Below are positions 1-64,000 of a stretch of DNA of 64,000 nucleotides, in pieces. The notes below the pieces were generated by a model. The model was not told the origin of the DNA. It did not search any database and worked only from the letters and a program-made list of their open reading frames with translations. Position numbers and translations under genes: made by a program. Origin of the DNA: Desulfobacterales bacterium (GTDB taxonomy: Bacteria > Desulfobacterota > Desulfobacteria > Desulfobacterales > SURF-7); contig JBGSLR010000097.1 in NCBI GenBank assembly GCA_041740615.1, forward strand, positions 29,363 to 93,362, written 5' to 3'. The first letter of the stretch is position 1. Each line of letters begins with the position of its first letter.

Positions 1-478
1 GGAACGGTCGCCCATTTCTTGGCTGGGTTCGATTTTAGCATCCGGAAAAACGGAATTCCATCGGATTCTGAATTGTCGTCCGAAAAAGGGTGGCGGGTCA
101 AGCGTTAATTCATGGCTGTTCATGGCTTGCATCCTGTCCGGCCCAAGTGTGATGAACGGCAATGGCCACCTATCATTATTGACGCGCTTCGTCATCCTGG
201 AAAAAAAAGAATTGACGGGATGGAAAAGAAGCCGACAGCCCGGCGCCACGGCAGGGATCCGTCCCATGATTCCTACCAAATAATAATCGAATCATATCCA
301 AATGCTGTGCCGAATACCGGGAGGTGTGAAAGACAGGTATGCTTGTTGCTCTTAGGGGTGCTTCCCTCGCTGGAAAAACGGGAGGGGAAAAGCAGGGGGC
401 AACTGCACGATCATTCGGCTGTAAACGGAATGAGTTCGATGCGATACACGCACAATCGAAACGAAAATAGGAGGTTGT

Positions 479-1642
479 ATGATTCAAAAGGAACGTTGCG
501 GGAAGAGATATGTTCTACTATTGTTCTGCATGGTTTTGGTATGGATGAGCAGCGGCGACGTTCAGGCCGATGTGACTCTGTCCCAAAACGAAAAAATAAA
601 AGTGGATCTCTACGGCCAGATCAACCGGGCCGTATTGTGGGGCGATGACGGGGATTCCAGTGAGTTCTACCATGTGGACAACGATAACAGTTCCAGCCGA
701 GTCGGAATCAAGGCAACGGCGCAGCCCAACGACAAACTGACCGTGGGGGCGGTGATGGAATTCGAATATCAGGCCAACCCCAGTGATTATGTCTGGCAGG
801 GGGATGCCAATGCCATTCGTGAGGCGGATGCCAACAAATTCGAAAAACGGATTCTGGATGTTTTCCTGGAAGGACGATATGGCCGATTGACCTTGGGGCA
901 TGGATGCACCGCCTCGGACAATTCCGCGGAAGTCGATCTTTCCGGAACCACGGTGGTCGGCACTTCGAAAGTGCAGGCATTTGCCGGCGGCATGCGATTT
1001 TTCGACAATGAGACCAATGCCCTGGATGCCAACCCAGCTGATCCCAGCAAAGACACCACGATCAAAAGCGTGTTCAACAACCTGGACGGCCTCAGCCGAG
1101 CGGATCGGATTCGGTACGATACCCCGCGTTATCAGGGATTTCAGTTATCCGTTTCCAGTATGTCCGAGAACCGCGATGACGCAGAAGATGCGGCTTTGGG
1201 GTATACGGGGGAAATCGCCGGGGGGAAAGTGGCGGCGGCGGTTGCCTATGCCAATTACAGCAGTTCCGATTCCAAAAAGAACCAATTCAGTGGTTCCGCT
1301 TCTTTTTTGGCCGGAAATGGTCTGAACCTGACCGTTTCCGCCGGCAACCGGGAACACCGGTCCGTTGGAAGGGCGGACGCCAATTTTTATTTCGGAAAGA
1401 TCGGCTATATCGCCGACTTGTTTACCGTCGGTACGACCGCGTTTGCGGTGGATTATGGTACATATGGCAATGTTAAAAAAAATGACGACCGAGCGGATAC
1501 GGTGGGCGCGCTGGCTGTGCAGAGTCTGAAGGACTGGGGTACGGAACTCTATTTGGGGTACCGCCATTATGTACTGAGCCGCGTCGCCAGGGACTATGAA
1601 GACGTCCATACGTCCATGGCCGGTATCCGAATCAAATTTTAA
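479..1642 (+). CDS. Outer-membrane porin (Gram-negative general porin type)
   Basis: Signal peptide; N-terminal VDLYGQINRA and SSRVGIK strands; RIRYDTP loop motif; C-terminal Phe (GIRIKF); AGGAGG RBS upstream. Confidence 0.85.
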   Translation: MIQKERCGKRYVLLLFCMVLVWMSSGDVQADVTLSQNEKIKVDLYGQINRAVLWGDDGDSSEFYHVDNDNSSSRVGIKATAQPNDKLTVGAVMEFEYQANPSDYVWQGDANAIREADANKFEKRILDVFLEGRYGRLTLGHGCTASDNSAEVDLSGTTVVGTSKVQAFAGGMRFFDNETNALDANPADPSKDTTIKSVFNNLDGLSRADRIRYDTPRYQGFQLSVSSMSENRDDAEDAALGYTGEIAGGKVAAAVAYANYSSSDSKKNQFSGSASFLAGNGLNLTVSAGNREHRSVGRADANFYFGKIGYIADLFTVGTTAFAVDYGTYGNVKKNDDRADTVGALAVQSLKDWGTELYLGYRHYVLSRVARDYEDVHTSMAGIRIKF

Positions 1643-1679
1643 TTCGGTGTCGCTGTTCCGGCGATATGATTCCCGGGCA

Positions 1680-1707
1680 TTGACAAGCCTCGGTTATGCG
1701 TTACGAT
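1680..1707 (+). promoter_or_regulatory. Putative sigma70 promoter upstream of the PilZ gene
   Basis: TTGACA-16 bp-TACGAT. Confidence 0.4.
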
Positions 1708-1862
1708 GTGGTATCGGCGGCAGCACATCGTACCGAAAACCGTCGTCGCGGTTTCGATTGGTTTTGTGTATGGACTGAAACCGCGACGACGTAAAAAGGT
1801 CGGTGAAATAGGAGGACTGCTCACGGATCAAGACAGGGCCTTGCAACAGTTGGGAGGCGAAA

Positions 1863-2180
1863 ATGGCATCAAACGGAAGAAGAGCATATGGCCGTGAACG
1901 TTTTTCGGATATTGTTCTGTTGAATTCGCAATGCAACCAGGAGCGATCCGATTCGGAGAATTTCTATTTTACCTCGGCGAAATCGTTGAATTTGAGTGTC
2001 GATGGAATGGCCTTCAACCTGCGATATCCCCTTCGGGAGGGGTCTTGTCTGAACATCGATTTGTGTGTACCGGGTCAACGGGGACAATCCAGAACGTATC
2101 GATCGGAAGTGCGTTGGTGTAAGAAGGTGTCGGGAAGCGAAGCGCCACGGTTTTTGGCGGGAGTGAAGTTCTTAGGATAG
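1863..2180 (+). CDS. Single-domain PilZ (c-di-GMP-binding) protein
   Basis: RRAYGR (RxxxR) and NLSVDG (D/NxSxxG) motifs; EVRW and GVKF beta strands; GGAGG RBS. Confidence 0.8.
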   Translation: MASNGRRAYGRERFSDIVLLNSQCNQERSDSENFYFTSAKSLNLSVDGMAFNLRYPLREGSCLNIDLCVPGQRGQSRTYRSEVRWCKKVSGSEAPRFLAGVKFLG

Positions 2181-2207
2181 TGTCCATCCACAAGAGGAAC
2201 CTTTTTT

Positions 2208-3086
2208 ATGCGTTACGAAGGCAATATTTTCAGGCCCTTTAGCGAAGCGAACAGCTATCTGCTCCAATGCACCATCGGGTGCTCTCATAACCGTTGCACT
2301 TTCTGCGGCATGTACAAAGACCGCCGGTATCGGATCCGCAGCCTGGATGAAATCAAGGAAGATATCCGGATGGCTAAAGGCCATTACGGCGATCTGGAAA
2401 AGGTGTTTCTGTGTGACGGGGACGCCATTGATATTCGCACCGATGTATTGCTCGAAATTCTGGGTGAATTGTACCGCGCTTTTCCTTCCCTGCGCCATGT
2501 GGGCACCTATGTGGGGCCGCAGAGCACCCTGCAAAAGAGTATGTCCGAACTGACCGCCCTGCGGGCGGCGGGATTGACCAAGGCCTATCTGGGAGTGGAA
2601 AGCGGCGACGAAAAAGTGCTGCAGGCCATCAAGAAAGGAGTGACGCACCAGGAAATGCTCCAGGCCGGGCAAAATCTGGTGGCGGCGGGTATGAACCTTT
2701 CTTCCATGGTCATGTTGGGGATCGCCGGAAGGGGAGAGCCGTCAAAGGACCATGCCCTGGCCACCGCCCGAATCACCAACGAAATGAAACCCCGCTATCT
2801 GGCGGCCCTTACCTATACGCCTGTCCCGAATACGGCGCTGTACAGCCAGGTCGAATCCGGTAAATTCCAGCTTCCGGATCCTTTCGAGACCCTGGAGGAG
2901 ATGAAGTGGATGTTTGAAAATATCCTCATCGACGATCTCAAGTTCGTCGGCGCCCATGCTTCCAATTATCTGCCCGTCAGCGGCACCCTCCAGAAGGACA
3001 AGGCCCGCATGCTGGAAACGGTCAATACGGTGCTGGAAACGAGAGATATGCGGGCCATGCGCAGCGAAGCCATGCGTGGTCTATAG
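2208..3086 (+). CDS. Radical SAM protein
   Basis: GCSHNRCTFCGMY cluster motif; VFLCDGDA; YLGVESG; HASNY. Confidence 0.85.
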   Translation: MRYEGNIFRPFSEANSYLLQCTIGCSHNRCTFCGMYKDRRYRIRSLDEIKEDIRMAKGHYGDLEKVFLCDGDAIDIRTDVLLEILGELYRAFPSLRHVGTYVGPQSTLQKSMSELTALRAAGLTKAYLGVESGDEKVLQAIKKGVTHQEMLQAGQNLVAAGMNLSSMVMLGIAGRGEPSKDHALATARITNEMKPRYLAALTYTPVPNTALYSQVESGKFQLPDPFETLEEMKWMFENILIDDLKFVGAHASNYLPVSGTLQKDKARMLETVNTVLETRDMRAMRSEAMRGL

Positions 3087-3116
3087 AAGGCTGACATCAG
3101 AATTTGTCCTCGCGCG

Positions 3117-3545
3117 TCATCCATCCGGATCGGATGACCGGATGGGTTTGCGGGATTCTTTCAGTCGTCCGTGTTTTGTTTTTTGGTCGATCCGTTTGCG
3201 CTTGGCCCCCGGGGTCGCGGTGGTGGGCGTTCTTTTTTTGGCAAAGACGAACGCGCTGCGGATGAGTTCCCGCAGGCGCAGCAACGCGTCTTCCCGGTTT
3301 TTTTCCTGACTGCGGAATTTTTGGGCCTTGATGACGATGACGCCGTCCCGGGTAATCCGCTGATCGCTCCGCTTCACCAGTCGATCCTTGTAAAAATCCG
3401 GTAGGGAAGAGGCCCGGATATCAAAGCGCAGATGGACAGCGCTGGAAACTTTGTTGACATTCTGCCCGCCGGCGCCTTGGGATCGGACGGCGTTGATTTC
3501 GATCTCGTTCTCAGGGATGGCGACTTTTTTCGATATTTCAAGCAT
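3117..3545 (-). CDS. arfB: Alternative ribosome-rescue peptidyl-tRNA hydrolase
   Basis: RSQGAGGQNVNKVSSAVHLRFD (GGQ motif); RSQEKNREDAL; basic C-terminal tail. Start placed at MLEISKK. Confidence 0.92.
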   Translation of the reverse strand: MLEISKKVAIPENEIEINAVRSQGAGGQNVNKVSSAVHLRFDIRASSLPDFYKDRLVKRSDQRITRDGVIVIKAQKFRSQEKNREDALLRLRELIRSAFVFAKKRTPTTATPGAKRKRIDQKTKHGRLKESRKPIRSSDPDG

Positions 3546-3818
3546 GCAACCACTCCTTTGTTTCAAGGCCCTTCAACCATCTCCCCATGGAAACGTGTTT
3601 GAATCGCGGCCCACCCAGTTCAATCGGCGACATATTTACCAGATCCAGGGGGGTGTGTAAAGGCTGCTTCCGGCTGCCTTGTCGGACCTTCCCCCTGGAA
3701 TGACGATCCGATTTTGGAAATATCGCGAATATGGATCGGATACGCCAATTGACAGGGAAACCAGTCGTTGGTATGGAAAAATGAATCGCTAATATTCTCA
3801 GACCCGGAGTGTGTCGAT

Positions 3819-4667
3819 ATGGCCCAACCCAAAAACGCCATGGAAGTTTTCAAGTGGCTGGACAAGTCCAATTGCCGCGAATGCGGTGAAAAAACCTGCC
3901 TTGCCTTTGCCGGCGCGGTTTTCCAGGGCCGCCGCGCCATCGCCGAATGCCCGAGACTGGGGCCGGAAATCCGGGAACTCTTCACGGATGCGAACGGCGG
4001 CGGAAGCGTCCTCGACCGGAACCGGGATGAATTTTTGGCACATCTGAAAGCGGCCTTCAGCGGGCTCGATTTTTCCGAAGCAGCCCAACGGTCCGGTGGA
4101 CGGATCGCGGAGGATCGCCTGGTCCTCAAGATCCTCGGCAAGGACTTCAGTGTTGATCGCCATGGGAATCTTTCATCGGATATTCACATCAATCCGTGGG
4201 TGGCCGTTCCGTTCATGGTTTATATCCTGTATGGCAAGGGAAAGCCGGTTTCCGGGAAATGGGTTTCCTTCCGGGACCTGAAAGAGGGCCGGGAACGGTA
4301 TGGGTTGTTTCAAAAACGCTGTGAAGAACCCATGAAACAGGTGGCCGACACCTATACCGAACTGTTCGACGACATGGTGCATCTCTTCGGCGGGAAGCAG
4401 GTGGCTGAGCAATTTGAATCCGATGTTTCCGTCGTGCTGTACCCCCTGCCGAAAGTGCCCATCATGGTTTGCTACTGGTCGGATGAAGACGGTCTTGGAT
4501 CCAGCCTGAATCTTTTTTTCGATGAAACCGTAGACGACAATCTGGACAACGGTTCCGTTTTTTCCCTGGCGGCCGGCCTGGCCCAGATGTTTCAGAAAAT
4601 CTCCCTGCGGCATGGTGTGACGAGTGGAGACCATGTGTTTTCAGCGCGCAACAGTAAAAAGTCTTGA
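3819..4667 (+). CDS. Fe-S domain + DUF3786 protein
   Basis: N-terminal NCRECGEKTCLAFA...ECP cluster-binding motif followed by a DUF3786-like region (WVSFRDL, PLPKVP, LFFD). Start placed at MAQPK. Confidence 0.75.
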   Translation: MAQPKNAMEVFKWLDKSNCRECGEKTCLAFAGAVFQGRRAIAECPRLGPEIRELFTDANGGGSVLDRNRDEFLAHLKAAFSGLDFSEAAQRSGGRIAEDRLVLKILGKDFSVDRHGNLSSDIHINPWVAVPFMVYILYGKGKPVSGKWVSFRDLKEGRERYGLFQKRCEEPMKQVADTYTELFDDMVHLFGGKQVAEQFESDVSVVLYPLPKVPIMVCYWSDEDGLGSSLNLFFDETVDDNLDNGSVFSLAAGLAQMFQKISLRHGVTSGDHVFSARNSKKS

Positions 4668-4786
4668 ATAATTTTTACATATTCATTTCGAAAATAAGTC
4701 TCAAGAGGGAAGTCGTTTTTTACAATTTCCACAGAAAATGCAGCATCGCCTATCTGCTTCGACGTCCGGGAATGCACTCGGGGAAA

Positions 4787-4866
4787 ATGTCTCTCACAGA
4801 GCTCACGGGGAAAGAGAAAATGAATTGTAAGTCCTCTGTGGACTCCGTGAGCTCCGTGAGAAACAT
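4787..4866. repeat. REP-like 24-bp imperfect inverted repeat built from CTCACRGAG units
   Basis: atgtctctcacagagctcacgggg (4787-4810) pairs with ctccgtgagctccgtgagaaacat (4843-4866); lies between convergent genes. Confidence 0.65.
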
Positions 4867-4960
4867 ACCATAAAAAACCTGCCCCAAAATGAACGTCCCA
4901 TGGAAGCGGAATCCATACCCGGTTGGACAATTGAAGGTGGTCACCGGTGAGGGGATTGCG

Positions 4961-6154
4961 TCAGGGCCGGCGGCCCGCCATGCGGCCGGCGGCCTCGCCG
5001 GTGGCCAGGCAGCATCCGATTACTCTGGCCGAGGCGATGGCGTCGTCATCGGCGCTGATGGTTTTCCCGGCCATGAGCAAATTTTCCAGCCCTTGGGCCT
5101 GCAACGCATGGCAGGGAATATCGTACCATTCGCCCGGAGGGAGATACCGCAGATGTTGTCTGCCGTTTGCATCCCATTTTTCAATGGGCCAGCACCCTTT
5201 TGCGGCTGCATCCGGGAATATCCGGGCATGGATGACGTCCTGGCCGTTCAGGACATATTTGCCGACCGGTCGGGTACTGCTCCGATAGAGAACCGGAAAC
5301 CGATCCCCGATGATCCGGCTTTGGGCGAATTCCGCGACATGGGTCTGTAAAAAGGCCATCAGTCCGGCGGCCGATTCGGCTGCGCGTCGCCTCGGCGCTG
5401 CGTCATCGCGGTTCGACTCTATCCCGGTAAAGCCCAAGTTCAATTTCAGGACGATTGTTTCCGCATCCAGGGACGGCATGAAAGCGACCGCCGCCGCCTC
5501 CTTGGGTAAATTCCCCGCAGTGACGGAACGCTGCAGGGCGGCGAGAATCTGGATCCGGCGGGCGGGTGATTCCAGTGATCCGGCTACGTTCACTACCGGA
5601 ATCATCACTGCCGGAGATTGCCGGCTGACATCTCCTTGCATCACGTTCTGGCCGGCAAGGCGGGCGACAACGGCATTTCCACTACAGTCGATGACGGTTT
5701 CGGTTTCGATGTGCCATGACTGATCGGCCGTGCGGATCTGCAGGCATTGGATCCGGTTTTGCGTCGTGGTAAGGTCGGTGAGTTCGGCGGAGTAAAGGAC
5801 CTGCAAGTCTTTTTGATGTTCCGTCAGACGGACGGCGAGTCGTTTAAAGGAATCCGGACGAAAAGGCAGGACATAGAGTTTCCCCATTCGCAGGGGCTCA
5901 TTCACCCCATCCATTTTCATCAAGTCCCGGGTGAACGCGGCGGTGAAGCCGTCATACATCAGTTGGGGCGCAGTGCCCGTATTCAGGTACAGGCCGCACA
6001 AGGTGGTGATGGCTCCTTTTACGACCGTCCCGCCGGGAAAGGCCTCTTTTTCGATCAACAGGGTGCGCCGACCCGCGCGGGCGGAACAGATCGCCGCGGC
6101 GATTCCGGCGGCCCCGGCGCCGATCACGGTCACATCATAGCGCTTGGTTACCAT
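4961..6154 (-). CDS. FAD-dependent oxidoreductase
   Basis: DVTVIGAGAAG Rossmann motif; VIDCSGNA; ENLLMAGKTISAD; ATGEAAG. Confidence 0.85.
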   Translation of the reverse strand: MVTKRYDVTVIGAGAAGIAAAICSARAGRRTLLIEKEAFPGGTVVKGAITTLCGLYLNTGTAPQLMYDGFTAAFTRDLMKMDGVNEPLRMGKLYVLPFRPDSFKRLAVRLTEHQKDLQVLYSAELTDLTTTQNRIQCLQIRTADQSWHIETETVIDCSGNAVVARLAGQNVMQGDVSRQSPAVMIPVVNVAGSLESPARRIQILAALQRSVTAGNLPKEAAAVAFMPSLDAETIVLKLNLGFTGIESNRDDAAPRRRAAESAAGLMAFLQTHVAEFAQSRIIGDRFPVLYRSSTRPVGKYVLNGQDVIHARIFPDAAAKGCWPIEKWDANGRQHLRYLPPGEWYDIPCHALQAQGLENLLMAGKTISADDDAIASARVIGCCLATGEAAGRMAGRRP

Positions 6155-7551
6155 CGCCTTCTCATATGAGCACCATAGGATTCGATATCTTTCCAGTTGG
6201 GGATCACTCGCAGGCGGCCCAAAATCTTCTGGACCAGGTTCACAAGGGTGGAGTTCCAGTCCGACGGCGTGCTCCAGGTCGCATCCCGGCGCGCCAGACG
6301 GTCCAGTCTGGCGACAATGTCCGTTTCCAGGGACGCGGATAGGTAGTAGGCCGGTTGCAACAAGGCATCCCGGGGCGAAAGCCTGCCTTCCGCAATGGCC
6401 GTTTGATAAATGGGTGCGTCCCGATAAATGCGGATCCCGAGGGAGGCGAACACGGCATTGGCTTTGCCGAATTCCGTGAGAAGTCTTTGGGTCTCGAGCA
6501 TGTTCCGGTAGGAATCACCGGGCCCGCCGAAGAGTAAAAAAACGGCGAAGGGAAGACCGATTTTGTTGAGGGCGTGGTAAGTCCGGGCGATATCCGTCCG
6601 GGAAAATCCTTTGCCCATGTTGACCAACATCTCATCCGTGACCGCATCCAGTCCCAGTTCCACGCCCACACATCCTGCTTTTTGAAACGCTACGGCCATT
6701 TCATCATCCAGACCGGCCGGATTGCAGTAGGCGATCCAGCGGATTTTCATCCTGCGTCGGATGATTTCTTCACAGATGGAAAGCGCATGCCATCGCGGTC
6801 GGTTGAAGACGCTGTCGGTAAAGAAAAAATCCCTAAGACCCGTTCCCTTGACGATTTTTTCCATGTCGTCCACGCAGAGACGAGGTGACCGGTAGCGAAT
6901 GCGGCTTCCTTCCAGAGTCGGGTAGTTGCAGTAAATGCACCCGAAGGCGCACCCTCTTTTTGTCTGCAGGCCGATGAATCCGCCGTGCTTGAAATACTTC
7001 CGGTAGTCGACGCGGTTATAGGCGTATAGCGGAAGCCGGTCCAGTTCCAGGGAGAAGTCGGGCTGTTGTTTCACCCAGCCGGATTCTTTCCGGATCATCA
7101 GGCCGGGAATGCCGTCAAAACCGGCTTGGTTCGCAAGCGCCCTGGCAAAGGCCGGCAGCGTTTTTTCCCCTTCGCCGACGGCTGCGTAAGTGACGCCGAG
7201 ATAATCCGCCAGTTCTTCCGGCATCACCGAGACGGCGCCCCCGCCGATCAGGATCGGTGCATCGGTTTTCTCCCGGACGGTTTTCACGATCGTACGCGTA
7301 TCCTCGTAATAGGTTTTGCCGTTGGCATACTGACAGTTATCCAGATTCCGAATGGACAAACCGACCAGTTCGGGTTTGAATCTGTCGATGGTTTTGGCAA
7401 TTTGCCTTTTGGTGTTGGTGACGAAGCCAAGATCCAGAAACGCGACATCATATCCTTCCGCGCTGAGAACCGCGGCCAACTGCGCGGCGCCCAAGGGGGC
7501 CACGGCATAGGGCGCTTTTTCGCGGTTGGTGGCGATGAGGAGTATCCGCAT
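6148..7551 (-). CDS. B12-binding radical SAM enzyme, lipid-biosynthesis (ladderane-cluster-like) type
   Basis: MRILLIATNREKAPYAVAPLG, GLSIRNLDN and GEGE B12 domain; QTKRGCAFGCIYC; FFFTDSVFN; GIRIY. Confidence 0.85.
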   Translation of the reverse strand: MRILLIATNREKAPYAVAPLGAAQLAAVLSAEGYDVAFLDLGFVTNTKRQIAKTIDRFKPELVGLSIRNLDNCQYANGKTYYEDTRTIVKTVREKTDAPILIGGGAVSVMPEELADYLGVTYAAVGEGEKTLPAFARALANQAGFDGIPGLMIRKESGWVKQQPDFSLELDRLPLYAYNRVDYRKYFKHGGFIGLQTKRGCAFGCIYCNYPTLEGSRIRYRSPRLCVDDMEKIVKGTGLRDFFFTDSVFNRPRWHALSICEEIIRRRMKIRWIAYCNPAGLDDEMAVAFQKAGCVGVELGLDAVTDEMLVNMGKGFSRTDIARTYHALNKIGLPFAVFLLFGGPGDSYRNMLETQRLLTEFGKANAVFASLGIRIYRDAPIYQTAIAEGRLSPRDALLQPAYYLSASLETDIVARLDRLARRDATWSTPSDWNSTLVNLVQKILGRLRVIPNWKDIESYGAHMRRRW

Positions 7552-7554
7552 GGG

Positions 7555-8907
7555 TCAGTTTCCCGTCAACAAACGGCCGCGGATGGCGGCGAGATAATCC
7601 CGGGCTTCTTCTCGTGACAGCATCCCTTCGACAAAAACCAGGGTGATCTGCAGTCTGCCGGAAAAAAAATAATAGACGACACCGATTCCGGGAGGCGCTA
7701 CGACGGTGGGGACATGATACTGATAGCGCACCGGTTCCCCCATGAAGCCGGAAAGCCCCTGAAAGGTGGCGCCGGGATTGGCGAACACCAGGGAGGCGAT
7801 TTCACCGCGCAGGGATTTTTTGATTTTACGGACATAGAACCAGGTCGGCAGAAAACGGGAGAGTTCCAGGGTGCACAGATTGGCGAACAGCATGTCCTCG
7901 CGCAGCGCGTCCTGGGTTTGGGATCGGAACAGCCCGGCCACGGATCGGAGATCCGAAAGGTCCTCGGCCTTGAACTCATACAGCAGGGTTCCGGCCTGAT
8001 TGGTAAACATCGGCAGGCGTGTGCCGATTTTGCGCAAGTCGATGGGAAAGGAAGCGATATAGCTCCTTGTTTGGATGCCTTTTTGTCGATATACCTCGGT
8101 AAGGGGCAGCAGGGCGGCAGCCAGAAAATATGCGGAATCGTTCAGCACCCCGCAGATATTCCGGCAACGATCCATGATCTCCTTTGTTTCCGGGAGTGAA
8201 AACGTGTCGATGCAATAATCCAATTGCGGTCTGAACCGGGATTTCCGCTGGGTAAACAGGGATACGGGGCGCAGCAAGGCCATGCGATCGATCCGTTGAA
8301 AGGCGCGTTCGGCCAGACGCCATTTTTCCTTCATGTCGGTGGATGCCATGCGTTTTTGAAAGGGGATGAGCGCACCGTCGGCGGCTTCCTCCATGGACAA
8401 TGGTCGGCTATCGTCGGGTCCGCCGATCAAATGCAGAAAATATTCGGCCCCGCGGGCATCCATCAGAATATGGTGCCAGGTCATGATGATTTCCATGGTC
8501 TGGTCGTCGAAGGTGATCAAATCGAATCGAATCCACTCGCCCTTGCGGATTCGAAGGGGCGTATTCAGGAGTCGTCGCCGCAGGGCGGCATGTCCGGGAG
8601 AACCGGGCGGTTCGCTGAGAGAGTGGGAAAGCACTTCGGGAAAAGCGGATACGCCCGCGAGCGGAATCACCCAGAAAGGCTTCCCTTTCCAGGGGCGTGA
8701 TTTCAGGGCGGCGCGAATCAGGGGAAAGCCGGATGATATCCTGTCGAGCCGTCTTCGAAAATCGGTAATGTCGATCCGGTTGTCGATCCCCAGAATGATT
8801 TGGGCCAGATTCCCGGCGAAACCGTTTTTTTTCAACTGGTGATCAAAGGCCAGCATCAGGCAGTCGACGCCGTTAAGGGCCAGTCTGTTGTTCCGTTCCA
8901 AGGGCAT
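7555..8907 (-). CDS. Stand-alone condensation-domain-like / CoA-dependent acyltransferase
   Basis: WHHILMDARG (HHxxxDG-like) catalytic motif; PIDLR; N-terminal LNGVD. Confidence 0.7.
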   Translation of the reverse strand: MPLERNNRLALNGVDCLMLAFDHQLKKNGFAGNLAQIILGIDNRIDITDFRRRLDRISSGFPLIRAALKSRPWKGKPFWVIPLAGVSAFPEVLSHSLSEPPGSPGHAALRRRLLNTPLRIRKGEWIRFDLITFDDQTMEIIMTWHHILMDARGAEYFLHLIGGPDDSRPLSMEEAADGALIPFQKRMASTDMKEKWRLAERAFQRIDRMALLRPVSLFTQRKSRFRPQLDYCIDTFSLPETKEIMDRCRNICGVLNDSAYFLAAALLPLTEVYRQKGIQTRSYIASFPIDLRKIGTRLPMFTNQAGTLLYEFKAEDLSDLRSVAGLFRSQTQDALREDMLFANLCTLELSRFLPTWFYVRKIKKSLRGEIASLVFANPGATFQGLSGFMGEPVRYQYHVPTVVAPPGIGVVYYFFSGRLQITLVFVEGMLSREEARDYLAAIRGRLLTGN

Positions 8908-9148
8908 CGATCCACTCCGCCAGGCTGCGGACAGTTTTGATACGGCTTTCGGTGATTTCCTCCTCCGGGATTCGGATGCCGAGATGCTGCTCGGTAAAGT
9001 TCATCAATCTCAGCAAGGCCAGAGAGTCAAATCCCGACTCCAGAAGGGGGGTATGTTCATCCAACGTCACCAAGGCGTCAAACACCTCTTCACGTAAAAA
9101 TTCCAGCAACCGGACCTCGATTTGTTCGCGACTGTTTTCAATCGTCAT
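8873..9148 (-). CDS. Acyl carrier protein
   Basis: Acidic, 91 aa; LLESGFDSLALLRL phosphopantetheine site. Confidence 0.88.
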   Translation of the reverse strand: MTIENSREQIEVRLLEFLREEVFDALVTLDEHTPLLESGFDSLALLRLMNFTEQHLGIRIPEEEITESRIKTVRSLAEWIDALGTEQQTGP

Positions 9149-10646
9149 GTCCGATTTCCTCGGTTTTTCTGTTACGACTGGTCGCTTTGCGGTGACGGAT
9201 GATTTTGGACGTCACCGCCGTTTTTTCGATATGATCGACAAAGCGAATGGCTTCCGGAACTTTATAGGTTGCCAGACGACCACGACAATAGTTGCGCAGA
9301 TCCCGTTCCGTCGGCAGGGAATCGGCTGTCGTCAAGACGACCTCCGCGGCTACGACTTCTCCCTGGCGGTCGCCGTCCATGCCGTATACATGTGATTCCC
9401 GGACACCAGGATGCTCATCCAGGACTTTCTCCACCTCCTGGGGAAACACTTTCATACCGGCGACATTGATCAAGTCCTTGTGGCGGCCTAAAATATAGAC
9501 AAATCCATCCGAATCCACCCGGCCGATATCACCGGTATCGAACCAGCCCCCTTCCAGGATGTCGTCCGCCTTGCGGAAAGGGCTGAAATAGGCGTCGAAA
9601 AATCCCGGCCCCCTGACAAAGAGACGTCCGCACGGGGGCTCCTTCTCCAGGGGGTGAAAGAGATTTCGGACCTCGATTTCATAGCCGGTCACGACCCGAC
9701 CCACGGAGTTTTTCTTCTGAACGGGCATGGCGGTATTGATGCATACCAGGCCGGTTTCGATAATGCCGTAAGCTTGAAGGATGGGCAGACCGAAACGGTG
9801 TTGAAAATGGGTGAAAACCGATTCCGGCAACGCGATGGTCGTGGAAATCGCCATCCGGAGGGAAGGCATCCTTTCCGGGGAAGGGTCGGCCGCGAGCAGG
9901 GCATAGTGGAACGGCGCGGCATACAGGATAGTCGCCATTTCGCTTTTCGCGGCGTTGAGAAGTCGTTCGGCCGGCACGCCGCCCGTCAGAACGACGGACG
10001 CTCCCCGGGAAAGATACAATACGATGGTGGAAACAAAATGATGGGCCATGCTGAGCACCCACACCACCGTGTCTTCGGCTCCGATGCACAGTGTATGATT
10101 CAGCGCCGTAATCCGGTCGACAATCGTTCGGTGGCCCAGGGCGACTCCTTTGAACGCTCCGGTGGTGCCGGACGTGAAACGGATAAAGGCCATGTCCGGG
10201 ATGGATGGCGGAAGGTCTTCGCCGGTTTCCCGTTCATCAAGATAGTAGGTCGCCTGAATCCGGGGGCATGTCATGGGTGCGGCTCCGTCGCGTTTTCGGT
10301 CACTGATGAAAAAGTGCGGTCGGATGCGATCGCAAATCAGTGCGACTTCTTCATCGGTCAATTCCACGGCGATGGGAAGGATCGCTCCGCCGCATTTCCA
10401 GACGGCATAGGTGAGCACGATATACGCGATGCTGTTGGGAAAACGCAATGCGACCAGGCGGCCCGGGACAACCCCCATTCCCCGTAAATCCCGGGCAACG
10501 GTTTCGATCAACGCAAGAAGTTCCTGATAGCTGAGGCGGATTTGTCCCTGCACCACAGCCGTTTTGTGAGGGTGCTGTTCGGCCGCTTCTTGAAACAAGG
10601 TGATCAACGGCGGCGAAGGGGATGTGTGGTCACGATTCACTGGCAT
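9138..10646 (-). CDS. AMP-dependent acyl-CoA/acyl-ACP ligase
   Basis: FTSGTTGAFKG, YGIIETG, TGDIG, GRHKDLINVAGMKVFPQEVE. Confidence 0.9.
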   Translation of the reverse strand: MPVNRDHTSPSPPLITLFQEAAEQHPHKTAVVQGQIRLSYQELLALIETVARDLRGMGVVPGRLVALRFPNSIAYIVLTYAVWKCGGAILPIAVELTDEEVALICDRIRPHFFISDRKRDGAAPMTCPRIQATYYLDERETGEDLPPSIPDMAFIRFTSGTTGAFKGVALGHRTIVDRITALNHTLCIGAEDTVVWVLSMAHHFVSTIVLYLSRGASVVLTGGVPAERLLNAAKSEMATILYAAPFHYALLAADPSPERMPSLRMAISTTIALPESVFTHFQHRFGLPILQAYGIIETGLVCINTAMPVQKKNSVGRVVTGYEIEVRNLFHPLEKEPPCGRLFVRGPGFFDAYFSPFRKADDILEGGWFDTGDIGRVDSDGFVYILGRHKDLINVAGMKVFPQEVEKVLDEHPGVRESHVYGMDGDRQGEVVAAEVVLTTADSLPTERDLRNYCRGRLATYKVPEAIRFVDHIEKTAVTSKIIRHRKATSRNRKTEEIGHDD

Positions 10647-12030
10647 TGCTTTTCAATATCGCCTCCACTTCGCTCCGGTCGTATTTGCCGGCGGCGGTAC
10701 GGGGGATTCTGGGCGTCACCCGGATGATACGCGGAAATGCATAGGGGGCGAGTTCCGACGAGAGTTCCTGCCGGATATGGGTTGCCGCAAGGTCGCCCTC
10801 GATCAGGGCGGCGATTTCGTTCTGGCGGCCCATTTCCACCGGTATGGATATGACGACGGCGTCCCGAACACCTGCGATTTTTTTCAGATTGTCCCGGATT
10901 TCATCCAGATCCACGCGCCGACCGGCGACTTTGACGACACCGTCGGTTCGTCCCAGCAGGATAAAACCATTGCTCCCCTGAGCGGCCGCGCGATCACCGG
11001 TGGTATAAAAACCGTCCGGATCTTTTGGGATGTCGGGAGAGATAAAATCAGAGCGTACCTGCAATCGTTCCGCCTTGATTTGCCAGTCAACCGTTTCAAA
11101 GGGCGTAAACGCCGTTTCTGTAAGCGCCCTGCAACGGGAAGCGATTCCACCGGTCTCGGTGGAGCCGTAAATTTCACGGATGCCCACTCCGGTCTGCTGG
11201 TGAAAGTAGCGCCCGTCCTCCGGATCCAGCATGCCGGCCGATGACAGGGCCAGCCGCAAGGATCCCCGGGGAAGGGGGCAGCCGTTCAATACCCGATAGT
11301 GCATGGGAATGCCGATCAGGATCGATGCCTGATCGCTCTCGATGGCGGCGCTGATTTCATGGGGAAAGACCGGCGTACTTCCGACGACGCCGGCGGATGA
11401 CACCAGGGGAACCAGCACGGAAAACAGCAACCCGTAAATATGATTGGGCGGAACCGTGGCGACCAGACGGTCCCGGCCCGAGACGGACAGGTTGTCGGAA
11501 TGAAAAAAAGCTTCTGAAAACAGGTTTTTGACTGTTTTGGACCAGGCCCGGGGTTTGCCGGTGGAACCGCCGGTGTACAACCGCAGAAACTCCCCATCCG
11601 GTTGCACATCGCGGGACGGAAATCGAATGGGCGAAGGTCGGCCGGCGGCCTTTGGCAGCATGGCCTTTACACCCTCGGGAAGCGCTCTTTCCTGATCCAG
11701 AATCGCGGCGTGAAATGTCACCGATTGGTGGATTTCTTCCAGAATATTGGCGGAATACGAAAACGGCAGTACCAGCAGCGGGCCGCCCGAAAGGGACGCC
11801 AACAGGGCCGCGGCCATAACCGCCTTGTTTTCCGTGCAAAGGCATACCGTTGTCGGTTTCGGTTCCAGTTGGTCGAAATCGGCTTTCAACGAGGCCGCCA
11901 TCCGGTACACATCGCCGTAGGTGGCTCCGGACAGTATGAATGGATTGTCCGGGTGCGCCGGTTCTGAAAGCAGCCTCGAAATTCGCTTGTTGAAAACGGA
12001 ATCCAATCCGTTTTGACCGTTGGTTTTCAT
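10630..12030 (-). CDS. AMP-dependent ligase (aryl-polyene/xanthomonadin ApeH-like acyl-ACP synthetase type)
   Basis: YTGGSTGKPR, ATVPPNHIYGLLFSVL, EIYGSTETGGIA, GRTDGVVKVAGRRVDL, PRTAAGK. Confidence 0.85.
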   Translation of the reverse strand: MKTNGQNGLDSVFNKRISRLLSEPAHPDNPFILSGATYGDVYRMAASLKADFDQLEPKPTTVCLCTENKAVMAAALLASLSGGPLLVLPFSYSANILEEIHQSVTFHAAILDQERALPEGVKAMLPKAAGRPSPIRFPSRDVQPDGEFLRLYTGGSTGKPRAWSKTVKNLFSEAFFHSDNLSVSGRDRLVATVPPNHIYGLLFSVLVPLVSSAGVVGSTPVFPHEISAAIESDQASILIGIPMHYRVLNGCPLPRGSLRLALSSAGMLDPEDGRYFHQQTGVGIREIYGSTETGGIASRCRALTETAFTPFETVDWQIKAERLQVRSDFISPDIPKDPDGFYTTGDRAAAQGSNGFILLGRTDGVVKVAGRRVDLDEIRDNLKKIAGVRDAVVISIPVEMGRQNEIAALIEGDLAATHIRQELSSELAPYAFPRIIRVTPRIPRTAAGKYDRSEVEAILKSNASES

Positions 12031-12064
12031 GTTTCGAAAGTCCTGTTTCCGGCGGACGACAAGC

Positions 12065-12093
12065 TTGACACCGTCACCCGCTTTCCCTATAAG
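12065..12093 (+). promoter_or_regulatory. Putative sigma70 promoter of the SPASM radical SAM gene
   Basis: TTGACA-17 bp-TATAAG in the divergent intergenic gap. Confidence 0.5.
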
Positions 12094-12139
12094 GTTACGT
12101 GCTATATCACATATCTTTCAAAAGAGGTACAAGTATAAA

Positions 12140-13210
12140 TTGAAGACGGACCTGTCGGAAACCATCACCACCTGCATCGGAAAACCGGATTTTGAATTTT
12201 CACCCCAGGAGATCGAAGCCGCCAGAAGGAGCAACCGGATTCTTTCCATGGAAATCGAATTCAGCCTGCGGTGTAACTTCAATTGTCCGTATTGCTATGT
12301 GCCGGAAGACATCTATTTCAAGGAGGAACTGACACCGGAAGAGATCCGCGACGCCATCCTCCAGGCAAAGGACCTGGGCGCCCAGAAAATCATTATCCTC
12401 GGCGGAGAGCCGACGATTTATCCGCATATCCGCCAGATGATCCATTTCATCCGGGAAAACGGTCTGATCGTGGAGATGTTTACCAACGGATCGGGAATTA
12501 CCGCCGCTTTCGCCCGGGAGTTATATGCCGGGAATGTGCGTGTGGTGCTCAAGATGAACACCTTTCGGGAAGATCTTCAGGATCGACTGGCCGGCACCAC
12601 GGGTGCCTGTCGTATCATTCAGAACGCCCTGAACCACTTGAAACAGGCCGGGTATCCGTCCGAGAAGGGGTTTCTGGCGGTCAGCACCATCATCTGCCGT
12701 CAGAACATCGACGAGCTGCCGCGTCTGTGGCAGTGGTTGCGCGATCAGGGGATCGCTCCCTATTTTGAAATCATGACGCCGCAATCCAAGGCCCGGGAAA
12801 ACAAATGGCTCGAAGTCGATCCGGTTGACATCAAGAAATTGTTTGTCCGTATCGCCGCCATCGACAAGGAGCGCTACGACAAGAACTGGACACCCCAGCC
12901 GCCGCTGGTGGGCAACAAGTGCTTGCGGCATCAGTTTTCTTGCGTGGTCACTTCCAAAGGCGACGTGATGCCCTGTGTGGGTGTCAATTTGCCCATCGGC
13001 AACCTTCGCGAGGGAAAACTGGCGGAAATTCTTCGTACCAGCGAGGTTATGGGAAAACTCAAGGATTATCGGCACACCATCAAAGGTAATTGCGCAACCT
13101 GCTGCCAGGCGGAGGAGTGTTATGGGTGCCGTGGCGCCGCTTTTCAGCTCACCGGCGATTACCTGGCCTCCGATCCCCTGTGCTGGCGAAATGCCGAACC
13201 ATCGGGATGA
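12140..13210 (+). CDS. Radical SAM/SPASM-domain protein (AhbC/D-NirJ-like architecture)
   Basis: CNFNCPYC; LGGEP; SPASM cysteines (GDVMPC, CATC..ECYGCR..DPLC). TTG start at 12140 inferred from the AGAGG RBS and the promoter. Confidence 0.85.
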   Translation: MKTDLSETITTCIGKPDFEFSPQEIEAARRSNRILSMEIEFSLRCNFNCPYCYVPEDIYFKEELTPEEIRDAILQAKDLGAQKIIILGGEPTIYPHIRQMIHFIRENGLIVEMFTNGSGITAAFARELYAGNVRVVLKMNTFREDLQDRLAGTTGACRIIQNALNHLKQAGYPSEKGFLAVSTIICRQNIDELPRLWQWLRDQGIAPYFEIMTPQSKARENKWLEVDPVDIKKLFVRIAAIDKERYDKNWTPQPPLVGNKCLRHQFSCVVTSKGDVMPCVGVNLPIGNLREGKLAEILRTSEVMGKLKDYRHTIKGNCATCCQAEECYGCRGAAFQLTGDYLASDPLCWRNAEPSG

Positions 13211-14019
13211 CCTATCATCTGCATCACGGGCTTGCCGATAATTTCCGATAGCGGCAGAATCGCGAGCCCCTTCTGTTCGATTCCGGACAGCATCAGCTCG
13301 AGTTCGTTCAGCCAATAGGGCAGCAAGGGTTCTTCTTTGGGGCGGATATCATGCAGGATGACGATGTCATCGGGTTGGATGCGTTTCAGTATTTTTTCGG
13401 CCAACTGTTTGACGCGGCGGTTTCCCACATCGAGGGCCCGGCAGCTGAAATTGACGGTATACATGCCAGTTTTGCGTAGGATTCTTTTGAGCAGCGGGTT
13501 GGTGATGCCCACCGGCGGTCGGAAAGCGAACGACCGGATACCATAGGCGTGCAAAATACTCTGGGTGGTTTCGATCTCCCGTTGCAATGCCCTCCGACCT
13601 TTGAACATGATAAAAATATCATGGCTGTATGAATGATTGCCCACGGTATGCCCCTGCTCGACGATTTCCCGGATTAATTCGGGGTGTGCGGCCGCTTTTT
13701 TCCCGGTGATGAAAAAGGTCGCTGGGATACGATGCGTTGCCAGCAGGCGCAACAGCTCCGGCGTGGAAGCCGGATCCGGGCCATCGTCGAAGGTCAGCGC
13801 CACGGCTTGTTTGCCGGATTTTCCCCGGCTGACGATGGGCAGGTAAAAGCTGAGTCGGGTAAAAAACGGCGCCACCAGACACAATACCAGAAATGCGACC
13901 AATGGGATCGCCGCCAGCCGGATGTCGATCACGGCAAGGGCCGCCGCCGTAACATGCGCGGCGAGTCCGATCCGTTCGGCCAGTGACCATGAAGATGAAT
14001 TGCCCGTACCGTTTCCCAT
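13159..14019 (-). CDS. Membrane-anchored polysaccharide deacetylase (NodB/CE4)
   Basis: ALTFDDGP, GNHSYSH, FRPPVG, ILHD; N-terminal TM segments. Start inferred at MGNG. Confidence 0.88.
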   Translation of the reverse strand: MGNGTGNSSSWSLAERIGLAAHVTAAALAVIDIRLAAIPLVAFLVLCLVAPFFTRLSFYLPIVSRGKSGKQAVALTFDDGPDPASTPELLRLLATHRIPATFFITGKKAAAHPELIREIVEQGHTVGNHSYSHDIFIMFKGRRALQREIETTQSILHAYGIRSFAFRPPVGITNPLLKRILRKTGMYTVNFSCRALDVGNRRVKQLAEKILKRIQPDDIVILHDIRPKEEPLLPYWLNELELMLSGIEQKGLAILPLSEIIGKPVMQMIGHPDGSAFRQHRGSEAR

Positions 14020-14077
14020 AGATTCCGATGGTTTCAATCCGGCGCCATGGCTCTTCCCACGGCGTCGGTTTTTGCTT

Positions 14078-17000
14078 TCAGGTGGCGCCTCCGATAAACC
14101 AGACCAAATCGCCGTTATTGCCGGAAAATTGCGTCCGTTCAACGGAAAAACCCTGTCGTTCCATCAACCGCGTCAGTTCATCGATGGTCCGGTAGTTTGC
14201 CGGCATCCCCAACAGTTGCAAACGAATATGTTCGACCCACCAGAGCAGAGAGTATTTTTTTTCAGGAGAGATGGTTGCTCTCATGTACAGTCGGCCCGAT
14301 TTTTTCAGGCGGCTGTGCAGCCGCCGCAGCACCAGCGCCAGCTCTTCATCGGTCAGATAATGAACCATATCCAGCATCAGGGCGAAATCCGCCGGCTCCG
14401 GAGGTTCCGGCACATCCGGTGCCCGACCCGATACGATGACGCCGCGATCCCCCACGGCCCGTGACGCGACGCGGACTCTTTCATCGTCCGGCTCAAGGCC
14501 GAATATCCTGGCCTGCCGAAAGGCGGCGAGGCACCAGACGGCTGGAATGCCGAAGCCGCATCCGATATCGATGATGGTGCGGACATCCTGTTCGGCCTGC
14601 AGCAGTTGCGGCAGTTCCGCGAACATGGGATCGGTTTGCAGTTTGAAGCGGGCGAACAGGCGCGGATAGGTTTCCATCAGTCGATACTGCCGGCGAGCAA
14701 ACACCGCCGGCGCTTCGTTTGTGTCGAACGATCCTTCCCGATTTCGAAAGTAATATTGCAAAATTGGCGGGAGCAGCACGAAAGCGCCGATCAGGGAATA
14801 TCCGATGCCCAGCAGGGAAACGATTCCAACGCTCTGCAACAGCGAGTGCTCGGCAATGCAGAGCACCCCGAATCCGATCAGGGTGGAAGCCGCGGCCATG
14901 AATACCGCCATTTTGATCAGGCTAAAGGAGGGATGGGCTTCATACTGGTAGCGTTGGTAGGATCGAATATAAAACAGGGAATAATCGATCCCCATTCCCA
15001 GGATGATGATCGCCAGCATGAGGCCGGGAATATCCAGCGGTCGGCCCAGCAGATGGAGGGTGCCGAGAGTGCAGCTGAAAGCAAAGACAATCGGGGCCAG
15101 CGCGATGGCGGTCAGGGTCAGGTCAAAAAACATCAGGAGCAGTTGAATGACGACGCTGATACTGATAATCAGGAACATTTTCCCGAAGGTGGTGGACAGA
15201 AGCCGGCCCAGTCGCTGTGCAAAAAAGGCTTGATCGAATATGCGCGCGGTTTTGGAATACCGCTCCTGGAACGTTTCCGGGACATACTCTTCGGCCGTGG
15301 TCAGGCTGGCGAACTGGATGATCTTGGAACCTTCGGGGTTCTTGAGAATGCCCAGCATCTCCCACAGGGGCTTGGGGATTTCCGGTGTTCCCATGCGGCC
15401 GCCTTTTTCGATGGTGTTGAAAAAAGGATCGAACGCGTCCGGGGTAAAGCCCAGATCAGCTGCCGGCCGGGCCATGGCGGTTTTCAGATCGGCGATCCTG
15501 GTCTGGTTCCAGAAGGCTTTCCAGGCGGCCCGGTTTTCCCGGCGCCGTTTCTCTCCGGGGAACAACATGGATGGGGTGAAGGCCGTGGACAAGACGCCCC
15601 GGTCCAGATCCTGATCCAGCATTTCCAGGAGCCGGTCCCCTTTTCGCTGGAGGTCTTCCATTCCGTCCCCTTCGAACATCAGGAATACCTTCCGATTTTC
15701 GAACACGTTTCCCCATACGTCGGTCATCATTTTTTCAGCCGCCAGGGTATCCTTGGAGACGGTATTCATGTTGTGGATATCGGCATTGAAAACCGGTCTG
15801 GCAAAAAAGAGCATGACCACGCCGAAAATAAATGCCAGAACCGCACCGGGTTTTCCGGAGGCGCACATCCAGTTGACGATCCGTTGCAGGGTTTTTTTCG
15901 GAGCCATGGCCGGGGGCATTTCCGGAAAAACCAGCGGGAAAAGGGTATGCACGAACAGAAAGGAAAAAGAAAGCCCCAGGGCGGTGAACAAACCGAGTTC
16001 CGCGAAGATCGGGAACCCGCTCAACAACAGGGTCAGGAAAGCGACCACCGTGGTCAACACCGCCACCAGGCCCACGGCCCAGATTTCCCGGGACGCGTCT
16101 TTTCCTTTGGTGGGACAGGGGCGATCGATGAACAGCAGATAGGCGATCCCCTGATCCACCGTGATGGATATGATGGCGCCGCCGAATCCCAGCACGATGA
16201 TAGAAATGGACCGGTATACCAGGGAGTAAACGAAAAGGGCGGTCATGGTTCCGGCCACCGCCGGCAGGAGGGACATCAGGCCGATGAGCGGTCTGGGAAA
16301 GGCCAGGAGAAGCAGGAGCGCCACACCGATAGTGGACAAGGTGAGGGCCTTGCCGACATCTTGCCGAATAATATCTTCGTTGTCCAAAGCGGCTCGATAG
16401 GCCCCGACGGGTGTTATGACGGGGCATCCGCCGGAACCGGCGCATTCCTCCGCCAGCTTGGTTTCAATGGTGCGGAAGAGGGCGGTCAGTTTGCGGGCGA
16501 AGGCCGTATCCGTTCCGGCGGTCGCAGGCTTGGCGATCAACAGCAAATGCTTTCCGTCGGATGAAATGAGTTTTTCCCGGTGAATCCGAACCGAACCGGA
16601 GGGGATCAGCGGCGCCATTCGGGCCATGACCAGATTTTTCAAATCCAACGGATCTGTTGAAATGAATCGGGCCTGGCCGATTCCATCCATGCTTAACAAC
16701 CGCGCCTGTATTTCGGCAAGATGCCGCTCGATTTGTTCCGTTTCCAGGAGCGGCTTGACCGTCTCTTCCAGTTGGCGCTCGGAAAACATGGCCGGCAGGT
16801 CGTCGATGACATGCCAGACCAGCTCCGGCAGAGCCCCCTGCAAGTCCTTGATGCCGACCCGCTGAAACAGGCCGCTCGAAATCAGTTCCGTTTCGATCCG
16901 GTCACCCCATTTCACCAGATTGTCCAGATTTTCCTCGGACGTGGTCACATCGATAAACAGCTGATCATGCATGGGATGGTGCTGAAAGATATAGACGGCG

Positions 17001-17143
17001 TTGGAAAGCACCGGATCGTCCTGGGGCAGGGAGCCCACGACATCGGTATCGATGGTCAGACGCAGGAATCCGACGCCGAACAGGATGCCTGCCGCAAACA
17101 GGATGGTGACTAATCGGAACCACTTGATCGTTGGTGTTTTCAT
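14078..17143 (-). CDS. MMPL/RND lipid exporter fused to a C-terminal class I SAM methyltransferase
   Basis: Two TM bundles (ITVDQGI; LGMGIDYSLF); C-terminal FARFKL..DP, IIDIGCGFG and LDMVHYL. Confidence 0.85.
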   Translation of the reverse strand: MKTPTIKWFRLVTILFAAGILFGVGFLRLTIDTDVVGSLPQDDPVLSNAVYIFQHHPMHDQLFIDVTTSEENLDNLVKWGDRIETELISSGLFQRVGIKDLQGALPELVWHVIDDLPAMFSERQLEETVKPLLETEQIERHLAEIQARLLSMDGIGQARFISTDPLDLKNLVMARMAPLIPSGSVRIHREKLISSDGKHLLLIAKPATAGTDTAFARKLTALFRTIETKLAEECAGSGGCPVITPVGAYRAALDNEDIIRQDVGKALTLSTIGVALLLLLAFPRPLIGLMSLLPAVAGTMTALFVYSLVYRSISIIVLGFGGAIISITVDQGIAYLLFIDRPCPTKGKDASREIWAVGLVAVLTTVVAFLTLLLSGFPIFAELGLFTALGLSFSFLFVHTLFPLVFPEMPPAMAPKKTLQRIVNWMCASGKPGAVLAFIFGVVMLFFARPVFNADIHNMNTVSKDTLAAEKMMTDVWGNVFENRKVFLMFEGDGMEDLQRKGDRLLEMLDQDLDRGVLSTAFTPSMLFPGEKRRRENRAAWKAFWNQTRIADLKTAMARPAADLGFTPDAFDPFFNTIEKGGRMGTPEIPKPLWEMLGILKNPEGSKIIQFASLTTAEEYVPETFQERYSKTARIFDQAFFAQRLGRLLSTTFGKMFLIISISVVIQLLLMFFDLTLTAIALAPIVFAFSCTLGTLHLLGRPLDIPGLMLAIIILGMGIDYSLFYIRSYQRYQYEAHPSFSLIKMAVFMAAASTLIGFGVLCIAEHSLLQSVGIVSLLGIGYSLIGAFVLLPPILQYYFRNREGSFDTNEAPAVFARRQYRLMETYPRLFARFKLQTDPMFAELPQLLQAEQDVRTIIDIGCGFGIPAVWCLAAFRQARIFGLEPDDERVRVASRAVGDRGVIVSGRAPDVPEPPEPADFALMLDMVHYLTDEELALVLRRLHSRLKKSGRLYMRATISPEKKYSLLWWVEHIRLQLLGMPANYRTIDELTRLMERQGFSVERTQFSGNNGDLVWFIGGAT

Positions 17144-17231
17144 CAGCGCATTGGAAAGCAGATATGAATGGGACGGGAATGAGTCAGGCCCGTCGTGTTG
17201 GATTGCAGGGATTCGATTCCCGGATCGGAAG

Positions 17232-17981
17232 TCAGCATTGGAACACCATCATCAAGACCGCCAGTATGGCCAGTAGATGGAGCACGATGACCGCCACCTT
17301 GCGTCGGTAATAGATTTCGTTTAATTTCTGAATGCCGCGCAACCCGCCACATAACCGTCTGTATTTGTCCAGTTGTACGAACCGTTGGTTGTCGGTTCGG
17401 GTGTTGGCTTGAAACGCGATGGATGGATAAATGGCATACTGATCACAGTCCAGGCGGCACAACATGGAATCGAAAGGGATTTTGCGCCACGGTTCCTTCG
17501 CCAACTTTTCCGCAAACGGTCGGTTCAGTGCATAGGCATGGGCAAGGCTGCGGTATTTGATTCGGATGACCGATTTGTCCGTTGTCGGCCGGCTTCCCGT
17601 GACCAGGCAGCCTAAAAAAAACGCCTTCCAGCCGTCATGGCGCACCAGAAACTCGGCGCCGCGTTTCAGGTTCTTTCCATTGAATCGTTCAAAAACGATG
17701 TCATCCTCGAAGATCACCATATTCCTGGCGTCGGCCTGAATTCCCTTGTGGATGCAGCGCATATGGGAGTCGAAAATACCCTGCTCGCTGTCGGCATGGT
17801 TTTTTTGGACGATAACGAATTCGACGCGATCCCCAAGCCCGACTTTCCGGAATTGACGGATCGCTTCCGCGCGCCTGTCCGTGCGCTCTTCCAGCGAGAT
17901 GCAGTAAAGCTTGTCGAAAAAATCCCAACAATTCGGAGGACCATGCGGTTTCATCGGAAAAAAGCTTGATTGCATCTCCAT
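17232..17981 (-). CDS. Glycosyltransferase family 25-like protein with C-terminal TM anchor
   Basis: YCISLEERTDRR; IFEDD; AHAYAL; hydrophobic C-terminus. Confidence 0.7.
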   Translation of the reverse strand: MEMQSSFFPMKPHGPPNCWDFFDKLYCISLEERTDRRAEAIRQFRKVGLGDRVEFVIVQKNHADSEQGIFDSHMRCIHKGIQADARNMVIFEDDIVFERFNGKNLKRGAEFLVRHDGWKAFFLGCLVTGSRPTTDKSVIRIKYRSLAHAYALNRPFAEKLAKEPWRKIPFDSMLCRLDCDQYAIYPSIAFQANTRTDNQRFVQLDKYRRLCGGLRGIQKLNEIYYRRKVAVIVLHLLAILAVLMMVFQC

Positions 17982-18104
17982 AGTCGAATAGATTCTGATA
18001 ACCTCGTTGAAAGTGAGTACACGTACAATGTTATCCGCAAAAATTCAACCCAATTCTCCCAGTCCTCCAGCGTTTGCCGATGGGGGCGTTCCCATGACGG
18101 AGGG

Positions 18105-18491
18105 ATGTCGCTTTCCCGACTTTCCGATCGGTCGCAGATGAAATTGCCGTTTGTCCATAAGCTCGTCGAGAATGATTTTGTGCGTTCCGCGATCGAGGAA
18201 AAAGCGGATCTCAGTGCCTTTACAGAAAGGCCATCCATTCGGGTTCTTGCGGGTATTTTCGCCATCGCTTTCAGCTATGTCATCGGCTGGCCCGCCGTCA
18301 GTTTTCTGGGCGTCGTTTCCGTCTATTGGAAGGAACCGCTGATTCTGATCATCGGAGGACCGCTCATCTATGGATTGTCCCATGTGGTCTTTCTGGTGGG
18401 TATGTATCTGGCCGGCGCCGAGTACTCCCTGATCTTTTTACGCTGGGCCGTCCGGGTTGCCGCGGAAAAGCTCATCCGGCGATTTACCTGA
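18105..18491 (+). CDS. Small membrane protein of unknown function
   Basis: Two or three hydrophobic helices. Start uncertain (18105 or 18138). Confidence 0.6.
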   Translation: MSLSRLSDRSQMKLPFVHKLVENDFVRSAIEEKADLSAFTERPSIRVLAGIFAIAFSYVIGWPAVSFLGVVSVYWKEPLILIIGGPLIYGLSHVVFLVGMYLAGAEYSLIFLRWAVRVAAEKLIRRFT

Positions 18492-18492
18492 T

Positions 18493-19578
18493 CTATCGAT
18501 AGGCGCTGAAATCAACACCGCGCAATTCCCCACGCTTTTCAAACCACTCCTTTTCATCTTTCGGCGGCGTGACCAAGTCGGCGGCTTCTTTTCGGACAAG
18601 GCCAATCGCATTCGTGGGGCAGGTGCTGACACACAATCCGCATCCGATGCATTTTTCCCGAATGACTTGGTAGTTTTCGCCCGCTTCTCCGGTGATGGCC
18701 TGTATCTGGCAGCGTTCATCGGCGCAAAGGCCGCAGGCGACACATACGGTTGAATCGATTTCGGCATAGAAGGCGCTGTTGATCGCCTCAGTGACGCCCA
18801 GTTCATTCATGGAGCGCAGGACGCCGCAGCAGCAGCCACAGCAATTGCAGATATAATAATGGCCGCTTTCCACATTGCTGGTCAAATGGACCAGGCCGGC
18901 CTCCTCGGATTTTCGCAGGACTTCATAGGCCTCTTCCTTGGTGATGGATTTTTTGATCAGTGGATGATGATCGAATACGCCCGGGATGGGCGCAATGGCC
19001 AGACAAACTTCGAGGGGTTTTTGGCAACCGTTCTCCAGAATGTGCTGTTCCTTTTTGCAGATACATTCGTTCACGCCGAAGGAAAGTCCGTTTTCGATGA
19101 TGGCGGACACTCTTTCGTAGGGCAGGGTTTCCTGGTGATTCCGGATTTCTTTTTCAATGGGAACCACCTGCATGAGATGCGGTTTGTTGCCGAAAAACTG
19201 CTTCCCGAATACCGGGCCGTATTCCTCGCAAAGCTCGGCAAATTCACGGTCCATGCGTTTCAGTTGGAATTCATAGATCCCGAAAACCCAGGGCATGATC
19301 CGGAACACCTTGACGGTTCCGAAATCAATACCGAACAACAGTCCGCGGTGCCACATGCTCTCGAGCTTCTCCGCCAGGTTTGTCAGCGGCCGGCCCGTGC
19401 GCTGGGCCACTTCTTCCGGGGTTTCATACTTCAGCCGCAGGTCGCAGAATAGTTCCGCTTCATCCGGATCGAAGATTTTCCGCAGCAGTTTCATTTCGAC
19501 GCCGCTTTCCGTTGCCGGGAAACCGTTGGGTAACGTATCGAGCAACTGCGCCAACTTTTTGTAGATCGAATCGGTCAT
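18493..19578 (-). CDS. 4Fe-4S dicluster (polyferredoxin-like) protein
   Basis: CICKK, ICNCCGCCCG, CVACGLCADERC, CIGCGLCVSTCP. Confidence 0.88.
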   Translation of the reverse strand: MTDSIYKKLAQLLDTLPNGFPATESGVEMKLLRKIFDPDEAELFCDLRLKYETPEEVAQRTGRPLTNLAEKLESMWHRGLLFGIDFGTVKVFRIMPWVFGIYEFQLKRMDREFAELCEEYGPVFGKQFFGNKPHLMQVVPIEKEIRNHQETLPYERVSAIIENGLSFGVNECICKKEQHILENGCQKPLEVCLAIAPIPGVFDHHPLIKKSITKEEAYEVLRKSEEAGLVHLTSNVESGHYYICNCCGCCCGVLRSMNELGVTEAINSAFYAEIDSTVCVACGLCADERCQIQAITGEAGENYQVIREKCIGCGLCVSTCPTNAIGLVRKEAADLVTPPKDEKEWFEKRGELRGVDFSAYR

Positions 19579-20219
19579 GATGGTCCTCCTTGGGATTTGG
19601 GTGCGTATACATCATCATCCGGCCGCAGCCCGAAATATAGGCTTTCGGTTACGACGTTCATCATCTTGTTGATATCCCGGCGGTTTGGGCCGGTTTCCTT
19701 GACGTATCGGTCGATGCACAGCATGGCGAATCCATGGACCATCGACCAGGCCGAAAGCGCCATTTCCATGGGATCTCCGGGCCGGATGGCGCCGATTGTC
19801 TGACAGGCCGTGATGCAATCCATCAGCGTTTGAAAGGAGGTGGCGGCCGATTGTCGCACCGCTTCCGTTTCCCGTCCCTTGGTTTTGACGGGGCCGAACA
19901 TTACCCGGTAATGGGCCGGGTGACGAACGGCGAACTCCATATACGCGATGCCGCAATATTTGAATTGCAGGCGCGGATCCTCCGGATACTCCGCAATGCG
20001 ACTGCGCATGTGGAACACCATGGTATCAAAGCCGTCCTTGGCAACCGTGGCCAGCAGGGCGTCCTTGTCCTTGAAATGGCGGTAGGGGGCCGTATGGCTG
20101 ACACCCGCCCGCCGGGCGACTTCTCGAATGGTAAAGGCCTCCGCCCCCTTTTCGCCGATCAGCTCCAGGGTCGCTTCGACCAAGGCTTTCTGCAGATTTC
20201 CGTGATGATACGTTACCAT
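19575..20219 (-). CDS. TetR/AcrR-family regulator (WHG C-terminal domain)
   Basis: YHHGNL..REVARRAGVSHTAPYRHF HTH; WSMVHG; 4-bp overlap with the downstream gene. Confidence 0.92.
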   Translation of the reverse strand: MVTYHHGNLQKALVEATLELIGEKGAEAFTIREVARRAGVSHTAPYRHFKDKDALLATVAKDGFDTMVFHMRSRIAEYPEDPRLQFKYCGIAYMEFAVRHPAHYRVMFGPVKTKGRETEAVRQSAATSFQTLMDCITACQTIGAIRPGDPMEMALSAWSMVHGFAMLCIDRYVKETGPNRRDINKMMNVVTESLYFGLRPDDDVYAPKSQGGPS

Positions 20220-20252
20220 GTAAATTGTCCGCGAGCCTTCTTTTGGTGATTC

Positions 20253-20302
20253 ATGTTTACACTGTCAACATTCATATCTCAAAATGTTTACACTGTCAAC
20301 AT
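20253..20302. promoter_or_regulatory. Tandem TetR-type operator: two identical 19-bp imperfect palindromes
   Basis: ATGTTTACACTGTCAACAT at 20253-20271 and 20284-20302, immediately upstream of the TetR gene. Confidence 0.8.
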
Positions 20303-20538
20303 GAGTTCCGTTGACGGGAAGATCGACGAAATGCGGATTGATCTTACGTGGATTGATCTTATATTGACTCCATCAACAGGAAATTCTTTACAATTCCGTA
20401 CCCGGTTGATAGATACGTCCCGAAACCGACCCATGCGCGAATTTTCCGGTTGGATGGGCATCCGGACCGTCTCCGTGTGGCGTCATGTGATCTTTTGGCC
20501 CATTTCCAAACCGTTTTCAATTCGGAAAGAGAGTTACC

Positions 20539-21366
20539 ATGTCCGTCATTACCATATCCAGGGGATCTTACAGCAAGGGAAAAGAAATCGCCGAAAAGCT
20601 GGCTCGAAAACTGAACTACGAATGTATCTCCCGCGAAGTTATTCTGGAGGCTTCGGAGCAGTTCAACATACCGGAAGTCAAGCTGATCCGGGCCATTCAC
20701 GACGCCCCTTCGGTGTTGGAGCGATTCACCCACGGCAAGGAAAAATTCATCACCCACATCCGTCAGGCACTTCTGGCGCATGTGGCCAAGGACAATATCG
20801 TCTACCATGGTCTGGCCGGACATTTTTTTCTGAAAAACGTGCCCCATATCCTCAAGGTCCGCATTATCGCCAATCTGGATGACCGCGTGGCGGAAGAGAT
20901 GAAGAGAGAGAATATTTCCGAAGATCAGGCGCGGTATCTGCTGAAAAAAGACGATGAAGAGCGCCGGAAATGGGCCATGTATCTTTTCGGCATCGACACC
21001 TGGGACCCCAGCCTGTATGACCTCGTCTTGCACATCGATTCGATGCGTGTCGACGATGCCGTAGATATTCTGTATGATGCCTCCCGGCGGTCCTGTTTTC
21101 AGACGACCGCCGAATCCAGTCGTCTGCTGCAGGATTTGGTGCTGGCGGCCCGTGTTCAGGCGGCGCTGGTCAATCTGTATCCCACGGCAAAGGTCAGCAG
21201 CTCCGCCGGTGAAGTGCACATCCAGATCGACGCGCCCTATTATCTGCAAGTGGCCAAGAATGAAGATCGGGAGCACAAGATTTTCGACCAGGTGAGCGCA
21301 TTGCTCAAGGGACTGGAAGGAATCCAATCCATTCGATTGCATGTCGTGCCCTCGTCGGTTCGATGA
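20539..21366 (+). CDS. Cytidylate kinase-like family protein with a BON-like C-terminus
   Basis: VITISRGSYSKGKEIAEKLA; LKVRIIA; YDLVL. Confidence 0.8.
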   Translation: MSVITISRGSYSKGKEIAEKLARKLNYECISREVILEASEQFNIPEVKLIRAIHDAPSVLERFTHGKEKFITHIRQALLAHVAKDNIVYHGLAGHFFLKNVPHILKVRIIANLDDRVAEEMKRENISEDQARYLLKKDDEERRKWAMYLFGIDTWDPSLYDLVLHIDSMRVDDAVDILYDASRRSCFQTTAESSRLLQDLVLAARVQAALVNLYPTAKVSSSAGEVHIQIDAPYYLQVAKNEDREHKIFDQVSALLKGLEGIQSIRLHVVPSSVR

Positions 21367-21437
21367 AAAAGAGAGTGAAGGACATTCGTGGCGCAGCCGG
21401 CACGGTTGCCGCGGTCACTTAGTGCGTGGGACATCCG

Positions 21438-22838
21438 ATGCGAATTTTGCTCATCAGGCCCGATTCACACTTGAAGGTCGTCAAACAACTCCTGACCTAT
21501 ATTCATCTGGAGCCCCTGGATCTCGAATATGTCGCCGCCGCCGTTCCCCCGCGACATGAGGTCCGGATACTGGATCTCACCCTGGATAAAAGGCCGGCGC
21601 GTACCCTTACGCGGGTGCTGAAACAATTCCGGCCGGACATTATCGGTTTCACAGCCTACAGCAACCAGCGCGAGAAGGTAGTCGAATACGGAGCGCTTGC
21701 GCGGCGTCTTTGTCCGGATGCGTTCCTGCTCCTCGGAGGCCACCACGCCACGATCATGCCGGAGAACTGCGACTTCCCTTTTCTGGACGCCATTGTCCGC
21801 GGGGAGGGGTACGGCACCTTTAAACGGATGCTGGAATGCATCGAAACCGGCGGGGATGTTTTTGCGATTCCCAATGTGCATCGTCCGGCCGGGAGCGGAT
21901 TCGGGCCGATTCCCATTCATCCCGGAATCGCGCAGATGCCGCACCCCCGTCGGGATTTGGTGGATCGGTCGCGGTATTCCTGCGTCTGGAGTTCGCCCCA
22001 TAAGTCGTTTTCCGATTCCATCTTTCCCCGAATGGCCTCCATGAGGACCTCCTTCGGTTGCGCCTATGACTGCATGTTCTGTGTGGTGCCGCATTTATCC
22101 GGCCGAAAACATCACCGTCGCGACGTGGAAGACGTCCTTGCCGAACTGGAATCCATCCGGGAGGATTACGTGTATTTCGTGGACGACGAGACCTTCCTGG
22201 TTCCGGAATATATGCGTGAACTGGCGCTGAAAATCGAGGAGCGTGGGATCCGGAAACGTTTTGTCACCTGGGCCCGCAGCAACACCATCTGCCGCAATCC
22301 GGATTTGTTTGAACTCTGGCGGCGGGTCGGCCTGCAGATCGTCTATGTGGGCTTGGAAAGCCCGGACGAGGACACCCTGCAAAAACTGAACAAGAAAGCC
22401 TCGGCGGAACAGAACGACGCCGCCGTCCGGATTCTTGCGAAGTGCGGCATCACGGTCCACCCCGCCTTTATGGTCATGCCGGATTTTTCCGTCGAGGACT
22501 TCGAGAGACTGAAACGCTATCTTAAGGGCCTGCCGCCGGTGGAGGCCACCTTCACCGTGTATTCCCCTTCACCGGGAACCGGCGCATGGCGGAACCTGTC
22601 CCGGGAGTTCATCTGTGATCCCATCAAGTATTACGATTGCATGCACACGATCCTTCCGGCCCGTCTTCCGTTGAAAGAGTTCTATGCGCATTTCGCCGAC
22701 CTTACCCGGGCGGCGATCCGGCGGAACCCGCTTTCCCACAGCAAGGCGCCGGTAAACCCTCTGGAAGTGCTCAAGATTCTATGGCGGACCTACCTGTATA
22801 TCCGGATTCAGCGGAATCTGTGGCGTGATTATCGGTAG
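21438..22838 (+). CDS. B12-binding radical SAM enzyme (HpnR/BchE-like methylase family)
   Basis: LEPLDLEYVAA, GGHHAT, GEG; TSFGCAYDCMFC; YFVDDE; YVGLES. Confidence 0.85.
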   Translation: MRILLIRPDSHLKVVKQLLTYIHLEPLDLEYVAAAVPPRHEVRILDLTLDKRPARTLTRVLKQFRPDIIGFTAYSNQREKVVEYGALARRLCPDAFLLLGGHHATIMPENCDFPFLDAIVRGEGYGTFKRMLECIETGGDVFAIPNVHRPAGSGFGPIPIHPGIAQMPHPRRDLVDRSRYSCVWSSPHKSFSDSIFPRMASMRTSFGCAYDCMFCVVPHLSGRKHHRRDVEDVLAELESIREDYVYFVDDETFLVPEYMRELALKIEERGIRKRFVTWARSNTICRNPDLFELWRRVGLQIVYVGLESPDEDTLQKLNKKASAEQNDAAVRILAKCGITVHPAFMVMPDFSVEDFERLKRYLKGLPPVEATFTVYSPSPGTGAWRNLSREFICDPIKYYDCMHTILPARLPLKEFYAHFADLTRAAIRRNPLSHSKAPVNPLEVLKILWRTYLYIRIQRNLWRDYR

Positions 22839-22889
22839 AGGATTCGGGGGGGCATAAGTGACTGAAAACCCCTTTTTTCACCCTCATCC

Positions 22890-22931
22890 AATCCCTCTCC
22901 CGTTCAGGGAGAGGGATTCTTTCATTTTTTT
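22890..22931 (+). terminator. Rho-independent terminator / CCCTCTCCC-GGGAGAGGG REP-type hairpin
   Basis: aatccctctccc-gttca-gggagagggatt followed by a T-rich tract. Confidence 0.7.
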
Positions 22932-23183
22932 ACGACTCCGGTATTACCCTTGAAATGTAAAAAGAACCAACATTTTCACAACAATTCAAACTGTTCCGAC
23001 ATGTTTATCTCCTTTGCGTTTCTCGCGTACATAGCGTTTTTTTACAGGGGGGTATGGTGAAAACTGATTCGCCACCGACTACCACTTGCCTTCTTCTTTG
23101 ACAAAAACGAACATATCACATCCCCCTATTTGGATCGTCTGGCCGTTCATTTCAAAAGACATGTTACAATAATAGGTAACCAC

Positions 23184-23651
23184 TTATTTAAACCGGTTGT
23201 CGGATCGTTTTTTCGATACTTCTTCCGCGGTCGCCGTCATCCAGCCGGAGGTGCTGTTCTGCACGGCATCGAACATTGCGATATAGGGTTTGATGTCCAA
23301 AAGTGGGGTTTCATCCAGAACATCAATCCCTTTCACGGTCAGGGTGTTGTCTTCGACCCCAATCAATTGAACAATGGACAACCCGATGTGATTGGGTCTC
23401 AAGGGCGACCTGGTTGCGAAAACCCCCCTTTCCCGTGTGTCCATAAACGGGGTTACCTGCAAACGGGTTTTCGTGGCTTGATGAAAATGATAAATCAAAT
23501 AAATATGGCTGAATCCGGTCAGATCCGAAAGACCTTGCCCATAGGGTTCGTAGACCTGCACCGTTCCTTCGATGTCGGTTGCGCCCCCGGGTTGAATCGG
23601 CATATTTTCGATATTTCTGAACGGCGAGTGAATGATACCGATGGGTTCCAT
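23184..23651 (-). CDS. tsaA: tRNA m6t6A37 methyltransferase TsaA/TrmO family
   Basis: PIGIIHSPF; GVFATRSPLRPNHIGLS; TPLLDIKPY; AAGGAG RBS. Confidence 0.9.
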   Translation of the reverse strand: MEPIGIIHSPFRNIENMPIQPGGATDIEGTVQVYEPYGQGLSDLTGFSHIYLIYHFHQATKTRLQVTPFMDTRERGVFATRSPLRPNHIGLSIVQLIGVEDNTLTVKGIDVLDETPLLDIKPYIAMFDAVQNSTSGWMTATAEEVSKKRSDNRFK

Positions 23652-23883
23652 CCGTTTTCTCCTTTTCAAACGAAGCGAATCCGGTGGTTGTTTTCCGGGT
23701 TCAGAAACCATTATCCAATTCCAATTCGAATTGTTATGAAATTCACAATACCATGGGGAACGAGTAAGGGCCATAAATTTTTCCAACGCCAATACGCTAC
23801 GGTATGCAGGATGCCCATGTGAAAAAACAGCGGAGAAGCAATCGAATGGAAAACAGGTAACCTGAAAACAACGGCAAGGTAGG

Positions 23884-24276
23884 CTATTTTGAATATCGGA
23901 TGGATACGGACGTGACGACGCCCCATACCCAATTGAAGGCCGTCACGAGAACGGGGGTGAGTAAACCGAGATCCAGACCGGCAATACCCTTGCCGGCTTG
24001 ATAGGGGAAAACGACGAACAACTGCACCATGGTCGGCCCGAGACTCAGCAGGGCGCCTTTGGAAAAAGGCCTGGTATGAAGAAGGGGCAGGAAAAACAAT
24101 ACACTCCAAATTCCTCCCCAGACAATCCGGGGGTACAGCCAGCTTGCGGTCAGGGCCGGTGAAATGGACACACCGAGACCATGGGAAATTCCATAATGGC
24201 CGCATGCCCAGACCGCCAAGCTGTTGGCCAGTCCGCCCAGACAGCCCGCTCCGAAATAGAAGAAGATCCTTTTCAT
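23884..24276 (-). CDS. Small 4-TM membrane protein
   Basis: Hydrophobic helices; WLYPRIVWGG motif. Confidence 0.7.
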   Translation of the reverse strand: MKRIFFYFGAGCLGGLANSLAVWACGHYGISHGLGVSISPALTASWLYPRIVWGGIWSVLFFLPLLHTRPFSKGALLSLGPTMVQLFVVFPYQAGKGIAGLDLGLLTPVLVTAFNWVWGVVTSVSIRYSK

Positions 24277-24280
24277 GCCG

Positions 24281-24505
24281 TTATCTCGTTTTTGCCTGGA
24301 AACAACGGCGTTCCACATACGAGGAGGAATGCGCATCGAACACGGCCTCGTCCTCGTGAATCAGGCGTGGCGGTCCTTCCCAGGCGCCGCAGGCAACCAC
24401 GACCGGATCACCCAAATTGAATTTCCGCCCGCAAGCCGGACAGCCGTCGGCATTCAATTCCATCAATTTCAGACGGTCGATAATGGTTTTTTGATGTGGT
24501 CTCAT
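24281..24505 (-). CDS. Small Cys/His (zinc-ribbon-like) protein
   Basis: CPACGRKF..VVACG..IHE..C; GAGGAG RBS. Confidence 0.65.
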   Translation of the reverse strand: MRPHQKTIIDRLKLMELNADGCPACGRKFNLGDPVVVACGAWEGPPRLIHEDEAVFDAHSSSYVERRCFQAKTR

Positions 24506-24546
24506 GGTTTCCATCTCCTCTCATGAATGTCTTTTCACTCGGTCCG

Positions 24547-24747
24547 TTACGATCCGATCTCACATTGTTTGTTCAGATGCGCTCTGATGAGATATATCGA
24601 GATCACGGCAAACGGAATCGCCACCACAAATCCGATGATCGGCAGGACGGTGAAGCCGGTCATGATGAAACCCACGGCGAAAACGGACAAAACAACGGCC
24701 AGGAACAACTTGGAAATTGTTTGGGGAAAGCAGTTGATAATGTTCAT
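24547..24747 (-). CDS. Small 2-TM membrane protein
   Basis: AAGGAGG RBS; two hydrophobic helices; C-terminal Cys. Confidence 0.65.
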   Translation of the reverse strand: MNIINCFPQTISKLFLAVVLSVFAVGFIMTGFTVLPIIGFVVAIPFAVISIYLIRAHLNKQCEIGS

Positions 24748-24824
24748 CTTGTACCTCCTTTTGTGAAACCCGGCGTGACGAAAGCGCCACGCGTAAAACC
24801 ATTTGCATGGTAAGCATACCATAT

Positions 24825-25718
24825 TCATTTCTTTGCTGTTGTCAAATCGGAAGCCGATGCGGTTCGAGGAGGGAACAGGAAACCGGTGGTTCTCGCCAGC
24901 ACCCAGAATATTGCAAGGGGGAGCAGGATTACCTGGATCAGAAAGATGCCGACATAGAGAAAGGTCAGTTGGAGCAGGTTCTCGATGATGGCTTCCATGT
25001 TGCCGATGATGGTAAGGAAAGCGTCTTTTAATTCGGCCGACTTTTTCTTCAGGAATTCCGAGCTGTTTTCGATGGTTCCCAAGACACCGTCGACCTCCGG
25101 AAGGGAGAGTTCGCGGAGGTTGTCGATTTCGGCGGCGCCGAGGGAGATGCCGCTCCTGGCATGGGAAATTTTCGATTCGAAGAAGTGCTTATAGAGCAGA
25201 TCGTTGCCCATGGAGGACAGGGGCAGACAAAAGCGGGCGGCGATCACCAGGAGCAGGATGCGGACAAGAAAGCTGCTGAACAGAAGCATCTTCGGGTTGT
25301 TGAAAAAAATCAAACCCGACAGGAGGACCAGAATGATCGCCGCCGCGCCCGGGGCCAGAGAAATACAGATTTCATAGGCCAATTTCTGAATGCCGAGGGA
25401 TGTAATCGCGGTAACCAGGACATCCGATAACCGTTCCGTCAGATCATCGATGGGGTCGAGCACTTGTCCGACAGCCAACGATATGCCGATGCCGGCCGGT
25501 TCCAGCTGCAATTCCGATTCCTTGAGAATCGAAACGGAAGCATTGACGGCCCTGCAGGCGGCGTAGGCAAGTCCCGCCTTGGTGATGGCCTTGTTGAAAT
25601 AGTCACTGGTCGCATGATCCATAACCGGGATGGTCAAACCGGAGAAGGCAAACAGCAGAACGGCGCTGATCAGGCAGAGTGCGGATCGAAGGGTTTTCGT
25701 TTTTCCGGGGAAGTTCAT
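24825..25718 (-). CDS. Conserved hypothetical membrane protein
   Basis: 297-aa ORF with several TM segments; GQVLDPIDDLTERLS motif. Confidence 0.7.
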   Translation of the reverse strand: MNFPGKTKTLRSALCLISAVLLFAFSGLTIPVMDHATSDYFNKAITKAGLAYAACRAVNASVSILKESELQLEPAGIGISLAVGQVLDPIDDLTERLSDVLVTAITSLGIQKLAYEICISLAPGAAAIILVLLSGLIFFNNPKMLLFSSFLVRILLLVIAARFCLPLSSMGNDLLYKHFFESKISHARSGISLGAAEIDNLRELSLPEVDGVLGTIENSSEFLKKKSAELKDAFLTIIGNMEAIIENLLQLTFLYVGIFLIQVILLPLAIFWVLARTTGFLFPPRTASASDLTTAKK

Positions 25719-25784
25719 TTTTTTATTCCACCATCGGCCGTCGGATGACAGTGTAACGCTTTGAAAAAGTCGTCGGAAGTCTTT

Positions 25785-26513
25785 TCACAATTTGAAATAC
25801 TGCTTGACATACGCCTCCACTTCAGGCGCAAAAATTGGATCAATCATATAGGCAGCCACTTCAACGGTGTAATGGCTTTCCTGACGCGAAAGGAGTCGGA
25901 TTTGAGGCTTTCGGATAATGGAACTCCACGGTGCGCACAATGCAACGATCTGAAGCTTCTGCTGGACTTCCGGAAAAGGTTCGAGCACCGGCACGGATAG
26001 CTGAAATGCAGTGCATGCGGCTTCCCTGGGTATTTTTTCGATCGCGCCTTCCCTGACAAGGGCGCTGTAAGGGATTTCGATGGTGCGACCATCCGCGGTT
26101 GCAATTGTCAGGGATCGATATCCCAGATTGGTCAGCTGGCCGCGGGTATTTTGAAAGTTGATGATGTCGTCGACCCGGTACCGGTCTTCCGCTTTAAAGA
26201 CGACACCGGCAATCCAGTCCCGAGCCACAAAACTGCCGGCCCAAGTTAAGACTCCCACCATCAGCACCAGCAATACGACCGAGCCGGCGATTCCGGTTTG
26301 AAAGATATGTTTTGCGCCCCATATCAAAAATACGATCCATATGGAAAATTCAACGATGGGGAAAAACCGGTTGATGATCGGATTCGCCTGTTTTCTGCGC
26401 ATGTAAAACGTGAGTCCTTTTTGAACGATCCGCAATCCCAGAAACAACAATACACCGATCAACAGGAATTCCAGAACCGTTAGTTCCGAAATTTCGAAAA
26501 GCAATTCTTTCAT
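25785..26513 (-). CDS. MscS-family mechanosensitive channel domain protein
   Basis: Three TMs then RDWIAGVVF..YRVDDII..LGYRSLTI..IEIPYS; 4-bp overlap with the upstream giant gene. Confidence 0.75.
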   Translation of the reverse strand: MKELLFEISELTVLEFLLIGVLLFLGLRIVQKGLTFYMRRKQANPIINRFFPIVEFSIWIVFLIWGAKHIFQTGIAGSVVLLVLMVGVLTWAGSFVARDWIAGVVFKAEDRYRVDDIINFQNTRGQLTNLGYRSLTIATADGRTIEIPYSALVREGAIEKIPREAACTAFQLSVPVLEPFPEVQQKLQIVALCAPWSSIIRKPQIRLLSRQESHYTVEVAAYMIDPIFAPEVEAYVKQYFKL

Positions 26514-29500
26514 AGCATCTTCCTTGCACGTAGTTGATCTGTTACAAACGGCTCCAAATAGGGGTTGATGGACCAGAGACCGTCATTGCGTGCCTGCAGA
26601 ATTCCCGCCCGATGAAGCACATCCATGAACCGCTTGAATTGCGGGTCGTTCCATCCCATCAGGCGTACCAGCTTGGACTGACTCAGCGTTCTATGCAATA
26701 CGAATTGCAGGATCACCACCATCCATTCCATGGGCAAACGGGAAAGCGGGGTGAGGTCCGGCAAGGACGGGGTGGCGATTTGCAGTGTGTCCCCGCTGAC
26801 ATGTTCGATATGGCTTATCCAGGTATGCAGCGCTACCCCCACATTCCCGTGTGAATAATCGGAAAATTTTCGAAACAGACGTGCAAACGTCAATTCCGAT
26901 ATCGTCTCTTGGGATTGATGTTCCAGTTTGAGTTTCAATCCGGTTGCTTTGTGCCGGAGCAGAATCAGCGTTTTCAGTTCTTCCGCCGTCATGGGCGAAC
27001 AGACAACCACATCCAGGAAATATTCTTCAAATTTTTGAAGATTCCGGATCAGCTTCAATGCATGGGCGTTCATATTGAGAATGAAAAAGCATTGTCGACC
27101 GAATTCCCGGATCATCCACTCCATGTGATTCATGATCGCGTTGCCCTGGGGATGGCGTTCCCACCACAGTTCCAGATTGTGAAACACAATCACACTCTGG
27201 GACGGAATCTGAAGAAACAAGTGCTCGGTGCTTCCCCTGACCTGAAATGCGTTTTCCATGGTTTGATGAAATATTTCGAGACTGCAGGAGCCGTCTCCCG
27301 GCGGGAATATCTGAAACACGGACTGCCGGTCGAAGAACTGGTGGGCGATGTAATGCGACAGCGCGCTTTTTCCGGAAAACCGCTCGCCGGTAACCATCAA
27401 CGCGCCGCTGGTGCCGGATCGGAAACGCTCTACCGCGGTTTGGGCCCGGGCCAGTTCGGCCTGTCTTCCCACCCAGAAATCCTTGTTGGGAGGTTGATCG
27501 CTCACAAACAGTTGTTTGTAATGAAACGGAAGTTCATCGAACACCGGTGTTTTGGGTGAAACGGTGTCCAGCCATGCCAGGACTTCCTTGACACAAGGTT
27601 CGCCGTGGGAGTCTATTCCACCCCCTTGGTTTTTCAGAATTCCCGGAGGTTGCCGGTAGATCATTTTTATCAGAAGTTGCTGGGCCCATGTTTCCAGCTT
27701 CCGCCCCTTTTTCCCGAAGATGGAGATGACTTTTTTACTTTCCTTGTAACGGATATAGCGGCGGAGTTCATTGGAAGACTGAATGATCAGGTAGGGATTG
27801 ATTTTTTCCGTCAATTGTTTCAACCCCTGATCGATGGCGCCCATGAGTTCCTGTTGAAGCACGACAACGGATTCTTTTTCCGTTTCGATCCGTGCGACAG
27901 TTTGCTGGACAATGGACCGGCTGTCGCTTTCCCCAGAAGATTCCCCCAAAAATTCAGGCGATGACTGGTTAAAGGAAAGAAACCGCACCGCGTCCTTGAC
28001 ATGGGCGATGATGGCTTCGATTTTCGATGGAATGCCGGTGAGATGCTGGCGCAGCGGATCCAACAGTTCCGCATAAACGAAATATTCGAGCAATTCGCGC
28101 AAGTCCACGGACAGACCATCTATTTCGGCAAATCGGCCTTCCTGAAGTTGCTGCAGCGACAGTTCCGTAATCGCCTGGGCGGTTTCCGGAATTTTCTCAA
28201 ATGCCGGTTGAATTTCCTCGGCGATGAATTTGACGGCCTGCTCGGGTATCAGGTTCGTATTGACCTCGAACTGAAGTTTGGCTTCTTTTTCCGGTTTCTC
28301 TTCGGGCGGGTTCATCCCGGCTTGTATATCATGAATGAGGCGTTCAATCTTGTCATGCAAGCCGTTTTCCAAGCTCAAAAACCAGTCCTGCTTGATTCGC
28401 AGCAGAATCATCGCCAGCCGCCGCTGGAACGCCATCAGCGACAGGTCCATCAGCATCATTTCAACCAGCAGGGTCTGGTTGTTCAACCATGCCTGGGGGA
28501 ATTCATCCAGTTTCAATTTCGCCTGTTTTCCTGGCTGCTGGTGTTTGACGTGTTGCCTGTGGTGAAACGCCACATCGATGGATCCCGATTCCATGGCCGC
28601 CTGATTGACCATATGCCGGTAATCCCGCAGCATATCCCGGATGAATTCAAAGAAAATTTTATTGTTGACCTGCTGAATCCCTTCTACCGCGCGGGTTGCC
28701 TCGTTTTGTGCTTCGGTAACATTTTCGGATAAAAGCTTCCCATCCAGAAATTGGGTTTCAGACCAGTCCAGGCGATCCTTGATCAGTTTGACCATGCGCT
28801 GAATATCCTGCGCCCAGAAATACTGATGAATCGCCATCTGTTGAAAATGGTTCAGCCATTTTTCCCAGACCAGGTGGTCCCAGGCAGCCGCAATCAATTG
28901 TCGGAAACGAACGGAAACCGCAGGATGCGGCTGCTTTCGCCAGCGACAGGTAATCCGTTTGACCCATTTGACCCATTTCAGCCCCGTTCGATCGCCGGGA
29001 TGCGGTTGAATGGCCTCCGGAGAATTCAGGGTGATGATTGCCTCCGGCAAGTCCTGCCAATAGCCATCCAGACGGGATTTGACGTTGCGAACGGCTTCCT
29101 CCAGCATATCCTTCTGATTGGTCAGGGATGACTGTTTGAAATCCGTGATCAACCGGGTGAATTGAAACAGCAGGTCACCCTGGATTTTGGCAATGGTTCG
29201 TTTCGCTTTGGGTGACCCTCCTTCTTTGAGCAGGTCCCCAATCCGGACAAGGTTGTTTGTCGCCAGATCTCCAAGTGCTTTTACCAGATTCCGATTTTGA
29301 TCATGAACGACCAAAAAATGTCGCTCCACTGTTTGAAAAATCATATTGATGACAAACTGATCCAGGTTGGAAATATGCAATTTCAACAGCTCATCGCCCG
29401 GCAGCGTCAGCGGGGGCAGCTGAAGGGATTGGGTCCCGAGGTTTGACAAGGCGTCATCCGGAAACAGCTGGTTATCCCGATTTGATTCGTATTCAATGCC

Positions 29501-31660
29501 GGTGACAACGGCGTTGAAAAAAGAAGATGCGTGAACCAGAAGCGTTGTACCCAATTTGGAAATGATGCGGCTGGTGTTTTCCAGCGCGTTCTGGGCACTT
29601 TGATGGGTGATGTCGGGCAATCCCAGGATGGTCAGATCCGAAGCAGCCGATTCCACGGAAATGATTTCCTCAAAAGAGCGCTGCTTGGCCGCGTTGTTGA
29701 TCACTTTGATATCGCCATCGAGCCGCGCATCCTGAAGGGTGCGTGTCATGTTTTTATAGATAGTCTCGATCAGGGCGCTCTCCTGGGTAACGATCAGAAA
29801 CCGCAGCCGGGCATCCCGCCACGGGAGGCTGGCCAGAATGAATTTCGACAGCGCCAGGGTGAAATTCCCATTATTCCCGGCGCCGCGCCACCAGATATCA
29901 ATGGTTTTGTATTCACCAAAGCCCCTCTGATCATGGTAATTCATCAGCATCAGGTTAAAATCCAGCTCACGGAGGTTTTTCAGAAGCTGAATAAATTCTT
30001 CGGGATCTTTGGTTTTTTTTCGCCATCCCATTAAAATGGCGTTGGGCTCAATGCCGGAAAACCCATAGGTCCGCGCAATGGTGTTGATCCCCTCGAACAC
30101 ATCCCGGCATTCCTGGCGACGGATGAACACCCCCTCAAACTCCTCGGCATCCGTGACAACCGTTCGACTGGATTTGGGGAACAGCACTTTGGCGGAAGGG
30201 TTTTCGATCAGGTCGAAATTGGATACCATACCAAGCTGCCCCGCGGTCCATCTGCCGAAGTCGATCAAGTGGGGCCGGGCAGTGGACCCGCCGCTGAACA
30301 GCAGTACATTGGGTTTCCAGTTGCGTTGATGTCGGCCGCCCTGGGAAAGTTTAAACAGCCCCATGCGGACAACGGAGAGCCAGATGCTCTCCCAGGCATC
30401 CCCGGTTTTCAGGGTCAGCTCCCTGCTTTTCAAAAAGAAAAGCAGCCCGCCCAGGATGACAATTCCGCCGATCATGGCCAGCAGATCGAGCTGAATCATC
30501 ACGATCAGACAGGTCAGGAATCCCAGGATGCTGACCCATTTGGGCACCTTGAAAGACGGCCGAAAGTCGGAACTGGCCCAGCGTTCCACGGCGCAGGACA
30601 GGTTCAGGAAACCATAGGTGGTGATAAAGAAAGTCGACACCACTCGCGCGATAATATCCAGTTCACCGATTAAAATCCCGACTTCGGCGATCAGGAAGGT
30701 GAGCAGCAGGGCGTTGCGGGGTTCGTTTTCCTTTCCATGCCCTTTAGCGAAAAACCGGGGGGTAATGTTGTCCACCGCCGTCGCCTGCAGGATCCTCGGG
30801 GCCCCCAGGATGCTTCCGATGGCGGAAGAAATCGTGGCCGCCCAGATCCCGGCGATCACCAGGGGCGGGTAGAGGGCGATTTCCAACAATACATTGGGAT
30901 TGTTGACCAGCGTGCCGGCGTCCACCCGGGACAGCAAAAAAACCGGTAGGCTCACATAAACCGCCAGCCCCACCAGAATGGCGGTGATGGTGCCCATGGG
31001 AATGGACTTCTGGGGTTCTTTCAGATCTCCGGACATGGATACCCCGGCCTCAAAACCGGTGACCGCCGGAAAAAAGATGCCGAACAGCACCATCATGGCG
31101 GGTGCGGTTGCCTGGGGTAGCAGGGGGATTTTGCCAGGGACATAGGCGGAATGACCGAACAGTACCGATATCAGGGACAGGATGATGGCGCCCAATATAA
31201 AAAACTGGGATTTCAAGGCAAGGGAGGTGCTGATGAACGTGAGCAGCGTCACCAGCAGCAGGACTGCCGTTCCGGTTATGCGAATGTTGTTGACGGTGTC
31301 TCCGATTCCCCAATAACTGTTGAAACTTTCCGAAAAACCGATGATATACAAACTGACGCTGAACGACAGCCCGAAAAAAAGGGCGATCCCCAGCGTGCCG
31401 CCGATGGACAGCCCCAGACTCCGGGAGATGATGTAATAACTGCCGCCGCCTTCCACCTTCTTATCCGTGGCGATGGAAGAAACGCTCAACCCCGTGCAGA
31501 TGGACACGATATGGGCCACCAGCACGATCCCGATCACCATGTAAAGTCCAGCCTGGCCGGCGATCCACGGCAGACGCATGTACATGATCACCCCGAGGAT
31601 CGTCAGGATGGAGGGAGTGAACACGCCGGCGAACGCGCCGTATTTTTTTGCCTGGGCCAT
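26510..31660 (-). CDS. SLC12/cation-chloride cotransporter (APC) fused to a long helical region and a C-terminal P-loop NTPase
   Basis: GVFTPSILTILGVIMYMR, FFPAVTGFEAGVSMSGDL, RNWKPNVL, IDIWW; C-terminal WVGRQAEL and GERFSGKS Walker A. Confidence 0.85.
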   Translation of the reverse strand: MAQAKKYGAFAGVFTPSILTILGVIMYMRLPWIAGQAGLYMVIGIVLVAHIVSICTGLSVSSIATDKKVEGGGSYYIISRSLGLSIGGTLGIALFFGLSFSVSLYIIGFSESFNSYWGIGDTVNNIRITGTAVLLLVTLLTFISTSLALKSQFFILGAIILSLISVLFGHSAYVPGKIPLLPQATAPAMMVLFGIFFPAVTGFEAGVSMSGDLKEPQKSIPMGTITAILVGLAVYVSLPVFLLSRVDAGTLVNNPNVLLEIALYPPLVIAGIWAATISSAIGSILGAPRILQATAVDNITPRFFAKGHGKENEPRNALLLTFLIAEVGILIGELDIIARVVSTFFITTYGFLNLSCAVERWASSDFRPSFKVPKWVSILGFLTCLIVMIQLDLLAMIGGIVILGGLLFFLKSRELTLKTGDAWESIWLSVVRMGLFKLSQGGRHQRNWKPNVLLFSGGSTARPHLIDFGRWTAGQLGMVSNFDLIENPSAKVLFPKSSRTVVTDAEEFEGVFIRRQECRDVFEGINTIARTYGFSGIEPNAILMGWRKKTKDPEEFIQLLKNLRELDFNLMLMNYHDQRGFGEYKTIDIWWRGAGNNGNFTLALSKFILASLPWRDARLRFLIVTQESALIETIYKNMTRTLQDARLDGDIKVINNAAKQRSFEEIISVESAASDLTILGLPDITHQSAQNALENTSRIISKLGTTLLVHASSFFNAVVTGIEYESNRDNQLFPDDALSNLGTQSLQLPPLTLPGDELLKLHISNLDQFVINMIFQTVERHFLVVHDQNRNLVKALGDLATNNLVRIGDLLKEGGSPKAKRTIAKIQGDLLFQFTRLITDFKQSSLTNQKDMLEEAVRNVKSRLDGYWQDLPEAIITLNSPEAIQPHPGDRTGLKWVKWVKRITCRWRKQPHPAVSVRFRQLIAAAWDHLVWEKWLNHFQQMAIHQYFWAQDIQRMVKLIKDRLDWSETQFLDGKLLSENVTEAQNEATRAVEGIQQVNNKIFFEFIRDMLRDYRHMVNQAAMESGSIDVAFHHRQHVKHQQPGKQAKLKLDEFPQAWLNNQTLLVEMMLMDLSLMAFQRRLAMILLRIKQDWFLSLENGLHDKIERLIHDIQAGMNPPEEKPEKEAKLQFEVNTNLIPEQAVKFIAEEIQPAFEKIPETAQAITELSLQQLQEGRFAEIDGLSVDLRELLEYFVYAELLDPLRQHLTGIPSKIEAIIAHVKDAVRFLSFNQSSPEFLGESSGESDSRSIVQQTVARIETEKESVVVLQQELMGAIDQGLKQLTEKINPYLIIQSSNELRRYIRYKESKKVISIFGKKGRKLETWAQQLLIKMIYRQPPGILKNQGGGIDSHGEPCVKEVLAWLDTVSPKTPVFDELPFHYKQLFVSDQPPNKDFWVGRQAELARAQTAVERFRSGTSGALMVTGERFSGKSALSHYIAHQFFDRQSVFQIFPPGDGSCSLEIFHQTMENAFQVRGSTEHLFLQIPSQSVIVFHNLELWWERHPQGNAIMNHMEWMIREFGRQCFFILNMNAHALKLIRNLQKFEEYFLDVVVCSPMTAEELKTLILLRHKATGLKLKLEHQSQETISELTFARLFRKFSDYSHGNVGVALHTWISHIEHVSGDTLQIATPSLPDLTPLSRLPMEWMVVILQFVLHRTLSQSKLVRLMGWNDPQFKRFMDVLHRAGILQARNDGLWSINPYLEPFVTDQLRARKML

Positions 31661-31858
31661 AAAGATCGTTGCTCCTCATTCGGGCTGAACTGTCAAAAGT
31701 CGCAAATGCAATACACCGGCGGAAACCGGAGTGCAGAGCAAACAATACAAAGGGTGTTGACTCCTGCCAAGGAATCCGACGCGAGGCAAGGGCAGAACAT
31801 CACCTTTTTCGGTAACCGAGGATATGAGGGATACGAAAGCGTTTTTTAAGGTGAACCG

Positions 31859-31887
31859 AAGATATGCCAAGTTCCTTCATGTGTCAA
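31859..31887 (-). promoter_or_regulatory. Putative sigma70 promoter of the CCC-NTPase/MscS operon
   Basis: TTGACA-17 bp-TATCTT on the minus strand. Confidence 0.55.
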
Positions 31888-32247
31888 GAAATTTGTTAAA
31901 ACAGCAGGTTGCCACCGTGTGCTATTACAGATACCCCTCAAGTAATATACCGAAATTCAATCTCCCCAACCCATTTCCGAGGAGCCGAGGTCTCTTGAAC
32001 TCGATTCCGACATCCCGCTATCCCTGGAAGATGAATCGTTTTTCGAGTCCCTAAAGGCGAAGGGGGGGCTTGCCGATGCCTGAAGACGTGAAAGTGAGGC
32101 CTGATCAATTACGATATATGAGAACGATGTGTAAGGCGGTGTACGGTATCGATGATATTTCGGTCTGGAACCCGGATCCCCGTTTCCCCACTCCCGAAAA
32201 AACATGGGGAATGCATACATCCGCTCTAACAAATGGCGACATGGAGG

Positions 32248-33966
32248 TCAACTCGCTTTGGGAAGCGTCGTTTCATACGACCATTCGCCCCAGACTTTTT
32301 CGACAATTTTCATCAACAGCGGCGTGATGATTTCGTCCGCCATCTTTCCGTACAGCAGATCAAGATGGTTGGCGCCCTCGATGACGAAATCGATCATCTG
32401 ACTCTTTTCCGAAGTGATCCGGACTTTTTTCAGATCGCTCGGGGAGGAAAGGTGGTACACTTTTTTCGTATGGTGGGGGTAGTACTGACTGTAGCGCAGG
32501 TTTTTCAACGATGCGAGATGGTCTTTGGTTCCCCAGAAATGGAAAACGGGGATGTCCTCCGGGAACCAGGCAAGGGAGTCCGAATAGTTCAGGCGGCTGT
32601 CGTCCATTCTTTTGAATCCCTTGCCGTCATAGATGGCTTTCAGGCATTGAAAGCCAAGGCCCAGGGGTATGGATTGGGTAGCGGTTTTCAGATATCGCTC
32701 GACGAAATATTTATCGTTTCTATGATTGTCGGGGGTAATCAGAAAATTCAGTTCTCCGATATTGTGATTGGAGAGAAACCGAATGATCTGCTTGAGCATG
32801 GGCAGTTCCGTGAGAACCTTGGAGATTTCCTGCACGGGCACCTGTTGGAAGCGGAAGATGCGGGACAGGTGATTCAGCCAGAGGGCCGTGGGGAAGAAGA
32901 TATGAGATTTCTTTTCGAAAAATTTCGGGGATCCCAGGGAAACGATGCCTTGGATCATCTTCAAGTAGTTCTCGGCTTCCGACAGGGGGGGAAGGATCTG
33001 GTTGAGGATTTCCTTCTGATCCTTGTCAAAGGTCCCGATTCCATCAAGATGGCGGCGCAGGGACCAGTTCAGCACCATATTCTCGGAAACCAGCCCGCCC
33101 ATGCTGTGACCGACCAGGATCGTGGGTTTGCCGTAACTTCGGGTATGCAGAAACCGGACGACCGTCGCCAGGTCGAAATCGATCAGGGTATCGACGGTGT
33201 ACAGGGGATCGAAGCGGCCCTCATTCACGCCGACGCCCCGGGGATCGAAAAGATATACCCAGTATCCCCTGTCGGCCAGGTCCTTGGACAGGGAATAGCG
33301 GTTGTTGATGTTGAAACAGTTGCTGTTGTTGGCAAAGCCCGGCACCAGAATCACGGCCGGATGATTGTCGCCGGCCGTGACCGCTTCCATGCTCACCAGG
33401 CGGCGGAAGGTGATTTCCTTGCCCTCATCGGTAAAGTCCCGGTAATAAACGGTTTCGTAGTCTCCGCGGCCGTTACGGATGGCTTCTTCGATTTTGCTTT
33501 CGAAATAGATCGGCACCGCATCCGTCCGCAAGGCCTCCTTCAGAATTCGGCGGCGGCGCGCGACATTCAGGATCGTGGGGATTTGCTTTTTGGGAATGTT
33601 GAAGCGTTTCAAGGACAGGAACGACAGATCGCTTTCAGAAAGAAGGATGACGTTTTCGGTCAGACGCAGCCTGCCCTTTTCCAGCTCATCGACGATCACC
33701 AGCTTGATATCATCCCGCTGAATCCTCATTCCGGTTGCATTCAGAAACATGTGATACAATGCCAGGGCCAGTTTGCCCACGGCATCGGTCCTGATTTCTT
33801 CCTGGCTGACGATCAGTTCCTTTGAAACCGGCAGCCCCATGTTGATTTGACCCTTATAGAATTTACTATAGGCATTGTAACTGGAATTGATCAACAGCGT
33901 CGGTATGTCGTTTACAACACAACGGGTAAATGAATTACGCACTTCATTCAATTTTTTGAAAATCAT
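32248..33966 (-). CDS. Alpha/beta hydrolase (lipase/esterase) with an N-terminal extra domain
   Basis: ILVPGF oxyanion region; GHSMGG nucleophile; GTKDHL Asp; NHLDL His. Confidence 0.82.
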   Translation of the reverse strand: MIFKKLNEVRNSFTRCVVNDIPTLLINSSYNAYSKFYKGQINMGLPVSKELIVSQEEIRTDAVGKLALALYHMFLNATGMRIQRDDIKLVIVDELEKGRLRLTENVILLSESDLSFLSLKRFNIPKKQIPTILNVARRRRILKEALRTDAVPIYFESKIEEAIRNGRGDYETVYYRDFTDEGKEITFRRLVSMEAVTAGDNHPAVILVPGFANNSNCFNINNRYSLSKDLADRGYWVYLFDPRGVGVNEGRFDPLYTVDTLIDFDLATVVRFLHTRSYGKPTILVGHSMGGLVSENMVLNWSLRRHLDGIGTFDKDQKEILNQILPPLSEAENYLKMIQGIVSLGSPKFFEKKSHIFFPTALWLNHLSRIFRFQQVPVQEISKVLTELPMLKQIIRFLSNHNIGELNFLITPDNHRNDKYFVERYLKTATQSIPLGLGFQCLKAIYDGKGFKRMDDSRLNYSDSLAWFPEDIPVFHFWGTKDHLASLKNLRYSQYYPHHTKKVYHLSSPSDLKKVRITSEKSQMIDFVIEGANHLDLLYGKMADEIITPLLMKIVEKVWGEWSYETTLPKAS

Positions 33967-36023
33967 CCCTTCTGTAACTCCTTGACTGCAAGTTCTTTTA
34001 CTCTCTCAATATCCTCATCGCTAAAAACACCTTCCACTCCCGAGATGGCGGCGAGTTTCATTCCGTGTTTCAGCCCCAGACGGTAGATTTCACGCACTTT
34101 GTCCCATTGGGGAGAAGAGCCGACGGTGTATGTCTCGAATCTTCCTTCCAGGGCCAGGATGATGGTCTCGGCCAGGCCGGCGTAGGCCACGTGGGGAGGA
34201 AGTCCAATGTCTTTCATTTCCACTGCTTCTCCGGGAAGAAGGATCTCACCGCTTCGGATCACCAGTACATCGGGTCTTTTGGCGGCTATCTTTTTTGTGA
34301 ACACCATGGGCCTTGTGATATCCGTGATCACACAGCCCGGCTTGACCTGCATGATGTCCAGCACGCGGCCGGCGCCGGAGCTCGCGGCGACGATGACGTC
34401 CATGTCTCCCAGATACGTGTCCGCCCGCGTGGAAACATGGAGCTTCACGTTGGGGGCTTCTTCCATGATGGATTCCTGCAGGGCCAACAGCTTGGCGATA
34501 TTCCGACCCACCAGATAGACTTCTTCAAAGGCACGCGCCAGCAGCCGAGAGCAGATGGCGCCAACCGGCCCCGTGGCTCCGATTACCATGGTTTTGGCGC
34601 TGATGATTTTCTTGCCTTTTTTCAACTTCGCAAGACCCATGCGGCGCACCGCTTCGGCCGCCGCCCAAAGGGCCGCGGAAGCGACATAACTGTTCCCGGT
34701 GGTGAGGGGAAGTGCGGCGTGCTTGGCCACTTCCAGGCTGGAGTCCTTCAATTCCCGGGGCATCATGCTGATTCCCATGATCTGCGCGCCCAGCTTTTTG
34801 GCGATAACGGCGGCCTGCAGGATGCGCTTTTTCGTAAAATCCGGGTGATGGGCCTGCATCTGATCAGGGGTTTCGCCGATGCCGATTAACCATCCCTCCG
34901 CCTCTACGCCGGTCTCGGATTTGATGCCCGTCACTTTCGAGTAAACGAACGGCGGCGAATACGCCATGGCTTTTTCCACCATTCCCATCACACCAGGGGT
35001 CATATCGGCAAGAACTTCGATGGGCTTTATTTTTTTCAGGAATTCCTGGTTCAGCGGATGCACCAGGTAGGCAAAGCGGTTGACGCGCCTGGGTTGACCG
35101 GAAGGGTAGATGATTCGCGGCTCCATGTTCATTTCCGTTATGATTTCAAGGAGATCGTCTCTGCCCCGCTGGTCCTTGGGAATATTCAACGCGGCGATCA
35201 GCAGCGCTTCCAGGACACAAACCCCGATCACTTCCTTGATGAGCGCCGGGGTGGTGTCGATGATGACATCGACGCCCTTGCTTTTCAAAAACTCCACCCG
35301 GTCGTCATAAGCGGTTGAGGTGATGATGGTTTTCCCGACCAGGTCGTCATCGTTCAGTAAGTTCAGATATTTATAAAAATTGCTATGGGGTACCACAAGG
35401 ATCTGGGCTTTTTGGGCCTCCTGGCGCAGGATATACTCATTGATGGAGCGTACCGGTTTGGATTCCGACAGAAATTGCCGTCCGGGGATCCATTTCAGCG
35501 CGGGGCGTATTTTACCGGCATAGAGTTGGAACTCGTCCAGGGAGCTGATGAGTCTGGGCAGGGCGTTTTCGATCAGCGGGTCGGCAAAGGCCATGTTGTC
35601 GGTGTATTCGGACATGACTCGGGCGATATTGAAGCTCGACATACCGGAAAACAAGAGCACCCTGGCATTGTTGAAGTAATTGTTGCCGAATTTGAACTGG
35701 GTGTGACGAAGTGACCATTCATGGCCCACCACGCGAAGGGTTTTGCCGATCGTGACGGGTGTTTCCAGGGTTTTCCCCAGCCGGATGAGTTTTTCGGTTT
35801 CCGGGTCCTGTTTGGCTTTCCGGCCAACACTGTAAGGGAACTTGATGCTTCCCAGACCGATGGCGTCGGCTTTCTTGTTCCATTGCAGCAGCAGATCCGA
35901 GGCTTGCTCAAAATCTCCGTCCGTTCCGAAACGGCGGATACAAAACTTTTGATTCATGAATCGGGTCTCAAATTCGTAATCGTCTCGACTTGGTCCGAGA
36001 CTGATATCAACGATCTGTTTCAA
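33963..36023 (-). CDS. Acyl-ACP-reductase-like two-domain protein, catalytic Cys replaced by Gly
   Basis: Paralogue of 36035..38098; TTGNSY, GATGPVG, AYAGLAETI. Confidence 0.75.
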   Translation of the reverse strand: MKQIVDISLGPSRDDYEFETRFMNQKFCIRRFGTDGDFEQASDLLLQWNKKADAIGLGSIKFPYSVGRKAKQDPETEKLIRLGKTLETPVTIGKTLRVVGHEWSLRHTQFKFGNNYFNNARVLLFSGMSSFNIARVMSEYTDNMAFADPLIENALPRLISSLDEFQLYAGKIRPALKWIPGRQFLSESKPVRSINEYILRQEAQKAQILVVPHSNFYKYLNLLNDDDLVGKTIITSTAYDDRVEFLKSKGVDVIIDTTPALIKEVIGVCVLEALLIAALNIPKDQRGRDDLLEIITEMNMEPRIIYPSGQPRRVNRFAYLVHPLNQEFLKKIKPIEVLADMTPGVMGMVEKAMAYSPPFVYSKVTGIKSETGVEAEGWLIGIGETPDQMQAHHPDFTKKRILQAAVIAKKLGAQIMGISMMPRELKDSSLEVAKHAALPLTTGNSYVASAALWAAAEAVRRMGLAKLKKGKKIISAKTMVIGATGPVGAICSRLLARAFEEVYLVGRNIAKLLALQESIMEEAPNVKLHVSTRADTYLGDMDVIVAASSGAGRVLDIMQVKPGCVITDITRPMVFTKKIAAKRPDVLVIRSGEILLPGEAVEMKDIGLPPHVAYAGLAETIILALEGRFETYTVGSSPQWDKVREIYRLGLKHGMKLAAISGVEGVFSDEDIERVKELAVKELQKG

Positions 36024-36034
36024 GATGACCTCCT

Positions 36035-38098
36035 CTAGTTCAGCGCCGCTTTTCTGGCTTCCAGTGCAAGTTTTTTGACCCTGGCGATATCCTCATCGGT
36101 GAACACGCCGTTCACGCCGGAAATGGCAGCCAGTTTCATGCCGTGCTTCAGACCCATTTTGTAGATTTCCTTTACTTTTTCCCATTCGATATCCCGGCCG
36201 ATGGTGAACACCTCAAAGCGACCCTCCAGGGCCAGAACGATGGTTTCCGCGAGACAGGCATAGGCGACTTTATGGGGCAGACCGATGCTTTTCATCTCCG
36301 GATTGCCGGGCAATTCGATTTCACCGGATTCGATGACGAGAACATCCGGCCGTTTGGCGACGTCTTCCGGCGAAAGATCCAGGGGCCGGGCCACATCGGT
36401 GATAATGCATCCCGGTTTCACGCGGGTGATGTCCAGAACGGTTTTACCGGCTCCGGAGGTGGCCGTGACAATGACATCCATGTCCGCCAGAAATTTATCC
36501 GGCCGGGTGGTCACTTTTATCTTTACCTCCGGATTTTCTTGCAGGATGGATTCCTTCAGCGCCATGAGCTTGGCGGTGTTGCGGCCGACCATGAAGACCT
36601 CGTCGAAGGCCGTGGCAAGCAGCCGACAACATACCGAACCGATGGCTCCGGTGGCGCCCAGAACCATGGATTTCCCCATGATTTTTTTCCCTTTTTCAAT
36701 TTTGATCAGGCCCATGCGGCGGACGGCGTCCGCCGCCGCCCATAGCGCGCCGGACGCACTGTAGCTGTTGCCGGTGGTGATGGGGATGTCCGCTTTTTTG
36801 GCCACGGTTACGCCCGCGTCGCCCACGACCTTGGTGAAGGCGCCGAGGCCCATGATCTGCGCGCCCATGCGTTTGGCCATTCTGGCGGCTTGCAGTAAGC
36901 GCTTGTACGTGAATTCCGGGCTGTGCGCCAGCATTTGCTTGGGAGTGCCTCCGACGGTGATCAACCAGCCCTCGGTCTCGGCGCCCGTTGGAGATTTGAT
37001 GCCGGTTACCCGGGAGTAGACCCAGGGTGGCGCATAGGCGACCACTTTTTCAACGGTGTCCAGGAATACCGGCGGTGTGAAACTGGCCATGAAATCCACC
37101 GCTTTGTCCTTTTTCAAAAATTCCTTTGAAAGGGGATGGATCACAAACGCGAAGCGGTTGATGCGTTTGGGGTTCCCCGAAGGATAGACGATGCGCGGGT
37201 CCATTTTTTGCGCGCTGATGATTTCCAGCAGGTCGTCCGACCTGACCTGGTCGCGGTTCCTTCCCATGGCGGCGATGATCAACGCTTCCAGCAGATTTGG
37301 GGGGACCACGCGTTCCAGAATTTTCGGTGTCGTATCGATGATGACATTCACCCCCCTTTCTTTCAGGAAGGAGACCCGGTCATCATCCGCGGTGGAGGTG
37401 ATGATGGTTTTGCCACCCAGTTCCTCAATGGAAGTGTTTTTCAGATAGTCGTAGAATTCGAAATGGGGCACCACAAGGATGTTGGCTTTCTGCATGGCCT
37501 TCCGCAGAATGTAATCATTCCACGATTGAATCGGCGCAACCGACCCGGTCAGTCGTTTGCTCGGCACCCATTGCAGGACTTCGTGGAATCCGTGGGCGTA
37601 GGACTCAAGATCCTTGAGGGAGTTGATGAATTTGGGAATGCCGTTTTCCAGGATCGGGTCGGCGAAAGAAAGGTTGTCGGTGAACTCGGACATCACCTTG
37701 GCGATGCGGTAGCTGGTCATGCCGGAAAGAAAAAGAACCCGGGCGTTGCTGAAGTAATTTCCAAATTTATACTCGATATAGCGCAGCGACCACTCGAAGG
37801 AAACGTCTCGCAGCTTGTCCCCCATGGTGACCGGGGTCTGGATTTGGGCCCCCAGCTCTCTCAGTTTGTTGCTGTTTTTTCTTGTCAGATAGCGGGGACC
37901 GATCCCATAGGGGCGTTTAATGCCCCCCAGGCCGATGGCGGCTGCCTCCTTATCCCATTTCAGCAGAAAGGCGGCGGCTTTTTCCATGTTTCCGTCGGTG
38001 CCCAATCGTTTGATGATGAAATTCTGGCCAAGGAATTCCGTCTCAAATTCATAATCTTTCTCGCTTGGTCCTAAACTGATGCTGACGACCTTTTTCAC
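36035..38098 (-). CDS. Acyl-ACP/CoA-reductase-like two-domain protein (aldehyde-forming type)
   Basis: C-terminal half matches cyanobacterial AAR motifs: APPWV, GLGAFT, ITTGNSY, GATGAIGS, AYACLAETI, HGMKLA. Confidence 0.78.
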   Translation of the reverse strand: MKKVVSISLGPSEKDYEFETEFLGQNFIIKRLGTDGNMEKAAAFLLKWDKEAAAIGLGGIKRPYGIGPRYLTRKNSNKLRELGAQIQTPVTMGDKLRDVSFEWSLRYIEYKFGNYFSNARVLFLSGMTSYRIAKVMSEFTDNLSFADPILENGIPKFINSLKDLESYAHGFHEVLQWVPSKRLTGSVAPIQSWNDYILRKAMQKANILVVPHFEFYDYLKNTSIEELGGKTIITSTADDDRVSFLKERGVNVIIDTTPKILERVVPPNLLEALIIAAMGRNRDQVRSDDLLEIISAQKMDPRIVYPSGNPKRINRFAFVIHPLSKEFLKKDKAVDFMASFTPPVFLDTVEKVVAYAPPWVYSRVTGIKSPTGAETEGWLITVGGTPKQMLAHSPEFTYKRLLQAARMAKRMGAQIMGLGAFTKVVGDAGVTVAKKADIPITTGNSYSASGALWAAADAVRRMGLIKIEKGKKIMGKSMVLGATGAIGSVCCRLLATAFDEVFMVGRNTAKLMALKESILQENPEVKIKVTTRPDKFLADMDVIVTATSGAGKTVLDITRVKPGCIITDVARPLDLSPEDVAKRPDVLVIESGEIELPGNPEMKSIGLPHKVAYACLAETIVLALEGRFEVFTIGRDIEWEKVKEIYKMGLKHGMKLAAISGVNGVFTDEDIARVKKLALEARKAALN

Positions 38099-38162
38099 AG
38101 GCTCCTCCTGCCATATATTGTAAGGTTACAACTTCCGCCCTTCATTAGGTTGGATGGGTTTG

Positions 38163-38453
38163 TCATCCTGAATCATCCCGTCCATCTCCGTCGTTTCCGA
38201 TGGCGTTCACCGGACAGATATCCATGGCTTCCAGGCACCGTTCTTCCTCTTCCTCCGAGGAAGGTTGTTTGTATACGAATTCATACCCTTCCTCCAGATT
38301 CGAGCAAAAATTGTTCGATGCGATTTCCGCACATAGGGTGCATCCGATGCAGGTATCGTCGACGTAATATCTCCCCTGAGTGTTTTCCTTTATTTTTTTC
38401 GCTTTATTCGGCAACCCAATGTCCGTTTTCGACTTCGACGTAAGAGGCGACAC
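38163..38453 (-). CDS. Single-cluster ferredoxin
   Basis: YYVDDTCIGCTLC...CPVNAI. The start may be the TTG at 38414. Confidence 0.88.
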   Translation of the reverse strand: MSPLTSKSKTDIGLPNKAKKIKENTQGRYYVDDTCIGCTLCAEIASNNFCSNLEEGYEFVYKQPSSEEEEERCLEAMDICPVNAIGNDGDGRDDSG

Positions 38454-38485
38454 CGTTAATGCGCATCATTTCCCGAAAGCGTTTC

Positions 38486-38710
38486 CTACCGATGATTTTT
38501 CCCGATATCCGAGCGATAATCCAGAAGCAACAGCGCAATGAAAGGCAATTCGACCATGAATTCGAGGATAAACCCAAAAACAATCGCAAATAAGATCAGG
38601 GGCAGTTTGATTACGGTAAAATAAACGGCAGACAGCCTCGCTTTTAAACTGGCATACCATGCTTGTTCACCCAGGAAATGCGTCATCACTTCTGATTCGT
38701 CCTCCTCCAT
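38486..38710 (-). CDS. Small hydrophobic protein (74 aa)
   Basis: AGGAG RBS 7 nt upstream of the ATG; long hydrophobic stretch; lies in the operon between WS/DGAT and ferredoxin. Confidence 0.55.
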   Translation of the reverse strand: MEEDESEVMTHFLGEQAWYASLKARLSAVYFTVIKLPLILFAIVFGFILEFMVELPFIALLLLDYRSDIGKNHR

Positions 38711-38754
38711 ACTATTCTCCTGCCGATTCCGTCGATCCGTTACCTGTAAAGATG

Positions 38755-40416
38755 TCAGCGTGTCAGTTCCCGCATGATTTGAGCGACGTCCTGCAGCTGG
38801 GTGTCCTCTTCGATGACTTGCTGGTGAATACTGCAATAATCGGATCCCGGGATCGGTTGTTTGCGGCACGCTTTTCCGGTTTTTGTTTCGCCTTTGCAAC
38901 GCGCGGTGTCACCGCCGACCGATGGCGTTTTTTTCTGGCTTTTGGCTGCTTTGGCTTCCTGATACCGGTCGTGAAGAACCAGGGGTTCGTCGTAAATCTT
39001 TCCGGATTTCACCAAGTCCAGCAGAAAGTTGAATTCCTCTTCAAACCCCTCCAGCAACAATTCCGGATCCGGCATCAACTTTTCATCGGAAGAGATACCC
39101 ACCGTAACCTTCTCATCATAGCTCAGAATGCTGATCCCCAAACCGATTTTCCCGGAGCGGGGAACCCAGAACATGAGGTTGTTGATTTTCTTCCCGGCGA
39201 AATATAACGGTTGCCGTGGCCCGGGAACGTTGGTCATGACACCGGAAGCCTTGTTTCCGAAAAGCTGGGCGGCTTTGCGGGCAAGTGCGGGCGGCAGATA
39301 TCCGATGGCGCTCAGAAGACCGAAGTTAATATACGGGTCCGGTGATTTTTTCAGCTGGTCCATTCGCCGTTTCACCTCTTTGAGCCGCAAAACCGGATCT
39401 TCCAGATACACCGGCAGGGGTAGAAAGACCAGACTGAACTTGTTGCCCAGTTCGAATTCGGTCCCTGGTTTCCGGATATTCACCGGGATCGTGACGCGCA
39501 GGTCAAGCTCGTTGACCGGGGTTTTCCGTGTCTTCAAATACCGTCTCATGGCGCCGGTGACCGTGGCGACCAGCACATCATTCAGCGTGGCGGTGCTGAT
39601 GGCCTTGCCGACGGTTTTGATTTTATCCAGGGCCATCGGTTCCGTCCAGGCGACTTTTTTTCGCACGCCCAAGTTGCCTTTGAAGGCCGTGTTGGGATCC
39701 GAACTCATGATGGTGTGCTTGGAAAGGACGGAAGCGAAATCCGTAGGCAGACAGCTTGTGTTTTTGGCTAATTTTTTTAGATAATCCGTGTCCGTGACGG
39801 CTTTTTCGATTTCCTTGATCATTTTCTTGCTGAATTTTCGACCGGCGCCCGCGGTGTCTTTGACCCTGCGAATCACACTGTCGACCGAGAGAAACGACCC
39901 GATAGGTGATTTCACCGATTTCTTGCGCGGTTCGAGTTTGGGCCAGGGTGCTTTGGGGTCCGTATCGGCGGCCGATAACAAGACATGAATGAGTGCAATG
40001 CCGTCTCCAATACAGTGATGAATACGAAAAAAAAGCACGCACCCGTTTCCGTAATTTTCGATCAGATGAACCTGCCAGAGAGGTTTGTCCGGATCCAGTG
40101 GGCTGATCATCAGGTTGGCGATCATTTCCTGTAGATCGTTTTTGTCCCCCGGATCCGGTAAGGCAATTCGATGAAGATGAGATTTCAGGTCGTAATTCTT
40201 GTCCGTTTCCCAGAAGGGGAGCCCGATGCCCGACTTGGGGCGGATGATGTGCTTCTGGAATCGCGGGAAGGAAGCCAATCGGCTTTCAATCGTGGCGTAC
40301 AATCGGTTATAGTCGATCAGCGATTCAAACTCCATGAAAGCGGTGATCACCATCAGGTTGGTGGGATCATCCATACAGAGCCAAAAATTATCGGCATTGG
40401 TCATGCGCTCGGCCAT
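38755..40416 (-). CDS. Wax ester synthase/diacylglycerol acyltransferase (WS/DGAT) with a C-terminal C3H zinc finger
   Basis: PLWQVHLIE, HHCIGDG, TLNDV, PVNIR, LGNKF, TNVPGP, SILSY. Confidence 0.92.
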   Translation of the reverse strand: MAERMTNADNFWLCMDDPTNLMVITAFMEFESLIDYNRLYATIESRLASFPRFQKHIIRPKSGIGLPFWETDKNYDLKSHLHRIALPDPGDKNDLQEMIANLMISPLDPDKPLWQVHLIENYGNGCVLFFRIHHCIGDGIALIHVLLSAADTDPKAPWPKLEPRKKSVKSPIGSFLSVDSVIRRVKDTAGAGRKFSKKMIKEIEKAVTDTDYLKKLAKNTSCLPTDFASVLSKHTIMSSDPNTAFKGNLGVRKKVAWTEPMALDKIKTVGKAISTATLNDVLVATVTGAMRRYLKTRKTPVNELDLRVTIPVNIRKPGTEFELGNKFSLVFLPLPVYLEDPVLRLKEVKRRMDQLKKSPDPYINFGLLSAIGYLPPALARKAAQLFGNKASGVMTNVPGPRQPLYFAGKKINNLMFWVPRSGKIGLGISILSYDEKVTVGISSDEKLMPDPELLLEGFEEEFNFLLDLVKSGKIYDEPLVLHDRYQEAKAAKSQKKTPSVGGDTARCKGETKTGKACRKQPIPGSDYCSIHQQVIEEDTQLQDVAQIMRELTR

Positions 40417-40853
40417 TCTGACGCTCCTCGCTTAAAGTGTCATGTGTCGTTGTGACAGTTTACCTCGTTGTGGGCTTAGCCGAGTCAGCACCGCCTCCAT
40501 GTCCTGGCTCCCTCTTTCATCGTCCGGTTTCAACCAGGATCGTCCAGCCCGATAATGATGTTTTAAAAGTAAAAAGTTGACCTGCGTAAAAATATCCTAT
40601 GGTGCGAAAAATGCAACATAAAAATACATGAAGAACCGCGCACCCGGCTATCCCGGATGCAGTACTGCTATCGGTTGCGTTGTGGAAAACGGAGGAATCC
40701 TGATGGTTGGACCGTCTCAATCCCAATGGAAATGGTCTATAAGGGCTCAGGCAACATAAAATGGTTGTTTATATCCCATGAGCCCTTGAAGTGGATTGAC
40801 ACGATCGAAAACAATGCCGCCCGCCTGCTTATCGCTCCGAAAAACGACGAAAA

Positions 40854-41330
40854 CTATGCGTTCTGACTCGAAACGGAGGTTTCCATCCGCTCCGCGTCGG
40901 CTTCGAGCGCCGGTTCCGGTCTTGCGGCTTGTTTGGCTTGGGTTTTCTGAGCCTTGGCGATATGTTGGGCCTGAATCTTTTCCAGTTCGTCGACTTTTTG
41001 GGCTAGTTTTTTCAAGCTGCCGTTCAGTTTCACGATCTGTTCCTTGTTGGCCAGATTCATCACCTCTAAAATTTTATTGAGTCGCTTGTCGACCTGGGTG
41101 CCGATCCATTTTTTGATATTCTCCGGGCGCAGCGGGGTTTCTTTTTTCTTGCTGGGTGCGGGTGTCAATTGCGCCATAACGGATTTCGTCACATCCTTGC
41201 CGGTGCTGCTGAGAACGACCTTGAATTTTTTCTTGCTTTTGATCATGTCGGTCACTTGTTCTTTGGTGATGTATTCCTTGTTTAACGTGTCATACAGTTT
41301 CCCGTTTGCGTATTTTTTAACCGTGAGCAT
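40854..41330 (-). CDS. PhaR-type N-terminal DNA-binding domain + phasin-like coiled coil
   Basis: VKKYANGKLYDTLNKEYIT..TGKDVT; MNLANKEQI coiled coil; AGGAGG RBS. Confidence 0.78.
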   Translation of the reverse strand: MLTVKKYANGKLYDTLNKEYITKEQVTDMIKSKKKFKVVLSSTGKDVTKSVMAQLTPAPSKKKETPLRPENIKKWIGTQVDKRLNKILEVMNLANKEQIVKLNGSLKKLAQKVDELEKIQAQHIAKAQKTQAKQAARPEPALEADAERMETSVSSQNA

Positions 41331-41533
41331 GGCCCCTCCTTGATACTGTTTGATGATGCGTAGAAATACTTTCAAAAACATTCCCTCGGTTTCAAAAACC
41401 GCGTTATATACGGGGTGCGTGGGACAGGAATGATATTCCCGTCGTGGAGAGCGTTCCCCGATCCGGTGCTGAACCCGATTGAAGATTTTGAAAATACTTC
41501 TACTGGGTTTTGTTGGGTTTCGTAATCGTTATG

Positions 41534-41606
41534 GCCGTTCCACTCGCCTTTGGAAGGGGTGGAACGGCTTTCTCAGTCGGTATTTCCCCCCAAACGGTGG
41601 GGGGAA
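41534..41606. terminator. Two GC-rich hairpins downstream of the repeat-protein gene
   Basis: gccgttccac..gtggaacggc (41534-41568) and ttcccccc..ggggggaa (41584-41606). Confidence 0.55.
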
Positions 41607-41640
41607 CTCAAAAAACCGGCAAGAGGGCGGGTCGTGGAAA

Positions 41641-42315
41641 TTACGCGGCGTAAGTCTTGCTCAGCGTATCCACCTTGATGTTCAATTCTTTCATTCCTTT
41701 GACCAGGCTGTCAATGTCTTTTTTACTGGGCAGGTTGAGTTGATCCGGAATGGATTTGATTCTGTTGGTGATTTTCTTTTCGATTTTTTGCTTGCCGGGG
41801 ACTTTGTCCATGACCTTTTTCCCGCTCTGGATGAGGTCCTTTTTTACGATCCGGGCGTCTTTCTCGATTCCCTTCAAGACGGACTTGGTGTCTTCGATGA
41901 GGCTGTCCATTTTTTCTCGGGTGTCGTCTTTCAGCTCTTCCAAAAAGTCCTTGCTTTCATCCATCAGTCGGGAGATGGTTTTTCGCGGGTCTTTCTTGGC
42001 TTTTTTCAGAAAATCCTTGCCGTCGTCAACCAGGGTGTCGATTTTTTTCCGCGCGTCTTTTTTAACATCTGCAATCAGTTCCTTGCCGTCGTCCACGAGT
42101 CCCTCAATGGCCTTGCGGGGATCGTTTTTCAGGTCTTCCACCAGCTCTTTGCCGTTTTCGATGGGCTTCTTGATAAATTTTTCATTGTATCGATCCAGCT
42201 TGTCCGTCAGAGTGGTTTTGGCTTCCTGAATGTTGCGGACGACATAAAAGCGCGACTGGGTTTTCCCTGCGTCCTTTTTGACCGCTTTCCGTTTTGCATT
42301 CTTTGCCTGTGCCAT
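41641..42315 (-). CDS. Apolipoprotein-like 22-mer-repeat protein with a PhaF/PhaI-type C-terminal motif (putative lipid-body coat)
   Basis: Five tandem 22-aa amphipathic repeats; LNLPSKKDIDSL; Lys-rich N-terminus; GGAGG RBS. Confidence 0.75.
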   Translation of the reverse strand: MAQAKNAKRKAVKKDAGKTQSRFYVVRNIQEAKTTLTDKLDRYNEKFIKKPIENGKELVEDLKNDPRKAIEGLVDDGKELIADVKKDARKKIDTLVDDGKDFLKKAKKDPRKTISRLMDESKDFLEELKDDTREKMDSLIEDTKSVLKGIEKDARIVKKDLIQSGKKVMDKVPGKQKIEKKITNRIKSIPDQLNLPSKKDIDSLVKGMKELNIKVDTLSKTYAA

Positions 42316-42387
42316 GGTGTACCTCCGTATTGAAATGTAGGGTTGTGTTTCTTTTGATGGTTGACCGACCGTTTCGGTCGTGCCGAA

Positions 42388-42439
42388 ATAACGCGTTGCG
42401 TCATGGCTGTAATATGATGCGATGCGTCATGAATGTCAA
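42388..42439 (-). promoter_or_regulatory. Sigma70 promoter with two 17-bp palindromic operators
   Basis: ATAACGCGTTGCGTCAT (42388-42404) and ATGATGCGATGCGTCAT (42414-42430); minus-strand TTGACA at 42439-42434, 17 bp, then CATATT. Confidence 0.65.
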
Positions 42440-42621
42440 GTCCTTTTTTTATGTTTTTTTATTTTTTTGTCGGTTGAAATCGGACGGCATGGATGTTCAT
42501 GAGTGGACGCGGTCGATAGGGCGCACGGATCGTCCGTCAAAGCATTTGACAAATACGGGCGGAATTGGAAAAATGCCATGAATTGAATCGAACAACCCAT
42601 ACCTGCGCACCGGAGGCCAGC

Positions 42622-43194
42622 ATGCACAAAATAAAAAAATACGCCAATCGCAAGATGTATGACACGACGGGCAAGAGATATATTTCCATGACCCAGCTTG
42701 CCGAATTGATCAAGTCCGGTGAGGAGGTGATGATCGTGGATAATCGCACGGACGAGGATCTGACCACGGCCATTGTATCCCAACTCATCGGCAGGGAGAA
42801 AAAAGGCAAGGATAAAATCGTATCCTCCAAAGTGTTGATGCAACTTCTTCGAAAGGGCGGCGGCACCTTGACCGACTATGCCAAAAAATACGCCAGCCTC
42901 TGGCAGAATGCGTTTACCATGGCGGAAGATGAAATCGACCGGGTCGTCAACCTGCTGGTCAAAGACAAGGAACTTTCCAAATCGGAGGGGAGCCGGCTCA
43001 AAAGAGAAATTATCGGATATTCCGACGGCTTGAAGAAATGGGTCAGCGACAATGTCGACAGGCGGATCAATGAGGTGTTCAGCGTGATGAACCTGGCGAC
43101 CAAGGATGAGCTGAACGGATTGGCGTCCAGAATCGATCGAATGGAGAGAAAGATCCAAAAAATAGAGGCCTCGCAGGAAAAGGGGGGGCGGTAA
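42622..43194 (+). CDS. PhaR-type DNA-binding domain fused to a phasin (PhaF/PhaI-like) domain
   Basis: IKKYANRKMYDTTGKRYIS..VDNRTDEDLT; LVKDKELSKSEG; MNLATKDEL; GGAGG RBS. Confidence 0.82.
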   Translation: MHKIKKYANRKMYDTTGKRYISMTQLAELIKSGEEVMIVDNRTDEDLTTAIVSQLIGREKKGKDKIVSSKVLMQLLRKGGGTLTDYAKKYASLWQNAFTMAEDEIDRVVNLLVKDKELSKSEGSRLKREIIGYSDGLKKWVSDNVDRRINEVFSVMNLATKDELNGLASRIDRMERKIQKIEASQEKGGR

Positions 43195-43213
43195 ACGGCC
43201 GTGTGATTCCAAC

Positions 43214-44884
43214 TTAACGCGCCTGGAAGAACCGGCGCATGTACCGGGGCGGACGCTTCATCCATTGAGAACAGACCCCGGCCAGCAGCAGCCCGATTTC
43301 TTTCTGCAGGTCGCCGATTCTTTCGGTGCGAAACCGATACAAGGCCCATGCTTCATACAGGATGGCGCGATGAATTCTCAGGCGAACAAAGTCATTGAGG
43401 AATTCGCCCATGCCGGCCCAAAAAAGATAGTCATTCCGGTCGAAGGATGGATCGATATCGGCCAGCACGCCTTTCAGGGTCACCGCCGCCTTTTCGTACA
43501 TCATGAGATCGGTTGGAAACATGACCCCCAGATAGGTGAGCTCCTCGAAAAACGTTTCAATGCTCGTGAAGATGCCACGGATACCGTCCTTGCGGTCGGC
43601 GATGACGGTGTCGATGAATTGCAGGGCCGTTGATTCAAGATCCCGATTCCGGGAGAGCTGGCCGTTGGTCAGGAGGTCGGCGGCATAGAAAACCGCCTGC
43701 CGTCCGGCAAACAGCAGCCCGAAGGACAGGAGGATCATCAGAAATCTTTCCCGCCGGGTCAGGCGCCCCATCATGGCCCAGTCATAGAAAATGATTGTCG
43801 GGAGATCTTCGTCGAACCGGTAGGCGATGTTGCCGGCGTGGGGGTCGCCGTGAAAAATGCTGATGTCGCTCAGATCCTGGAGTGGCTTGAGGATACAGGT
43901 TTTTGCCAGCGCTTCGGCCAGCAGTCTTTTTTGGGCCGGCGTCAAGCCGGCGACATCCGTGATTTTCTTCCCTTCCAGACGAGACATGACGGTCATCTCG
44001 GGCGTGGATACGGCGAGGGGTTCCGGAATGGCGATCCGGTAAAGGTCGCGATAGTATTCCCGGGCCACCGCCAGATGGACCTGTTCCGCGCCTAGATTGG
44101 TTTCATTTTCGATCAGGCCCCGGACCTGGTTGAGGGTTCCTGAAAAATTGAACCCGCGCATTCCCCAGTTGCCTTTGTGCTCGTCCAGGAAAACAGCCAG
44201 TCTTTCCAGTAAGGCCAAATCGCCGGGCAGGTTTTTTCGAATTTTCGGTTTGACGACCTTGAGAACGGCCTGAACCGGGGCCCGGGCGTTTTTCAGGGTC
44301 ACTTCCGCTGGAACAACGGCGCAGACGCTGGCTTCGGCGCGAACCAAAGGTTGCGGGATGATGGCGTTTCCAGCCGGCAGTTGTCGTACCTGTTTTGCAA
44401 TGAGCGGTCGGATCTGCCGGTAGGTGACGGTTTTCAGGTTGTCTTCCAGATCCACCAGGGCCTGCTTGAAGGCGGGGTCCAGACCGGGAGTGCGGCAGAT
44501 GACCTGACCCAGTTTCTGAATGCAGGGCATGTCTTTCACCAGCAAGTACAATCGTTTCCCCTGGTCGGCATGGGGGGAGAGTCTCAACTGGTCGACGATT
44601 TTTTCCGCAAGGCGCACAACGGGCAGTTCCTTCAGAATGAAAATCATGGCCTCTATCACCACGGGCTGGAATTGAATATAGCAAGCCGGAAGCAGAGCGG
44701 AAAGGCCGGTCATGGCCGCCAACGGACGTGCCACCTGTTCGACGGCGTCATCGCGTTTCAGTCGTTTCAATATAGCGGTCACCCTGCGTCTCATCATGGT
44801 CGGCGTCGGTCGACGTCCATCGACCGGGGCCATTGCCGCCAGGAAGGCCTGCATGTGATCGGTTCTGTGTGTAGCGCTTCCCAT
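43214..44884 (-). CDS. ABC1/UbiB (AarF) atypical kinase, divergent
   Basis: QKLGQ, EASVCAV, VLKVVKP, HGDPHAGN, YDWAM. Start MGSATH follows a GGGAGG RBS. Confidence 0.85.
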   Translation of the reverse strand: MGSATHRTDHMQAFLAAMAPVDGRRPTPTMMRRRVTAILKRLKRDDAVEQVARPLAAMTGLSALLPACYIQFQPVVIEAMIFILKELPVVRLAEKIVDQLRLSPHADQGKRLYLLVKDMPCIQKLGQVICRTPGLDPAFKQALVDLEDNLKTVTYRQIRPLIAKQVRQLPAGNAIIPQPLVRAEASVCAVVPAEVTLKNARAPVQAVLKVVKPKIRKNLPGDLALLERLAVFLDEHKGNWGMRGFNFSGTLNQVRGLIENETNLGAEQVHLAVAREYYRDLYRIAIPEPLAVSTPEMTVMSRLEGKKITDVAGLTPAQKRLLAEALAKTCILKPLQDLSDISIFHGDPHAGNIAYRFDEDLPTIIFYDWAMMGRLTRRERFLMILLSFGLLFAGRQAVFYAADLLTNGQLSRNRDLESTALQFIDTVIADRKDGIRGIFTSIETFFEELTYLGVMFPTDLMMYEKAAVTLKGVLADIDPSFDRNDYLFWAGMGEFLNDFVRLRIHRAILYEAWALYRFRTERIGDLQKEIGLLLAGVCSQWMKRPPRYMRRFFQAR

Positions 44885-44940
44885 CGGGTCCTCCCGAAAA
44901 CCGGAACATTCCTCTTGACAAGTTTCCGGTCTCAAGCCTA

Positions 44941-44969
44941 AGCATAACGCAGCGCGTCATATTCGTCAA
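44941..44969 (-). promoter_or_regulatory. Sigma70 promoter with an embedded 17-bp operator
   Basis: Minus-strand TTGACG-17 bp-TATGCT; ATAACGCAGCGCGTCAT at 44944-44960. Confidence 0.7.
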
Positions 44970-45129
44970 GGCGGCTTTGAAATGGGGCGGTTCCTTCAAC
45001 TGACTTGAAAGTGGGGCATGTTCCATGATACTCCTGAAACGATGGGGCGCTTTTACCGAAGCGTATGGCGACGAGCCCGTTGGAACCGGTTATAGCAGCC
45101 GGATAATATGGTTTGCGGAAAGTGCATCA

Positions 45130-45783
45130 ATGAGCGATAAAATCACAAGCGGTAAGCAGCATGAGGATCGTTTTTTTGAGTTGAAGCGCGCGCTACAGGC
45201 ATTCCAGGCCGCCCGTTTGAGTAAAACCTATAAAGATATAAAGGAAAATCCGGAATATACCAAAATCGGAATTTTTTTCTTTGAGAAATTGTACGCCCCT
45301 GAAGACTTTTCGTTCCGGGATGAGAGCATCCGGAAACTGCACAAGATTTTGAGAGGTAAAATCTATTCGGGGATCATATCGGCGGTCAACAAGGTCATCG
45401 AGTTGCATGAAATAACGGATGAACTGGACAATCGGATGGTGGCGGAGATGGTTGCCCTCGGTATCGGACCGGACCTGGATATGCAGCAATATCAAGAAAT
45501 CTACCGCCGGCTGGACAACTACGATCAGCGCCTCTATCAGATCCGACTGAGCACCGACGTCACCCGGACATTTCATCACCTGAGCAAGAAATGGCTGGTG
45601 GCGATTTCCCTCAATACCGTAAGGTCCGCCGCCCATCTGATCGGCATGGGCAGGATTCTCGATTTTATTTACGACGCCTATGAAGGATTTCGGGCGATCC
45701 GGAATATCGATTTTTTCGTGGAAACGGTCGAACAACGCGAAATCGCATGGCATAATGAAATCTGGTCCAACGCAACCGTATAA
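45130..45783 (+). CDS. FFLEELY-motif protein
   Basis: QAARLSKTYKD..FFFEKLYAPEDFSFRD..ELHEITDELD. Confidence 0.7.
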   Translation: MSDKITSGKQHEDRFFELKRALQAFQAARLSKTYKDIKENPEYTKIGIFFFEKLYAPEDFSFRDESIRKLHKILRGKIYSGIISAVNKVIELHEITDELDNRMVAEMVALGIGPDLDMQQYQEIYRRLDNYDQRLYQIRLSTDVTRTFHHLSKKWLVAISLNTVRSAAHLIGMGRILDFIYDAYEGFRAIRNIDFFVETVEQREIAWHNEIWSNATV

Positions 45784-45794
45784 AAGAGGTCGTT

Positions 45795-47636
45795 ATGTTG
45801 CCAGAATATTTTGAGTTTTCGCTCCCGACAAAAGTGGTTTACGGGATCGGCATCCTTGCGAATATCGGCGATGTCGTGGCCCCTTTCGGTAGCCGTAAGG
45901 CCATCCTGGTGACCGATGCCATCCTGGTCAAGGCCGGGCCGGTGGAGAAAGTCAAAAGCGGTTTTCAAAAATCGGATATCGAAATCGTCTGCACTTTCGA
46001 TGACGTTCCGCCGAATTCCACCATTGAGACCGTCGAAAAATGCGCTGCCCTGGCGAAAAAAAACAGCTGTGATTTGATCATCGCCGTGGGGGGCGGCAGT
46101 GTCATCGATACGGCAAAGGTGGCCAATATTCTGCTGGTGAAGGGGGGCAAGCTGGAAGATCACATGGGGGCATATCTTCTGGGAAGCCGGGAGCGGCTGC
46201 TGCCGGCGATTTTTATTCCGACCACGGCCGGGACCGGTTCCGAAGTGACCAAGGTAGCGGTGATCGCCGACCCGCAAAACGACGTCAAACTTCCCTTTGC
46301 CGAGGAGCAATTCCTGCCCCAATTGGCTGTTCTGGACCCGGAAGTCACCACTTCCATGCCGGGCAAATTGACGGCCGGAACCGGGATGGATGCCTTGACC
46401 CATGCGATTGAAGCCTATGTGGACAAGGAGTGGTCACCGGCCACCGATGCATTGGCCCTGCATGCCGTCAAGCTGATCTCCGGCAATATCCTGCAGGCCT
46501 GCGCCAAACCGGATGATATGGAGGCCCGTGGGGCCATGCTGGTGGGGAGCTTTCTGGCCGGCGTGGCATTCTCCCATTCCATGGTGGGAATGGTTCATGG
46601 TATTTCCCATGCCCTCGGCGGCGTTTACCACATTCCCCATGGCTTGGCCAATGCGTTGGTCCTGCCGGAAGTGATGGCCTACAATCTGGAAGCGCAATAC
46701 GACCGGTTCGCCGACATCGCAGCGGCCATGGGAATCTCTTTCCCGCAGATCGTCCATCAGGGAAAGAGCATCCTGTCCTCCAGCCGTTTCGATGTTCTGT
46801 CCAGGATCGTGAGCCGTTCCGAGGTGGATTCTCTCAAAGAGCTGGTCAACACCGGTTCGTTCCGCGCCCGGGGACTGGCGGCAAGAGCGCTGGGAAATTT
46901 CGAGTTTATCGATCAATGGGTCAGAAAACAGGCGGCACTTGCGGCCATCGAAAAAATTCGCACCCTGAATCGCCAACTGGCGTATCTGACGAAAATGCCC
47001 CTCTCCCTGAAAGAGGCCGGTATCAAAGATAATTTGGCGAAACTGGAACAGACGGCCGCAACGGCCATGGAAGACGGTTCCATGTTGTACAATCCGGTCG
47101 AGCCGGAAAAGAACGCCGTCATGGAAATCATTCAAAAGGTGTATTCCTCCAAGGCCACTCCGCTGCCGGTTTCCCGCGAGGATCTTCGTGTCGAAAGCGC
47201 CGCCCGAAGAGCAAAGGAGCCGGAACGGGTATTCACGGACGCGGTCATGTTGTATGACGTGTTGATCGGTTTTTATGAAGAACTGAAGGACAGCCCCGAT
47301 ATCGGCCCGGCGCTCGCCAAAACCAGCCTTTGTATACAGTTCCGTTATCAGAAACCGACCGCGGTCATCACCATCGACGCCACCGGCAAAACCATCCGTA
47401 TCGTCAAAGGGGCTTTCGACGGCAAACCGGAAGTGACCATGACCATGAACGCCGATTTTGCGCACAAGTTCTGGCACGGCAAGGCCAATTTGGTCAGCGC
47501 CCTGACCCGCCGGCAGGTTTCGGCCAAGGGCAACGTGCCCAAGACAATCAAATTACTACCAATTCTAAAGCCGGCCTACGCTCTCTATCCGAAGTTCTTG
47601 AAGAAAAAAGGGTTGGGAAGTCTGACTATTTTATAA
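45795..47636 (+). CDS. Iron-containing alcohol dehydrogenase fused to an SCP2 lipid-binding domain
   Basis: GGGSVIDTAK, PTTAGTGSE, DALTHAIE, HGISH, HGLAN; C-terminal PEVTMTMNADFAHKFWHGKANLVSAL..VSAKG. Confidence 0.88.
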   Translation: MLPEYFEFSLPTKVVYGIGILANIGDVVAPFGSRKAILVTDAILVKAGPVEKVKSGFQKSDIEIVCTFDDVPPNSTIETVEKCAALAKKNSCDLIIAVGGGSVIDTAKVANILLVKGGKLEDHMGAYLLGSRERLLPAIFIPTTAGTGSEVTKVAVIADPQNDVKLPFAEEQFLPQLAVLDPEVTTSMPGKLTAGTGMDALTHAIEAYVDKEWSPATDALALHAVKLISGNILQACAKPDDMEARGAMLVGSFLAGVAFSHSMVGMVHGISHALGGVYHIPHGLANALVLPEVMAYNLEAQYDRFADIAAAMGISFPQIVHQGKSILSSSRFDVLSRIVSRSEVDSLKELVNTGSFRARGLAARALGNFEFIDQWVRKQAALAAIEKIRTLNRQLAYLTKMPLSLKEAGIKDNLAKLEQTAATAMEDGSMLYNPVEPEKNAVMEIIQKVYSSKATPLPVSREDLRVESAARRAKEPERVFTDAVMLYDVLIGFYEELKDSPDIGPALAKTSLCIQFRYQKPTAVITIDATGKTIRIVKGAFDGKPEVTMTMNADFAHKFWHGKANLVSALTRRQVSAKGNVPKTIKLLPILKPAYALYPKFLKKKGLGSLTIL

Positions 47637-47667
47637 GACAGCCTAACTAATAGTATTTACAAGAATA

Positions 47668-47697
47668 TTGACATTCTGCAAGCCGTTATGGTATAGT
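47668..47697 (+). promoter_or_regulatory. Sigma70 promoter with extended -10
   Basis: TTGACA-18 bp-TATAGT, preceded by TG. Confidence 0.65.
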
Positions 47698-47814
47698 GCT
47701 ATAAAAAACATACAGCTACAAATTGTCCGCTTTTACCCTGTTTGTTCTTCCGGTCTCTCTTCCTGCGGCAACCGTGAAGGATGGCTGCCGTATGCACTTC
47801 CCCGGAGGTGAATC

Positions 47815-48906
47815 ATGCATCCTGTAGTTATATTGGTTGCCGCGGCGTTTCTTGGCCTTTTGTCGGGCTGCAATGACGGCGGTAAATCCGGCGAAAACAA
47901 AACAACTCCCGTCGCATTGAAGATTCACGCGTGGAACGGCTATGTGCTGGAATACCGGGAAGCCTTTCAAAAGTACGCGAAAACCGCATTCGGTTTGGAT
48001 GTTGAGATTGTATACACGTCGACCTCGGGCTTTGATTCCAATGTGGAAAACATCAAAGGTGGAACACGGGCCCATCTGATTTCCCCGGCCAACGACCTGC
48101 TGGCGCCGCTTGTAAGGGAAGGGCTGCTGACGGTGCTCGATACGGCCAGGTTGACCAATTTCAAGCAAATCAATCCGGTAGTAGTCGAGACGAAATGCAC
48201 GGAGGTGAACGGCAAACCATATGCCGTGCCGTTCAATTTCGGCCCATACTCTATCGCATACAACAGGGATAAAGTACCGGAGCCCACCTCATACAAGGTA
48301 TTATGGGACAGCAAGTATGCGAAACGCGTTTCGATCCCGGGCGAATATGACACCATCAATGTCTATATGACGGCGCTCATGCTGGGTATGCATAAAAATG
48401 ATCTGTTCGACCTGAACGATGAACAGCTTGCGGCGGTGGAGACAAAGCTGCGGGAACTCTGCCGCAATCAGGTCGGCGAGTATTGGCGGGACAATCTCGA
48501 CCCCGAGAGCCGCGATCGGGTTGATGTGGGAATGGACTGGGGTATCGGTGTGAAACAGATCAATCAGAAATTTCATGGAAACTGGGGACTCGCCATACCG
48601 GAGGAAGGGGCCACGGGATGGATCGACACTTGGGCGATTACGATCAATGCAATGGACCCCAAAGTGCTGGAGGCTGCATATGCCTGGATCGATTTCATGA
48701 TCAGCGCCGAGCGCCAGGCCCAAATGGCCAGGATTACTTCCTATGGGCCGATCAACCCGTATTCGGGAAGATATCTCACCGCGGAAGAAAAGAAGTTGTA
48801 TTATTTGAATTACCCGAATTTCATGAAAAATCTGATATTATGGCAACCCCTGAAGCCCGATGTCCTGAAAAAGTACCAGGAAGCATGGAGGCGCGCAAGG
48901 CAATGA
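47815..48906 (+). CDS. PotD/PotF-like periplasmic solute-binding lipoprotein
   Basis: Lipobox LLSGC; WNGYV; YAVPF; IAYNRDKV; PEEGATGWIDTWAI. Confidence 0.85.
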   Translation: MHPVVILVAAAFLGLLSGCNDGGKSGENKTTPVALKIHAWNGYVLEYREAFQKYAKTAFGLDVEIVYTSTSGFDSNVENIKGGTRAHLISPANDLLAPLVREGLLTVLDTARLTNFKQINPVVVETKCTEVNGKPYAVPFNFGPYSIAYNRDKVPEPTSYKVLWDSKYAKRVSIPGEYDTINVYMTALMLGMHKNDLFDLNDEQLAAVETKLRELCRNQVGEYWRDNLDPESRDRVDVGMDWGIGVKQINQKFHGNWGLAIPEEGATGWIDTWAITINAMDPKVLEAAYAWIDFMISAERQAQMARITSYGPINPYSGRYLTAEEKKLYYLNYPNFMKNLILWQPLKPDVLKKYQEAWRRARQ

Positions 48907-51164
48907 AGTCAAATCCCACGAGTATCTATGGCAGGATGCTGACCTTGTCCATCGGTTCCGTACTCGTGGCGGCGATCGTTTCCACCGCATTATATATTTT
49001 GATCACCAGACAGGCGTTGAGATCCCATATCGATTCGAAAATTGACTACAATCTCGCCAAGCTCGGCCAGATTCTCTCCGTGCCGCTGATCAACCAGGAT
49101 TACGTTCAGATGGTCAATATCATCGATCAGGAATCAAAAGGCGGTGATCTGCAATTCATCTGGCTAACGGACAAGAGCGGGCGAGTGATTGTCGCAAACG
49201 ACGAGAACCAGCTGATGGCGCCCATCGCAGCCGAGTACCGAGCCATGGACGGCTTCCGCCGATGGAAACTCGACAATGACTGGTTCTTGTGTGCCATTCC
49301 GGATTACGGCATCATGAATTCCATTCTGCCATTGGTGATTCCCTGGAGCCTATTGGTCCTTCTCCTTTCAGTTGCCGCATCCATATACTTTTTCATCCGG
49401 TTGATCAAAAACATCACCGTACCGCTTTCCAATGCCATCCAGGCTTCCTCTGGAATGGCCGGTGGAAATTTCCGCATCGAATTGACCGATTCGGGGATTA
49501 CGGAGATCGATACGTTGAGCCAATCCCTGACATACACCGGTCGAAAGCTTTTGGAGCTTACCCAGCGTCTCAAGACCGAGAGGGATGAACTGGAGCGTAA
49601 CCGCGAAGAAATTCGGAGCCTTTCTGAATTCAGGGAAAGCATTATCGACAACGCCACCGTATGGTTGAACGTTCTTGACCAGAATGCGCGCGTGATTGTC
49701 TGGAATAAGGCAGCGGAGGATATCAGCGGTTACAGCCGGAAAGAAGTACTCGGGAATACGGATATATGGGGTTTGTTGTATCCGGACGACGAGTACCGGG
49801 AGCGGATTTTTACAAGGGCCTCGAACATTATCCGCAAAGGGGATGTCGCCGAGGACTTGGCCACGATGATACGGACCAAAACCGGGGAGCGGAAATACAT
49901 TTCATGGTATTCGAAGCACCTGAAATCGGCCGGTGGTGAAACGGTCGGGTCCATCGCCATGGGGATCGATATCACCGAGAAGATGCGTATTGAAGAGTCC
50001 TTGCGCCAGGCGCAGAAGATGGAGACGGTCGGGACTCTTGCCGGAGGCATCGCCCATGATTTCAACAACGTCCTCATGGGAATCACCGGTGCCGTTTCCC
50101 TGGTTGAGTTTGAGCTGGACCGTCAGGAAGAGCTGTCGAAGGAATCGATCAACAGATACGTGACAACCATACGGAATGCCGCCGAACGAGCGAGTGATAT
50201 CGTCAAGCACCTATTGACCATTTCCAGACGCCAGGAACTTGAGCTTGCCGTCATCGATTTAAACATGGCCATGGGCCACATCTTGAAAATCTGTCGAAGC
50301 AGTTTTGACAAAAGCATCAAAATCAGTGTCGCCGATATTTCCTCACCCGCGACCGTTATGGCGGATCTCACCCAGATCGAGCAAGTTCTGTTAAACCTTT
50401 GCATCAACGCCTCCCACGCCATGACCATCATGCGGCCGGAAGGCGAAAAGTGGGGCGGTACGCTGACGATATCCATAGAAGACGTTTGGGAGTCACAAGC
50501 ATCCTTGGTTTTGGAACTGCCGGCCGGAAACTACTGGAAGCTGTCTGTGGGAGATAGCGGGGTGGGAATGTCCAAGGATATCATTCAACATATTTTTGAC
50601 CCGTTCTTTACCACAAAGGAGAAAGGCGTCGGTACGGGTCTCGGGCTGTCCATGACATACAGCATCGTCAGGGCGCACAACGGTTTCATCACCGTGTATT
50701 CGGAGCCCGGCCAGGGAAGCGTATTCAGTATATATATGCCGATGATCGAAGCGGATGTCGCCAAAGATACGGAAATTCGATCATATGAGATCGAAACCGG
50801 CAGCGGACTTATTCTGGTTGTGGACGATGAACAGACCAATCGGGAAATTGTCAAGATGATGCTGGAAGGTTGCGGTTACGAGGTCGTCACGGCGGATAAC
50901 GGCGAAGAGGGGGTGCGGGCTTATGCAGCGCTTTCGGGAAGCGTAAGGGCCGTCATCCTTGATATCGTCATGCCCAAGATGTCCGGGGAAGAAGCCTGCG
51001 CCCGCATACTGGAAACGGATCCCCACGCCAGGGTGATCGTATCATCCGGATTCCGCGACGACAGCAGGGTCAAAAAAGCACTGGATCGCGGCGCGAAACT
51101 CTTCGTGCCCAAACCCTATTCGTTGCAAGGTCTGTCATCCGCAATCAAATCCGTCCTGGAATAA
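48903..51164 (+). CDS. Hybrid sensor histidine kinase (TM-HAMP-PAS-HisKA-HATPase-REC)
   Basis: GIAHDFNN, NLCINA, DSGVGM, FFTTK, GTGLGLS, LVVDDE, DIVMP; ATGA coupling to the SBP gene. Confidence 0.92.
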   Translation: MKSNPTSIYGRMLTLSIGSVLVAAIVSTALYILITRQALRSHIDSKIDYNLAKLGQILSVPLINQDYVQMVNIIDQESKGGDLQFIWLTDKSGRVIVANDENQLMAPIAAEYRAMDGFRRWKLDNDWFLCAIPDYGIMNSILPLVIPWSLLVLLLSVAASIYFFIRLIKNITVPLSNAIQASSGMAGGNFRIELTDSGITEIDTLSQSLTYTGRKLLELTQRLKTERDELERNREEIRSLSEFRESIIDNATVWLNVLDQNARVIVWNKAAEDISGYSRKEVLGNTDIWGLLYPDDEYRERIFTRASNIIRKGDVAEDLATMIRTKTGERKYISWYSKHLKSAGGETVGSIAMGIDITEKMRIEESLRQAQKMETVGTLAGGIAHDFNNVLMGITGAVSLVEFELDRQEELSKESINRYVTTIRNAAERASDIVKHLLTISRRQELELAVIDLNMAMGHILKICRSSFDKSIKISVADISSPATVMADLTQIEQVLLNLCINASHAMTIMRPEGEKWGGTLTISIEDVWESQASLVLELPAGNYWKLSVGDSGVGMSKDIIQHIFDPFFTTKEKGVGTGLGLSMTYSIVRAHNGFITVYSEPGQGSVFSIYMPMIEADVAKDTEIRSYEIETGSGLILVVDDEQTNREIVKMMLEGCGYEVVTADNGEEGVRAYAALSGSVRAVILDIVMPKMSGEEACARILETDPHARVIVSSGFRDDSRVKKALDRGAKLFVPKPYSLQGLSSAIKSVLE

Positions 51165-51191
51165 CCTCCTCGGCACGCTGCACGAACCAGG

Positions 51192-52886
51192 TCATAACCC
51201 CTTGCGGACAATCGCCACCAGCAGCCAGATGCCCATGACGGCTGCGGCCAGGAAACCGATGATGCCGATGAAGGAAATGCCGTAGAAGAGCGGCGGGGTG
51301 GCGGAAATGACGATCAGGGCCGAGCCGATCAAGAGGGCGGCGATGATGATGGAAAAGGCCAGGCGGTTGCTGATTTTATGGTAGGTTGCCAGGGTTGTTT
51401 CCATGCCTTTGTTCTCGACATTGATGCTGATCTTTTCGTTTTTGATCATGCGGGTGATGTCGAGAATGTCTTTGGGCACTTTCTGGAGGAACTGCCGGAG
51501 ATCACCGGCCAGGTTGACCAGGTCGAAGGCGATGCGTTCCGGGTAAAAACGGGCGATTTTGACTCGGGCTATGAACGGCGCGGCCTGGGTGACCATATCG
51601 AATTTCGGGTCCAGGGTTTTGGCCACGCCTTCCACGGTGGCGAGGGCCTTGATCATCAAAAAAATATCCGGCGGCACCCGCAGACGATGGTGGGACACCA
51701 ATTGCAGCAGCTGCTGCAACAGTCGGCCGATCTCGATGTCTTTCAGGGGCTTGAATAGGTATCTGCCGATGAAATCGGCCAGCTCCCGTTCAAGGGCCCG
51801 GATGTCCGGCTGGTCTTCCCAGTCCGTTATCCGCAGAATGACCTGGGCGGCCTCGGCGGCGTTTCGATGAATGATGCTGTCCAGCAGATCGACGAAATTT
51901 TCCCGGGTTTGGCGATCCACCGTCCCGACCATGCCGAAATCCACCAGGCAGATGATATTACCGGGCAGGACGAAGATATTGCCGGGGTGGGGATCGGCGT
52001 GGAAGAAGCCGTTGTGAAAAACCTGTTTCAGGGTGAGATTGGCTCCCCGGGCGGTGATCAGGCGGGTGTCGAGCCCGGCCGCTTTCAGGGTTGCCGTATC
52101 GGACACTTTTATGCCGTTGACGTACTCCATGGTGATGACCTGGGAGGTGGTCATGTCACGGTAAACTTTTGGAACGTATACGGTAAGGTCTTCCGCGAAT
52201 TGCCTTGAAAAACGTTCCATGCTGGTGGCTTCCAGGTTGTAGTCGACTTCCTTCCCGAGGGTGCGGGCGAATTCCTCGACAATCTCCGTCGGGCGGTGCA
52301 GGGAAAATTCCTGGATGTTCCGTTCCATGAGACTGGCGATATACAGCATGATTTCAAGGTCGACTTCGATGGTTTTACGAATGTCGGGGCGCTGGATCTT
52401 GACCACCACCTCGCGTCCATCCTTCATGCGCGCCTGGTGAACCTGACCGATGGACGCCGAAGCCAGCGGGGTTTCTTCAAAGTGTTCGAAGAGTTCCTCC
52501 GGCAGGGCGCCCAATTCCTGTTTGATGGTGTTTCTCACTTGATCGAATGGAAACGCCGGGACTTTGTCCTGTAATTTCGACAATTCGGTAATGAATTCGA
52601 TGGGAACCAGGTCCGGGCGGGTGGAGGCGATCTGGCCGAATTTGATGAAGGTCGGCCCGAGTTCCTCAAAAACAATGCGGATGCGTTCGGCCCGTGTCAT
52701 GATTTCCACGCGCTCTCTTCTTTTGCGTGTGATCATCTGCAGGCCCAGCTCGATATACTGGTCGATATGGAGTCGGTTCAATAAATCGTCAAAACCATAT
52801 TTCAGGAAAATGGTCAGGATCTGACGGTACCGGTTCAAATGGCGATAGGTTCGCCCGACGGCGGTGACTTTTTGAATACTCAGCAT
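51192..52886 (-). CDS. ABC1/UbiB (AarF) atypical kinase with C-terminal TMs
   Basis: LGPTFIKFGQ, ASASIGQVH, VVKIQRP, HADPHPGN, DFGM. Confidence 0.92.
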   Translation of the reverse strand: MLSIQKVTAVGRTYRHLNRYRQILTIFLKYGFDDLLNRLHIDQYIELGLQMITRKRRERVEIMTRAERIRIVFEELGPTFIKFGQIASTRPDLVPIEFITELSKLQDKVPAFPFDQVRNTIKQELGALPEELFEHFEETPLASASIGQVHQARMKDGREVVVKIQRPDIRKTIEVDLEIMLYIASLMERNIQEFSLHRPTEIVEEFARTLGKEVDYNLEATSMERFSRQFAEDLTVYVPKVYRDMTTSQVITMEYVNGIKVSDTATLKAAGLDTRLITARGANLTLKQVFHNGFFHADPHPGNIFVLPGNIICLVDFGMVGTVDRQTRENFVDLLDSIIHRNAAEAAQVILRITDWEDQPDIRALERELADFIGRYLFKPLKDIEIGRLLQQLLQLVSHHRLRVPPDIFLMIKALATVEGVAKTLDPKFDMVTQAAPFIARVKIARFYPERIAFDLVNLAGDLRQFLQKVPKDILDITRMIKNEKISINVENKGMETTLATYHKISNRLAFSIIIAALLIGSALIVISATPPLFYGISFIGIIGFLAAAVMGIWLLVAIVRKGL

Positions 52887-52901
52887 AGGGAGCGTCTTAT
52901 T

Positions 52902-53225
52902 TTATTCCTTCCGATTGCTGTTGCCTTCGACCATGGCCTTCAGGGCGGCGATCTCCGCCTTCATCTCCTTTATTTCTTCCGAGGTGGGAACGTCCAGTTT
53001 TTTCAAGATCTCCCGGACTGTTTTTTCCATCCGCTGTTCCAGACTTTCCCAGGCTTCCTCATAGCGCTTCATCAGTTCGTTGGTGAATTTCTCCCCTTCG
53101 TTTTCGGTAAGTTCCCCTTTTGTAACCAGTTCCTTGGCCCAGTCTTCCACTTCGTCCTTGGTTTTCAATGCAAAGCCGATGCCGGTCATCATGGTTTTTT
53201 TGGCGATATCAAAAAAATCTGGCAT
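52902..53225 (-). CDS. Phasin-like (PhaF/PhaI family) granule-associated protein
   Basis: TGIGFAL..ELVTKGELTENEG..LDVPTSEEI coiled coil. Confidence 0.8.
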   Translation of the reverse strand: MPDFFDIAKKTMMTGIGFALKTKDEVEDWAKELVTKGELTENEGEKFTNELMKRYEEAWESLEQRMEKTVREILKKLDVPTSEEIKEMKAEIAALKAMVEGNSNRKE

Positions 53226-53250
53226 CCCTTTTTTCCCCTTTCAGAAACAC

Positions 53251-53291
53251 CGGTTCACCGTGAAAGTGGTCGGCGCTTTCACGGTAAACCG
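53251..53291. terminator. Long intergenic hairpin
   Basis: cggttcaccgtgaaagtg-gtcgg-cgctttcacggtaaaccg, between the acyl-CoA dehydrogenase and phasin genes. Confidence 0.55.
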
Positions 53292-53349
53292 ATCGTTGAC
53301 GATTGCCCGAGAAAACGGTCATGTTCGGGCGTGAATGATCACCAGCAGG

Positions 53350-55191
53350 CTAACCGCCGAAAGCGGCATCGATCATTTCGACGGCGGCCCCGTCGGTTTT
53401 TATGATGGCCGCCAGTCGGCCCATGGTGACCGGCAGAATGGAATGGATGAAAAAGCGGGCCGTCTTGATCTGGCCGTCATAAAACGCGGCATCCTTGTTT
53501 TTTTCCGCTTTGGCGCGGATGGTTTCCGGATCGGCTGCGCCGGCCAGTTTTTCGAGTTTCGGCGCGGCCACGGCCGCTCGCCAGAGCAGCATCCAGGCGA
53601 TGGACAAATCGCCAAGGGATTCCAGGTAGGGGTGGGCAAAGGCGTATGCATACTTGATTTTGTCCGACATGGCGGTTTTTCCGAGATGCATGGCCGCTTC
53701 GCTCACGCGATTGAACACCTGGTCGACGTTTTCCGCCAGGTCGGCGATCATGGGGATTTCTTTGGCTGCTACAATCTGTTTGCGGATTTCTCCCAGGTAG
53801 TCGAGGAAGGTTTTCCCCTTGTTCATTCCCAGCTTGCGACCCAGAAGATCCATTGCCTGGATACCGTTGGTGCCTTCATAGATCATGAAAATGCGACAGT
53901 CGCGCATGAGCTGTTCCACCGGATATTCCTTGATGTATCCATACCCGCCATAGATCTGGACGGCGTGACTGGTGACCTCCAGGGCTTTGTCGGTGATGTA
54001 GCCCTTTATGATCGGGGTCAGAACGTCAATCAGTCCCACTTGTTTGGCGCGTTCCTCCTCGGTCGTCGCCGTGGCGGCCAGATCCCAGCATCGTCCCGTA
54101 TAGTACGTCAGGCTGCGCATGCCTTCCACATAAGCTTTCATGATCATCAACTGCCGGCGGACATCCGGATGATGGATGATGGATACCGGGCCGGCTTTGG
54201 GATTGGTCAGGTCGCGGCTTTGGATACGCTCACGGGCGTAATTGAGGGCGTGAATGTAGGCGGTCGTGGAAACCGCGAAACCTTCCAGGCCGACGAATTG
54301 ACGCGCTTCGTTCATCATGGTGAACATGGCGCTCATCCCTTTGTTTTCCTCTCCCAGCAGGGTGCCGATACACTTCCCCTTGCCTCCGAGTGTCAGGGAG
54401 CAGGTTGCGTTGCCGTGAAGCCCCATTTTTTCCTCGATGCCGGTGCACACCGCATCGTTGAATTCTCCCAGACTGCCGTCCGCGTTGACCCGGTATTTGG
54501 GAACCAGAAACAGGGATATCCCCTTGGTGCCTTCCGGCGCCCCTTCGATGCGCGCCAGCACCGGATGGATGATGTTTTCCACCATGTCTTGTTCCCCGCC
54601 GGAAATGAATATTTTGGAACCGGTGATGGAGTAAGTGCCGTCCGGGTTTTTCTGGGCTGAAGTCGTCAGCGCGCCGACATCGGATCCGGCTTCGGGTTCG
54701 GTCAGCAGCATGGTGCCAGACCATTTCCCCGTATACATGTTTTTCAGGTAGATTTTTTTCTGTTCTTCGGTGCCGTAAGTTTCGACCAGCTTGGCCGCCC
54801 CGTGGGAAAGGCTGTGATACAGCATGAAAGCGGCGTTGGCTCCGTGGAAGTATTCGTTGGCCGCCAATGAAACCAGCTTGGGCATTCCCTGTCCGCCCCA
54901 TTTGGGATCGTCGGTCATGGCCAGCCATTCCCCTTCATTATAGAGTTTGTTCACTTTGTGAAAGCTCTCCGGCACCGAAACCTTTCCGTTTTCAAAGCGG
55001 CACCCTTCATCCCCCGGCTGTTGGGTGGGGAGTATCTCCTTGATTGCCAGGTTCCTCGCTTCGGTCACGATCAGGTCGATGGTCTTTTTATCGAACTCGG
55101 CGAATTTTTCCTTTTTTGCCAGTTCCGCGGCTTCCATTTGTTCATGAAGAACAAAATCAACGTCTCTTCGATCTGCAATTAACTGCGCCAT
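53350..55191 (-). CDS. Acyl-CoA dehydrogenase (FadE5-like ~600-aa type)
   Basis: TEPEAGSDVG, GSKIFIS, IEEKMGLHG, YGGYGY, IYEGTNGIQ. Confidence 0.93.
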   Translation of the reverse strand: MAQLIADRRDVDFVLHEQMEAAELAKKEKFAEFDKKTIDLIVTEARNLAIKEILPTQQPGDEGCRFENGKVSVPESFHKVNKLYNEGEWLAMTDDPKWGGQGMPKLVSLAANEYFHGANAAFMLYHSLSHGAAKLVETYGTEEQKKIYLKNMYTGKWSGTMLLTEPEAGSDVGALTTSAQKNPDGTYSITGSKIFISGGEQDMVENIIHPVLARIEGAPEGTKGISLFLVPKYRVNADGSLGEFNDAVCTGIEEKMGLHGNATCSLTLGGKGKCIGTLLGEENKGMSAMFTMMNEARQFVGLEGFAVSTTAYIHALNYARERIQSRDLTNPKAGPVSIIHHPDVRRQLMIMKAYVEGMRSLTYYTGRCWDLAATATTEEERAKQVGLIDVLTPIIKGYITDKALEVTSHAVQIYGGYGYIKEYPVEQLMRDCRIFMIYEGTNGIQAMDLLGRKLGMNKGKTFLDYLGEIRKQIVAAKEIPMIADLAENVDQVFNRVSEAAMHLGKTAMSDKIKYAYAFAHPYLESLGDLSIAWMLLWRAAVAAPKLEKLAGAADPETIRAKAEKNKDAAFYDGQIKTARFFIHSILPVTMGRLAAIIKTDGAAVEMIDAAFGG

Positions 55192-55367
55192 AGGTTTGTT
55201 TTCTCCTTACAATATGGATTTATTGTTTCGTGGCGGCCGCCGTGTCATTCGGCAACGGCGTTGCTGTCACGAGATTATGTAAACCAAGGATGGACAGCGA
55301 AGTTTTCTTGTCCGACTGTGTTGTAAGCTAGTCGGCTTTCGATGTCAAGGGTCGATGAGGTTCGGAT

Positions 55368-55394
55368 GCTGTAATAACAATTTGTTATTACAGC
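55368..55394. promoter_or_regulatory. Perfect 27-bp palindrome, probable transcription-factor operator
   Basis: GCTGTAATAACAA-T-TTGTTATTACAGC in the divergent intergenic region. Confidence 0.65.
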
Positions 55395-55557
55395 GTATGC
55401 TGATTTGCGATTCGGCAAATCCAATTTTTCATGATGACAATTGCACCTTGACGGCAACCCATATCTGGCTTAGATTGTTCTTCGATATTATTATGGTAAT
55501 TCAGTATCCGCAATCCGGTAATGAGAATTGCGGATCGAAAGGAAAGGAAGGATTGCA

Positions 55558-56307
55558 ATGCCGTTTTCAATCGCTCTGGCCGGAAAAGGCGGAACCGGGA
55601 AAACCACCGTCTCCGGCATGTTGATCAAATATCTGGTGAAGAGAGGAATGACGCCGATTTTGGCCGTGGATGCCGACAGCAACGCCAACTTGAACGAAGT
55701 CCTCGGTCTGGAAGTACCCGAGACGCTGGGAAACGCCAGGGAAGAAATGAAAAAAGGAAAAGTGCCCAGCGGCATGACCAAGGATATTTTCATGGAAATG
55801 AAACTGGAGCAAGCCGTCGCCGAAGCCGACGGATATGATTTGATCGTCATGGGGCAGCCCGAAGGATCGGGATGCTATTGCGCGGCCAATACATTGCTGA
55901 CCAATTTTCTGGATCGGCTGCAGGACAACTATGCGTATATCGTCATGGACAATGAAGCGGGCATGGAGCACATCAGCCGGATGACCACCCGGAATGTGGA
56001 TGTCCTGCTGGTGGTGTCCGATCCATCCCGCCGCAGTTTGCAAGCCGCCACACGGATCAACAAACTGGCGGCCGAACTGAATATCGGGGTGGGCAAGAGC
56101 TGCCTGATCATCAATCAGTCCAAGGAACCACCGTCATCTCAAGTGATTGAAATGCTGAATAAAGAAGGCTTGAATTTGGCGGGATTGATTCCGGAGGACG
56201 ATACGATTTACGATTTTGATGTCAACGGGCGGCCGACCATCGACATGCCGGAAAACAGCCGGGCGGTTGCCGCGGCCTTTCAGATTTTCGACAACATTTT
56301 TTCATAG
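55558..56307 (+). CDS. cooC: CooC/AcsF nickel-insertion ATPase
   Basis: GKGGTGKT, VDADSNANL, GCYC, DNEAGMEH. Confidence 0.88.
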   Translation: MPFSIALAGKGGTGKTTVSGMLIKYLVKRGMTPILAVDADSNANLNEVLGLEVPETLGNAREEMKKGKVPSGMTKDIFMEMKLEQAVAEADGYDLIVMGQPEGSGCYCAANTLLTNFLDRLQDNYAYIVMDNEAGMEHISRMTTRNVDVLLVVSDPSRRSLQAATRINKLAAELNIGVGKSCLIINQSKEPPSSQVIEMLNKEGLNLAGLIPEDDTIYDFDVNGRPTIDMPENSRAVAAAFQIFDNIFS

Positions 56308-56338
56308 GGCGCAGCCGGGGCCGATCAGACGATAAGGC

Positions 56339-57226
56339 ATGATGACAACCCAGACCACCACTGCTGTGCTACCCGAATATCAAGTCGGCGTCACACCCCA
56401 TGATGATCTTCATATTTACTACATACAGGGCCGGATTGCCGAGGAACTGCCGCCGAAAGGGGAAGGCTTTATCGGTAACTGGGAAGAAGAGGGCTTTTCT
56501 TTCCTCTTCTTTTCCCGTTCCGCGGATGAGATCGTCGCCCGGATCCTCTCCCGTCAACCGTCGCTTGTCCTGCTGGACCGTTTTACAATGTCGTATGCCG
56601 ACTGGCTGGGGGAAGAAATCCGCCCGCTTTCCATCGGTGGTTTCCGGATCGTTCCGCCCTGGGGAAAAAACGGCGCGACCATGGTCGAGGATCGTCGCAA
56701 CATCATTCTTGATCCGGGAGTCGTTTTCGGGACCGGCACGCACCCCACCACCCATGACTGCCTTGAAGCCTTGGAGCAACTGTGCTATAGAGAGACAATT
56801 GAAACAGTACTCGATCTCGGTACGGGGACGGGACTGCTCGCCATCGCCGCCTGCCGATTGAATTGCCGGAATGTGTTGGCCGTGGACCTGAATTATTTAG
56901 CCGCCCAAACTGCCCGGCAAAATGTCGTCTTGAATGGAATGTCGGATCGCATCCTGGTGGCGCAGGGCCGGGCGGAGGATTTTATGGACAGGCCTGTGGA
57001 TCTTATGATATCGAATATACACTATGAAGTCATGAAGGAATTGATCGGTTCGGAGTCTTTTCTACTCCACCGATGGTTCATTCTGTCCGGGCTGTTGCGC
57101 AGTCAGGCGAAGGCCGTTTCCGAACGGCTGGGGGAACTTCCGGTGACGGTGCTGAAGACATGGGAGCGGGACGGCATCTGGCATACATTTTTCGGAAAAG
57201 GGGCTGGGGTAAAGCTTACCGTCTGA
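56339..57226 (+). CDS. prmA: PrmA-like (L11) protein methyltransferase
   Basis: LDPGVVFGTGTHPTT; VLDLGTGTGLLAI; ILSGL. Confidence 0.7.
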   Translation: MMTTQTTTAVLPEYQVGVTPHDDLHIYYIQGRIAEELPPKGEGFIGNWEEEGFSFLFFSRSADEIVARILSRQPSLVLLDRFTMSYADWLGEEIRPLSIGGFRIVPPWGKNGATMVEDRRNIILDPGVVFGTGTHPTTHDCLEALEQLCYRETIETVLDLGTGTGLLAIAACRLNCRNVLAVDLNYLAAQTARQNVVLNGMSDRILVAQGRAEDFMDRPVDLMISNIHYEVMKELIGSESFLLHRWFILSGLLRSQAKAVSERLGELPVTVLKTWERDGIWHTFFGKGAGVKLTV

Positions 57227-57236
57227 AAGGGTGCGC

Positions 57237-58076
57237 ATGTACATTAAATGTTGGGGTTCAAGAGGATCGATACCGGTATCGGGAAGGGCTTTCAACAAGT
57301 ATGGCGGCGATACCACCTGCCTGGAGATTCGAACCCGAAGCGACGATATCATCATCGTCGACGCCGGAACCGGCATCCGCAGGCTGGGCAACAAATTAAT
57401 CGACGAAAAACGCTACGAATATCATCTGCTGTTCACCCATGCCCATTGGGATCATCTCATGGGTTTCCCTTTTTTCAAGCCCCTGTTTACCCGCAAGGCG
57501 CACATCAAAACCTACCGCTGCCCGTTTCCCGGACGATATGTCGAAGACATGATTTCCAAGATTCTGGCCCCTCCGAATTTTCCGGTCAAGTATTCGGACT
57601 TGAGCGCCAATTTCATCTATAAGACAGGGTGTCCGGACATCATTACAATCGGATCCGTCACCGTGATCCCGATTCAGCTGAGTCATCCCAACGGCGGCAG
57701 CGGATACAAATTCATCGAGGGCGATAAGACCTTCGTGTTTTTGACCGACAATGAACTCGGCTTTGTGCACGCGGGTGGCCTTGCATACGCGGACTACCTT
57801 GGGCACGCCAAGGGCGCCGATCTTCTGATTCACGATGCCGAGTATACGCCGAAGGAATACCAGACCCAGATCGAGTGGGGGCATTCTTCTTACACCGATG
57901 CACTCGAGCTGGCGTTCCAGGCCGGTGTGAAACAGCTCGGTCTGTTTCATTTGAACCAGGAGCGCACGGACCGTCAGATGGATGGGATCGTCCGCACCTG
58001 CCGAAAGATCATCGGGGAACGGAAAGAGGCCCTGGAATGCTTTGCCGTGGCGAGTGATATGGAATTTCACCTGTAG
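57237..58076 (+). CDS. MBL-fold metallo-hydrolase
   Basis: WGSRGS, DAGTG, THAHWDH, HDAEY, WGHS. Confidence 0.88.
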   Translation: MYIKCWGSRGSIPVSGRAFNKYGGDTTCLEIRTRSDDIIIVDAGTGIRRLGNKLIDEKRYEYHLLFTHAHWDHLMGFPFFKPLFTRKAHIKTYRCPFPGRYVEDMISKILAPPNFPVKYSDLSANFIYKTGCPDIITIGSVTVIPIQLSHPNGGSGYKFIEGDKTFVFLTDNELGFVHAGGLAYADYLGHAKGADLLIHDAEYTPKEYQTQIEWGHSSYTDALELAFQAGVKQLGLFHLNQERTDRQMDGIVRTCRKIIGERKEALECFAVASDMEFHL

Positions 58077-58084
58077 TTTCGATT

Positions 58085-58837
58085 ATGAGAAATTCAAGTC
58101 ATATTGAAAGCGCAGCCCGGCAGATCGCCGCGGCGGACTATGTGGTCGCCTTGACCGGCGCGGGGATTTCCGTGGAGAGCGGTATCCCTCCCTTTCGCGG
58201 CAAAGGCGGACTGTGGGAAAAAATCGATCCCATGAAATATGCCCATATCCGGTCTTTCATGGCGGACCCGGCGGATGTGTGGCGGGTCCTGCTGCGGGAA
58301 ATGAAAACGCTGCTGGAGACGGCCGAGCCCAATGACGGTCATCGGGGACTGGCCCGCCTCGAAGAGATGGGGTTTCTGAAAACCATCATTACGCAAAATG
58401 TCGATGGGTTGCATCAACGCGCAGGCAACTCGGATGTCATTGAATTCCACGGTAGTTTTGCCGATTATTATTGTCTGGACTGCAATCTCCGGAAACGCTT
58501 CGGTGATATCGATCTGACTACGCTTCCGCCCCGCTGCGCATGCGGCGGCATTATCCGGCCGGATTGCGTGTTCTTCGGCGAGGCCATCCCCTTCAATTTT
58601 CTCCAACGATCCCGGGATGTCGCATCTCAATGCGACCTCATGCTGGTGATCGGCACCTCCGCACTGGTGCAGCCGGCGGCTTTTATGCCGGTCATCGCCA
58701 AGGACCATGGGGCCGTCGTGATTGAAATCAACCCCGAGCCGACCCCGCTGACCGGAAGCGTCAGCGACCTGTTGATTCAGGGCAACGCCGGTGCCTCGTT
58801 GAACGCCATCATCACCGCCCTGGAGCAGATGCGCTGA
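58085..58837 (+). CDS. cobB: NAD-dependent deacylase (sirtuin)
   Basis: TGAGISVESGIP, TQNVDGLH, HGS, zinc CxxC pairs, GTSALVQPA. Confidence 0.92.
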   Translation: MRNSSHIESAARQIAAADYVVALTGAGISVESGIPPFRGKGGLWEKIDPMKYAHIRSFMADPADVWRVLLREMKTLLETAEPNDGHRGLARLEEMGFLKTIITQNVDGLHQRAGNSDVIEFHGSFADYYCLDCNLRKRFGDIDLTTLPPRCACGGIIRPDCVFFGEAIPFNFLQRSRDVASQCDLMLVIGTSALVQPAAFMPVIAKDHGAVVIEINPEPTPLTGSVSDLLIQGNAGASLNAIITALEQMR

Positions 58838-58913
58838 TGTTCCGAAGACGGTATGCGATGTCGGATCGATGGATCCACCGGCGGCAACCTCTGCCGGCAG
58901 GAAGGGGAAGGTG

Positions 58914-60470
58914 ATGGGCACGGAACATCCTGGCTGGGTTCGGACCCTGCGCCTTGAAAAGCCCAGTCTGCAGGACAATACGGCCGATGCGGACCGGCTG
59001 CTCATGATGGTCAAGCGGCAATTGCATGTCGAAGATATCGAGATCGACCTTGCCTTGCTGCGCGAACTTCCGGGAGTATTGCGACGATGGGACTACCACG
59101 TTCGCTGCGTCGTTTTCAAAGACGGCGGCCACTTCCGTTTGACCGGCATCCTCGGCGGAGAGGAAGAAGCCGCGCCCATGGGTCTTGCGGTAGATCTGGG
59201 AACCTCGCGGGTAGTGGTCCGGCTGATCAATCTCGAAACGGGAAGCGCTATCGCGGAAACGTCCTTTGACAACCCCCAGATCGCCGTGGGGCCGGATATT
59301 CTGGCCCGTATCCATTTTGCCGATCAGACGCCGACGGGTCGGCAACAACTTCAGGATCTCATCGTCAACGGATTGAACCGCTGCATTGACCACCTGTGCC
59401 TCACGCACGCCGTGAACCCGGACCATCTTTTTCTGCTGTCGGTTGCGGGGAACACCGCCATGACCCATCTGTTCCTGAGACTCGATCCCCACTGGCTGAT
59501 CCGGGAGCCGTATATCCCGGTAGTGAATGCGCCGGCCGGTATCGACGCAGCGCAATTGGGCATCCGGGCCAATCCGTGTGCCCGGGTTCTGGTTTTTCCC
59601 AATGTGGGAAGTTATTTCGGCGGGGATCTGATCGCCGGAATCCTGTACGCTGGAATGCAGGATGGCGACGAAACCGCCATTCTGGTGGATGTGGGCACCA
59701 ATGCGGAAGTCGTGCTCGGCAACCGCCATTGGTTGATGGCCTGCGCCGGGGCCGCCGGCCCGGCCCTGGAAGGGGGCGTCACCAGAATGGGGATGATGGC
59801 CGGACCGGGGGTCATCGACCAGGTGGCCATCGATCCGCAAACCCGGAAGTTCCATATTCACACCATCGGGGAACAGCCTCCCAGGGGAATTTGCGGGTCG
59901 GGACTCATTGATCTCGCCGCTCAGATTTTTCTTGCCGGGATCATCGACATTCGCGGAAAATTGCAGCCCGAGCGGGCGCCAGGGCTGATCTTGGAAAAAG
60001 ACGGCATGCTCCATCTGACCGTCGCGTCGGCCGACATTTCCGCCACCGGAGAGCCGTTGACCATCAGTCAGGCCGACCTGGACAGTCTGGTGCGTTCCAA
60101 GGCCGCCATGTATACGATCCTGGAAACCATCACTACGACCGTGGGCGTTACCTTTCAAGATCTTTCCCGGTTCTATGTGGCTGGTACCTTCGGTGCTTTC
60201 ATTCGGCCGACTTCGGCCATTGCCATCGGCATGTTGCCGGATCTGCCGCTCGACACCTATCAGGTCCTGGGCAACAGTTCCCTTGCCGGCGCCGCCATGG
60301 TCCTGGAATGGGCGGATCGGATCGATGAAATCCGCCGGATTCGGGATCGGATCACCTATATGGAGCTGAATGTGAATCAGGAGTTGATGAACCGTTTCAG
60401 CGCCGCCAAGTTTTTCCCTCATACGGATGCACAGCGGTTTCCGTCGGTGCGGGTTTGGGATCGCCGATGA
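58914..60470 (+). CDS. ASKHA-type reductive activator of corrinoid proteins (RACo/DUF4445) lacking the N-terminal 2Fe-2S domain
   Basis: AVDLGTS, NPQ, GNTAMTH, DVGTNAE, AAGPALEG, GICGSG, AGTFG, GNSSLAGA. Start could be 58869. Confidence 0.85.
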   Translation: MGTEHPGWVRTLRLEKPSLQDNTADADRLLMMVKRQLHVEDIEIDLALLRELPGVLRRWDYHVRCVVFKDGGHFRLTGILGGEEEAAPMGLAVDLGTSRVVVRLINLETGSAIAETSFDNPQIAVGPDILARIHFADQTPTGRQQLQDLIVNGLNRCIDHLCLTHAVNPDHLFLLSVAGNTAMTHLFLRLDPHWLIREPYIPVVNAPAGIDAAQLGIRANPCARVLVFPNVGSYFGGDLIAGILYAGMQDGDETAILVDVGTNAEVVLGNRHWLMACAGAAGPALEGGVTRMGMMAGPGVIDQVAIDPQTRKFHIHTIGEQPPRGICGSGLIDLAAQIFLAGIIDIRGKLQPERAPGLILEKDGMLHLTVASADISATGEPLTISQADLDSLVRSKAAMYTILETITTTVGVTFQDLSRFYVAGTFGAFIRPTSAIAIGMLPDLPLDTYQVLGNSSLAGAAMVLEWADRIDEIRRIRDRITYMELNVNQELMNRFSAAKFFPHTDAQRFPSVRVWDRR

Positions 60471-60479
60471 TGATATCTT

Positions 60480-61082
60480 TTAGTTGATGTCATCTCCGAA
60501 CATCCGTCGAACGACTTCCTGGACCTGCGTCAGCCATTTCTCCCGTTGTTCCCATGTGCTCGTTACGACGACCGAGAAGGTCTCGCGGTAAACAGTTTGA
60601 ACGCCGCACAGTCCGAAAATGCAGTTCCTCCAGATGGTTTCCAATGGGTCGCCGAAAACCGTCACCTCTCGTTCCGCGACCGTATTGGAAGTATTGAAGA
60701 CGACAGCGGCTTTGGCTTTCAACAATCCAATTGGAACGCCTTCGCCGTTGTCCCCGTCCACGAATTGGTAGGCGACACCGGGGCGAATCACCCGGTCCAC
60801 CCATCCTTTGAGGATGGCCGGCGGTTGTCCCCACCAGTTGGGGTGGACGATGATGATGCCGTCCGCTGCGGCGATCTCTCGGCAATGGGCCGCCACCGCT
60901 TCTGGAAGCACGGTGTTTTTGGGAATTTCCGCGGCCGGAAGAATCGCATCAAATTGTTCGGCGACCAGATCATGGAAAACAACTTGATGGCCGTTTTTCA
61001 ACAGTTCCGCAACGGCGGTTCGGGCGATGGCATGATTGAAACTGCGCGGGTCGGGATGCGCTAAAATGACCACGAGGTGCAT
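60480..61082 (-). CDS. Flavodoxin-fold NAD(P)H:quinone oxidoreductase (MdaB/KefF family)
   Basis: AHPDPRSFN; PNWWGQPPAILKGWVDRV. Confidence 0.88.
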   Translation of the reverse strand: MHLVVILAHPDPRSFNHAIARTAVAELLKNGHQVVFHDLVAEQFDAILPAAEIPKNTVLPEAVAAHCREIAAADGIIIVHPNWWGQPPAILKGWVDRVIRPGVAYQFVDGDNGEGVPIGLLKAKAAVVFNTSNTVAEREVTVFGDPLETIWRNCIFGLCGVQTVYRETFSVVVTSTWEQREKWLTQVQEVVRRMFGDDIN

Positions 61083-61265
61083 GACGAATTGGTGTCCTTT
61101 GTTAATATCCTTAATTTTATAATATCTTTCGGCATCGTAAATTTTTTGCCTCACTGTGGTAAGTGGAACGTAGTAGTCTTTTATTTCAAGCAGCCTGTTT
61201 TTAGCTTGGGATAACTTTTCTTTAATAGATTGTTGCTTATTTTCATTGCCGATAAGCAGAAAATA

Positions 61266-62045
61266 TTACTTATGTCGATTTCGCTTTTTGTCCGTGCGGG
61301 GTTTGATCTCCTCGCCGGCCTGCTCCAACCAAAGCAGGGTGTCAATATAGGAAACGAACCGGTTCAGATAACTCGGCGATAACTGACGCATGGCGAAAAG
61401 CGAGCGCGTCACCAGCATCTGGGAATTGAGGGGGCCGGCATTTTCCGGGCGTTCCTTGATGGCGTGCGAGACCAATCTGTCGGAGTAGAGTTTCGTGCAG
61501 GTCTCCTTGAATAGGTGGAATGCGTTCAACTCCCGCTTATCTTTGCTCGTAGACGCACCATTCCGTGCCATGGAATTGCCGACCGACTGAAGGACTTCAT
61601 CCTCCTGCCGCCGTAGCAGATCATCAAAGGAGAGCGGCATGGTTTTCTTGTCCAGTACCTGGCCGCTTTTCTCAATCCGGTCTGTCAACGTGACAAGCGC
61701 ACTCTGCCGGGTAGTGCGCCGAAGCCTTGCGGCCAGCCGTTGCAGCCCTGTGAAGTCACCTTCTTCGAAAAGCGTCCGCGCCCGGTCGGTTGAATCGGGA
61801 TATTCCGAGGAAACACGGGCCATCATATCCGCCGCCGATGAACGCGCCTGGTCAACGCAATGCTGGTAGTCAACGAGGGCCGCCAGGGCTTTTCGCTCGA
61901 TCAGCCGACAAACCGCTCCGTGCTTTCCGATGGCTCTCCGGGCCAGGGACTCGATATAACAGAATCGGGCCGGATCGAAACGATGGGCTCCGTTTTCCAT
62001 CAGCGCGGCAAGACGCGGCCGAAGGGTGTCCTGCATTTCAGTCAC
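61266..62045 (-). CDS. DUF2894 protein (ZorG of Zorya type III)
   Basis: RFDPARF..IESLARRA; PENAGPLNS..LSPSYLNRFVSYIDTLLWLEQ. GTG start inferred from the overlap with the upstream gene. Confidence 0.75.
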   Translation of the reverse strand: MTEMQDTLRPRLAALMENGAHRFDPARFCYIESLARRAIGKHGAVCRLIERKALAALVDYQHCVDQARSSAADMMARVSSEYPDSTDRARTLFEEGDFTGLQRLAARLRRTTRQSALVTLTDRIEKSGQVLDKKTMPLSFDDLLRRQEDEVLQSVGNSMARNGASTSKDKRELNAFHLFKETCTKLYSDRLVSHAIKERPENAGPLNSQMLVTRSLFAMRQLSPSYLNRFVSYIDTLLWLEQAGEEIKPRTDKKRNRHK

Positions 62046-62679
62046 TGGTTGCCTCCCGGTTTTTGCTTTTTGGAACCGGCGCGATTTCCACTCGACGATT
62101 TCGAGACCGCCCTTTTTCGTCCCGGTTTGGAACCACCGGCTGGTGGTCACCGAATGCGGCTGCAAAAACAAGCGTCGGCGGCATTCCGGCCTGGATCAAC
62201 GCCCGTGTGACCGTCAGCGCCCGCTGGGCAGACAGATCCCAGTTGTCGTCGAACCGGGAATTGTCGTTATGGATCGGCAAGTCATCGGTAAACCCACTGA
62301 TCATCAACAGCTCGTCGCGTTCACCGAGATAGACACGGAGGGGCGCAACCAGGGTTTGGAGGAGTTCTTTTCCTGCCGGCTGCAATTGGGCGGAGTTCAG
62401 CAAAAACAGAACGCTGCCGCTGATACCGATACGGCCGTCGCGCAATGTCACCCGGCCTTGCGCGAGTGGATCGGCCAAGGCGTGTTCAAGCGCGATGCGG
62501 CGTTGTTCCTCCGCTTTTCGTTTGTCGATCTCGCTCTTCAGCGATTGGGAGAGTTCCACCTGGAACCCAAGGGTCCAGACCAAAAGGACGATGAATACAC
62601 CGACGAGTCCCGACATCAAGTCCCCGAAAATCGCCCAAATCGGCGGCGCATTCGATATGGCCTCTTCTAGTTCTTCCAT
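62038..62679 (-). CDS. MotB/OmpA-family protein (ZorB-like)
   Basis: WAIFGDLMSGL TM with conserved Asp; ISGFTDD; LSAQRA; NRRVEI. Confidence 0.85.
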   Translation of the reverse strand: MEELEEAISNAPPIWAIFGDLMSGLVGVFIVLLVWTLGFQVELSQSLKSEIDKRKAEEQRRIALEHALADPLAQGRVTLRDGRIGISGSVLFLLNSAQLQPAGKELLQTLVAPLRVYLGERDELLMISGFTDDLPIHNDNSRFDDNWDLSAQRALTVTRALIQAGMPPTLVFAAAFGDHQPVVPNRDEKGRSRNRRVEIAPVPKSKNREATSD

Positions 62680-64000
62680 TCGCCCGCTTCGAGAGTGACG
62701 TTGCTTTTTTGGCGGAGCTGTCGCAACTCTTCAAAAATTTCCTTTTGCGACAACATGCAATGATCGATAATTCCCCGTGCTTGGGCTACGTAATAACCCA
62801 ATTGCTCATCGCTCCGGGAGGTTGCTTTATCCAACGACTCCTCGATTCGGGCGAGATTCTCGATCAAATTTCCATTGGACGTGTTGAAGACAGTGACGGC
62901 GGCGCCGAACGTGTCGCCGAGACTTGCCATCTCCACCGCACTGACGGCGAAACTCTCCGCAATCTTGGAAAAATTCGATGCCTCCGAGCCCATATGTTCG
63001 GTAAAACGGCGGGCGACCTCTTCCAACATGCGTTTGGATGAATCGACCAGTTGTTCGATGGCTTCGTGTTGCTGATTCGAAGTCGACGCCAGGGAATGTG
63101 ACAGTGTGTCGAGTTCTGAAAGGATGCCGCGGTGTTCTTCGAGGAGGCGGTTATCGCGTTCAACACTTTTTGAGGCCTCCTGCCGCAACTGTCCGATGAC
63201 TTCCGCTGCGGCGCGCGGAACCTCCGAGGCCGTTTGAATCAGGCGTTTCATGGGATCTTCGAGCTCCTTGCCGATCCTCGTCAGGTGGGATGCAAGCGTG
63301 GATTCCAGAGTTGCGAGTCGCTCCACCGCAGCTTGTCCGCGACGATCTTCATCATCCCGGAGAGCGCCAAGCTCATTCCTCATCGCGGTTGTGATGGTAT
63401 CCACGCGCTCACTGTGGCTCGCAATCCATGTCGCTTCCGTCTCCATCCGGGTTCGAATCAGGTCTTCGGACGATTTCAATAGTCCCGTAACCTCATGGTG
63501 CATCCGGGTCGTGTTCGCCAAGGTATTGCCGGTCAGTTCGTGTATGGTCGCCTTGAGAGAATCGGCGATTTCTTGTTGTTGAGAAAGCGTTTTCTGATTG
63601 AGAGACGTAAGCATGGATTCGGCCATGTGCTCGAATTGTTCCTTGAACGCTTCAAGCGAGGTGCCCATGCGCTCTATCAATGCTCCGTTTGACAGGGCGT
63701 GAGCCTCCACGCCCGCTTTCCAGGACTTGGTGACTTCCTCCGACGTGACAACAAAGAGCCTGGAAAGTTCTTCGAGGTTTTCTTTGGTGGATAGGGTCAG
63801 CAGTCCGTGAACATGCTGCGTCTCCGCCGTGATGGCGGTCATGGCGTCTTGCAGGAGCGGTTTGATGTGGTCGCCCGCCAGGCGAACGCTTTCGATCAGG
63901 TTCTCCTGGTGCGTTTTGTTCACCGCAGCGGCGAGTTCGGCATAGATGGTCTTCGCCGATGTGTGAAACAGTTCTTGATTTGCGATCAATCGATCACCCA
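62667..64000 (-). CDS. DUF802/ZorA-like long helical tail (5' end beyond the window)
   Basis: Continuous alpha-helical ORF ending RSDEQLGYYVAQAR; overlaps the MotB-like gene. Confidence 0.7.
   Translation of the reverse strand, partial: GDRLIANQELFHTSAKTIYAELAAAVNKTHQENLIESVRLAGDHIKPLLQDAMTAITAETQHVHGLLTLSTKENLEELSRLFVVTSEEVTKSWKAGVEAHALSNGALIERMGTSLEAFKEQFEHMAESMLTSLNQKTLSQQQEIADSLKATIHELTGNTLANTTRMHHEVTGLLKSSEDLIRTRMETEATWIASHSERVDTITTAMRNELGALRDDEDRRGQAAVERLATLESTLASHLTRIGKELEDPMKRLIQTASEVPRAAAEVIGQLRQEASKSVERDNRLLEEHRGILSELDTLSHSLASTSNQQHEAIEQLVDSSKRMLEEVARRFTEHMGSEASNFSKIAESFAVSAVEMASLGDTFGAAVTVFNTSNGNLIENLARIEESLDKATSRSDEQLGYYVAQARGIIDHCMLSQKEIFEELRQLRQKSNVTLEAGEWKN

Follow-up and report, generated by a model that had tools for sequence, protein, structure and literature searches.

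A Desulfobacterales gene cluster predicted to synthesize and coat a neutral lipid, probably wax ester

The interval 32248–55191 of the window (the whole 64,000-nucleotide stretch of Desulfobacterales DNA analyzed here) raises the question of why a WS/DGAT acyltransferase and reductase-like proteins are encoded beside proteins of the PHA-granule type. The reading we favor, with moderate confidence, is that the locus is an undescribed Desulfobacterales cluster for the synthesis and coating of a neutral lipid, probably wax ester and possibly also triacylglycerol (TAG). If this is true, PHA-granule (bioplastic) type proteins coat and regulate wax or fat droplets in bacteria of the sulfate-reducer type. 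Searches with Pfam and NCBIfam profiles recovered the genes that had been listed in a first-pass annotation of this DNA, although several identities were corrected and one gene was found to have been missed. The genes of the hydrolase, two AAR-like (AARL) proteins, ferredoxin, WS/DGAT and the PhaR_N protein PhaRN175 (32248–41381) all lie on the minus strand.

To define the conserved core, 33 related loci with full flanks were used; the wider sets comprised 80 loci (tblastn) and 85 loci (motif). The synteny survey proposed along with the first-pass annotation revealed that a set of genes co-travels across Desulfobacterales, namely those for an Fe-ADH-SCP2 fusion, an FFLEELY-motif protein, PhaRN209, a phasin-like protein, PhaRN175, WS/DGAT, ferredoxin, AARL687 (Cys), AARL686 (Gly) and a Ser hydrolase. 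AARL687, WS/DGAT, the ADH, ferredoxin, PhaRN209 and phasin were found all together in 20/33 full-flank loci, and the set stays together in relatives though its order differs between lineages. In one distant genome (L088), a collinear compact block encodes Fe-ADH-SCP2, ferredoxin, AARL, a hydrolase-like protein, WS/DGAT and an ABC1 protein. This grouping recurs in dozens of related genomes, far more than chance would give. Among 151 genomes of the order, AARL was found in 28 and WS/DGAT in 26, with both in 24, AARL alone in 4, WS/DGAT alone in 2 and neither in 121; the Fisher association between the two is overstated because related genomes are not independent.

Some neighbors that had been counted as part of the system fared differently. 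The acyl-CoA dehydrogenase (ACAD; 53350–55191, minus strand; Pfam/NCBIfam), a hybrid histidine kinase and a solute-binding protein, the latter two absent from the earlier gene list, were ruled out as cluster members, each being conserved with the cluster in 1/33 full-flank loci. The two ABC1 kinases claimed earlier are both present, but their linkage is loose at best. ABC1_573, a divergent ABC1/UbiB-like atypical kinase (43214–44935, minus strand; PF03109, 77.7 bits), is seldom conserved (3/33 full-flank loci). The UbiB-like ABC1_564 (51192–52886, minus strand; PF03109, 287 bits; TIGR01982, 471.5 bits versus a cut-off of 487.55) was found in 24/80 loci by tblastn, in 10/33 full-flank loci and in L088, and in relatives its homologue often lies just downstream of the hydrolase gene.

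The WS/DGAT acyltransferase (38755–40416, minus strand) exceeds the TIGR02946 cut-off (380.6 versus 309.95 bits) and matches WS_DGAT_cat and WS_DGAT_C. Its HHxxxDG motif is intact (HHCIGDG at residues 133–139) and, like the Cys3-His tail at its C-terminus (C507/C517/C528/H531), is conserved in 49 sequences. As the last of three proposed steps, the enzyme would join a fatty alcohol (or diacylglycerol) with acyl-CoA; TAG may also be its only product. A WS/DGAT with HHxxxDG is likewise the end enzyme of the wax-ester pathway of Acinetobacter, Marinobacter and Mycobacterium, and the order of reactions, from acyl-thioester via aldehyde and alcohol to ester, is alike as far as the pathway scheme in PMC3522743 is concerned. 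In contrast to the pathway of Acr1/FAR and WS/DGAT, the conserved reductase here is not of the SDR/FAR type but an AAR-like protein of two domains, accompanied by a ferredoxin and by a paralogue that lacks the Cys, the role of aldehyde reductase would fall to the separate Fe-ADH-SCP2 fusion, and the hosts are anaerobic Desulfobacterales.

The two-domain proteins AARL686 (33963–36023) and AARL687 (36035–38098), both encoded on the minus strand, had been described as acyl-ACP-reductase-like. Their C-terminal halves do match AAR and the PigE N-terminal domain (PigE-N), but with lengths of 686 and 687 aa they are twice as long as AAR, and their scores of 73 and 43 bits are far below the AAR equivalog cut-off (TIGR04058, 449.7). 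The C-domain of AARL687 (approximately residues 309–680) is predicted to be of the NAD(P)-binding thioester reductase type; it carries the motifs GATGAIG and ACLAE, the latter with Cys615 at the AAR Cys position. Compared with cyanobacterial AAR (6jzu), the fold is homologous (Foldseek E-value 4e-20; AF2 model pLDDT 88.4), the Rossmann motif is kept and a Cys stands where AAR has Cys294; the entry title "AAR-C294S" was among the Foldseek matches. However, AARL687 is only 23% identical to AAR, has an extra N-domain and is accompanied by a Cys-to-Gly paralogue. By both profile and fold, the nearest relatives are PigE-N (4ppm, E-value 9.5e-52, versus 6e-28 for 6jzu) and the carmabin TAD (9e4x). 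According to their family and entry names, these domains are joined to, or cooperate with, aminotransferases or modules of the NRPS type in pathways for pigments and natural products, not in wax synthesis; unlike in that setting, the window proteins examined by family search gave no aminotransferase match. No Pfam match was obtained for the N-domain of AARL687 (residues 1–310), and the best structural TM was 0.35–0.48; judged from sequence and model, this domain belongs to no known family.

AARL686 is about 58–59% identical to AARL687 (alignment; tblastn) and has AGLAE at the position of ACLAE. Both the Cys and the Gly copy were found in 47 of the 80 loci, and AARL686 in 28/33 full-flank loci; with its nucleophile replaced by Gly, it is probably a non-catalytic partner. 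Directly upstream of the AARL687 gene lies that of a small single-cluster ferredoxin (CxxCxxC...CP; 38163–38453, minus strand; Fer4_13, 67.7 bits), present in 64/80 loci and in 27/33 full-flank loci, with C35, C38, C41 and C80 invariant in 25 sequences. In the proposed first step, AARL687, probably heteromeric with AARL686, would generate fatty aldehyde by reduction of long-chain acyl-ACP or acyl-CoA, and the ferredoxin is predicted to be co-transcribed with the AARL genes. In the order, FAR-type reductases were found in only 2/151 genomes, so that AARL with the ADH is the sole conserved candidate source of alcohol. The present genome also contains a FAR-like two-domain reductase that could supply alcohols unaided. 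Neither an aldehyde decarbonylase nor an aldehyde-deformylating oxygenase was found in the genome.

The second step, from fatty aldehyde to fatty alcohol, would be performed by the Fe-ADH-SCP2 fusion (45795–47636, plus strand; Fe-ADH, 168 bits; ADH_Fe_C, 173 bits; SCP2, 30.1 bits), a candidate fatty aldehyde reductase by its domain matches, which was found in 25/33 full-flank loci with 66–78% identity. Ending 11 bp upstream of it is the gene of the FFLEELY-motif protein (45025–45783, plus strand; NF047641, 169.4 bits versus a cut-off of 55), which was also missing from the earlier list. DUF8198 is annotated on the Atlas matches of this protein; the gene occurs in 24/33 full-flank loci, and AARL is present in 19 of the 23 FFLEELY-positive genomes of the order. 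The FFLEELY protein, the AARL N-domain and the ferredoxin have no assigned role, AARL occurs without WS/DGAT in the four genomes mentioned above, and three distant AARL loci (L090–L092) have no cluster partners nearby. In addition, alkylglycerol ether lipids occur in some sulfate reducers, formed by a pathway that is incompletely known. The aldehyde or alcohol might thus be used for an alkyl-glycerol ether or a different lipid of membranes or signaling, with WS/DGAT as no more than an overflow route. We regard this as very improbable, since WS/DGAT is present in 24 of the 28 AARL genomes, a phasin-type coat suits droplets and not membranes, and Pfam/NCBIfam searches detected no further family among the conserved cluster genes examined.

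A 572-aa Ser hydrolase of the alpha/beta fold, ABH572 (32248–33966, minus strand), matches Abhydrolase_1/Hydrolase_4 at residues 200–300 and has an N-terminal extension of about 200 aa. Ser288 (in GHSMGG), Asp482 and His534 are kept across 46 aligned sequences, a search of solved structures gave no close relative, and the gene was found in 22/33 full-flank loci. For the preferred storage function, this enzyme would mobilize or remodel the ester. Its ORF and the stop of AARL686 share 4 bp, and this translational coupling to the AARL pair would also fit a pathway running in reverse, in which wax esters, whether exogenous or stored, are cleaved by the hydrolase, Fe-ADH-SCP2 oxidizes the resulting long-chain alcohol, and AARL, working as an aldehyde dehydrogenase that acylates CoA or ACP, supplies beta-oxidation. 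In principle, both Fe-ADHs and thioester reductases can run in either direction, ACAD is close by in this genome, and the host genus, judged from database entries, includes hydrocarbon and fatty-acid degraders. Nevertheless, the best-conserved partner is a condensing enzyme, WS/DGAT (29/33 full-flank loci), ACAD does not travel with the cluster, and no transporter was found among the conserved genes of the full-flank loci. Coat-type and regulator genes match storage, and characterized AAR, PigE-N and TAD, to which the AARL C-domain is homologous, act reductively. Catabolism is therefore considered improbable, though somewhat less so than the ether-lipid type of product.

As for the coat, what the first-pass annotation listed as an apolipoprotein-like repeat protein and as a phasin turned out to be one 224-aa ORF (41641–42315, minus strand). 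The encoded Lys/Asp-rich protein, Phasin224, contains five to six tandem 22-residue repeats (residues 41–172; lag-22 autocorrelation 1.71 versus a shuffle maximum of 0.23), which look amphipathic and in some cases begin with Pro, followed by a phasin-type C-terminus (PF05597, 32.9 bits versus a cut-off of 28.8). With the Apolipoprotein Pfam profile it scored 23.1 bits versus a cut-off of 90, so it is not a member of that family, and its likeness to exchangeable apolipoproteins concerns the repeat architecture only. Known lipid-droplet coats include exchangeable apolipoproteins, perilipins and Rhodococcus TadA with MLDS/MLDSR; 22-residue repeats and a small regulator beside the coat gene are features shared with this group. 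Phasin224, found in 28/33 full-flank loci, is a candidate droplet coat.

PhaRN175 (40854–41381, minus strand; PHB_acc_N, 60.6 bits; 22/33 full-flank loci) is predicted to consist of a DNA-binding domain of the PhaR type at its N-terminus and a phasin-like tail that forms a coiled coil. PhaRN209 (42565–43194, plus strand; PHB_acc_N, 71 bits; 29/33 full-flank loci), which probably begins at the ATG near 42622, has a weakly phasin-like C-terminus, and its gene is divergent from that of Phasin224. The PHB_acc_N domain, the phasin-type C-terminal segment, the divergent arrangement of regulator and coat genes and the palindromic sites over the coat promoter are shared with PhaR and phasins of PHA granules. 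Unlike there, both PhaR_N proteins score below the PhaR equivalog cut-off (TIGR01848, 48 and 71 bits for PhaRN175 and PhaRN209 versus 109.45) and are linked to WS/DGAT rather than phaC, the coat protein has apolipoprotein-style 22-mer repeats, and the genes also occur in genomes without detectable phaC.

Two copies of the 17-bp palindrome ATRAYGC-N3-GCRTYAT (42388–42404 and 42414–42430) lie in the phasin/PhaRN209 divergent promoter region, overlapping a promoter-like TTGACA-17-CATATT on the minus strand. A third copy (44944–44960), between ABC1_573 and the FFLEELY-Fe-ADH operon, overlaps a promoter-like TTGACG-17-TATGCT, also on the minus strand. The 5.59-Mb genome contains four strict palindromes, three of them in these two cluster promoters. 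The core motif was found 137 times in the 85 related loci versus about 19 in shuffles. Among full-flank loci, it was present in 30/30 that have a PhaR_N gene versus 0/3 that lack one, and its density was 0.49 per kb in the vicinity of phasin/PhaR_N genes versus 0.028 per kb elsewhere. We infer that both PhaR_N proteins, with their DNA-binding heads and phasin-like tails, may act at this motif and, by analogy with PhaR, make expression of both the coat gene and the FFLEELY-ADH operon dependent on the formation of droplets.

In line with the earlier statement that phaA/B/C are absent from the window, no PhaC_N or Thiolase_N match was found there, but the whole-genome search for phaC, which had been named as a result that would speak against a wax-ester system, was positive. 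Outside the window, contig C31 carries a class I phaC with DUF3141 and PhaR, and C35 a class III phaC/phaE, which makes it likely that this organism also forms PHA granules. Since a PhaC_N match was also found in 20/28 AARL-positive genomes, PHA granules could be what the phasin and PhaR_N proteins serve in most hosts. The reductases and WS/DGAT, whose product would be TAG or nothing of note, would then be mere neighbors in a carbon-storage region; the Phasin224 C-terminus above the PF05597 cut-off, and the lack of a palindrome upstream of WS/DGAT and of the ferredoxin-AARL operon in this window, agree with this explanation. We consider it unlikely, yet the strongest of the alternatives. The phaC gene has its own adjoining canonical PhaR with the highest TIGR01848 score of the three (97.7), and three genomes that are 95–99% complete (G011, G079 and G148) have the cluster, PhaR_N genes included, yet lack a credible match to PhaC. 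The palindrome is also present at the FFLEELY-Fe-ADH-SCP2 promoter, and its commonest position in relatives is between phasin and WS/DGAT (31/137). Finally, PhaRN209 and phasin remain with WS/DGAT despite rearrangements.

The studied Desulfobacterales genome has a size of 5.59 Mb, is distributed over 101 contigs and is 94.9% complete. Among named relatives, MAGs of Desulfosudis oleivorans are the closest, with 92% and 82% identity over the protein AARL687, and it was therefore placed in the Desulfobacterales, Desulfosudaceae. A gene map was built from the ORF listing and from Pfam and NCBIfam scans. The minus strand contains genes encoding an alpha/beta hydrolase (ABH572, 32248–33966), two paralogues resembling the cyanobacterial acyl-ACP reductase (AAR), namely AARL686 (33963–36023) and AARL687 (36035–38098), a ferredoxin (38163–38453), WS/DGAT (38755–40416), the PhaR_N-domain protein PhaRN175 (40854–41381) and the phasin-like protein Phasin224 (41641–42315). 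Next come the second PhaR_N-domain protein, PhaRN209 (42565–43194, plus strand), and an ABC1 kinase (ABC1_573, 43214–44935, minus strand). The plus strand then encodes an FFLEELY-motif protein (45025–45783), an alcohol dehydrogenase fusion, Fe-ADH-SCP2 (45795–47636), a solute-binding protein (47815–48906) and a hybrid histidine kinase (48618–51164), followed on the minus strand by a second ABC1 kinase (ABC1_564, 51192–52886) and an acyl-CoA dehydrogenase (53350–55191). A minus-strand ORF of 258 aa (42436–43212) was discarded as a shadow of PhaRN209; family scans gave no match for it. A search for RNA runs containing the locus found none. The gene list of the first-pass annotation was essentially correct, except that its apolipoprotein-like and phasin matches belong to a single ORF of 224 aa and that the FFLEELY, solute-binding protein and histidine kinase genes were left unmentioned.

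A search with AARL687 as the query revealed 80 related loci, nearly all of them in Desulfobacterales-type genomes. The carriers include Desulfosarcina, Desulfobacula, Desulfamplus magnetovallimortis, Desulfatirhabdium and the Delta-3/Delta-4 symbionts of the gutless worm Olavius. Genes were counted by reciprocal-best ORF matches in the 33 loci whose 10-kb flanks are complete. WS/DGAT and PhaRN209 were each found in 29 of these loci, the phasin and AARL686 in 28 each, the ferredoxin in 27, Fe-ADH-SCP2 in 25, FFLEELY in 24, and the hydrolase and PhaRN175 in 22 each. ABC1_564 was present in 10/33 loci and ABC1_573 in 3/33. The acyl-CoA dehydrogenase, histidine kinase and solute-binding protein were dropped as cluster members, each being found in one locus of the 33. 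AARL687, WS/DGAT, the alcohol dehydrogenase, the ferredoxin, PhaRN209 and the phasin occurred together in 20 of the 33 loci, 12 of which also contained FFLEELY, the hydrolase and AARL686. Gene order varies by lineage, with WS/DGAT and the dehydrogenase shifting relative to the AARL genes, while the set remains together. Outside the order, a collinear block in one genome (G325) brings together Fe-ADH-SCP2, the ferredoxin, one AARL copy, a gene resembling the hydrolase, WS/DGAT and ABC1; in another (G326) AARL adjoins WS/DGAT, and three genomes of another family carry AARL alone.

Co-occurrence was evaluated in 151 genomes sampled evenly from the order, with a threshold of E <= 1e-30 for AARL. 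AARL was found in 28 genomes and the WS_DGAT_cat domain in 26; both were present in 24, AARL only in 4, WS/DGAT only in 2 and neither in 121, and Fisher values for these counts overstate the association since related genomes are not independent. Even so, the carriers are spread across many GTDB families. FFLEELY was found in 23 of the 151 genomes, 19 of them with AARL.

The two AARL paralogues share 59% identity by alignment (58% by tblastn). The first-pass annotation had described them as acyl-ACP-reductase-like, and this likeness was confirmed, although they are not simple AARs: both are two-domain proteins of 686–687 aa rather than single AARs of ~340 aa, and AARL687 (73.1 bits) and AARL686 (43.3 bits) scored below the cut-off of the AAR equivalog model TIGR04058 (449.7). 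A profile of 43 family members matched the N-terminal domain of PigE (4ppm, E 9.5e-52) and the cyanobacterial AAR 6jzu (E 6e-28), in both cases over residues ~309–680. The AlphaFold model of AARL687 (pLDDT 88.4) was matched by Foldseek to AAR and to the homologous carmabin reductase domain 'TAD' with E values of 1e-16 to 4e-20; for the AAR structures 6jzu and 6jzq, E was about 1e-19 to 1e-20 and TMt 0.70–0.75. AARL687 contains the Rossmann NAD(P) motif GATGAIG. The position of the AAR nucleophile Cys294 is occupied by Cys615 (ACLAE) in AARL687 and by Gly (AGLAE) in AARL686, and Cys was found there in 34/43 family members. According to a regex search of the 80 related loci, many of which are incomplete, 47 contain both a Cys and a Gly copy, 24 a Cys copy only, 3 a Gly copy only, 5 neither and 1 two Cys copies. 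Where positions were available (first 20 loci), the upstream copy is the one with Cys. The replacement of Cys by Gly and the recurrent pairing allow us to read AARL686 as a putative conserved non-catalytic partner of AARL687, and we infer that the two may form a physical heteromer. An alkane route was ruled out, since the genome lacks an aldehyde decarbonylase: no match to the aldehyde-deformylating oxygenase family PF11266 was found in the whole genome.

The N-terminal domain of AARL687 (310 residues, 37169–38098) has a confidently predicted fold (pLDDT 88.8) and no match in a Pfam scan. Foldseek revealed weak likenesses to two-lobe alpha/beta proteins (TM 0.31–0.48), and alignment with the profile of the C-terminal domain was weak and collinear (E 0.0027, probability 11%); our guess is that it is a degenerate duplicate of the latter. 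A search for longer fusion proteins containing this domain found none. Stand-alone homologues of ~300 aa (P0342, P0344, P0351 and P0397) occur in anaerobic Firmicutes, namely Fuchsiella, Halanaerobiales, Desulfotomaculum and Heliomicrobium. They are named 'quinate 5-dehydrogenase', which is probably wrong because they contain no Pfam domain; the N-terminal domain forms a family of its own. The two-domain AARL proteins belong to the 'predicted amino acid dehydrogenase' family, with about 3,460 cluster representatives.

Four cysteines of the ferredoxin (C35, C38, C41 and C80) are invariant. The complex prediction for AARL687 and the ferredoxin gave a score of 0.00, which speaks neither for nor against binding. 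Fe-ADH-SCP2 was classified as a group-III alcohol dehydrogenase fused to an SCP2 lipid-binding domain (Fe-ADH N 168.2, Fe-ADH C 173.2 and SCP2 30.1 bits, all past the cut-off), and its closest solved relatives are short-chain alcohol dehydrogenases. ABH572 has a conserved Ser288/Asp482/His534 triad, and a search of solved structures revealed no close or informative relative. Directly downstream of the hydrolase gene lies an ORF of 1716 aa (26510–31660), an unusual fusion in which an amino-acid permease/SLC12 domain is followed by an AAA_16 region at the C-terminus, and which was outside the set of proteins surveyed for synteny. The FFLEELY protein scored 169.4 bits against NF047641 (cut-off 55), and 100% of its atlas matches were DUF8198. 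Both ABC1 kinases were past the cut-off of PF03109 (287 and 77.7 bits); against the UbiB model TIGR01982 they scored 471.5 bits, just below the cut-off of 487.55, and 113.6 bits.

The genome also encodes a FAR-type reductase on another contig (C49:44685-46709; L087:6686-8710). This protein of 674 aa contains NAD_binding_4 and adh_short domains (NF005539, 654 bits) and resembles in its architecture the FAR-type acyl-CoA reductases of Marinobacter and Mycobacterium. Its gene is adjoined by AraC and RhuM genes. With the best seven candidates per genome scored, the FAR type was found in 2/151 genomes of the order and was absent from a genome of the same genus (G111), so the gene may be a recent acquisition.

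WS/DGAT is a full member of its family (TIGR02946, 380.6 bits, cut-off 309.95) with the domains WS_DGAT_cat (PF03007, 120 bits) and WS_DGAT_C (PF06974, 145.8 bits). Its HHxxxDG motif reads HHCIGDG (residues 133–139), with at least 95% conservation of H133, H134, D138 and G139 across 49 sequences. Beyond the family model there is a C-terminal extension of ~50 residues (38755–38920), in which C507, T511, C517, C528 and H531 are at least 95% conserved among 49 orthologues and which looks like a Cys3-His metal-binding knuckle. A second WS/DGAT paralogue of 512 aa (48% identity) was found on contig C38 (C38:207664-209202; L005:9665-11203). A tblastn search revealed none of the other cluster proteins beside it, and the four ORFs scanned around it are not related: three encode a periplasmic binding protein, a methyltransferase and a permease, and the fourth had no match.

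Phasin224 contains five to six tandem repeats of 22 residues, some beginning with Pro, and its lag-22 autocorrelation was 1.71 versus a shuffle maximum of 0.23. Its C-terminus (residues 130–219) is of the phasin type (PF05597, 32.9 bits, cut-off 28.8); the score against TIGR01837 (36 bits) was below 94.7. With 23.1 bits against a cut-off of 90 for Apolipoprotein A1/A4/E (PF01442), Phasin224 shares with apolipoproteins only the repeat period of 22 residues. The PHB_acc_N domain was detected in PhaRN175 (60.6 bits) and PhaRN209 (71 bits; cut-off 25), and their scores against the PhaR equivalog TIGR01848 (48 and 71 bits) were below its cut-off of 109.45.

Repeat finding and a pattern search revealed a 17-bp palindrome, ATRAYGC-N3-GCRTYAT. 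Two copies (42388–42404 and 42414–42430) are located between Phasin224 and PhaRN209 and a third (44944–44960) between ABC1_573 and the FFLEELY–Fe-ADH-SCP2 genes; both places overlap -35/-10-like hexamers of the minus-strand gene. Within the window, no palindrome was found upstream of WS/DGAT or of the ferredoxin–AARL operon. A looser pattern allowing one mismatch gave 7 matches in the window, six of which are the above three sites counted on both strands, versus a shuffle mean of 1.61, and none of 100 shuffles reached 7. The 13-bp core was found in 137 copies in 85 related loci versus about 19 in shuffles. These copies are located mostly in the phasin–WS/DGAT interval (31), in the PhaRN209–phasin interval (16) or otherwise adjoining the phasin gene; their density is 0.49/kb within 400 bp of phasin and PhaR_N genes versus 0.028/kb elsewhere. 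The core was present in 30/30 full-flank loci with a PhaR_N gene and in 0/3 without one, and none was found in the G325 block, which lacks PhaR_N. We infer that the PhaR_N proteins bind the palindrome. The strict form occurs in four copies genome-wide, the fourth (C96:122815-122831; L093:3316-3332) just upstream of nifH, ahead of nifH-PII-PII-nifD and downstream of a sigma-54 activator gene. This copy may be accidental, since rough arithmetic gives about 0.3 chance sites in a genome of this size, or it could link the control of storage lipid to nitrogen status.

A phaC gene, which the first-pass annotation had noted as missing from the window, was found elsewhere in the genome, a result which that annotation itself had named as speaking against its reading. 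A class I phaC (PhaC_N, 252 bits) is located on contig C31 with genes for a DUF3141 protein and PhaR, and a class III phaC/phaE pair on contig C35; no PHA synthase gene is linked to the PhaR_N genes of the cluster, phaC being encoded on different contigs and having a PhaR of its own. PhaC_N was found in 66/151 genomes of the order; of the 28 AARL carriers, 20 have it. Therefore, PHA and the AARL/WS/DGAT cluster mostly coexist, and the PhaR_N and phasin genes may serve PHA in this genome. However, the PhaR adjacent to phaC on C31 scores higher against TIGR01848 (97.7 bits) than either PhaR_N protein of the cluster, and the palindrome sites tie the coat gene to the dehydrogenase operon and, in relatives, to WS/DGAT. 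In addition, five of the eight AARL-positive genomes with no PhaC_N match were searched again with TIGR01836. Three of them (G011, G079 and G148; 95–99% complete) contain the cluster and no credible PhaC, the G079 match falling within the hydrolase orthologue; a gene of class III-like type (188 bits) was found in G089, and G123 gave weak matches only. PhaR_N genes were found in all five, in four of them on the AARL contig and in G089 on other contigs.

Direct evidence was obtained here for which genes are present, for their motifs, folds and synteny, for their co-occurrence across genomes and for how the palindrome is distributed, and we consider it fairly probable that the AARL/WS/DGAT gene set is a cluster for neutral-lipid synthesis and coating. 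AARL687, with AARL686, would convert long-chain acyl thioesters to aldehydes, Fe-ADH-SCP2 would reduce these to alcohols, and WS/DGAT would form wax esters, TAG or both. Phasin224 would coat the droplets and ABH572 would mobilise or remodel the lipid. PhaR is a repressor that is titrated by the granule surface; by analogy, the PhaR_N proteins might repress the coat and dehydrogenase promoters until titrated by the droplet surface. A broader picture, which we regard as rather doubtful, is that a lipid-droplet organelle system, dedicated and under its own regulation, exists in the complete-oxidising sulfate reducers found in marine sediments and symbioses. In it, a ferredoxin-linked heteromeric reductase with catalytic and pseudo-enzyme subunits, each a tandem AAR-like fold, and an SCP2-tethered alcohol dehydrogenase would channel excess acyl chains and reducing equivalents into wax esters, which would serve as an electron sink and carbon store. 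The apolipoprotein-like 22-mer-repeat phasin would form the coat, with surface-titrated PhaR_N repressors at ATRAYGC-N3-GCRTYAT. The regulon might even extend to nitrogen fixation, given that the one strict genomic palindrome outside the cluster lies upstream of nifH.

In its end enzyme and pathway logic the cluster agrees with the established route to wax esters in bacteria; PMC3522743 describes that scheme and its FAR/Acr1 enzymes. No paper describing wax esters or WS/DGAT clusters in Desulfobacterales, or a PhaR-like regulation of their neutral lipids, was found in the literature searched, which did not include subscription journals and supplements. PMC11948995 mentions a Desulfobacteraceae WS/DGAT gene in passing, and a 2026 preprint likewise lists Desulfobacterota among WS/DGAT carriers. 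Four features are not described in this literature: the AARL reductase type with its Cys/Gly pair, the Fe-ADH-SCP2 fusion in a putative aldehyde-reducing role, the linkage to WS/DGAT of PhaR_N and phasin-type genes that have an operator of their own, and the presence of the whole set in anaerobic sulfate-reducer lineages.

If the cluster makes wax esters, neutral lipid would be available to these anaerobes as a store and possibly as a redox sink. Desulfobacterales rank among the chief oxidisers of organic carbon in anoxic marine sediments, and their storage metabolism is usually framed as PHA. The cluster would also be a natural example of the AAR, alcohol dehydrogenase and WS/DGAT route, which to our knowledge has so far only been engineered. 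It would add a source to weigh for wax-ester biomarkers; in sediments and mats these are usually ascribed to other groups, e.g., to Chloroflexi in the review PMC10150655. A first functional context would thereby be given to three orphan families, namely the two-domain 'predicted amino acid dehydrogenases', FFLEELY/DUF8198 and the PhaR_N proteins not linked to phaC.

A second lipid-looking group of genes is located upstream in the window (4961–17143). It encodes an FAD-dependent oxidoreductase, a B12-binding radical SAM enzyme, two AMP-binding enzymes and an MMPL–methyltransferase fusion of 1021 aa. Another B12-binding radical SAM enzyme is encoded further along (21426–22838).

Follow-up and report, generated by a model that had tools for sequence, protein, structure and literature searches.

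Why would a sulfate reducer keep, side by side in a lipid-storage cluster, two long reductase-like paralogues of which one carries the catalytic-type cysteine and the other a glycine? The question is raised by genes A and B in the window (the whole 64,000-nucleotide stretch of DNA that was analysed). On balance, we lean towards a reading in which A is a working reductase and B its maintained pseudo-reductase partner within a wax-ester cluster. This reading starts from observed homology, residue losses, conservation, selection and synteny.

The two-module paralogues

36035 to 38098, minus strand: gene A, 687 aa, predicted acyl-thioester reductase of AAR/PigE type with two modules; N module (1-312) degenerate; C module (313-687) with Cys615, Tyr398, GLGAFTKVVGDAG, GATGAIG and Arg506/Lys510/Arg635
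36254 to 36256, minus strand: TGT codon of Cys615 in gene A, aligned with AAR Cys294
36024 to 36034, minus strand: spacer between A and B, 11 nt
33963 to 36023, minus strand: gene B, Cys-less paralogue, 686 aa, with Gly616
34176 to 34178, minus strand: GGC codon of Gly616 in gene B, the ex-catalytic position

The first-pass annotation had described two colinear paralogues of ~687 aa, and both open reading frames are present (687 and 686 aa), with 59% identity over 683 columns. The codon read-out bears out the contrast it had drawn: AYACLAE in A (gcc tat gcc TGT ctc gcg gaa, with TGT at 36256-36254) faces AYAGLAE in B (gcc tac gcc GGC ctg gcc gag, with GGC at 34178-34176), a two-base difference between the Cys and Gly codons, and GLGAFT in A is GISMMP in B. 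The Rossmann motif is intact in both, as GATGAIG in A and GATGPVG in B. The TAG stop of A runs into AGGAGG, 5 nt ahead of the TTG start of B, and we infer that the two genes are translationally coupled.

The cysteine of A does lie at the AAR catalytic position, as had been proposed: when A is aligned to PDB 6jzq with phmmer, Cys615 pairs with residue 294 of the chain, with the register checked at Tyr247, Met279 and Arg314, which are named in the available text of PMC7089970. In the same alignment, Arg506 and Lys510 correspond to Arg189 and Arg193, and Arg635 to Arg314, described in that text as the phosphate-binding residue that holds the ribose phosphate of CoA/NADPH. The best sequence matches are PigE-type thioester-reductase domains (PDB 4ppm, E 1.4e-27). 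Against the PigE N-terminal reductase profile NF053554, the C-terminal halves of A and B score 185 and 130 bits, below the curated cut-off, and the matches span only positions 1-359 of 837 in a profile whose equivalog cut-off is 850. Scores against the AAR profile TIGR04058 (73.1 bits for A, 43.3 for B) are far from its cut-off of 449.7. A Pfam domain search of A and B found no aminotransferase domain and no match to PF07993 (NAD_binding_4) or HMG-CoA_red.

Both proteins were also said to carry an N-terminal domain that AAR lacks. The extra ~312 residues are there in both, but they are probably a degenerate copy of the AAR-like module and not a foreign domain. Pfam gives no match for the N domain of A and only a sub-threshold chance match for that of B, while the N profile aligns to the C profile in hhalign with a probability of 82% (E 1.1e-5, 156 columns). 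In Foldseek searches with the N model, the best TM scores are to the carmabin TAD (0.47-0.50) and AAR 6jzq (0.46), and the lowest E-values are to periplasmic sugar-binding proteins (TM 0.31-0.38). The nearest Protein Atlas clusters (score 0.92) hold proteins of 296-341 aa that are automatically named quinate 5-dehydrogenase.

Losses in B and conservation of the pair

B lacks residues that are invariant or nearly so in 57 Cys-type sequences, namely the Cys, Tyr398 and the GAFT..GDAG loop, and also the equivalent of Arg635 (AAR Arg314). Judged from sequence, a protein without the Cys, Tyr398, the GAFT/GDAG loop and an Arg314-type Arg cannot form an acyl-enzyme, and thioester reduction by B is on these grounds ruled out. 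The earlier description of B as a probable pseudo-enzyme is thus sound for thioester reduction, since further family-invariant active-site elements have gone besides the Cys. Much else is strictly kept. Across 55 B sequences, GxGxxG, Asn444, Lys510, Asp568, Arg583, Asp585, Tyr613, Glu618 and His652 are invariant, position 506 is always Arg or Lys (55/55), and Gly615 is present in 54; variation is seen at loop positions 419-427 and at position 635. The predicted model of B (pLDDT 88, pTM 0.88) gives a target-normalised TM of 0.72 to AAR 6jzq, and 0.69-0.72 over AAR structures, which suggests that B keeps the AAR fold. The same active-site elements have been lost at least three to four times in the two-module AAR-like family, according to trees, one of them built from the 74 of 132 locus proteins that remained after k-mer redundancy filtering; two proteins (P0014 and P0110) without an alignable Cys region were left out of trees and counts.

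The Cys/Gly split proves to be conserved across homologous pairs. A Cys-then-non-Cys tandem on one strand occurs in 54 of 80 Desulfobacterales-type loci, and the Gly copy is therefore not strain-specific. The non-Cys residue in these tandem loci is Gly in 53 and Ser in one, with gaps between A and B of 15-556 nt. Cys and GAFT are found together in 13/13 A orthologues and in 3/3 unlinked third copies, and Gly without GAFT in 8/8 B orthologues. Selection on B is purifying and not neutral, with dN/dS of 0.07-0.11 (NG86, seven genome pairs) and of 0.045-0.088 for its C module alone; in the same genome pairs the values are 0.03-0.09 for A, 0.05-0.15 for WS/DGAT and 0.05-0.10 for the hydrolase. Such careful preservation throughout a bacterial order means that B must have a function.

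Wherever a B-proper locus leaves room upstream, A is found there (the 54 tandem loci and L108), and a single Cys copy stands without B in 12 loci (nine with room for a neighbour, three without). Because of these 12 loci, an A-type enzyme seems to work alone in some relatives, which makes B an add-on and not an obligate half. In sister clades, three genomes (G041, G044 and G045; genome completeness not given) have a non-Cys protein as the one family member that the P0001 query finds. These proteins lie in lipid contexts, beside a PlsC/DAGAT-like acyltransferase (L105) or close to WS/DGAT (L120). As sole members they argue for some autonomy of Cys-less forms. A metagenome scan with P0024 added an independent Cys-loss lineage (L128), whose sequence ends 582 nt upstream so that pairing is not readable, and a locus with the order B, hydrolase, Fe-ADH (L129), whose sequence ends at the start of B.

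The lipid-storage cluster and the role of B

32248 to 33966, minus strand: serine hydrolase of alpha/beta fold, 572 aa, with GHSMGG box; start ATG overlapping the TGA of B (ATGA)
38163 to 38453, minus strand: small single-cluster ferredoxin (Fer4_13), just upstream of A
38755 to 40416, minus strand: WS/DGAT wax ester synthase/acyltransferase, 553 aa
40854 to 41381, minus strand: PhaR-like (PHB_acc_N) protein
41641 to 42315, minus strand: phasin/apolipoprotein-like protein
42565 to 43194, plus strand: PhaR-like protein with phasin-like tail
43214 to 44935, minus strand: ABC1 atypical kinase-like protein
45795 to 47636, plus strand: iron alcohol dehydrogenase with C-terminal SCP2 lipid-transfer domain (Fe-ADH-SCP2), 613 aa

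The operon runs in the order WS/DGAT, ferredoxin, A, B and alpha/beta-hydrolase. The true start of the ferredoxin may be internal to the listed frame. Among pair loci with room to see the neighbour, 31 of 41 have WS/DGAT upstream and 42 of 49 have the hydrolase downstream; of the 12 single-Cys loci, none has the hydrolase there. Fe-ADH-SCP2 is in or near the pair in the window and at L054, L057, L059 and L129. This neighbourhood fits the supply of fatty aldehyde or alcohol for wax esters. Contig C49, elsewhere in the genome, carries a fatty acyl-CoA reductase of the canonical AcrB type (NF005539, 654 bits, cut-off 549), which rules out A/B as the sole fatty acyl reductase; a second WS/DGAT is also present, and the HMGR type is absent from the genome. 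Given the AcrB-type gene and the second WS/DGAT, the pair is not needed to explain wax ester capacity.

In the reading we lean towards, A and B would stem from an old tandem duplication of a two-module reductase, as yet uncharacterised, each being made of a degenerate N-terminal and a C-terminal copy of an AAR/PigE-type thioester-reductase module. The pair sits in a cluster of the sulfate reducer for storage of neutral lipids (wax esters). The substrates, the direction of the reaction and any physical association of A with B are predictions of this reading. Cys615 of A would be acylated by acyl-CoA or acyl-ACP, and NADPH would then free the fatty aldehyde. Reduction by the nearby Fe-ADH-SCP2 would give the alcohol, which WS/DGAT would esterify. 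With its fold, dinucleotide loop and strictly conserved Gly under purifying selection, B would be a maintained pseudo-reductase made together with A. Most likely it would be a partner in stoichiometric amounts, either modulating A or coupling it to the co-acquired downstream hydrolase. A more specific form of this idea is possible, and we put it forward tentatively: in an A/B heteromer, a doubly dead B, with neither module catalytic, may keep a nucleotide/CoA-type pocket and acyl tunnel, take up the aldehyde that A makes and hand it on to the hydrolase/acyltransferase or to Fe-ADH-SCP2. If true, the heteromer would be an undescribed class of wax-ester fatty acyl reductase, widespread in Desulfobacterales, and would parallel, in an anaerobe, the hand-off of aldehyde from AAR to ADO.

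The invariant dinucleotide loop and conserved Gly of B fit a retained cofactor-dependent activity and a scaffold alike. B could have been neofunctionalised as a Cys-independent NAD(H) oxidoreductase, such as a fatty aldehyde reductase or a mobilisation alcohol/aldehyde dehydrogenase, so that A and B form a split two-step system. We regard this as rather unlikely, although GxGxxG, Arg/Lys506 and Lys510 hold in all B sequences, Gly615 is fixed and not drifting, the loss of the Arg314 equivalent fits a move away from the NADPH 2'-phosphate or CoA 3'-phosphate, and the sole-member sister-clade proteins lie in lipid contexts. Against these, Tyr398 and the GAFT/GDAG loop are lost and the loop is now variable, no catalytic acid/base candidate was identified, and an Fe-ADH-SCP2 able to carry out the aldehyde step is retained around pair loci.

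That B chiefly serves the hydrolase, for instance as an acyl/lipid-binding adaptor in a mobilisation or remodelling module gained jointly, seems improbable to us. The downstream position of the hydrolase at pair loci and its absence from single-Cys loci, the overlap of the B stop with the hydrolase start in the window, and the gene order at L129 all speak for it, but seven pair loci with room have no hydrolase downstream (L054, L059, L064, L065, L069, L074 and L081), and the linkage of B to A is equally tight. A decaying or strain-specific pseudogene, or a Gly arising from assembly error, is ruled out by the dN/dS of 0.07-0.11, the 54/80 tandem loci and Gly in 54/55 sequences, together with a frame intact at every locus read and a confident fold model, even though dN of B is about twice that of A (e.g. 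0.074 vs 0.030).

Significance and comparison with known systems

Neutral lipids, including wax esters, are sparsely studied in anaerobic sulfate reducers. A widespread reductase of AAR fold, linked to WS/DGAT, to an alcohol dehydrogenase with a lipid-transfer domain and to proteins of lipid bodies, would be an added route to fatty aldehydes and alcohols, relevant to lipid biomarkers and biocatalysis. Given the repeated losses, the conserved dead paralogue B also offers a clean natural case for the study of pseudo-enzyme function. No publication on the two-module family or the Cys/Gly pair was found in a literature search that covered mainly articles outside subscription journals.

AcrB (PRK07201), FarA, Acr1 and FcrA (PMC11948995, available text) share the role proposed for A/B, namely provision of fatty aldehyde or alcohol to WS/DGAT, but differ in fold from A/B, which is itself linked to WS/DGAT. 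A 2025 survey lists, in that text, four reductase types for the wax-ester pathway, none with the A/B fold (PMC11948995). PigE (NF053554; PDB 4PPM) and the carmabin 'TAD' (PDB 9E4S-9E56) have their Cys in the same xxCxAE motif as A; they occur in a fused aminotransferase or NRPS/PKS context, whereas A/B has neither and sits in a lipid-storage operon.

AAR (TIGR04058; PDB 6JZQ/6JZU/6JZY) has the fold common to the C modules of A and B. A shares its GATGxIG loop and has an equivalent of Cys294, and the residues of A at the positions of Arg189, Arg193 and Arg314 are basic. B retains the loop together with Arg506 and Lys510, but carries Ser at 635 and Gly616 in place of the Cys. AAR is a single module of ~340 aa, whereas A and B are twice that length with an extra degenerate module. 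It works with aldehyde-deformylating oxygenase, whereas the host of A/B is an anaerobic sulfate reducer, with no match to that oxygenase (PF11266) in a genome that is 94.9% complete.

The pairing of a catalytic subunit with a dead paralogue is familiar from the ketosynthase/chain-length factor of type II polyketide synthases. CER1/CER3 is, in the available account, another such pair. A/B differs from both in that the replacement residue in B is Gly and in being known here from genes and models, and it resembles both as a set of adjacent or co-expressed paralogues of which one lacks the nucleophile yet is conserved.

The paralogue pair and its neighbourhood

The two paralogues, A (upstream, Cys-type) and B (downstream, Cys-less), are colinear ORFs with 59% identity over 683 columns, and the order on the minus strand of the window is WS/DGAT, ferredoxin, A, B, hydrolase.

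Genes of the pair and its surroundings
38755-40416, minus: WS/DGAT
38163-38453, minus: small single-cluster ferredoxin (Fer4_13, 67.7 bits), between WS/DGAT and A
36035-38098, minus: A, ORF of 687 aa, GTG start
33963-36023, minus: B, ORF of 686 aa, TTG start
32248-33966, minus: alpha/beta serine hydrolase
45025-45783, plus: FFLEELY-motif protein (NF047641, 169 bits)
45795-47636, plus: iron alcohol dehydrogenase with C-terminal SCP2 lipid-transfer domain (Fe-ADH-SCP2)

A has the motif AYACLAE (Cys codon TGT, 36256-36254) and B has AYAGLAE (Gly codon GGC, 34178-34176), GLGAFTKVVGDAG in A is replaced by GISMMPRELKDSS in B, and the GATGxxG loop is retained in both. When ORFs, codons and motifs were re-read in the window, the first-pass annotation's description of the tandem proved right throughout. 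The stop of A merges into AGGAGG, 5 nt ahead of the TTG start of B, and the TGA stop of B overlaps the hydrolase ATG. The region farther upstream encodes two PhaR-like proteins, a phasin, an ABC1 kinase, the FFLEELY-motif protein and Fe-ADH-SCP2; the FFLEELY-motif gene is beside a PhaR-like gene in many related loci. A 1716-aa protein (26510-31660, minus) looks like a cation-chloride cotransporter over its N-terminal ~670 aa (TIGR00930, 398 bits, under cut-off); fused to this part is a ~1000-aa cytoplasmic extension in which a Walker-A-like GKS motif is visible by eye.

The host is dsrA-positive, a sulfate reducer. Its genome (94.9% complete) yielded neither an aldehyde-deformylating oxygenase nor an HMGR-type reductase. 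It does encode a canonical AcrB-type fatty acyl-CoA reductase (G000:C49, L042 1486-3510; NF005539 654 bits, cut-off 549), which adjoins an AraC/FtrA-like regulator, and a second WS/DGAT on contig C38. In the pathway that we propose, A would turn acyl-CoA or acyl-ACP into fatty aldehyde via a Cys615 thioester and NADPH, Fe-ADH-SCP2 would reduce the aldehyde to alcohol, WS/DGAT would esterify the alcohol, and phasin and PhaR-like proteins would coat or regulate the lipid body.

Conservation of the Cys/Gly split

A genome search gave a match in 16 of 41 genomes (source genome counted), two of them weak and partial. Full-length members occur in 14 genomes, and 13 of these have both types, two with genes cut or split apart by contig ends; genome G026 gave one match only. 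Among 24 distinct full-length proteins, 13 A orthologues and three unlinked third copies have Cys and GAFT, and all eight B orthologues have Gly without GAFT. The third copy, a Cys-type paralogue of ~738 aa (L039 in G002:C2, L040 in G001:C18, L041 in G016:C3), was not found in the source genome. When species genomes were scanned with an alignment of B sequences only, 489 relatives came up, and 80 loci were kept, nearly all titled Desulfobacterales, Thermodesulfobacteriota or "delta proteobacterium"; the nearest named records are Desulfosudis oleivorans MAGs.

Arrangement of the 80 loci
Cys gene followed in tandem by Gly gene, one strand, gaps 15-556 nt: 53
Cys gene followed in tandem by Ser gene, one strand: 1
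Cys and Gly genes separated by 2.2 kb (L108): 1
Second gene truncated where the contig ends: 2
Single Cys, neighbour visible if present: 9
Single Cys, no room for neighbour: 3
Single Gly, upstream room absent: 5
Single Gly, room present (L099): 1
Ser-type gene on its own: 4
Cys-Cys tandem (L122): 1

The split, which the first-pass annotation had proposed to check by aligning homologous pairs, is conserved, and A is upstream at every locus of the B orthologue clade (B proper) having upstream room. Synteny is also kept: among pair loci with room, 31 of 41 have WS/DGAT upstream, 39 of 47 have the ferredoxin just ahead of A (as do 6 of 12 single-Cys loci), and 42 of 49 have the hydrolase downstream, compared with 0 of 12 single-Cys loci. 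The usual single-Cys order is WS/DGAT, Fe-ADH, A (L106, L114, L118, L127), and in L057 and L129 the Fe-ADH gene follows the hydrolase. In L122 both tandem copies (7001-9052 and 9201-11231) have Cys and all motifs, and may picture the pair before Cys loss. L116, L119, L121 and L123 make up a Ser-type subfamily that stands alone (motif YASLAEA; Asn in place of Tyr398; GDAG retained), with matches at ~7001-9060 (2566-4626 in L123) and no WS/DGAT or hydrolase nearby; Ser-type genomes G042 and G043 have two more family members elsewhere.

What B has lost and what it may do

Among 57 Cys-type sequences, 76 columns are at least 85% conserved, and a small set of these is altered in the B clade: Cys615 to Gly, Tyr398 (100% conserved in Cys-type sequences), five GAFT..GDAG loop positions (Ala420, Thr422, Gly426, Asp427, Gly429), Arg635 to Ser, and a few conservative others. 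The nucleophile and the elements for acyl-CoA/NADPH phosphate binding in cyanobacterial acyl-ACP reductase (AAR) are therefore gone. Across 55 B sequences, Gly615 is constant in 54, the GxGxxG loop and Asn444, Lys510, Asp568, Arg583, Asp585, Tyr613, Ala617, Glu618 and His652 are invariant, and positions 419, 420, 424, 426, 427 and 635 vary; as read from these columns, a dinucleotide-type site and the old active-site surroundings are retained. Cys is also absent in 9 of 66 full-length representatives of a 1.8-billion-protein library (G, G, E, T, E, A, S, T, G), which lack the same loop and Tyr, and the trees require at least 3-4 independent Cys losses. In the better tree all the Desulfobacterales non-Cys proteins form a single clade (49 rows, SH-aLRT 99) that includes B proper (43 rows, SH-aLRT 99). 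Early-branching L120 retains GDAG and Arg635, suggesting that Cys and Tyr were lost first and the remainder decayed later.

Nei-Gojobori dN/dS over seven genome pairs was 0.03-0.09 for A, 0.07-0.11 for B, 0.05-0.15 for WS/DGAT and 0.05-0.10 for the hydrolase; dS is close to saturation in four pairs, and the other three (dS 0.26-0.49) are concordant. The neutrality that the first-pass annotation had singled out for checking does not apply to B, which is most constrained in its ex-catalytic C module (residues ~313-687; 0.045-0.088 vs 0.11-0.13 for the N module, ~1-312).

B would accordingly be described as a maintained pseudo-reductase, presumably produced together with A, and it may act by binding A: adjacency and order are strict, the two are inherited together, and translational coupling is likely from the gene junction. 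B may instead have an autonomous, Cys-independent NAD(H) activity, as its nucleotide loop and Gly are strongly constrained, and sister-clade non-Cys proteins are the sole family member found with the family query in G041, G044 and G045 (completeness not stated). These sister-clade genes sit beside lipid acyltransferase genes: L105 (G045) adjoins a PlsC/DAGAT-like acyltransferase and L120 (G044) is near WS/DGAT; the third such locus is L099 (G041). B may also serve the hydrolase, with which it co-occurs. These three roles can coexist and are not mutually exclusive. Decay of B is ruled out by its low dN/dS, despite a rate ~2x that of A.

Fold of the modules and comparison with known reductases

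A Pfam search of both N domains gave no match. Profiles of residues 1-312 and 313-687, built from 82-88 family sequences, aligned in hhalign (probability 82%, E 1.1e-5, 156 columns), pairing AIGLGGI/IMGLGAFT, TPVTMGD/IPITTGNS and VLFLSGMTS/MVLGATGAIG. The N-domain model is confident (pLDDT 92, pTM 0.90), with top TM scores to the carmabin TAD (0.47-0.50) and AAR 6jzq (0.46); as a counter-signal, its lowest Foldseek E-values are to periplasmic sugar-binding proteins (TM 0.31-0.38). The N domain is probably a dead duplicate of the AAR-like module that lost its glycine-rich loop.

Our literature search, which covered few subscription journals, turned up neither the two-module family nor the Cys/Gly pair as the subject of a paper. 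A 2025 survey of wax-ester reductases covers, in its accessible text, FarA, AcrB, Acr1 and FcrA only (PMC11948995), and papers are listed on the reductase domains of PigE and TamH (PMC8341465, PMC9594044). The C-terminal halves match the PigE N-terminal thioester-reductase part (NF053554, over positions 1-359 of the 837 in the profile; A 185 and B 130 bits) and AAR (TIGR04058, A 73 and B 43 bits), all four scores being far under curated cut-offs. The best solved-structure match is 4ppm (A: E 1.4e-27), and AAR structures 6jzq, 6jzu and 6jzz match A at E 1e-13 to 7e-12. Modelling of B gave a confident structure (pLDDT 88, pTM 0.88), closest to AAR (target-normalised TM 0.69-0.72, E ~1e-17) and to the reductase domain of carmabin ("TAD"). 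The proposal that the Cys of A occupies the AAR catalytic position is borne out, as Cys615 falls on chain residue 294 of 6jzq in a register that recovers Tyr247, Met279 and Arg314 as named in PMC7089970. In AAR, Cys294 carries the acyl-enzyme thioester, one cleft serves both NADPH and CoA, and the ribose phosphate is gripped by Arg189, Arg193 and Arg314 (PMC7089970); the corresponding positions in A are Arg506, Lys510 and Arg635.
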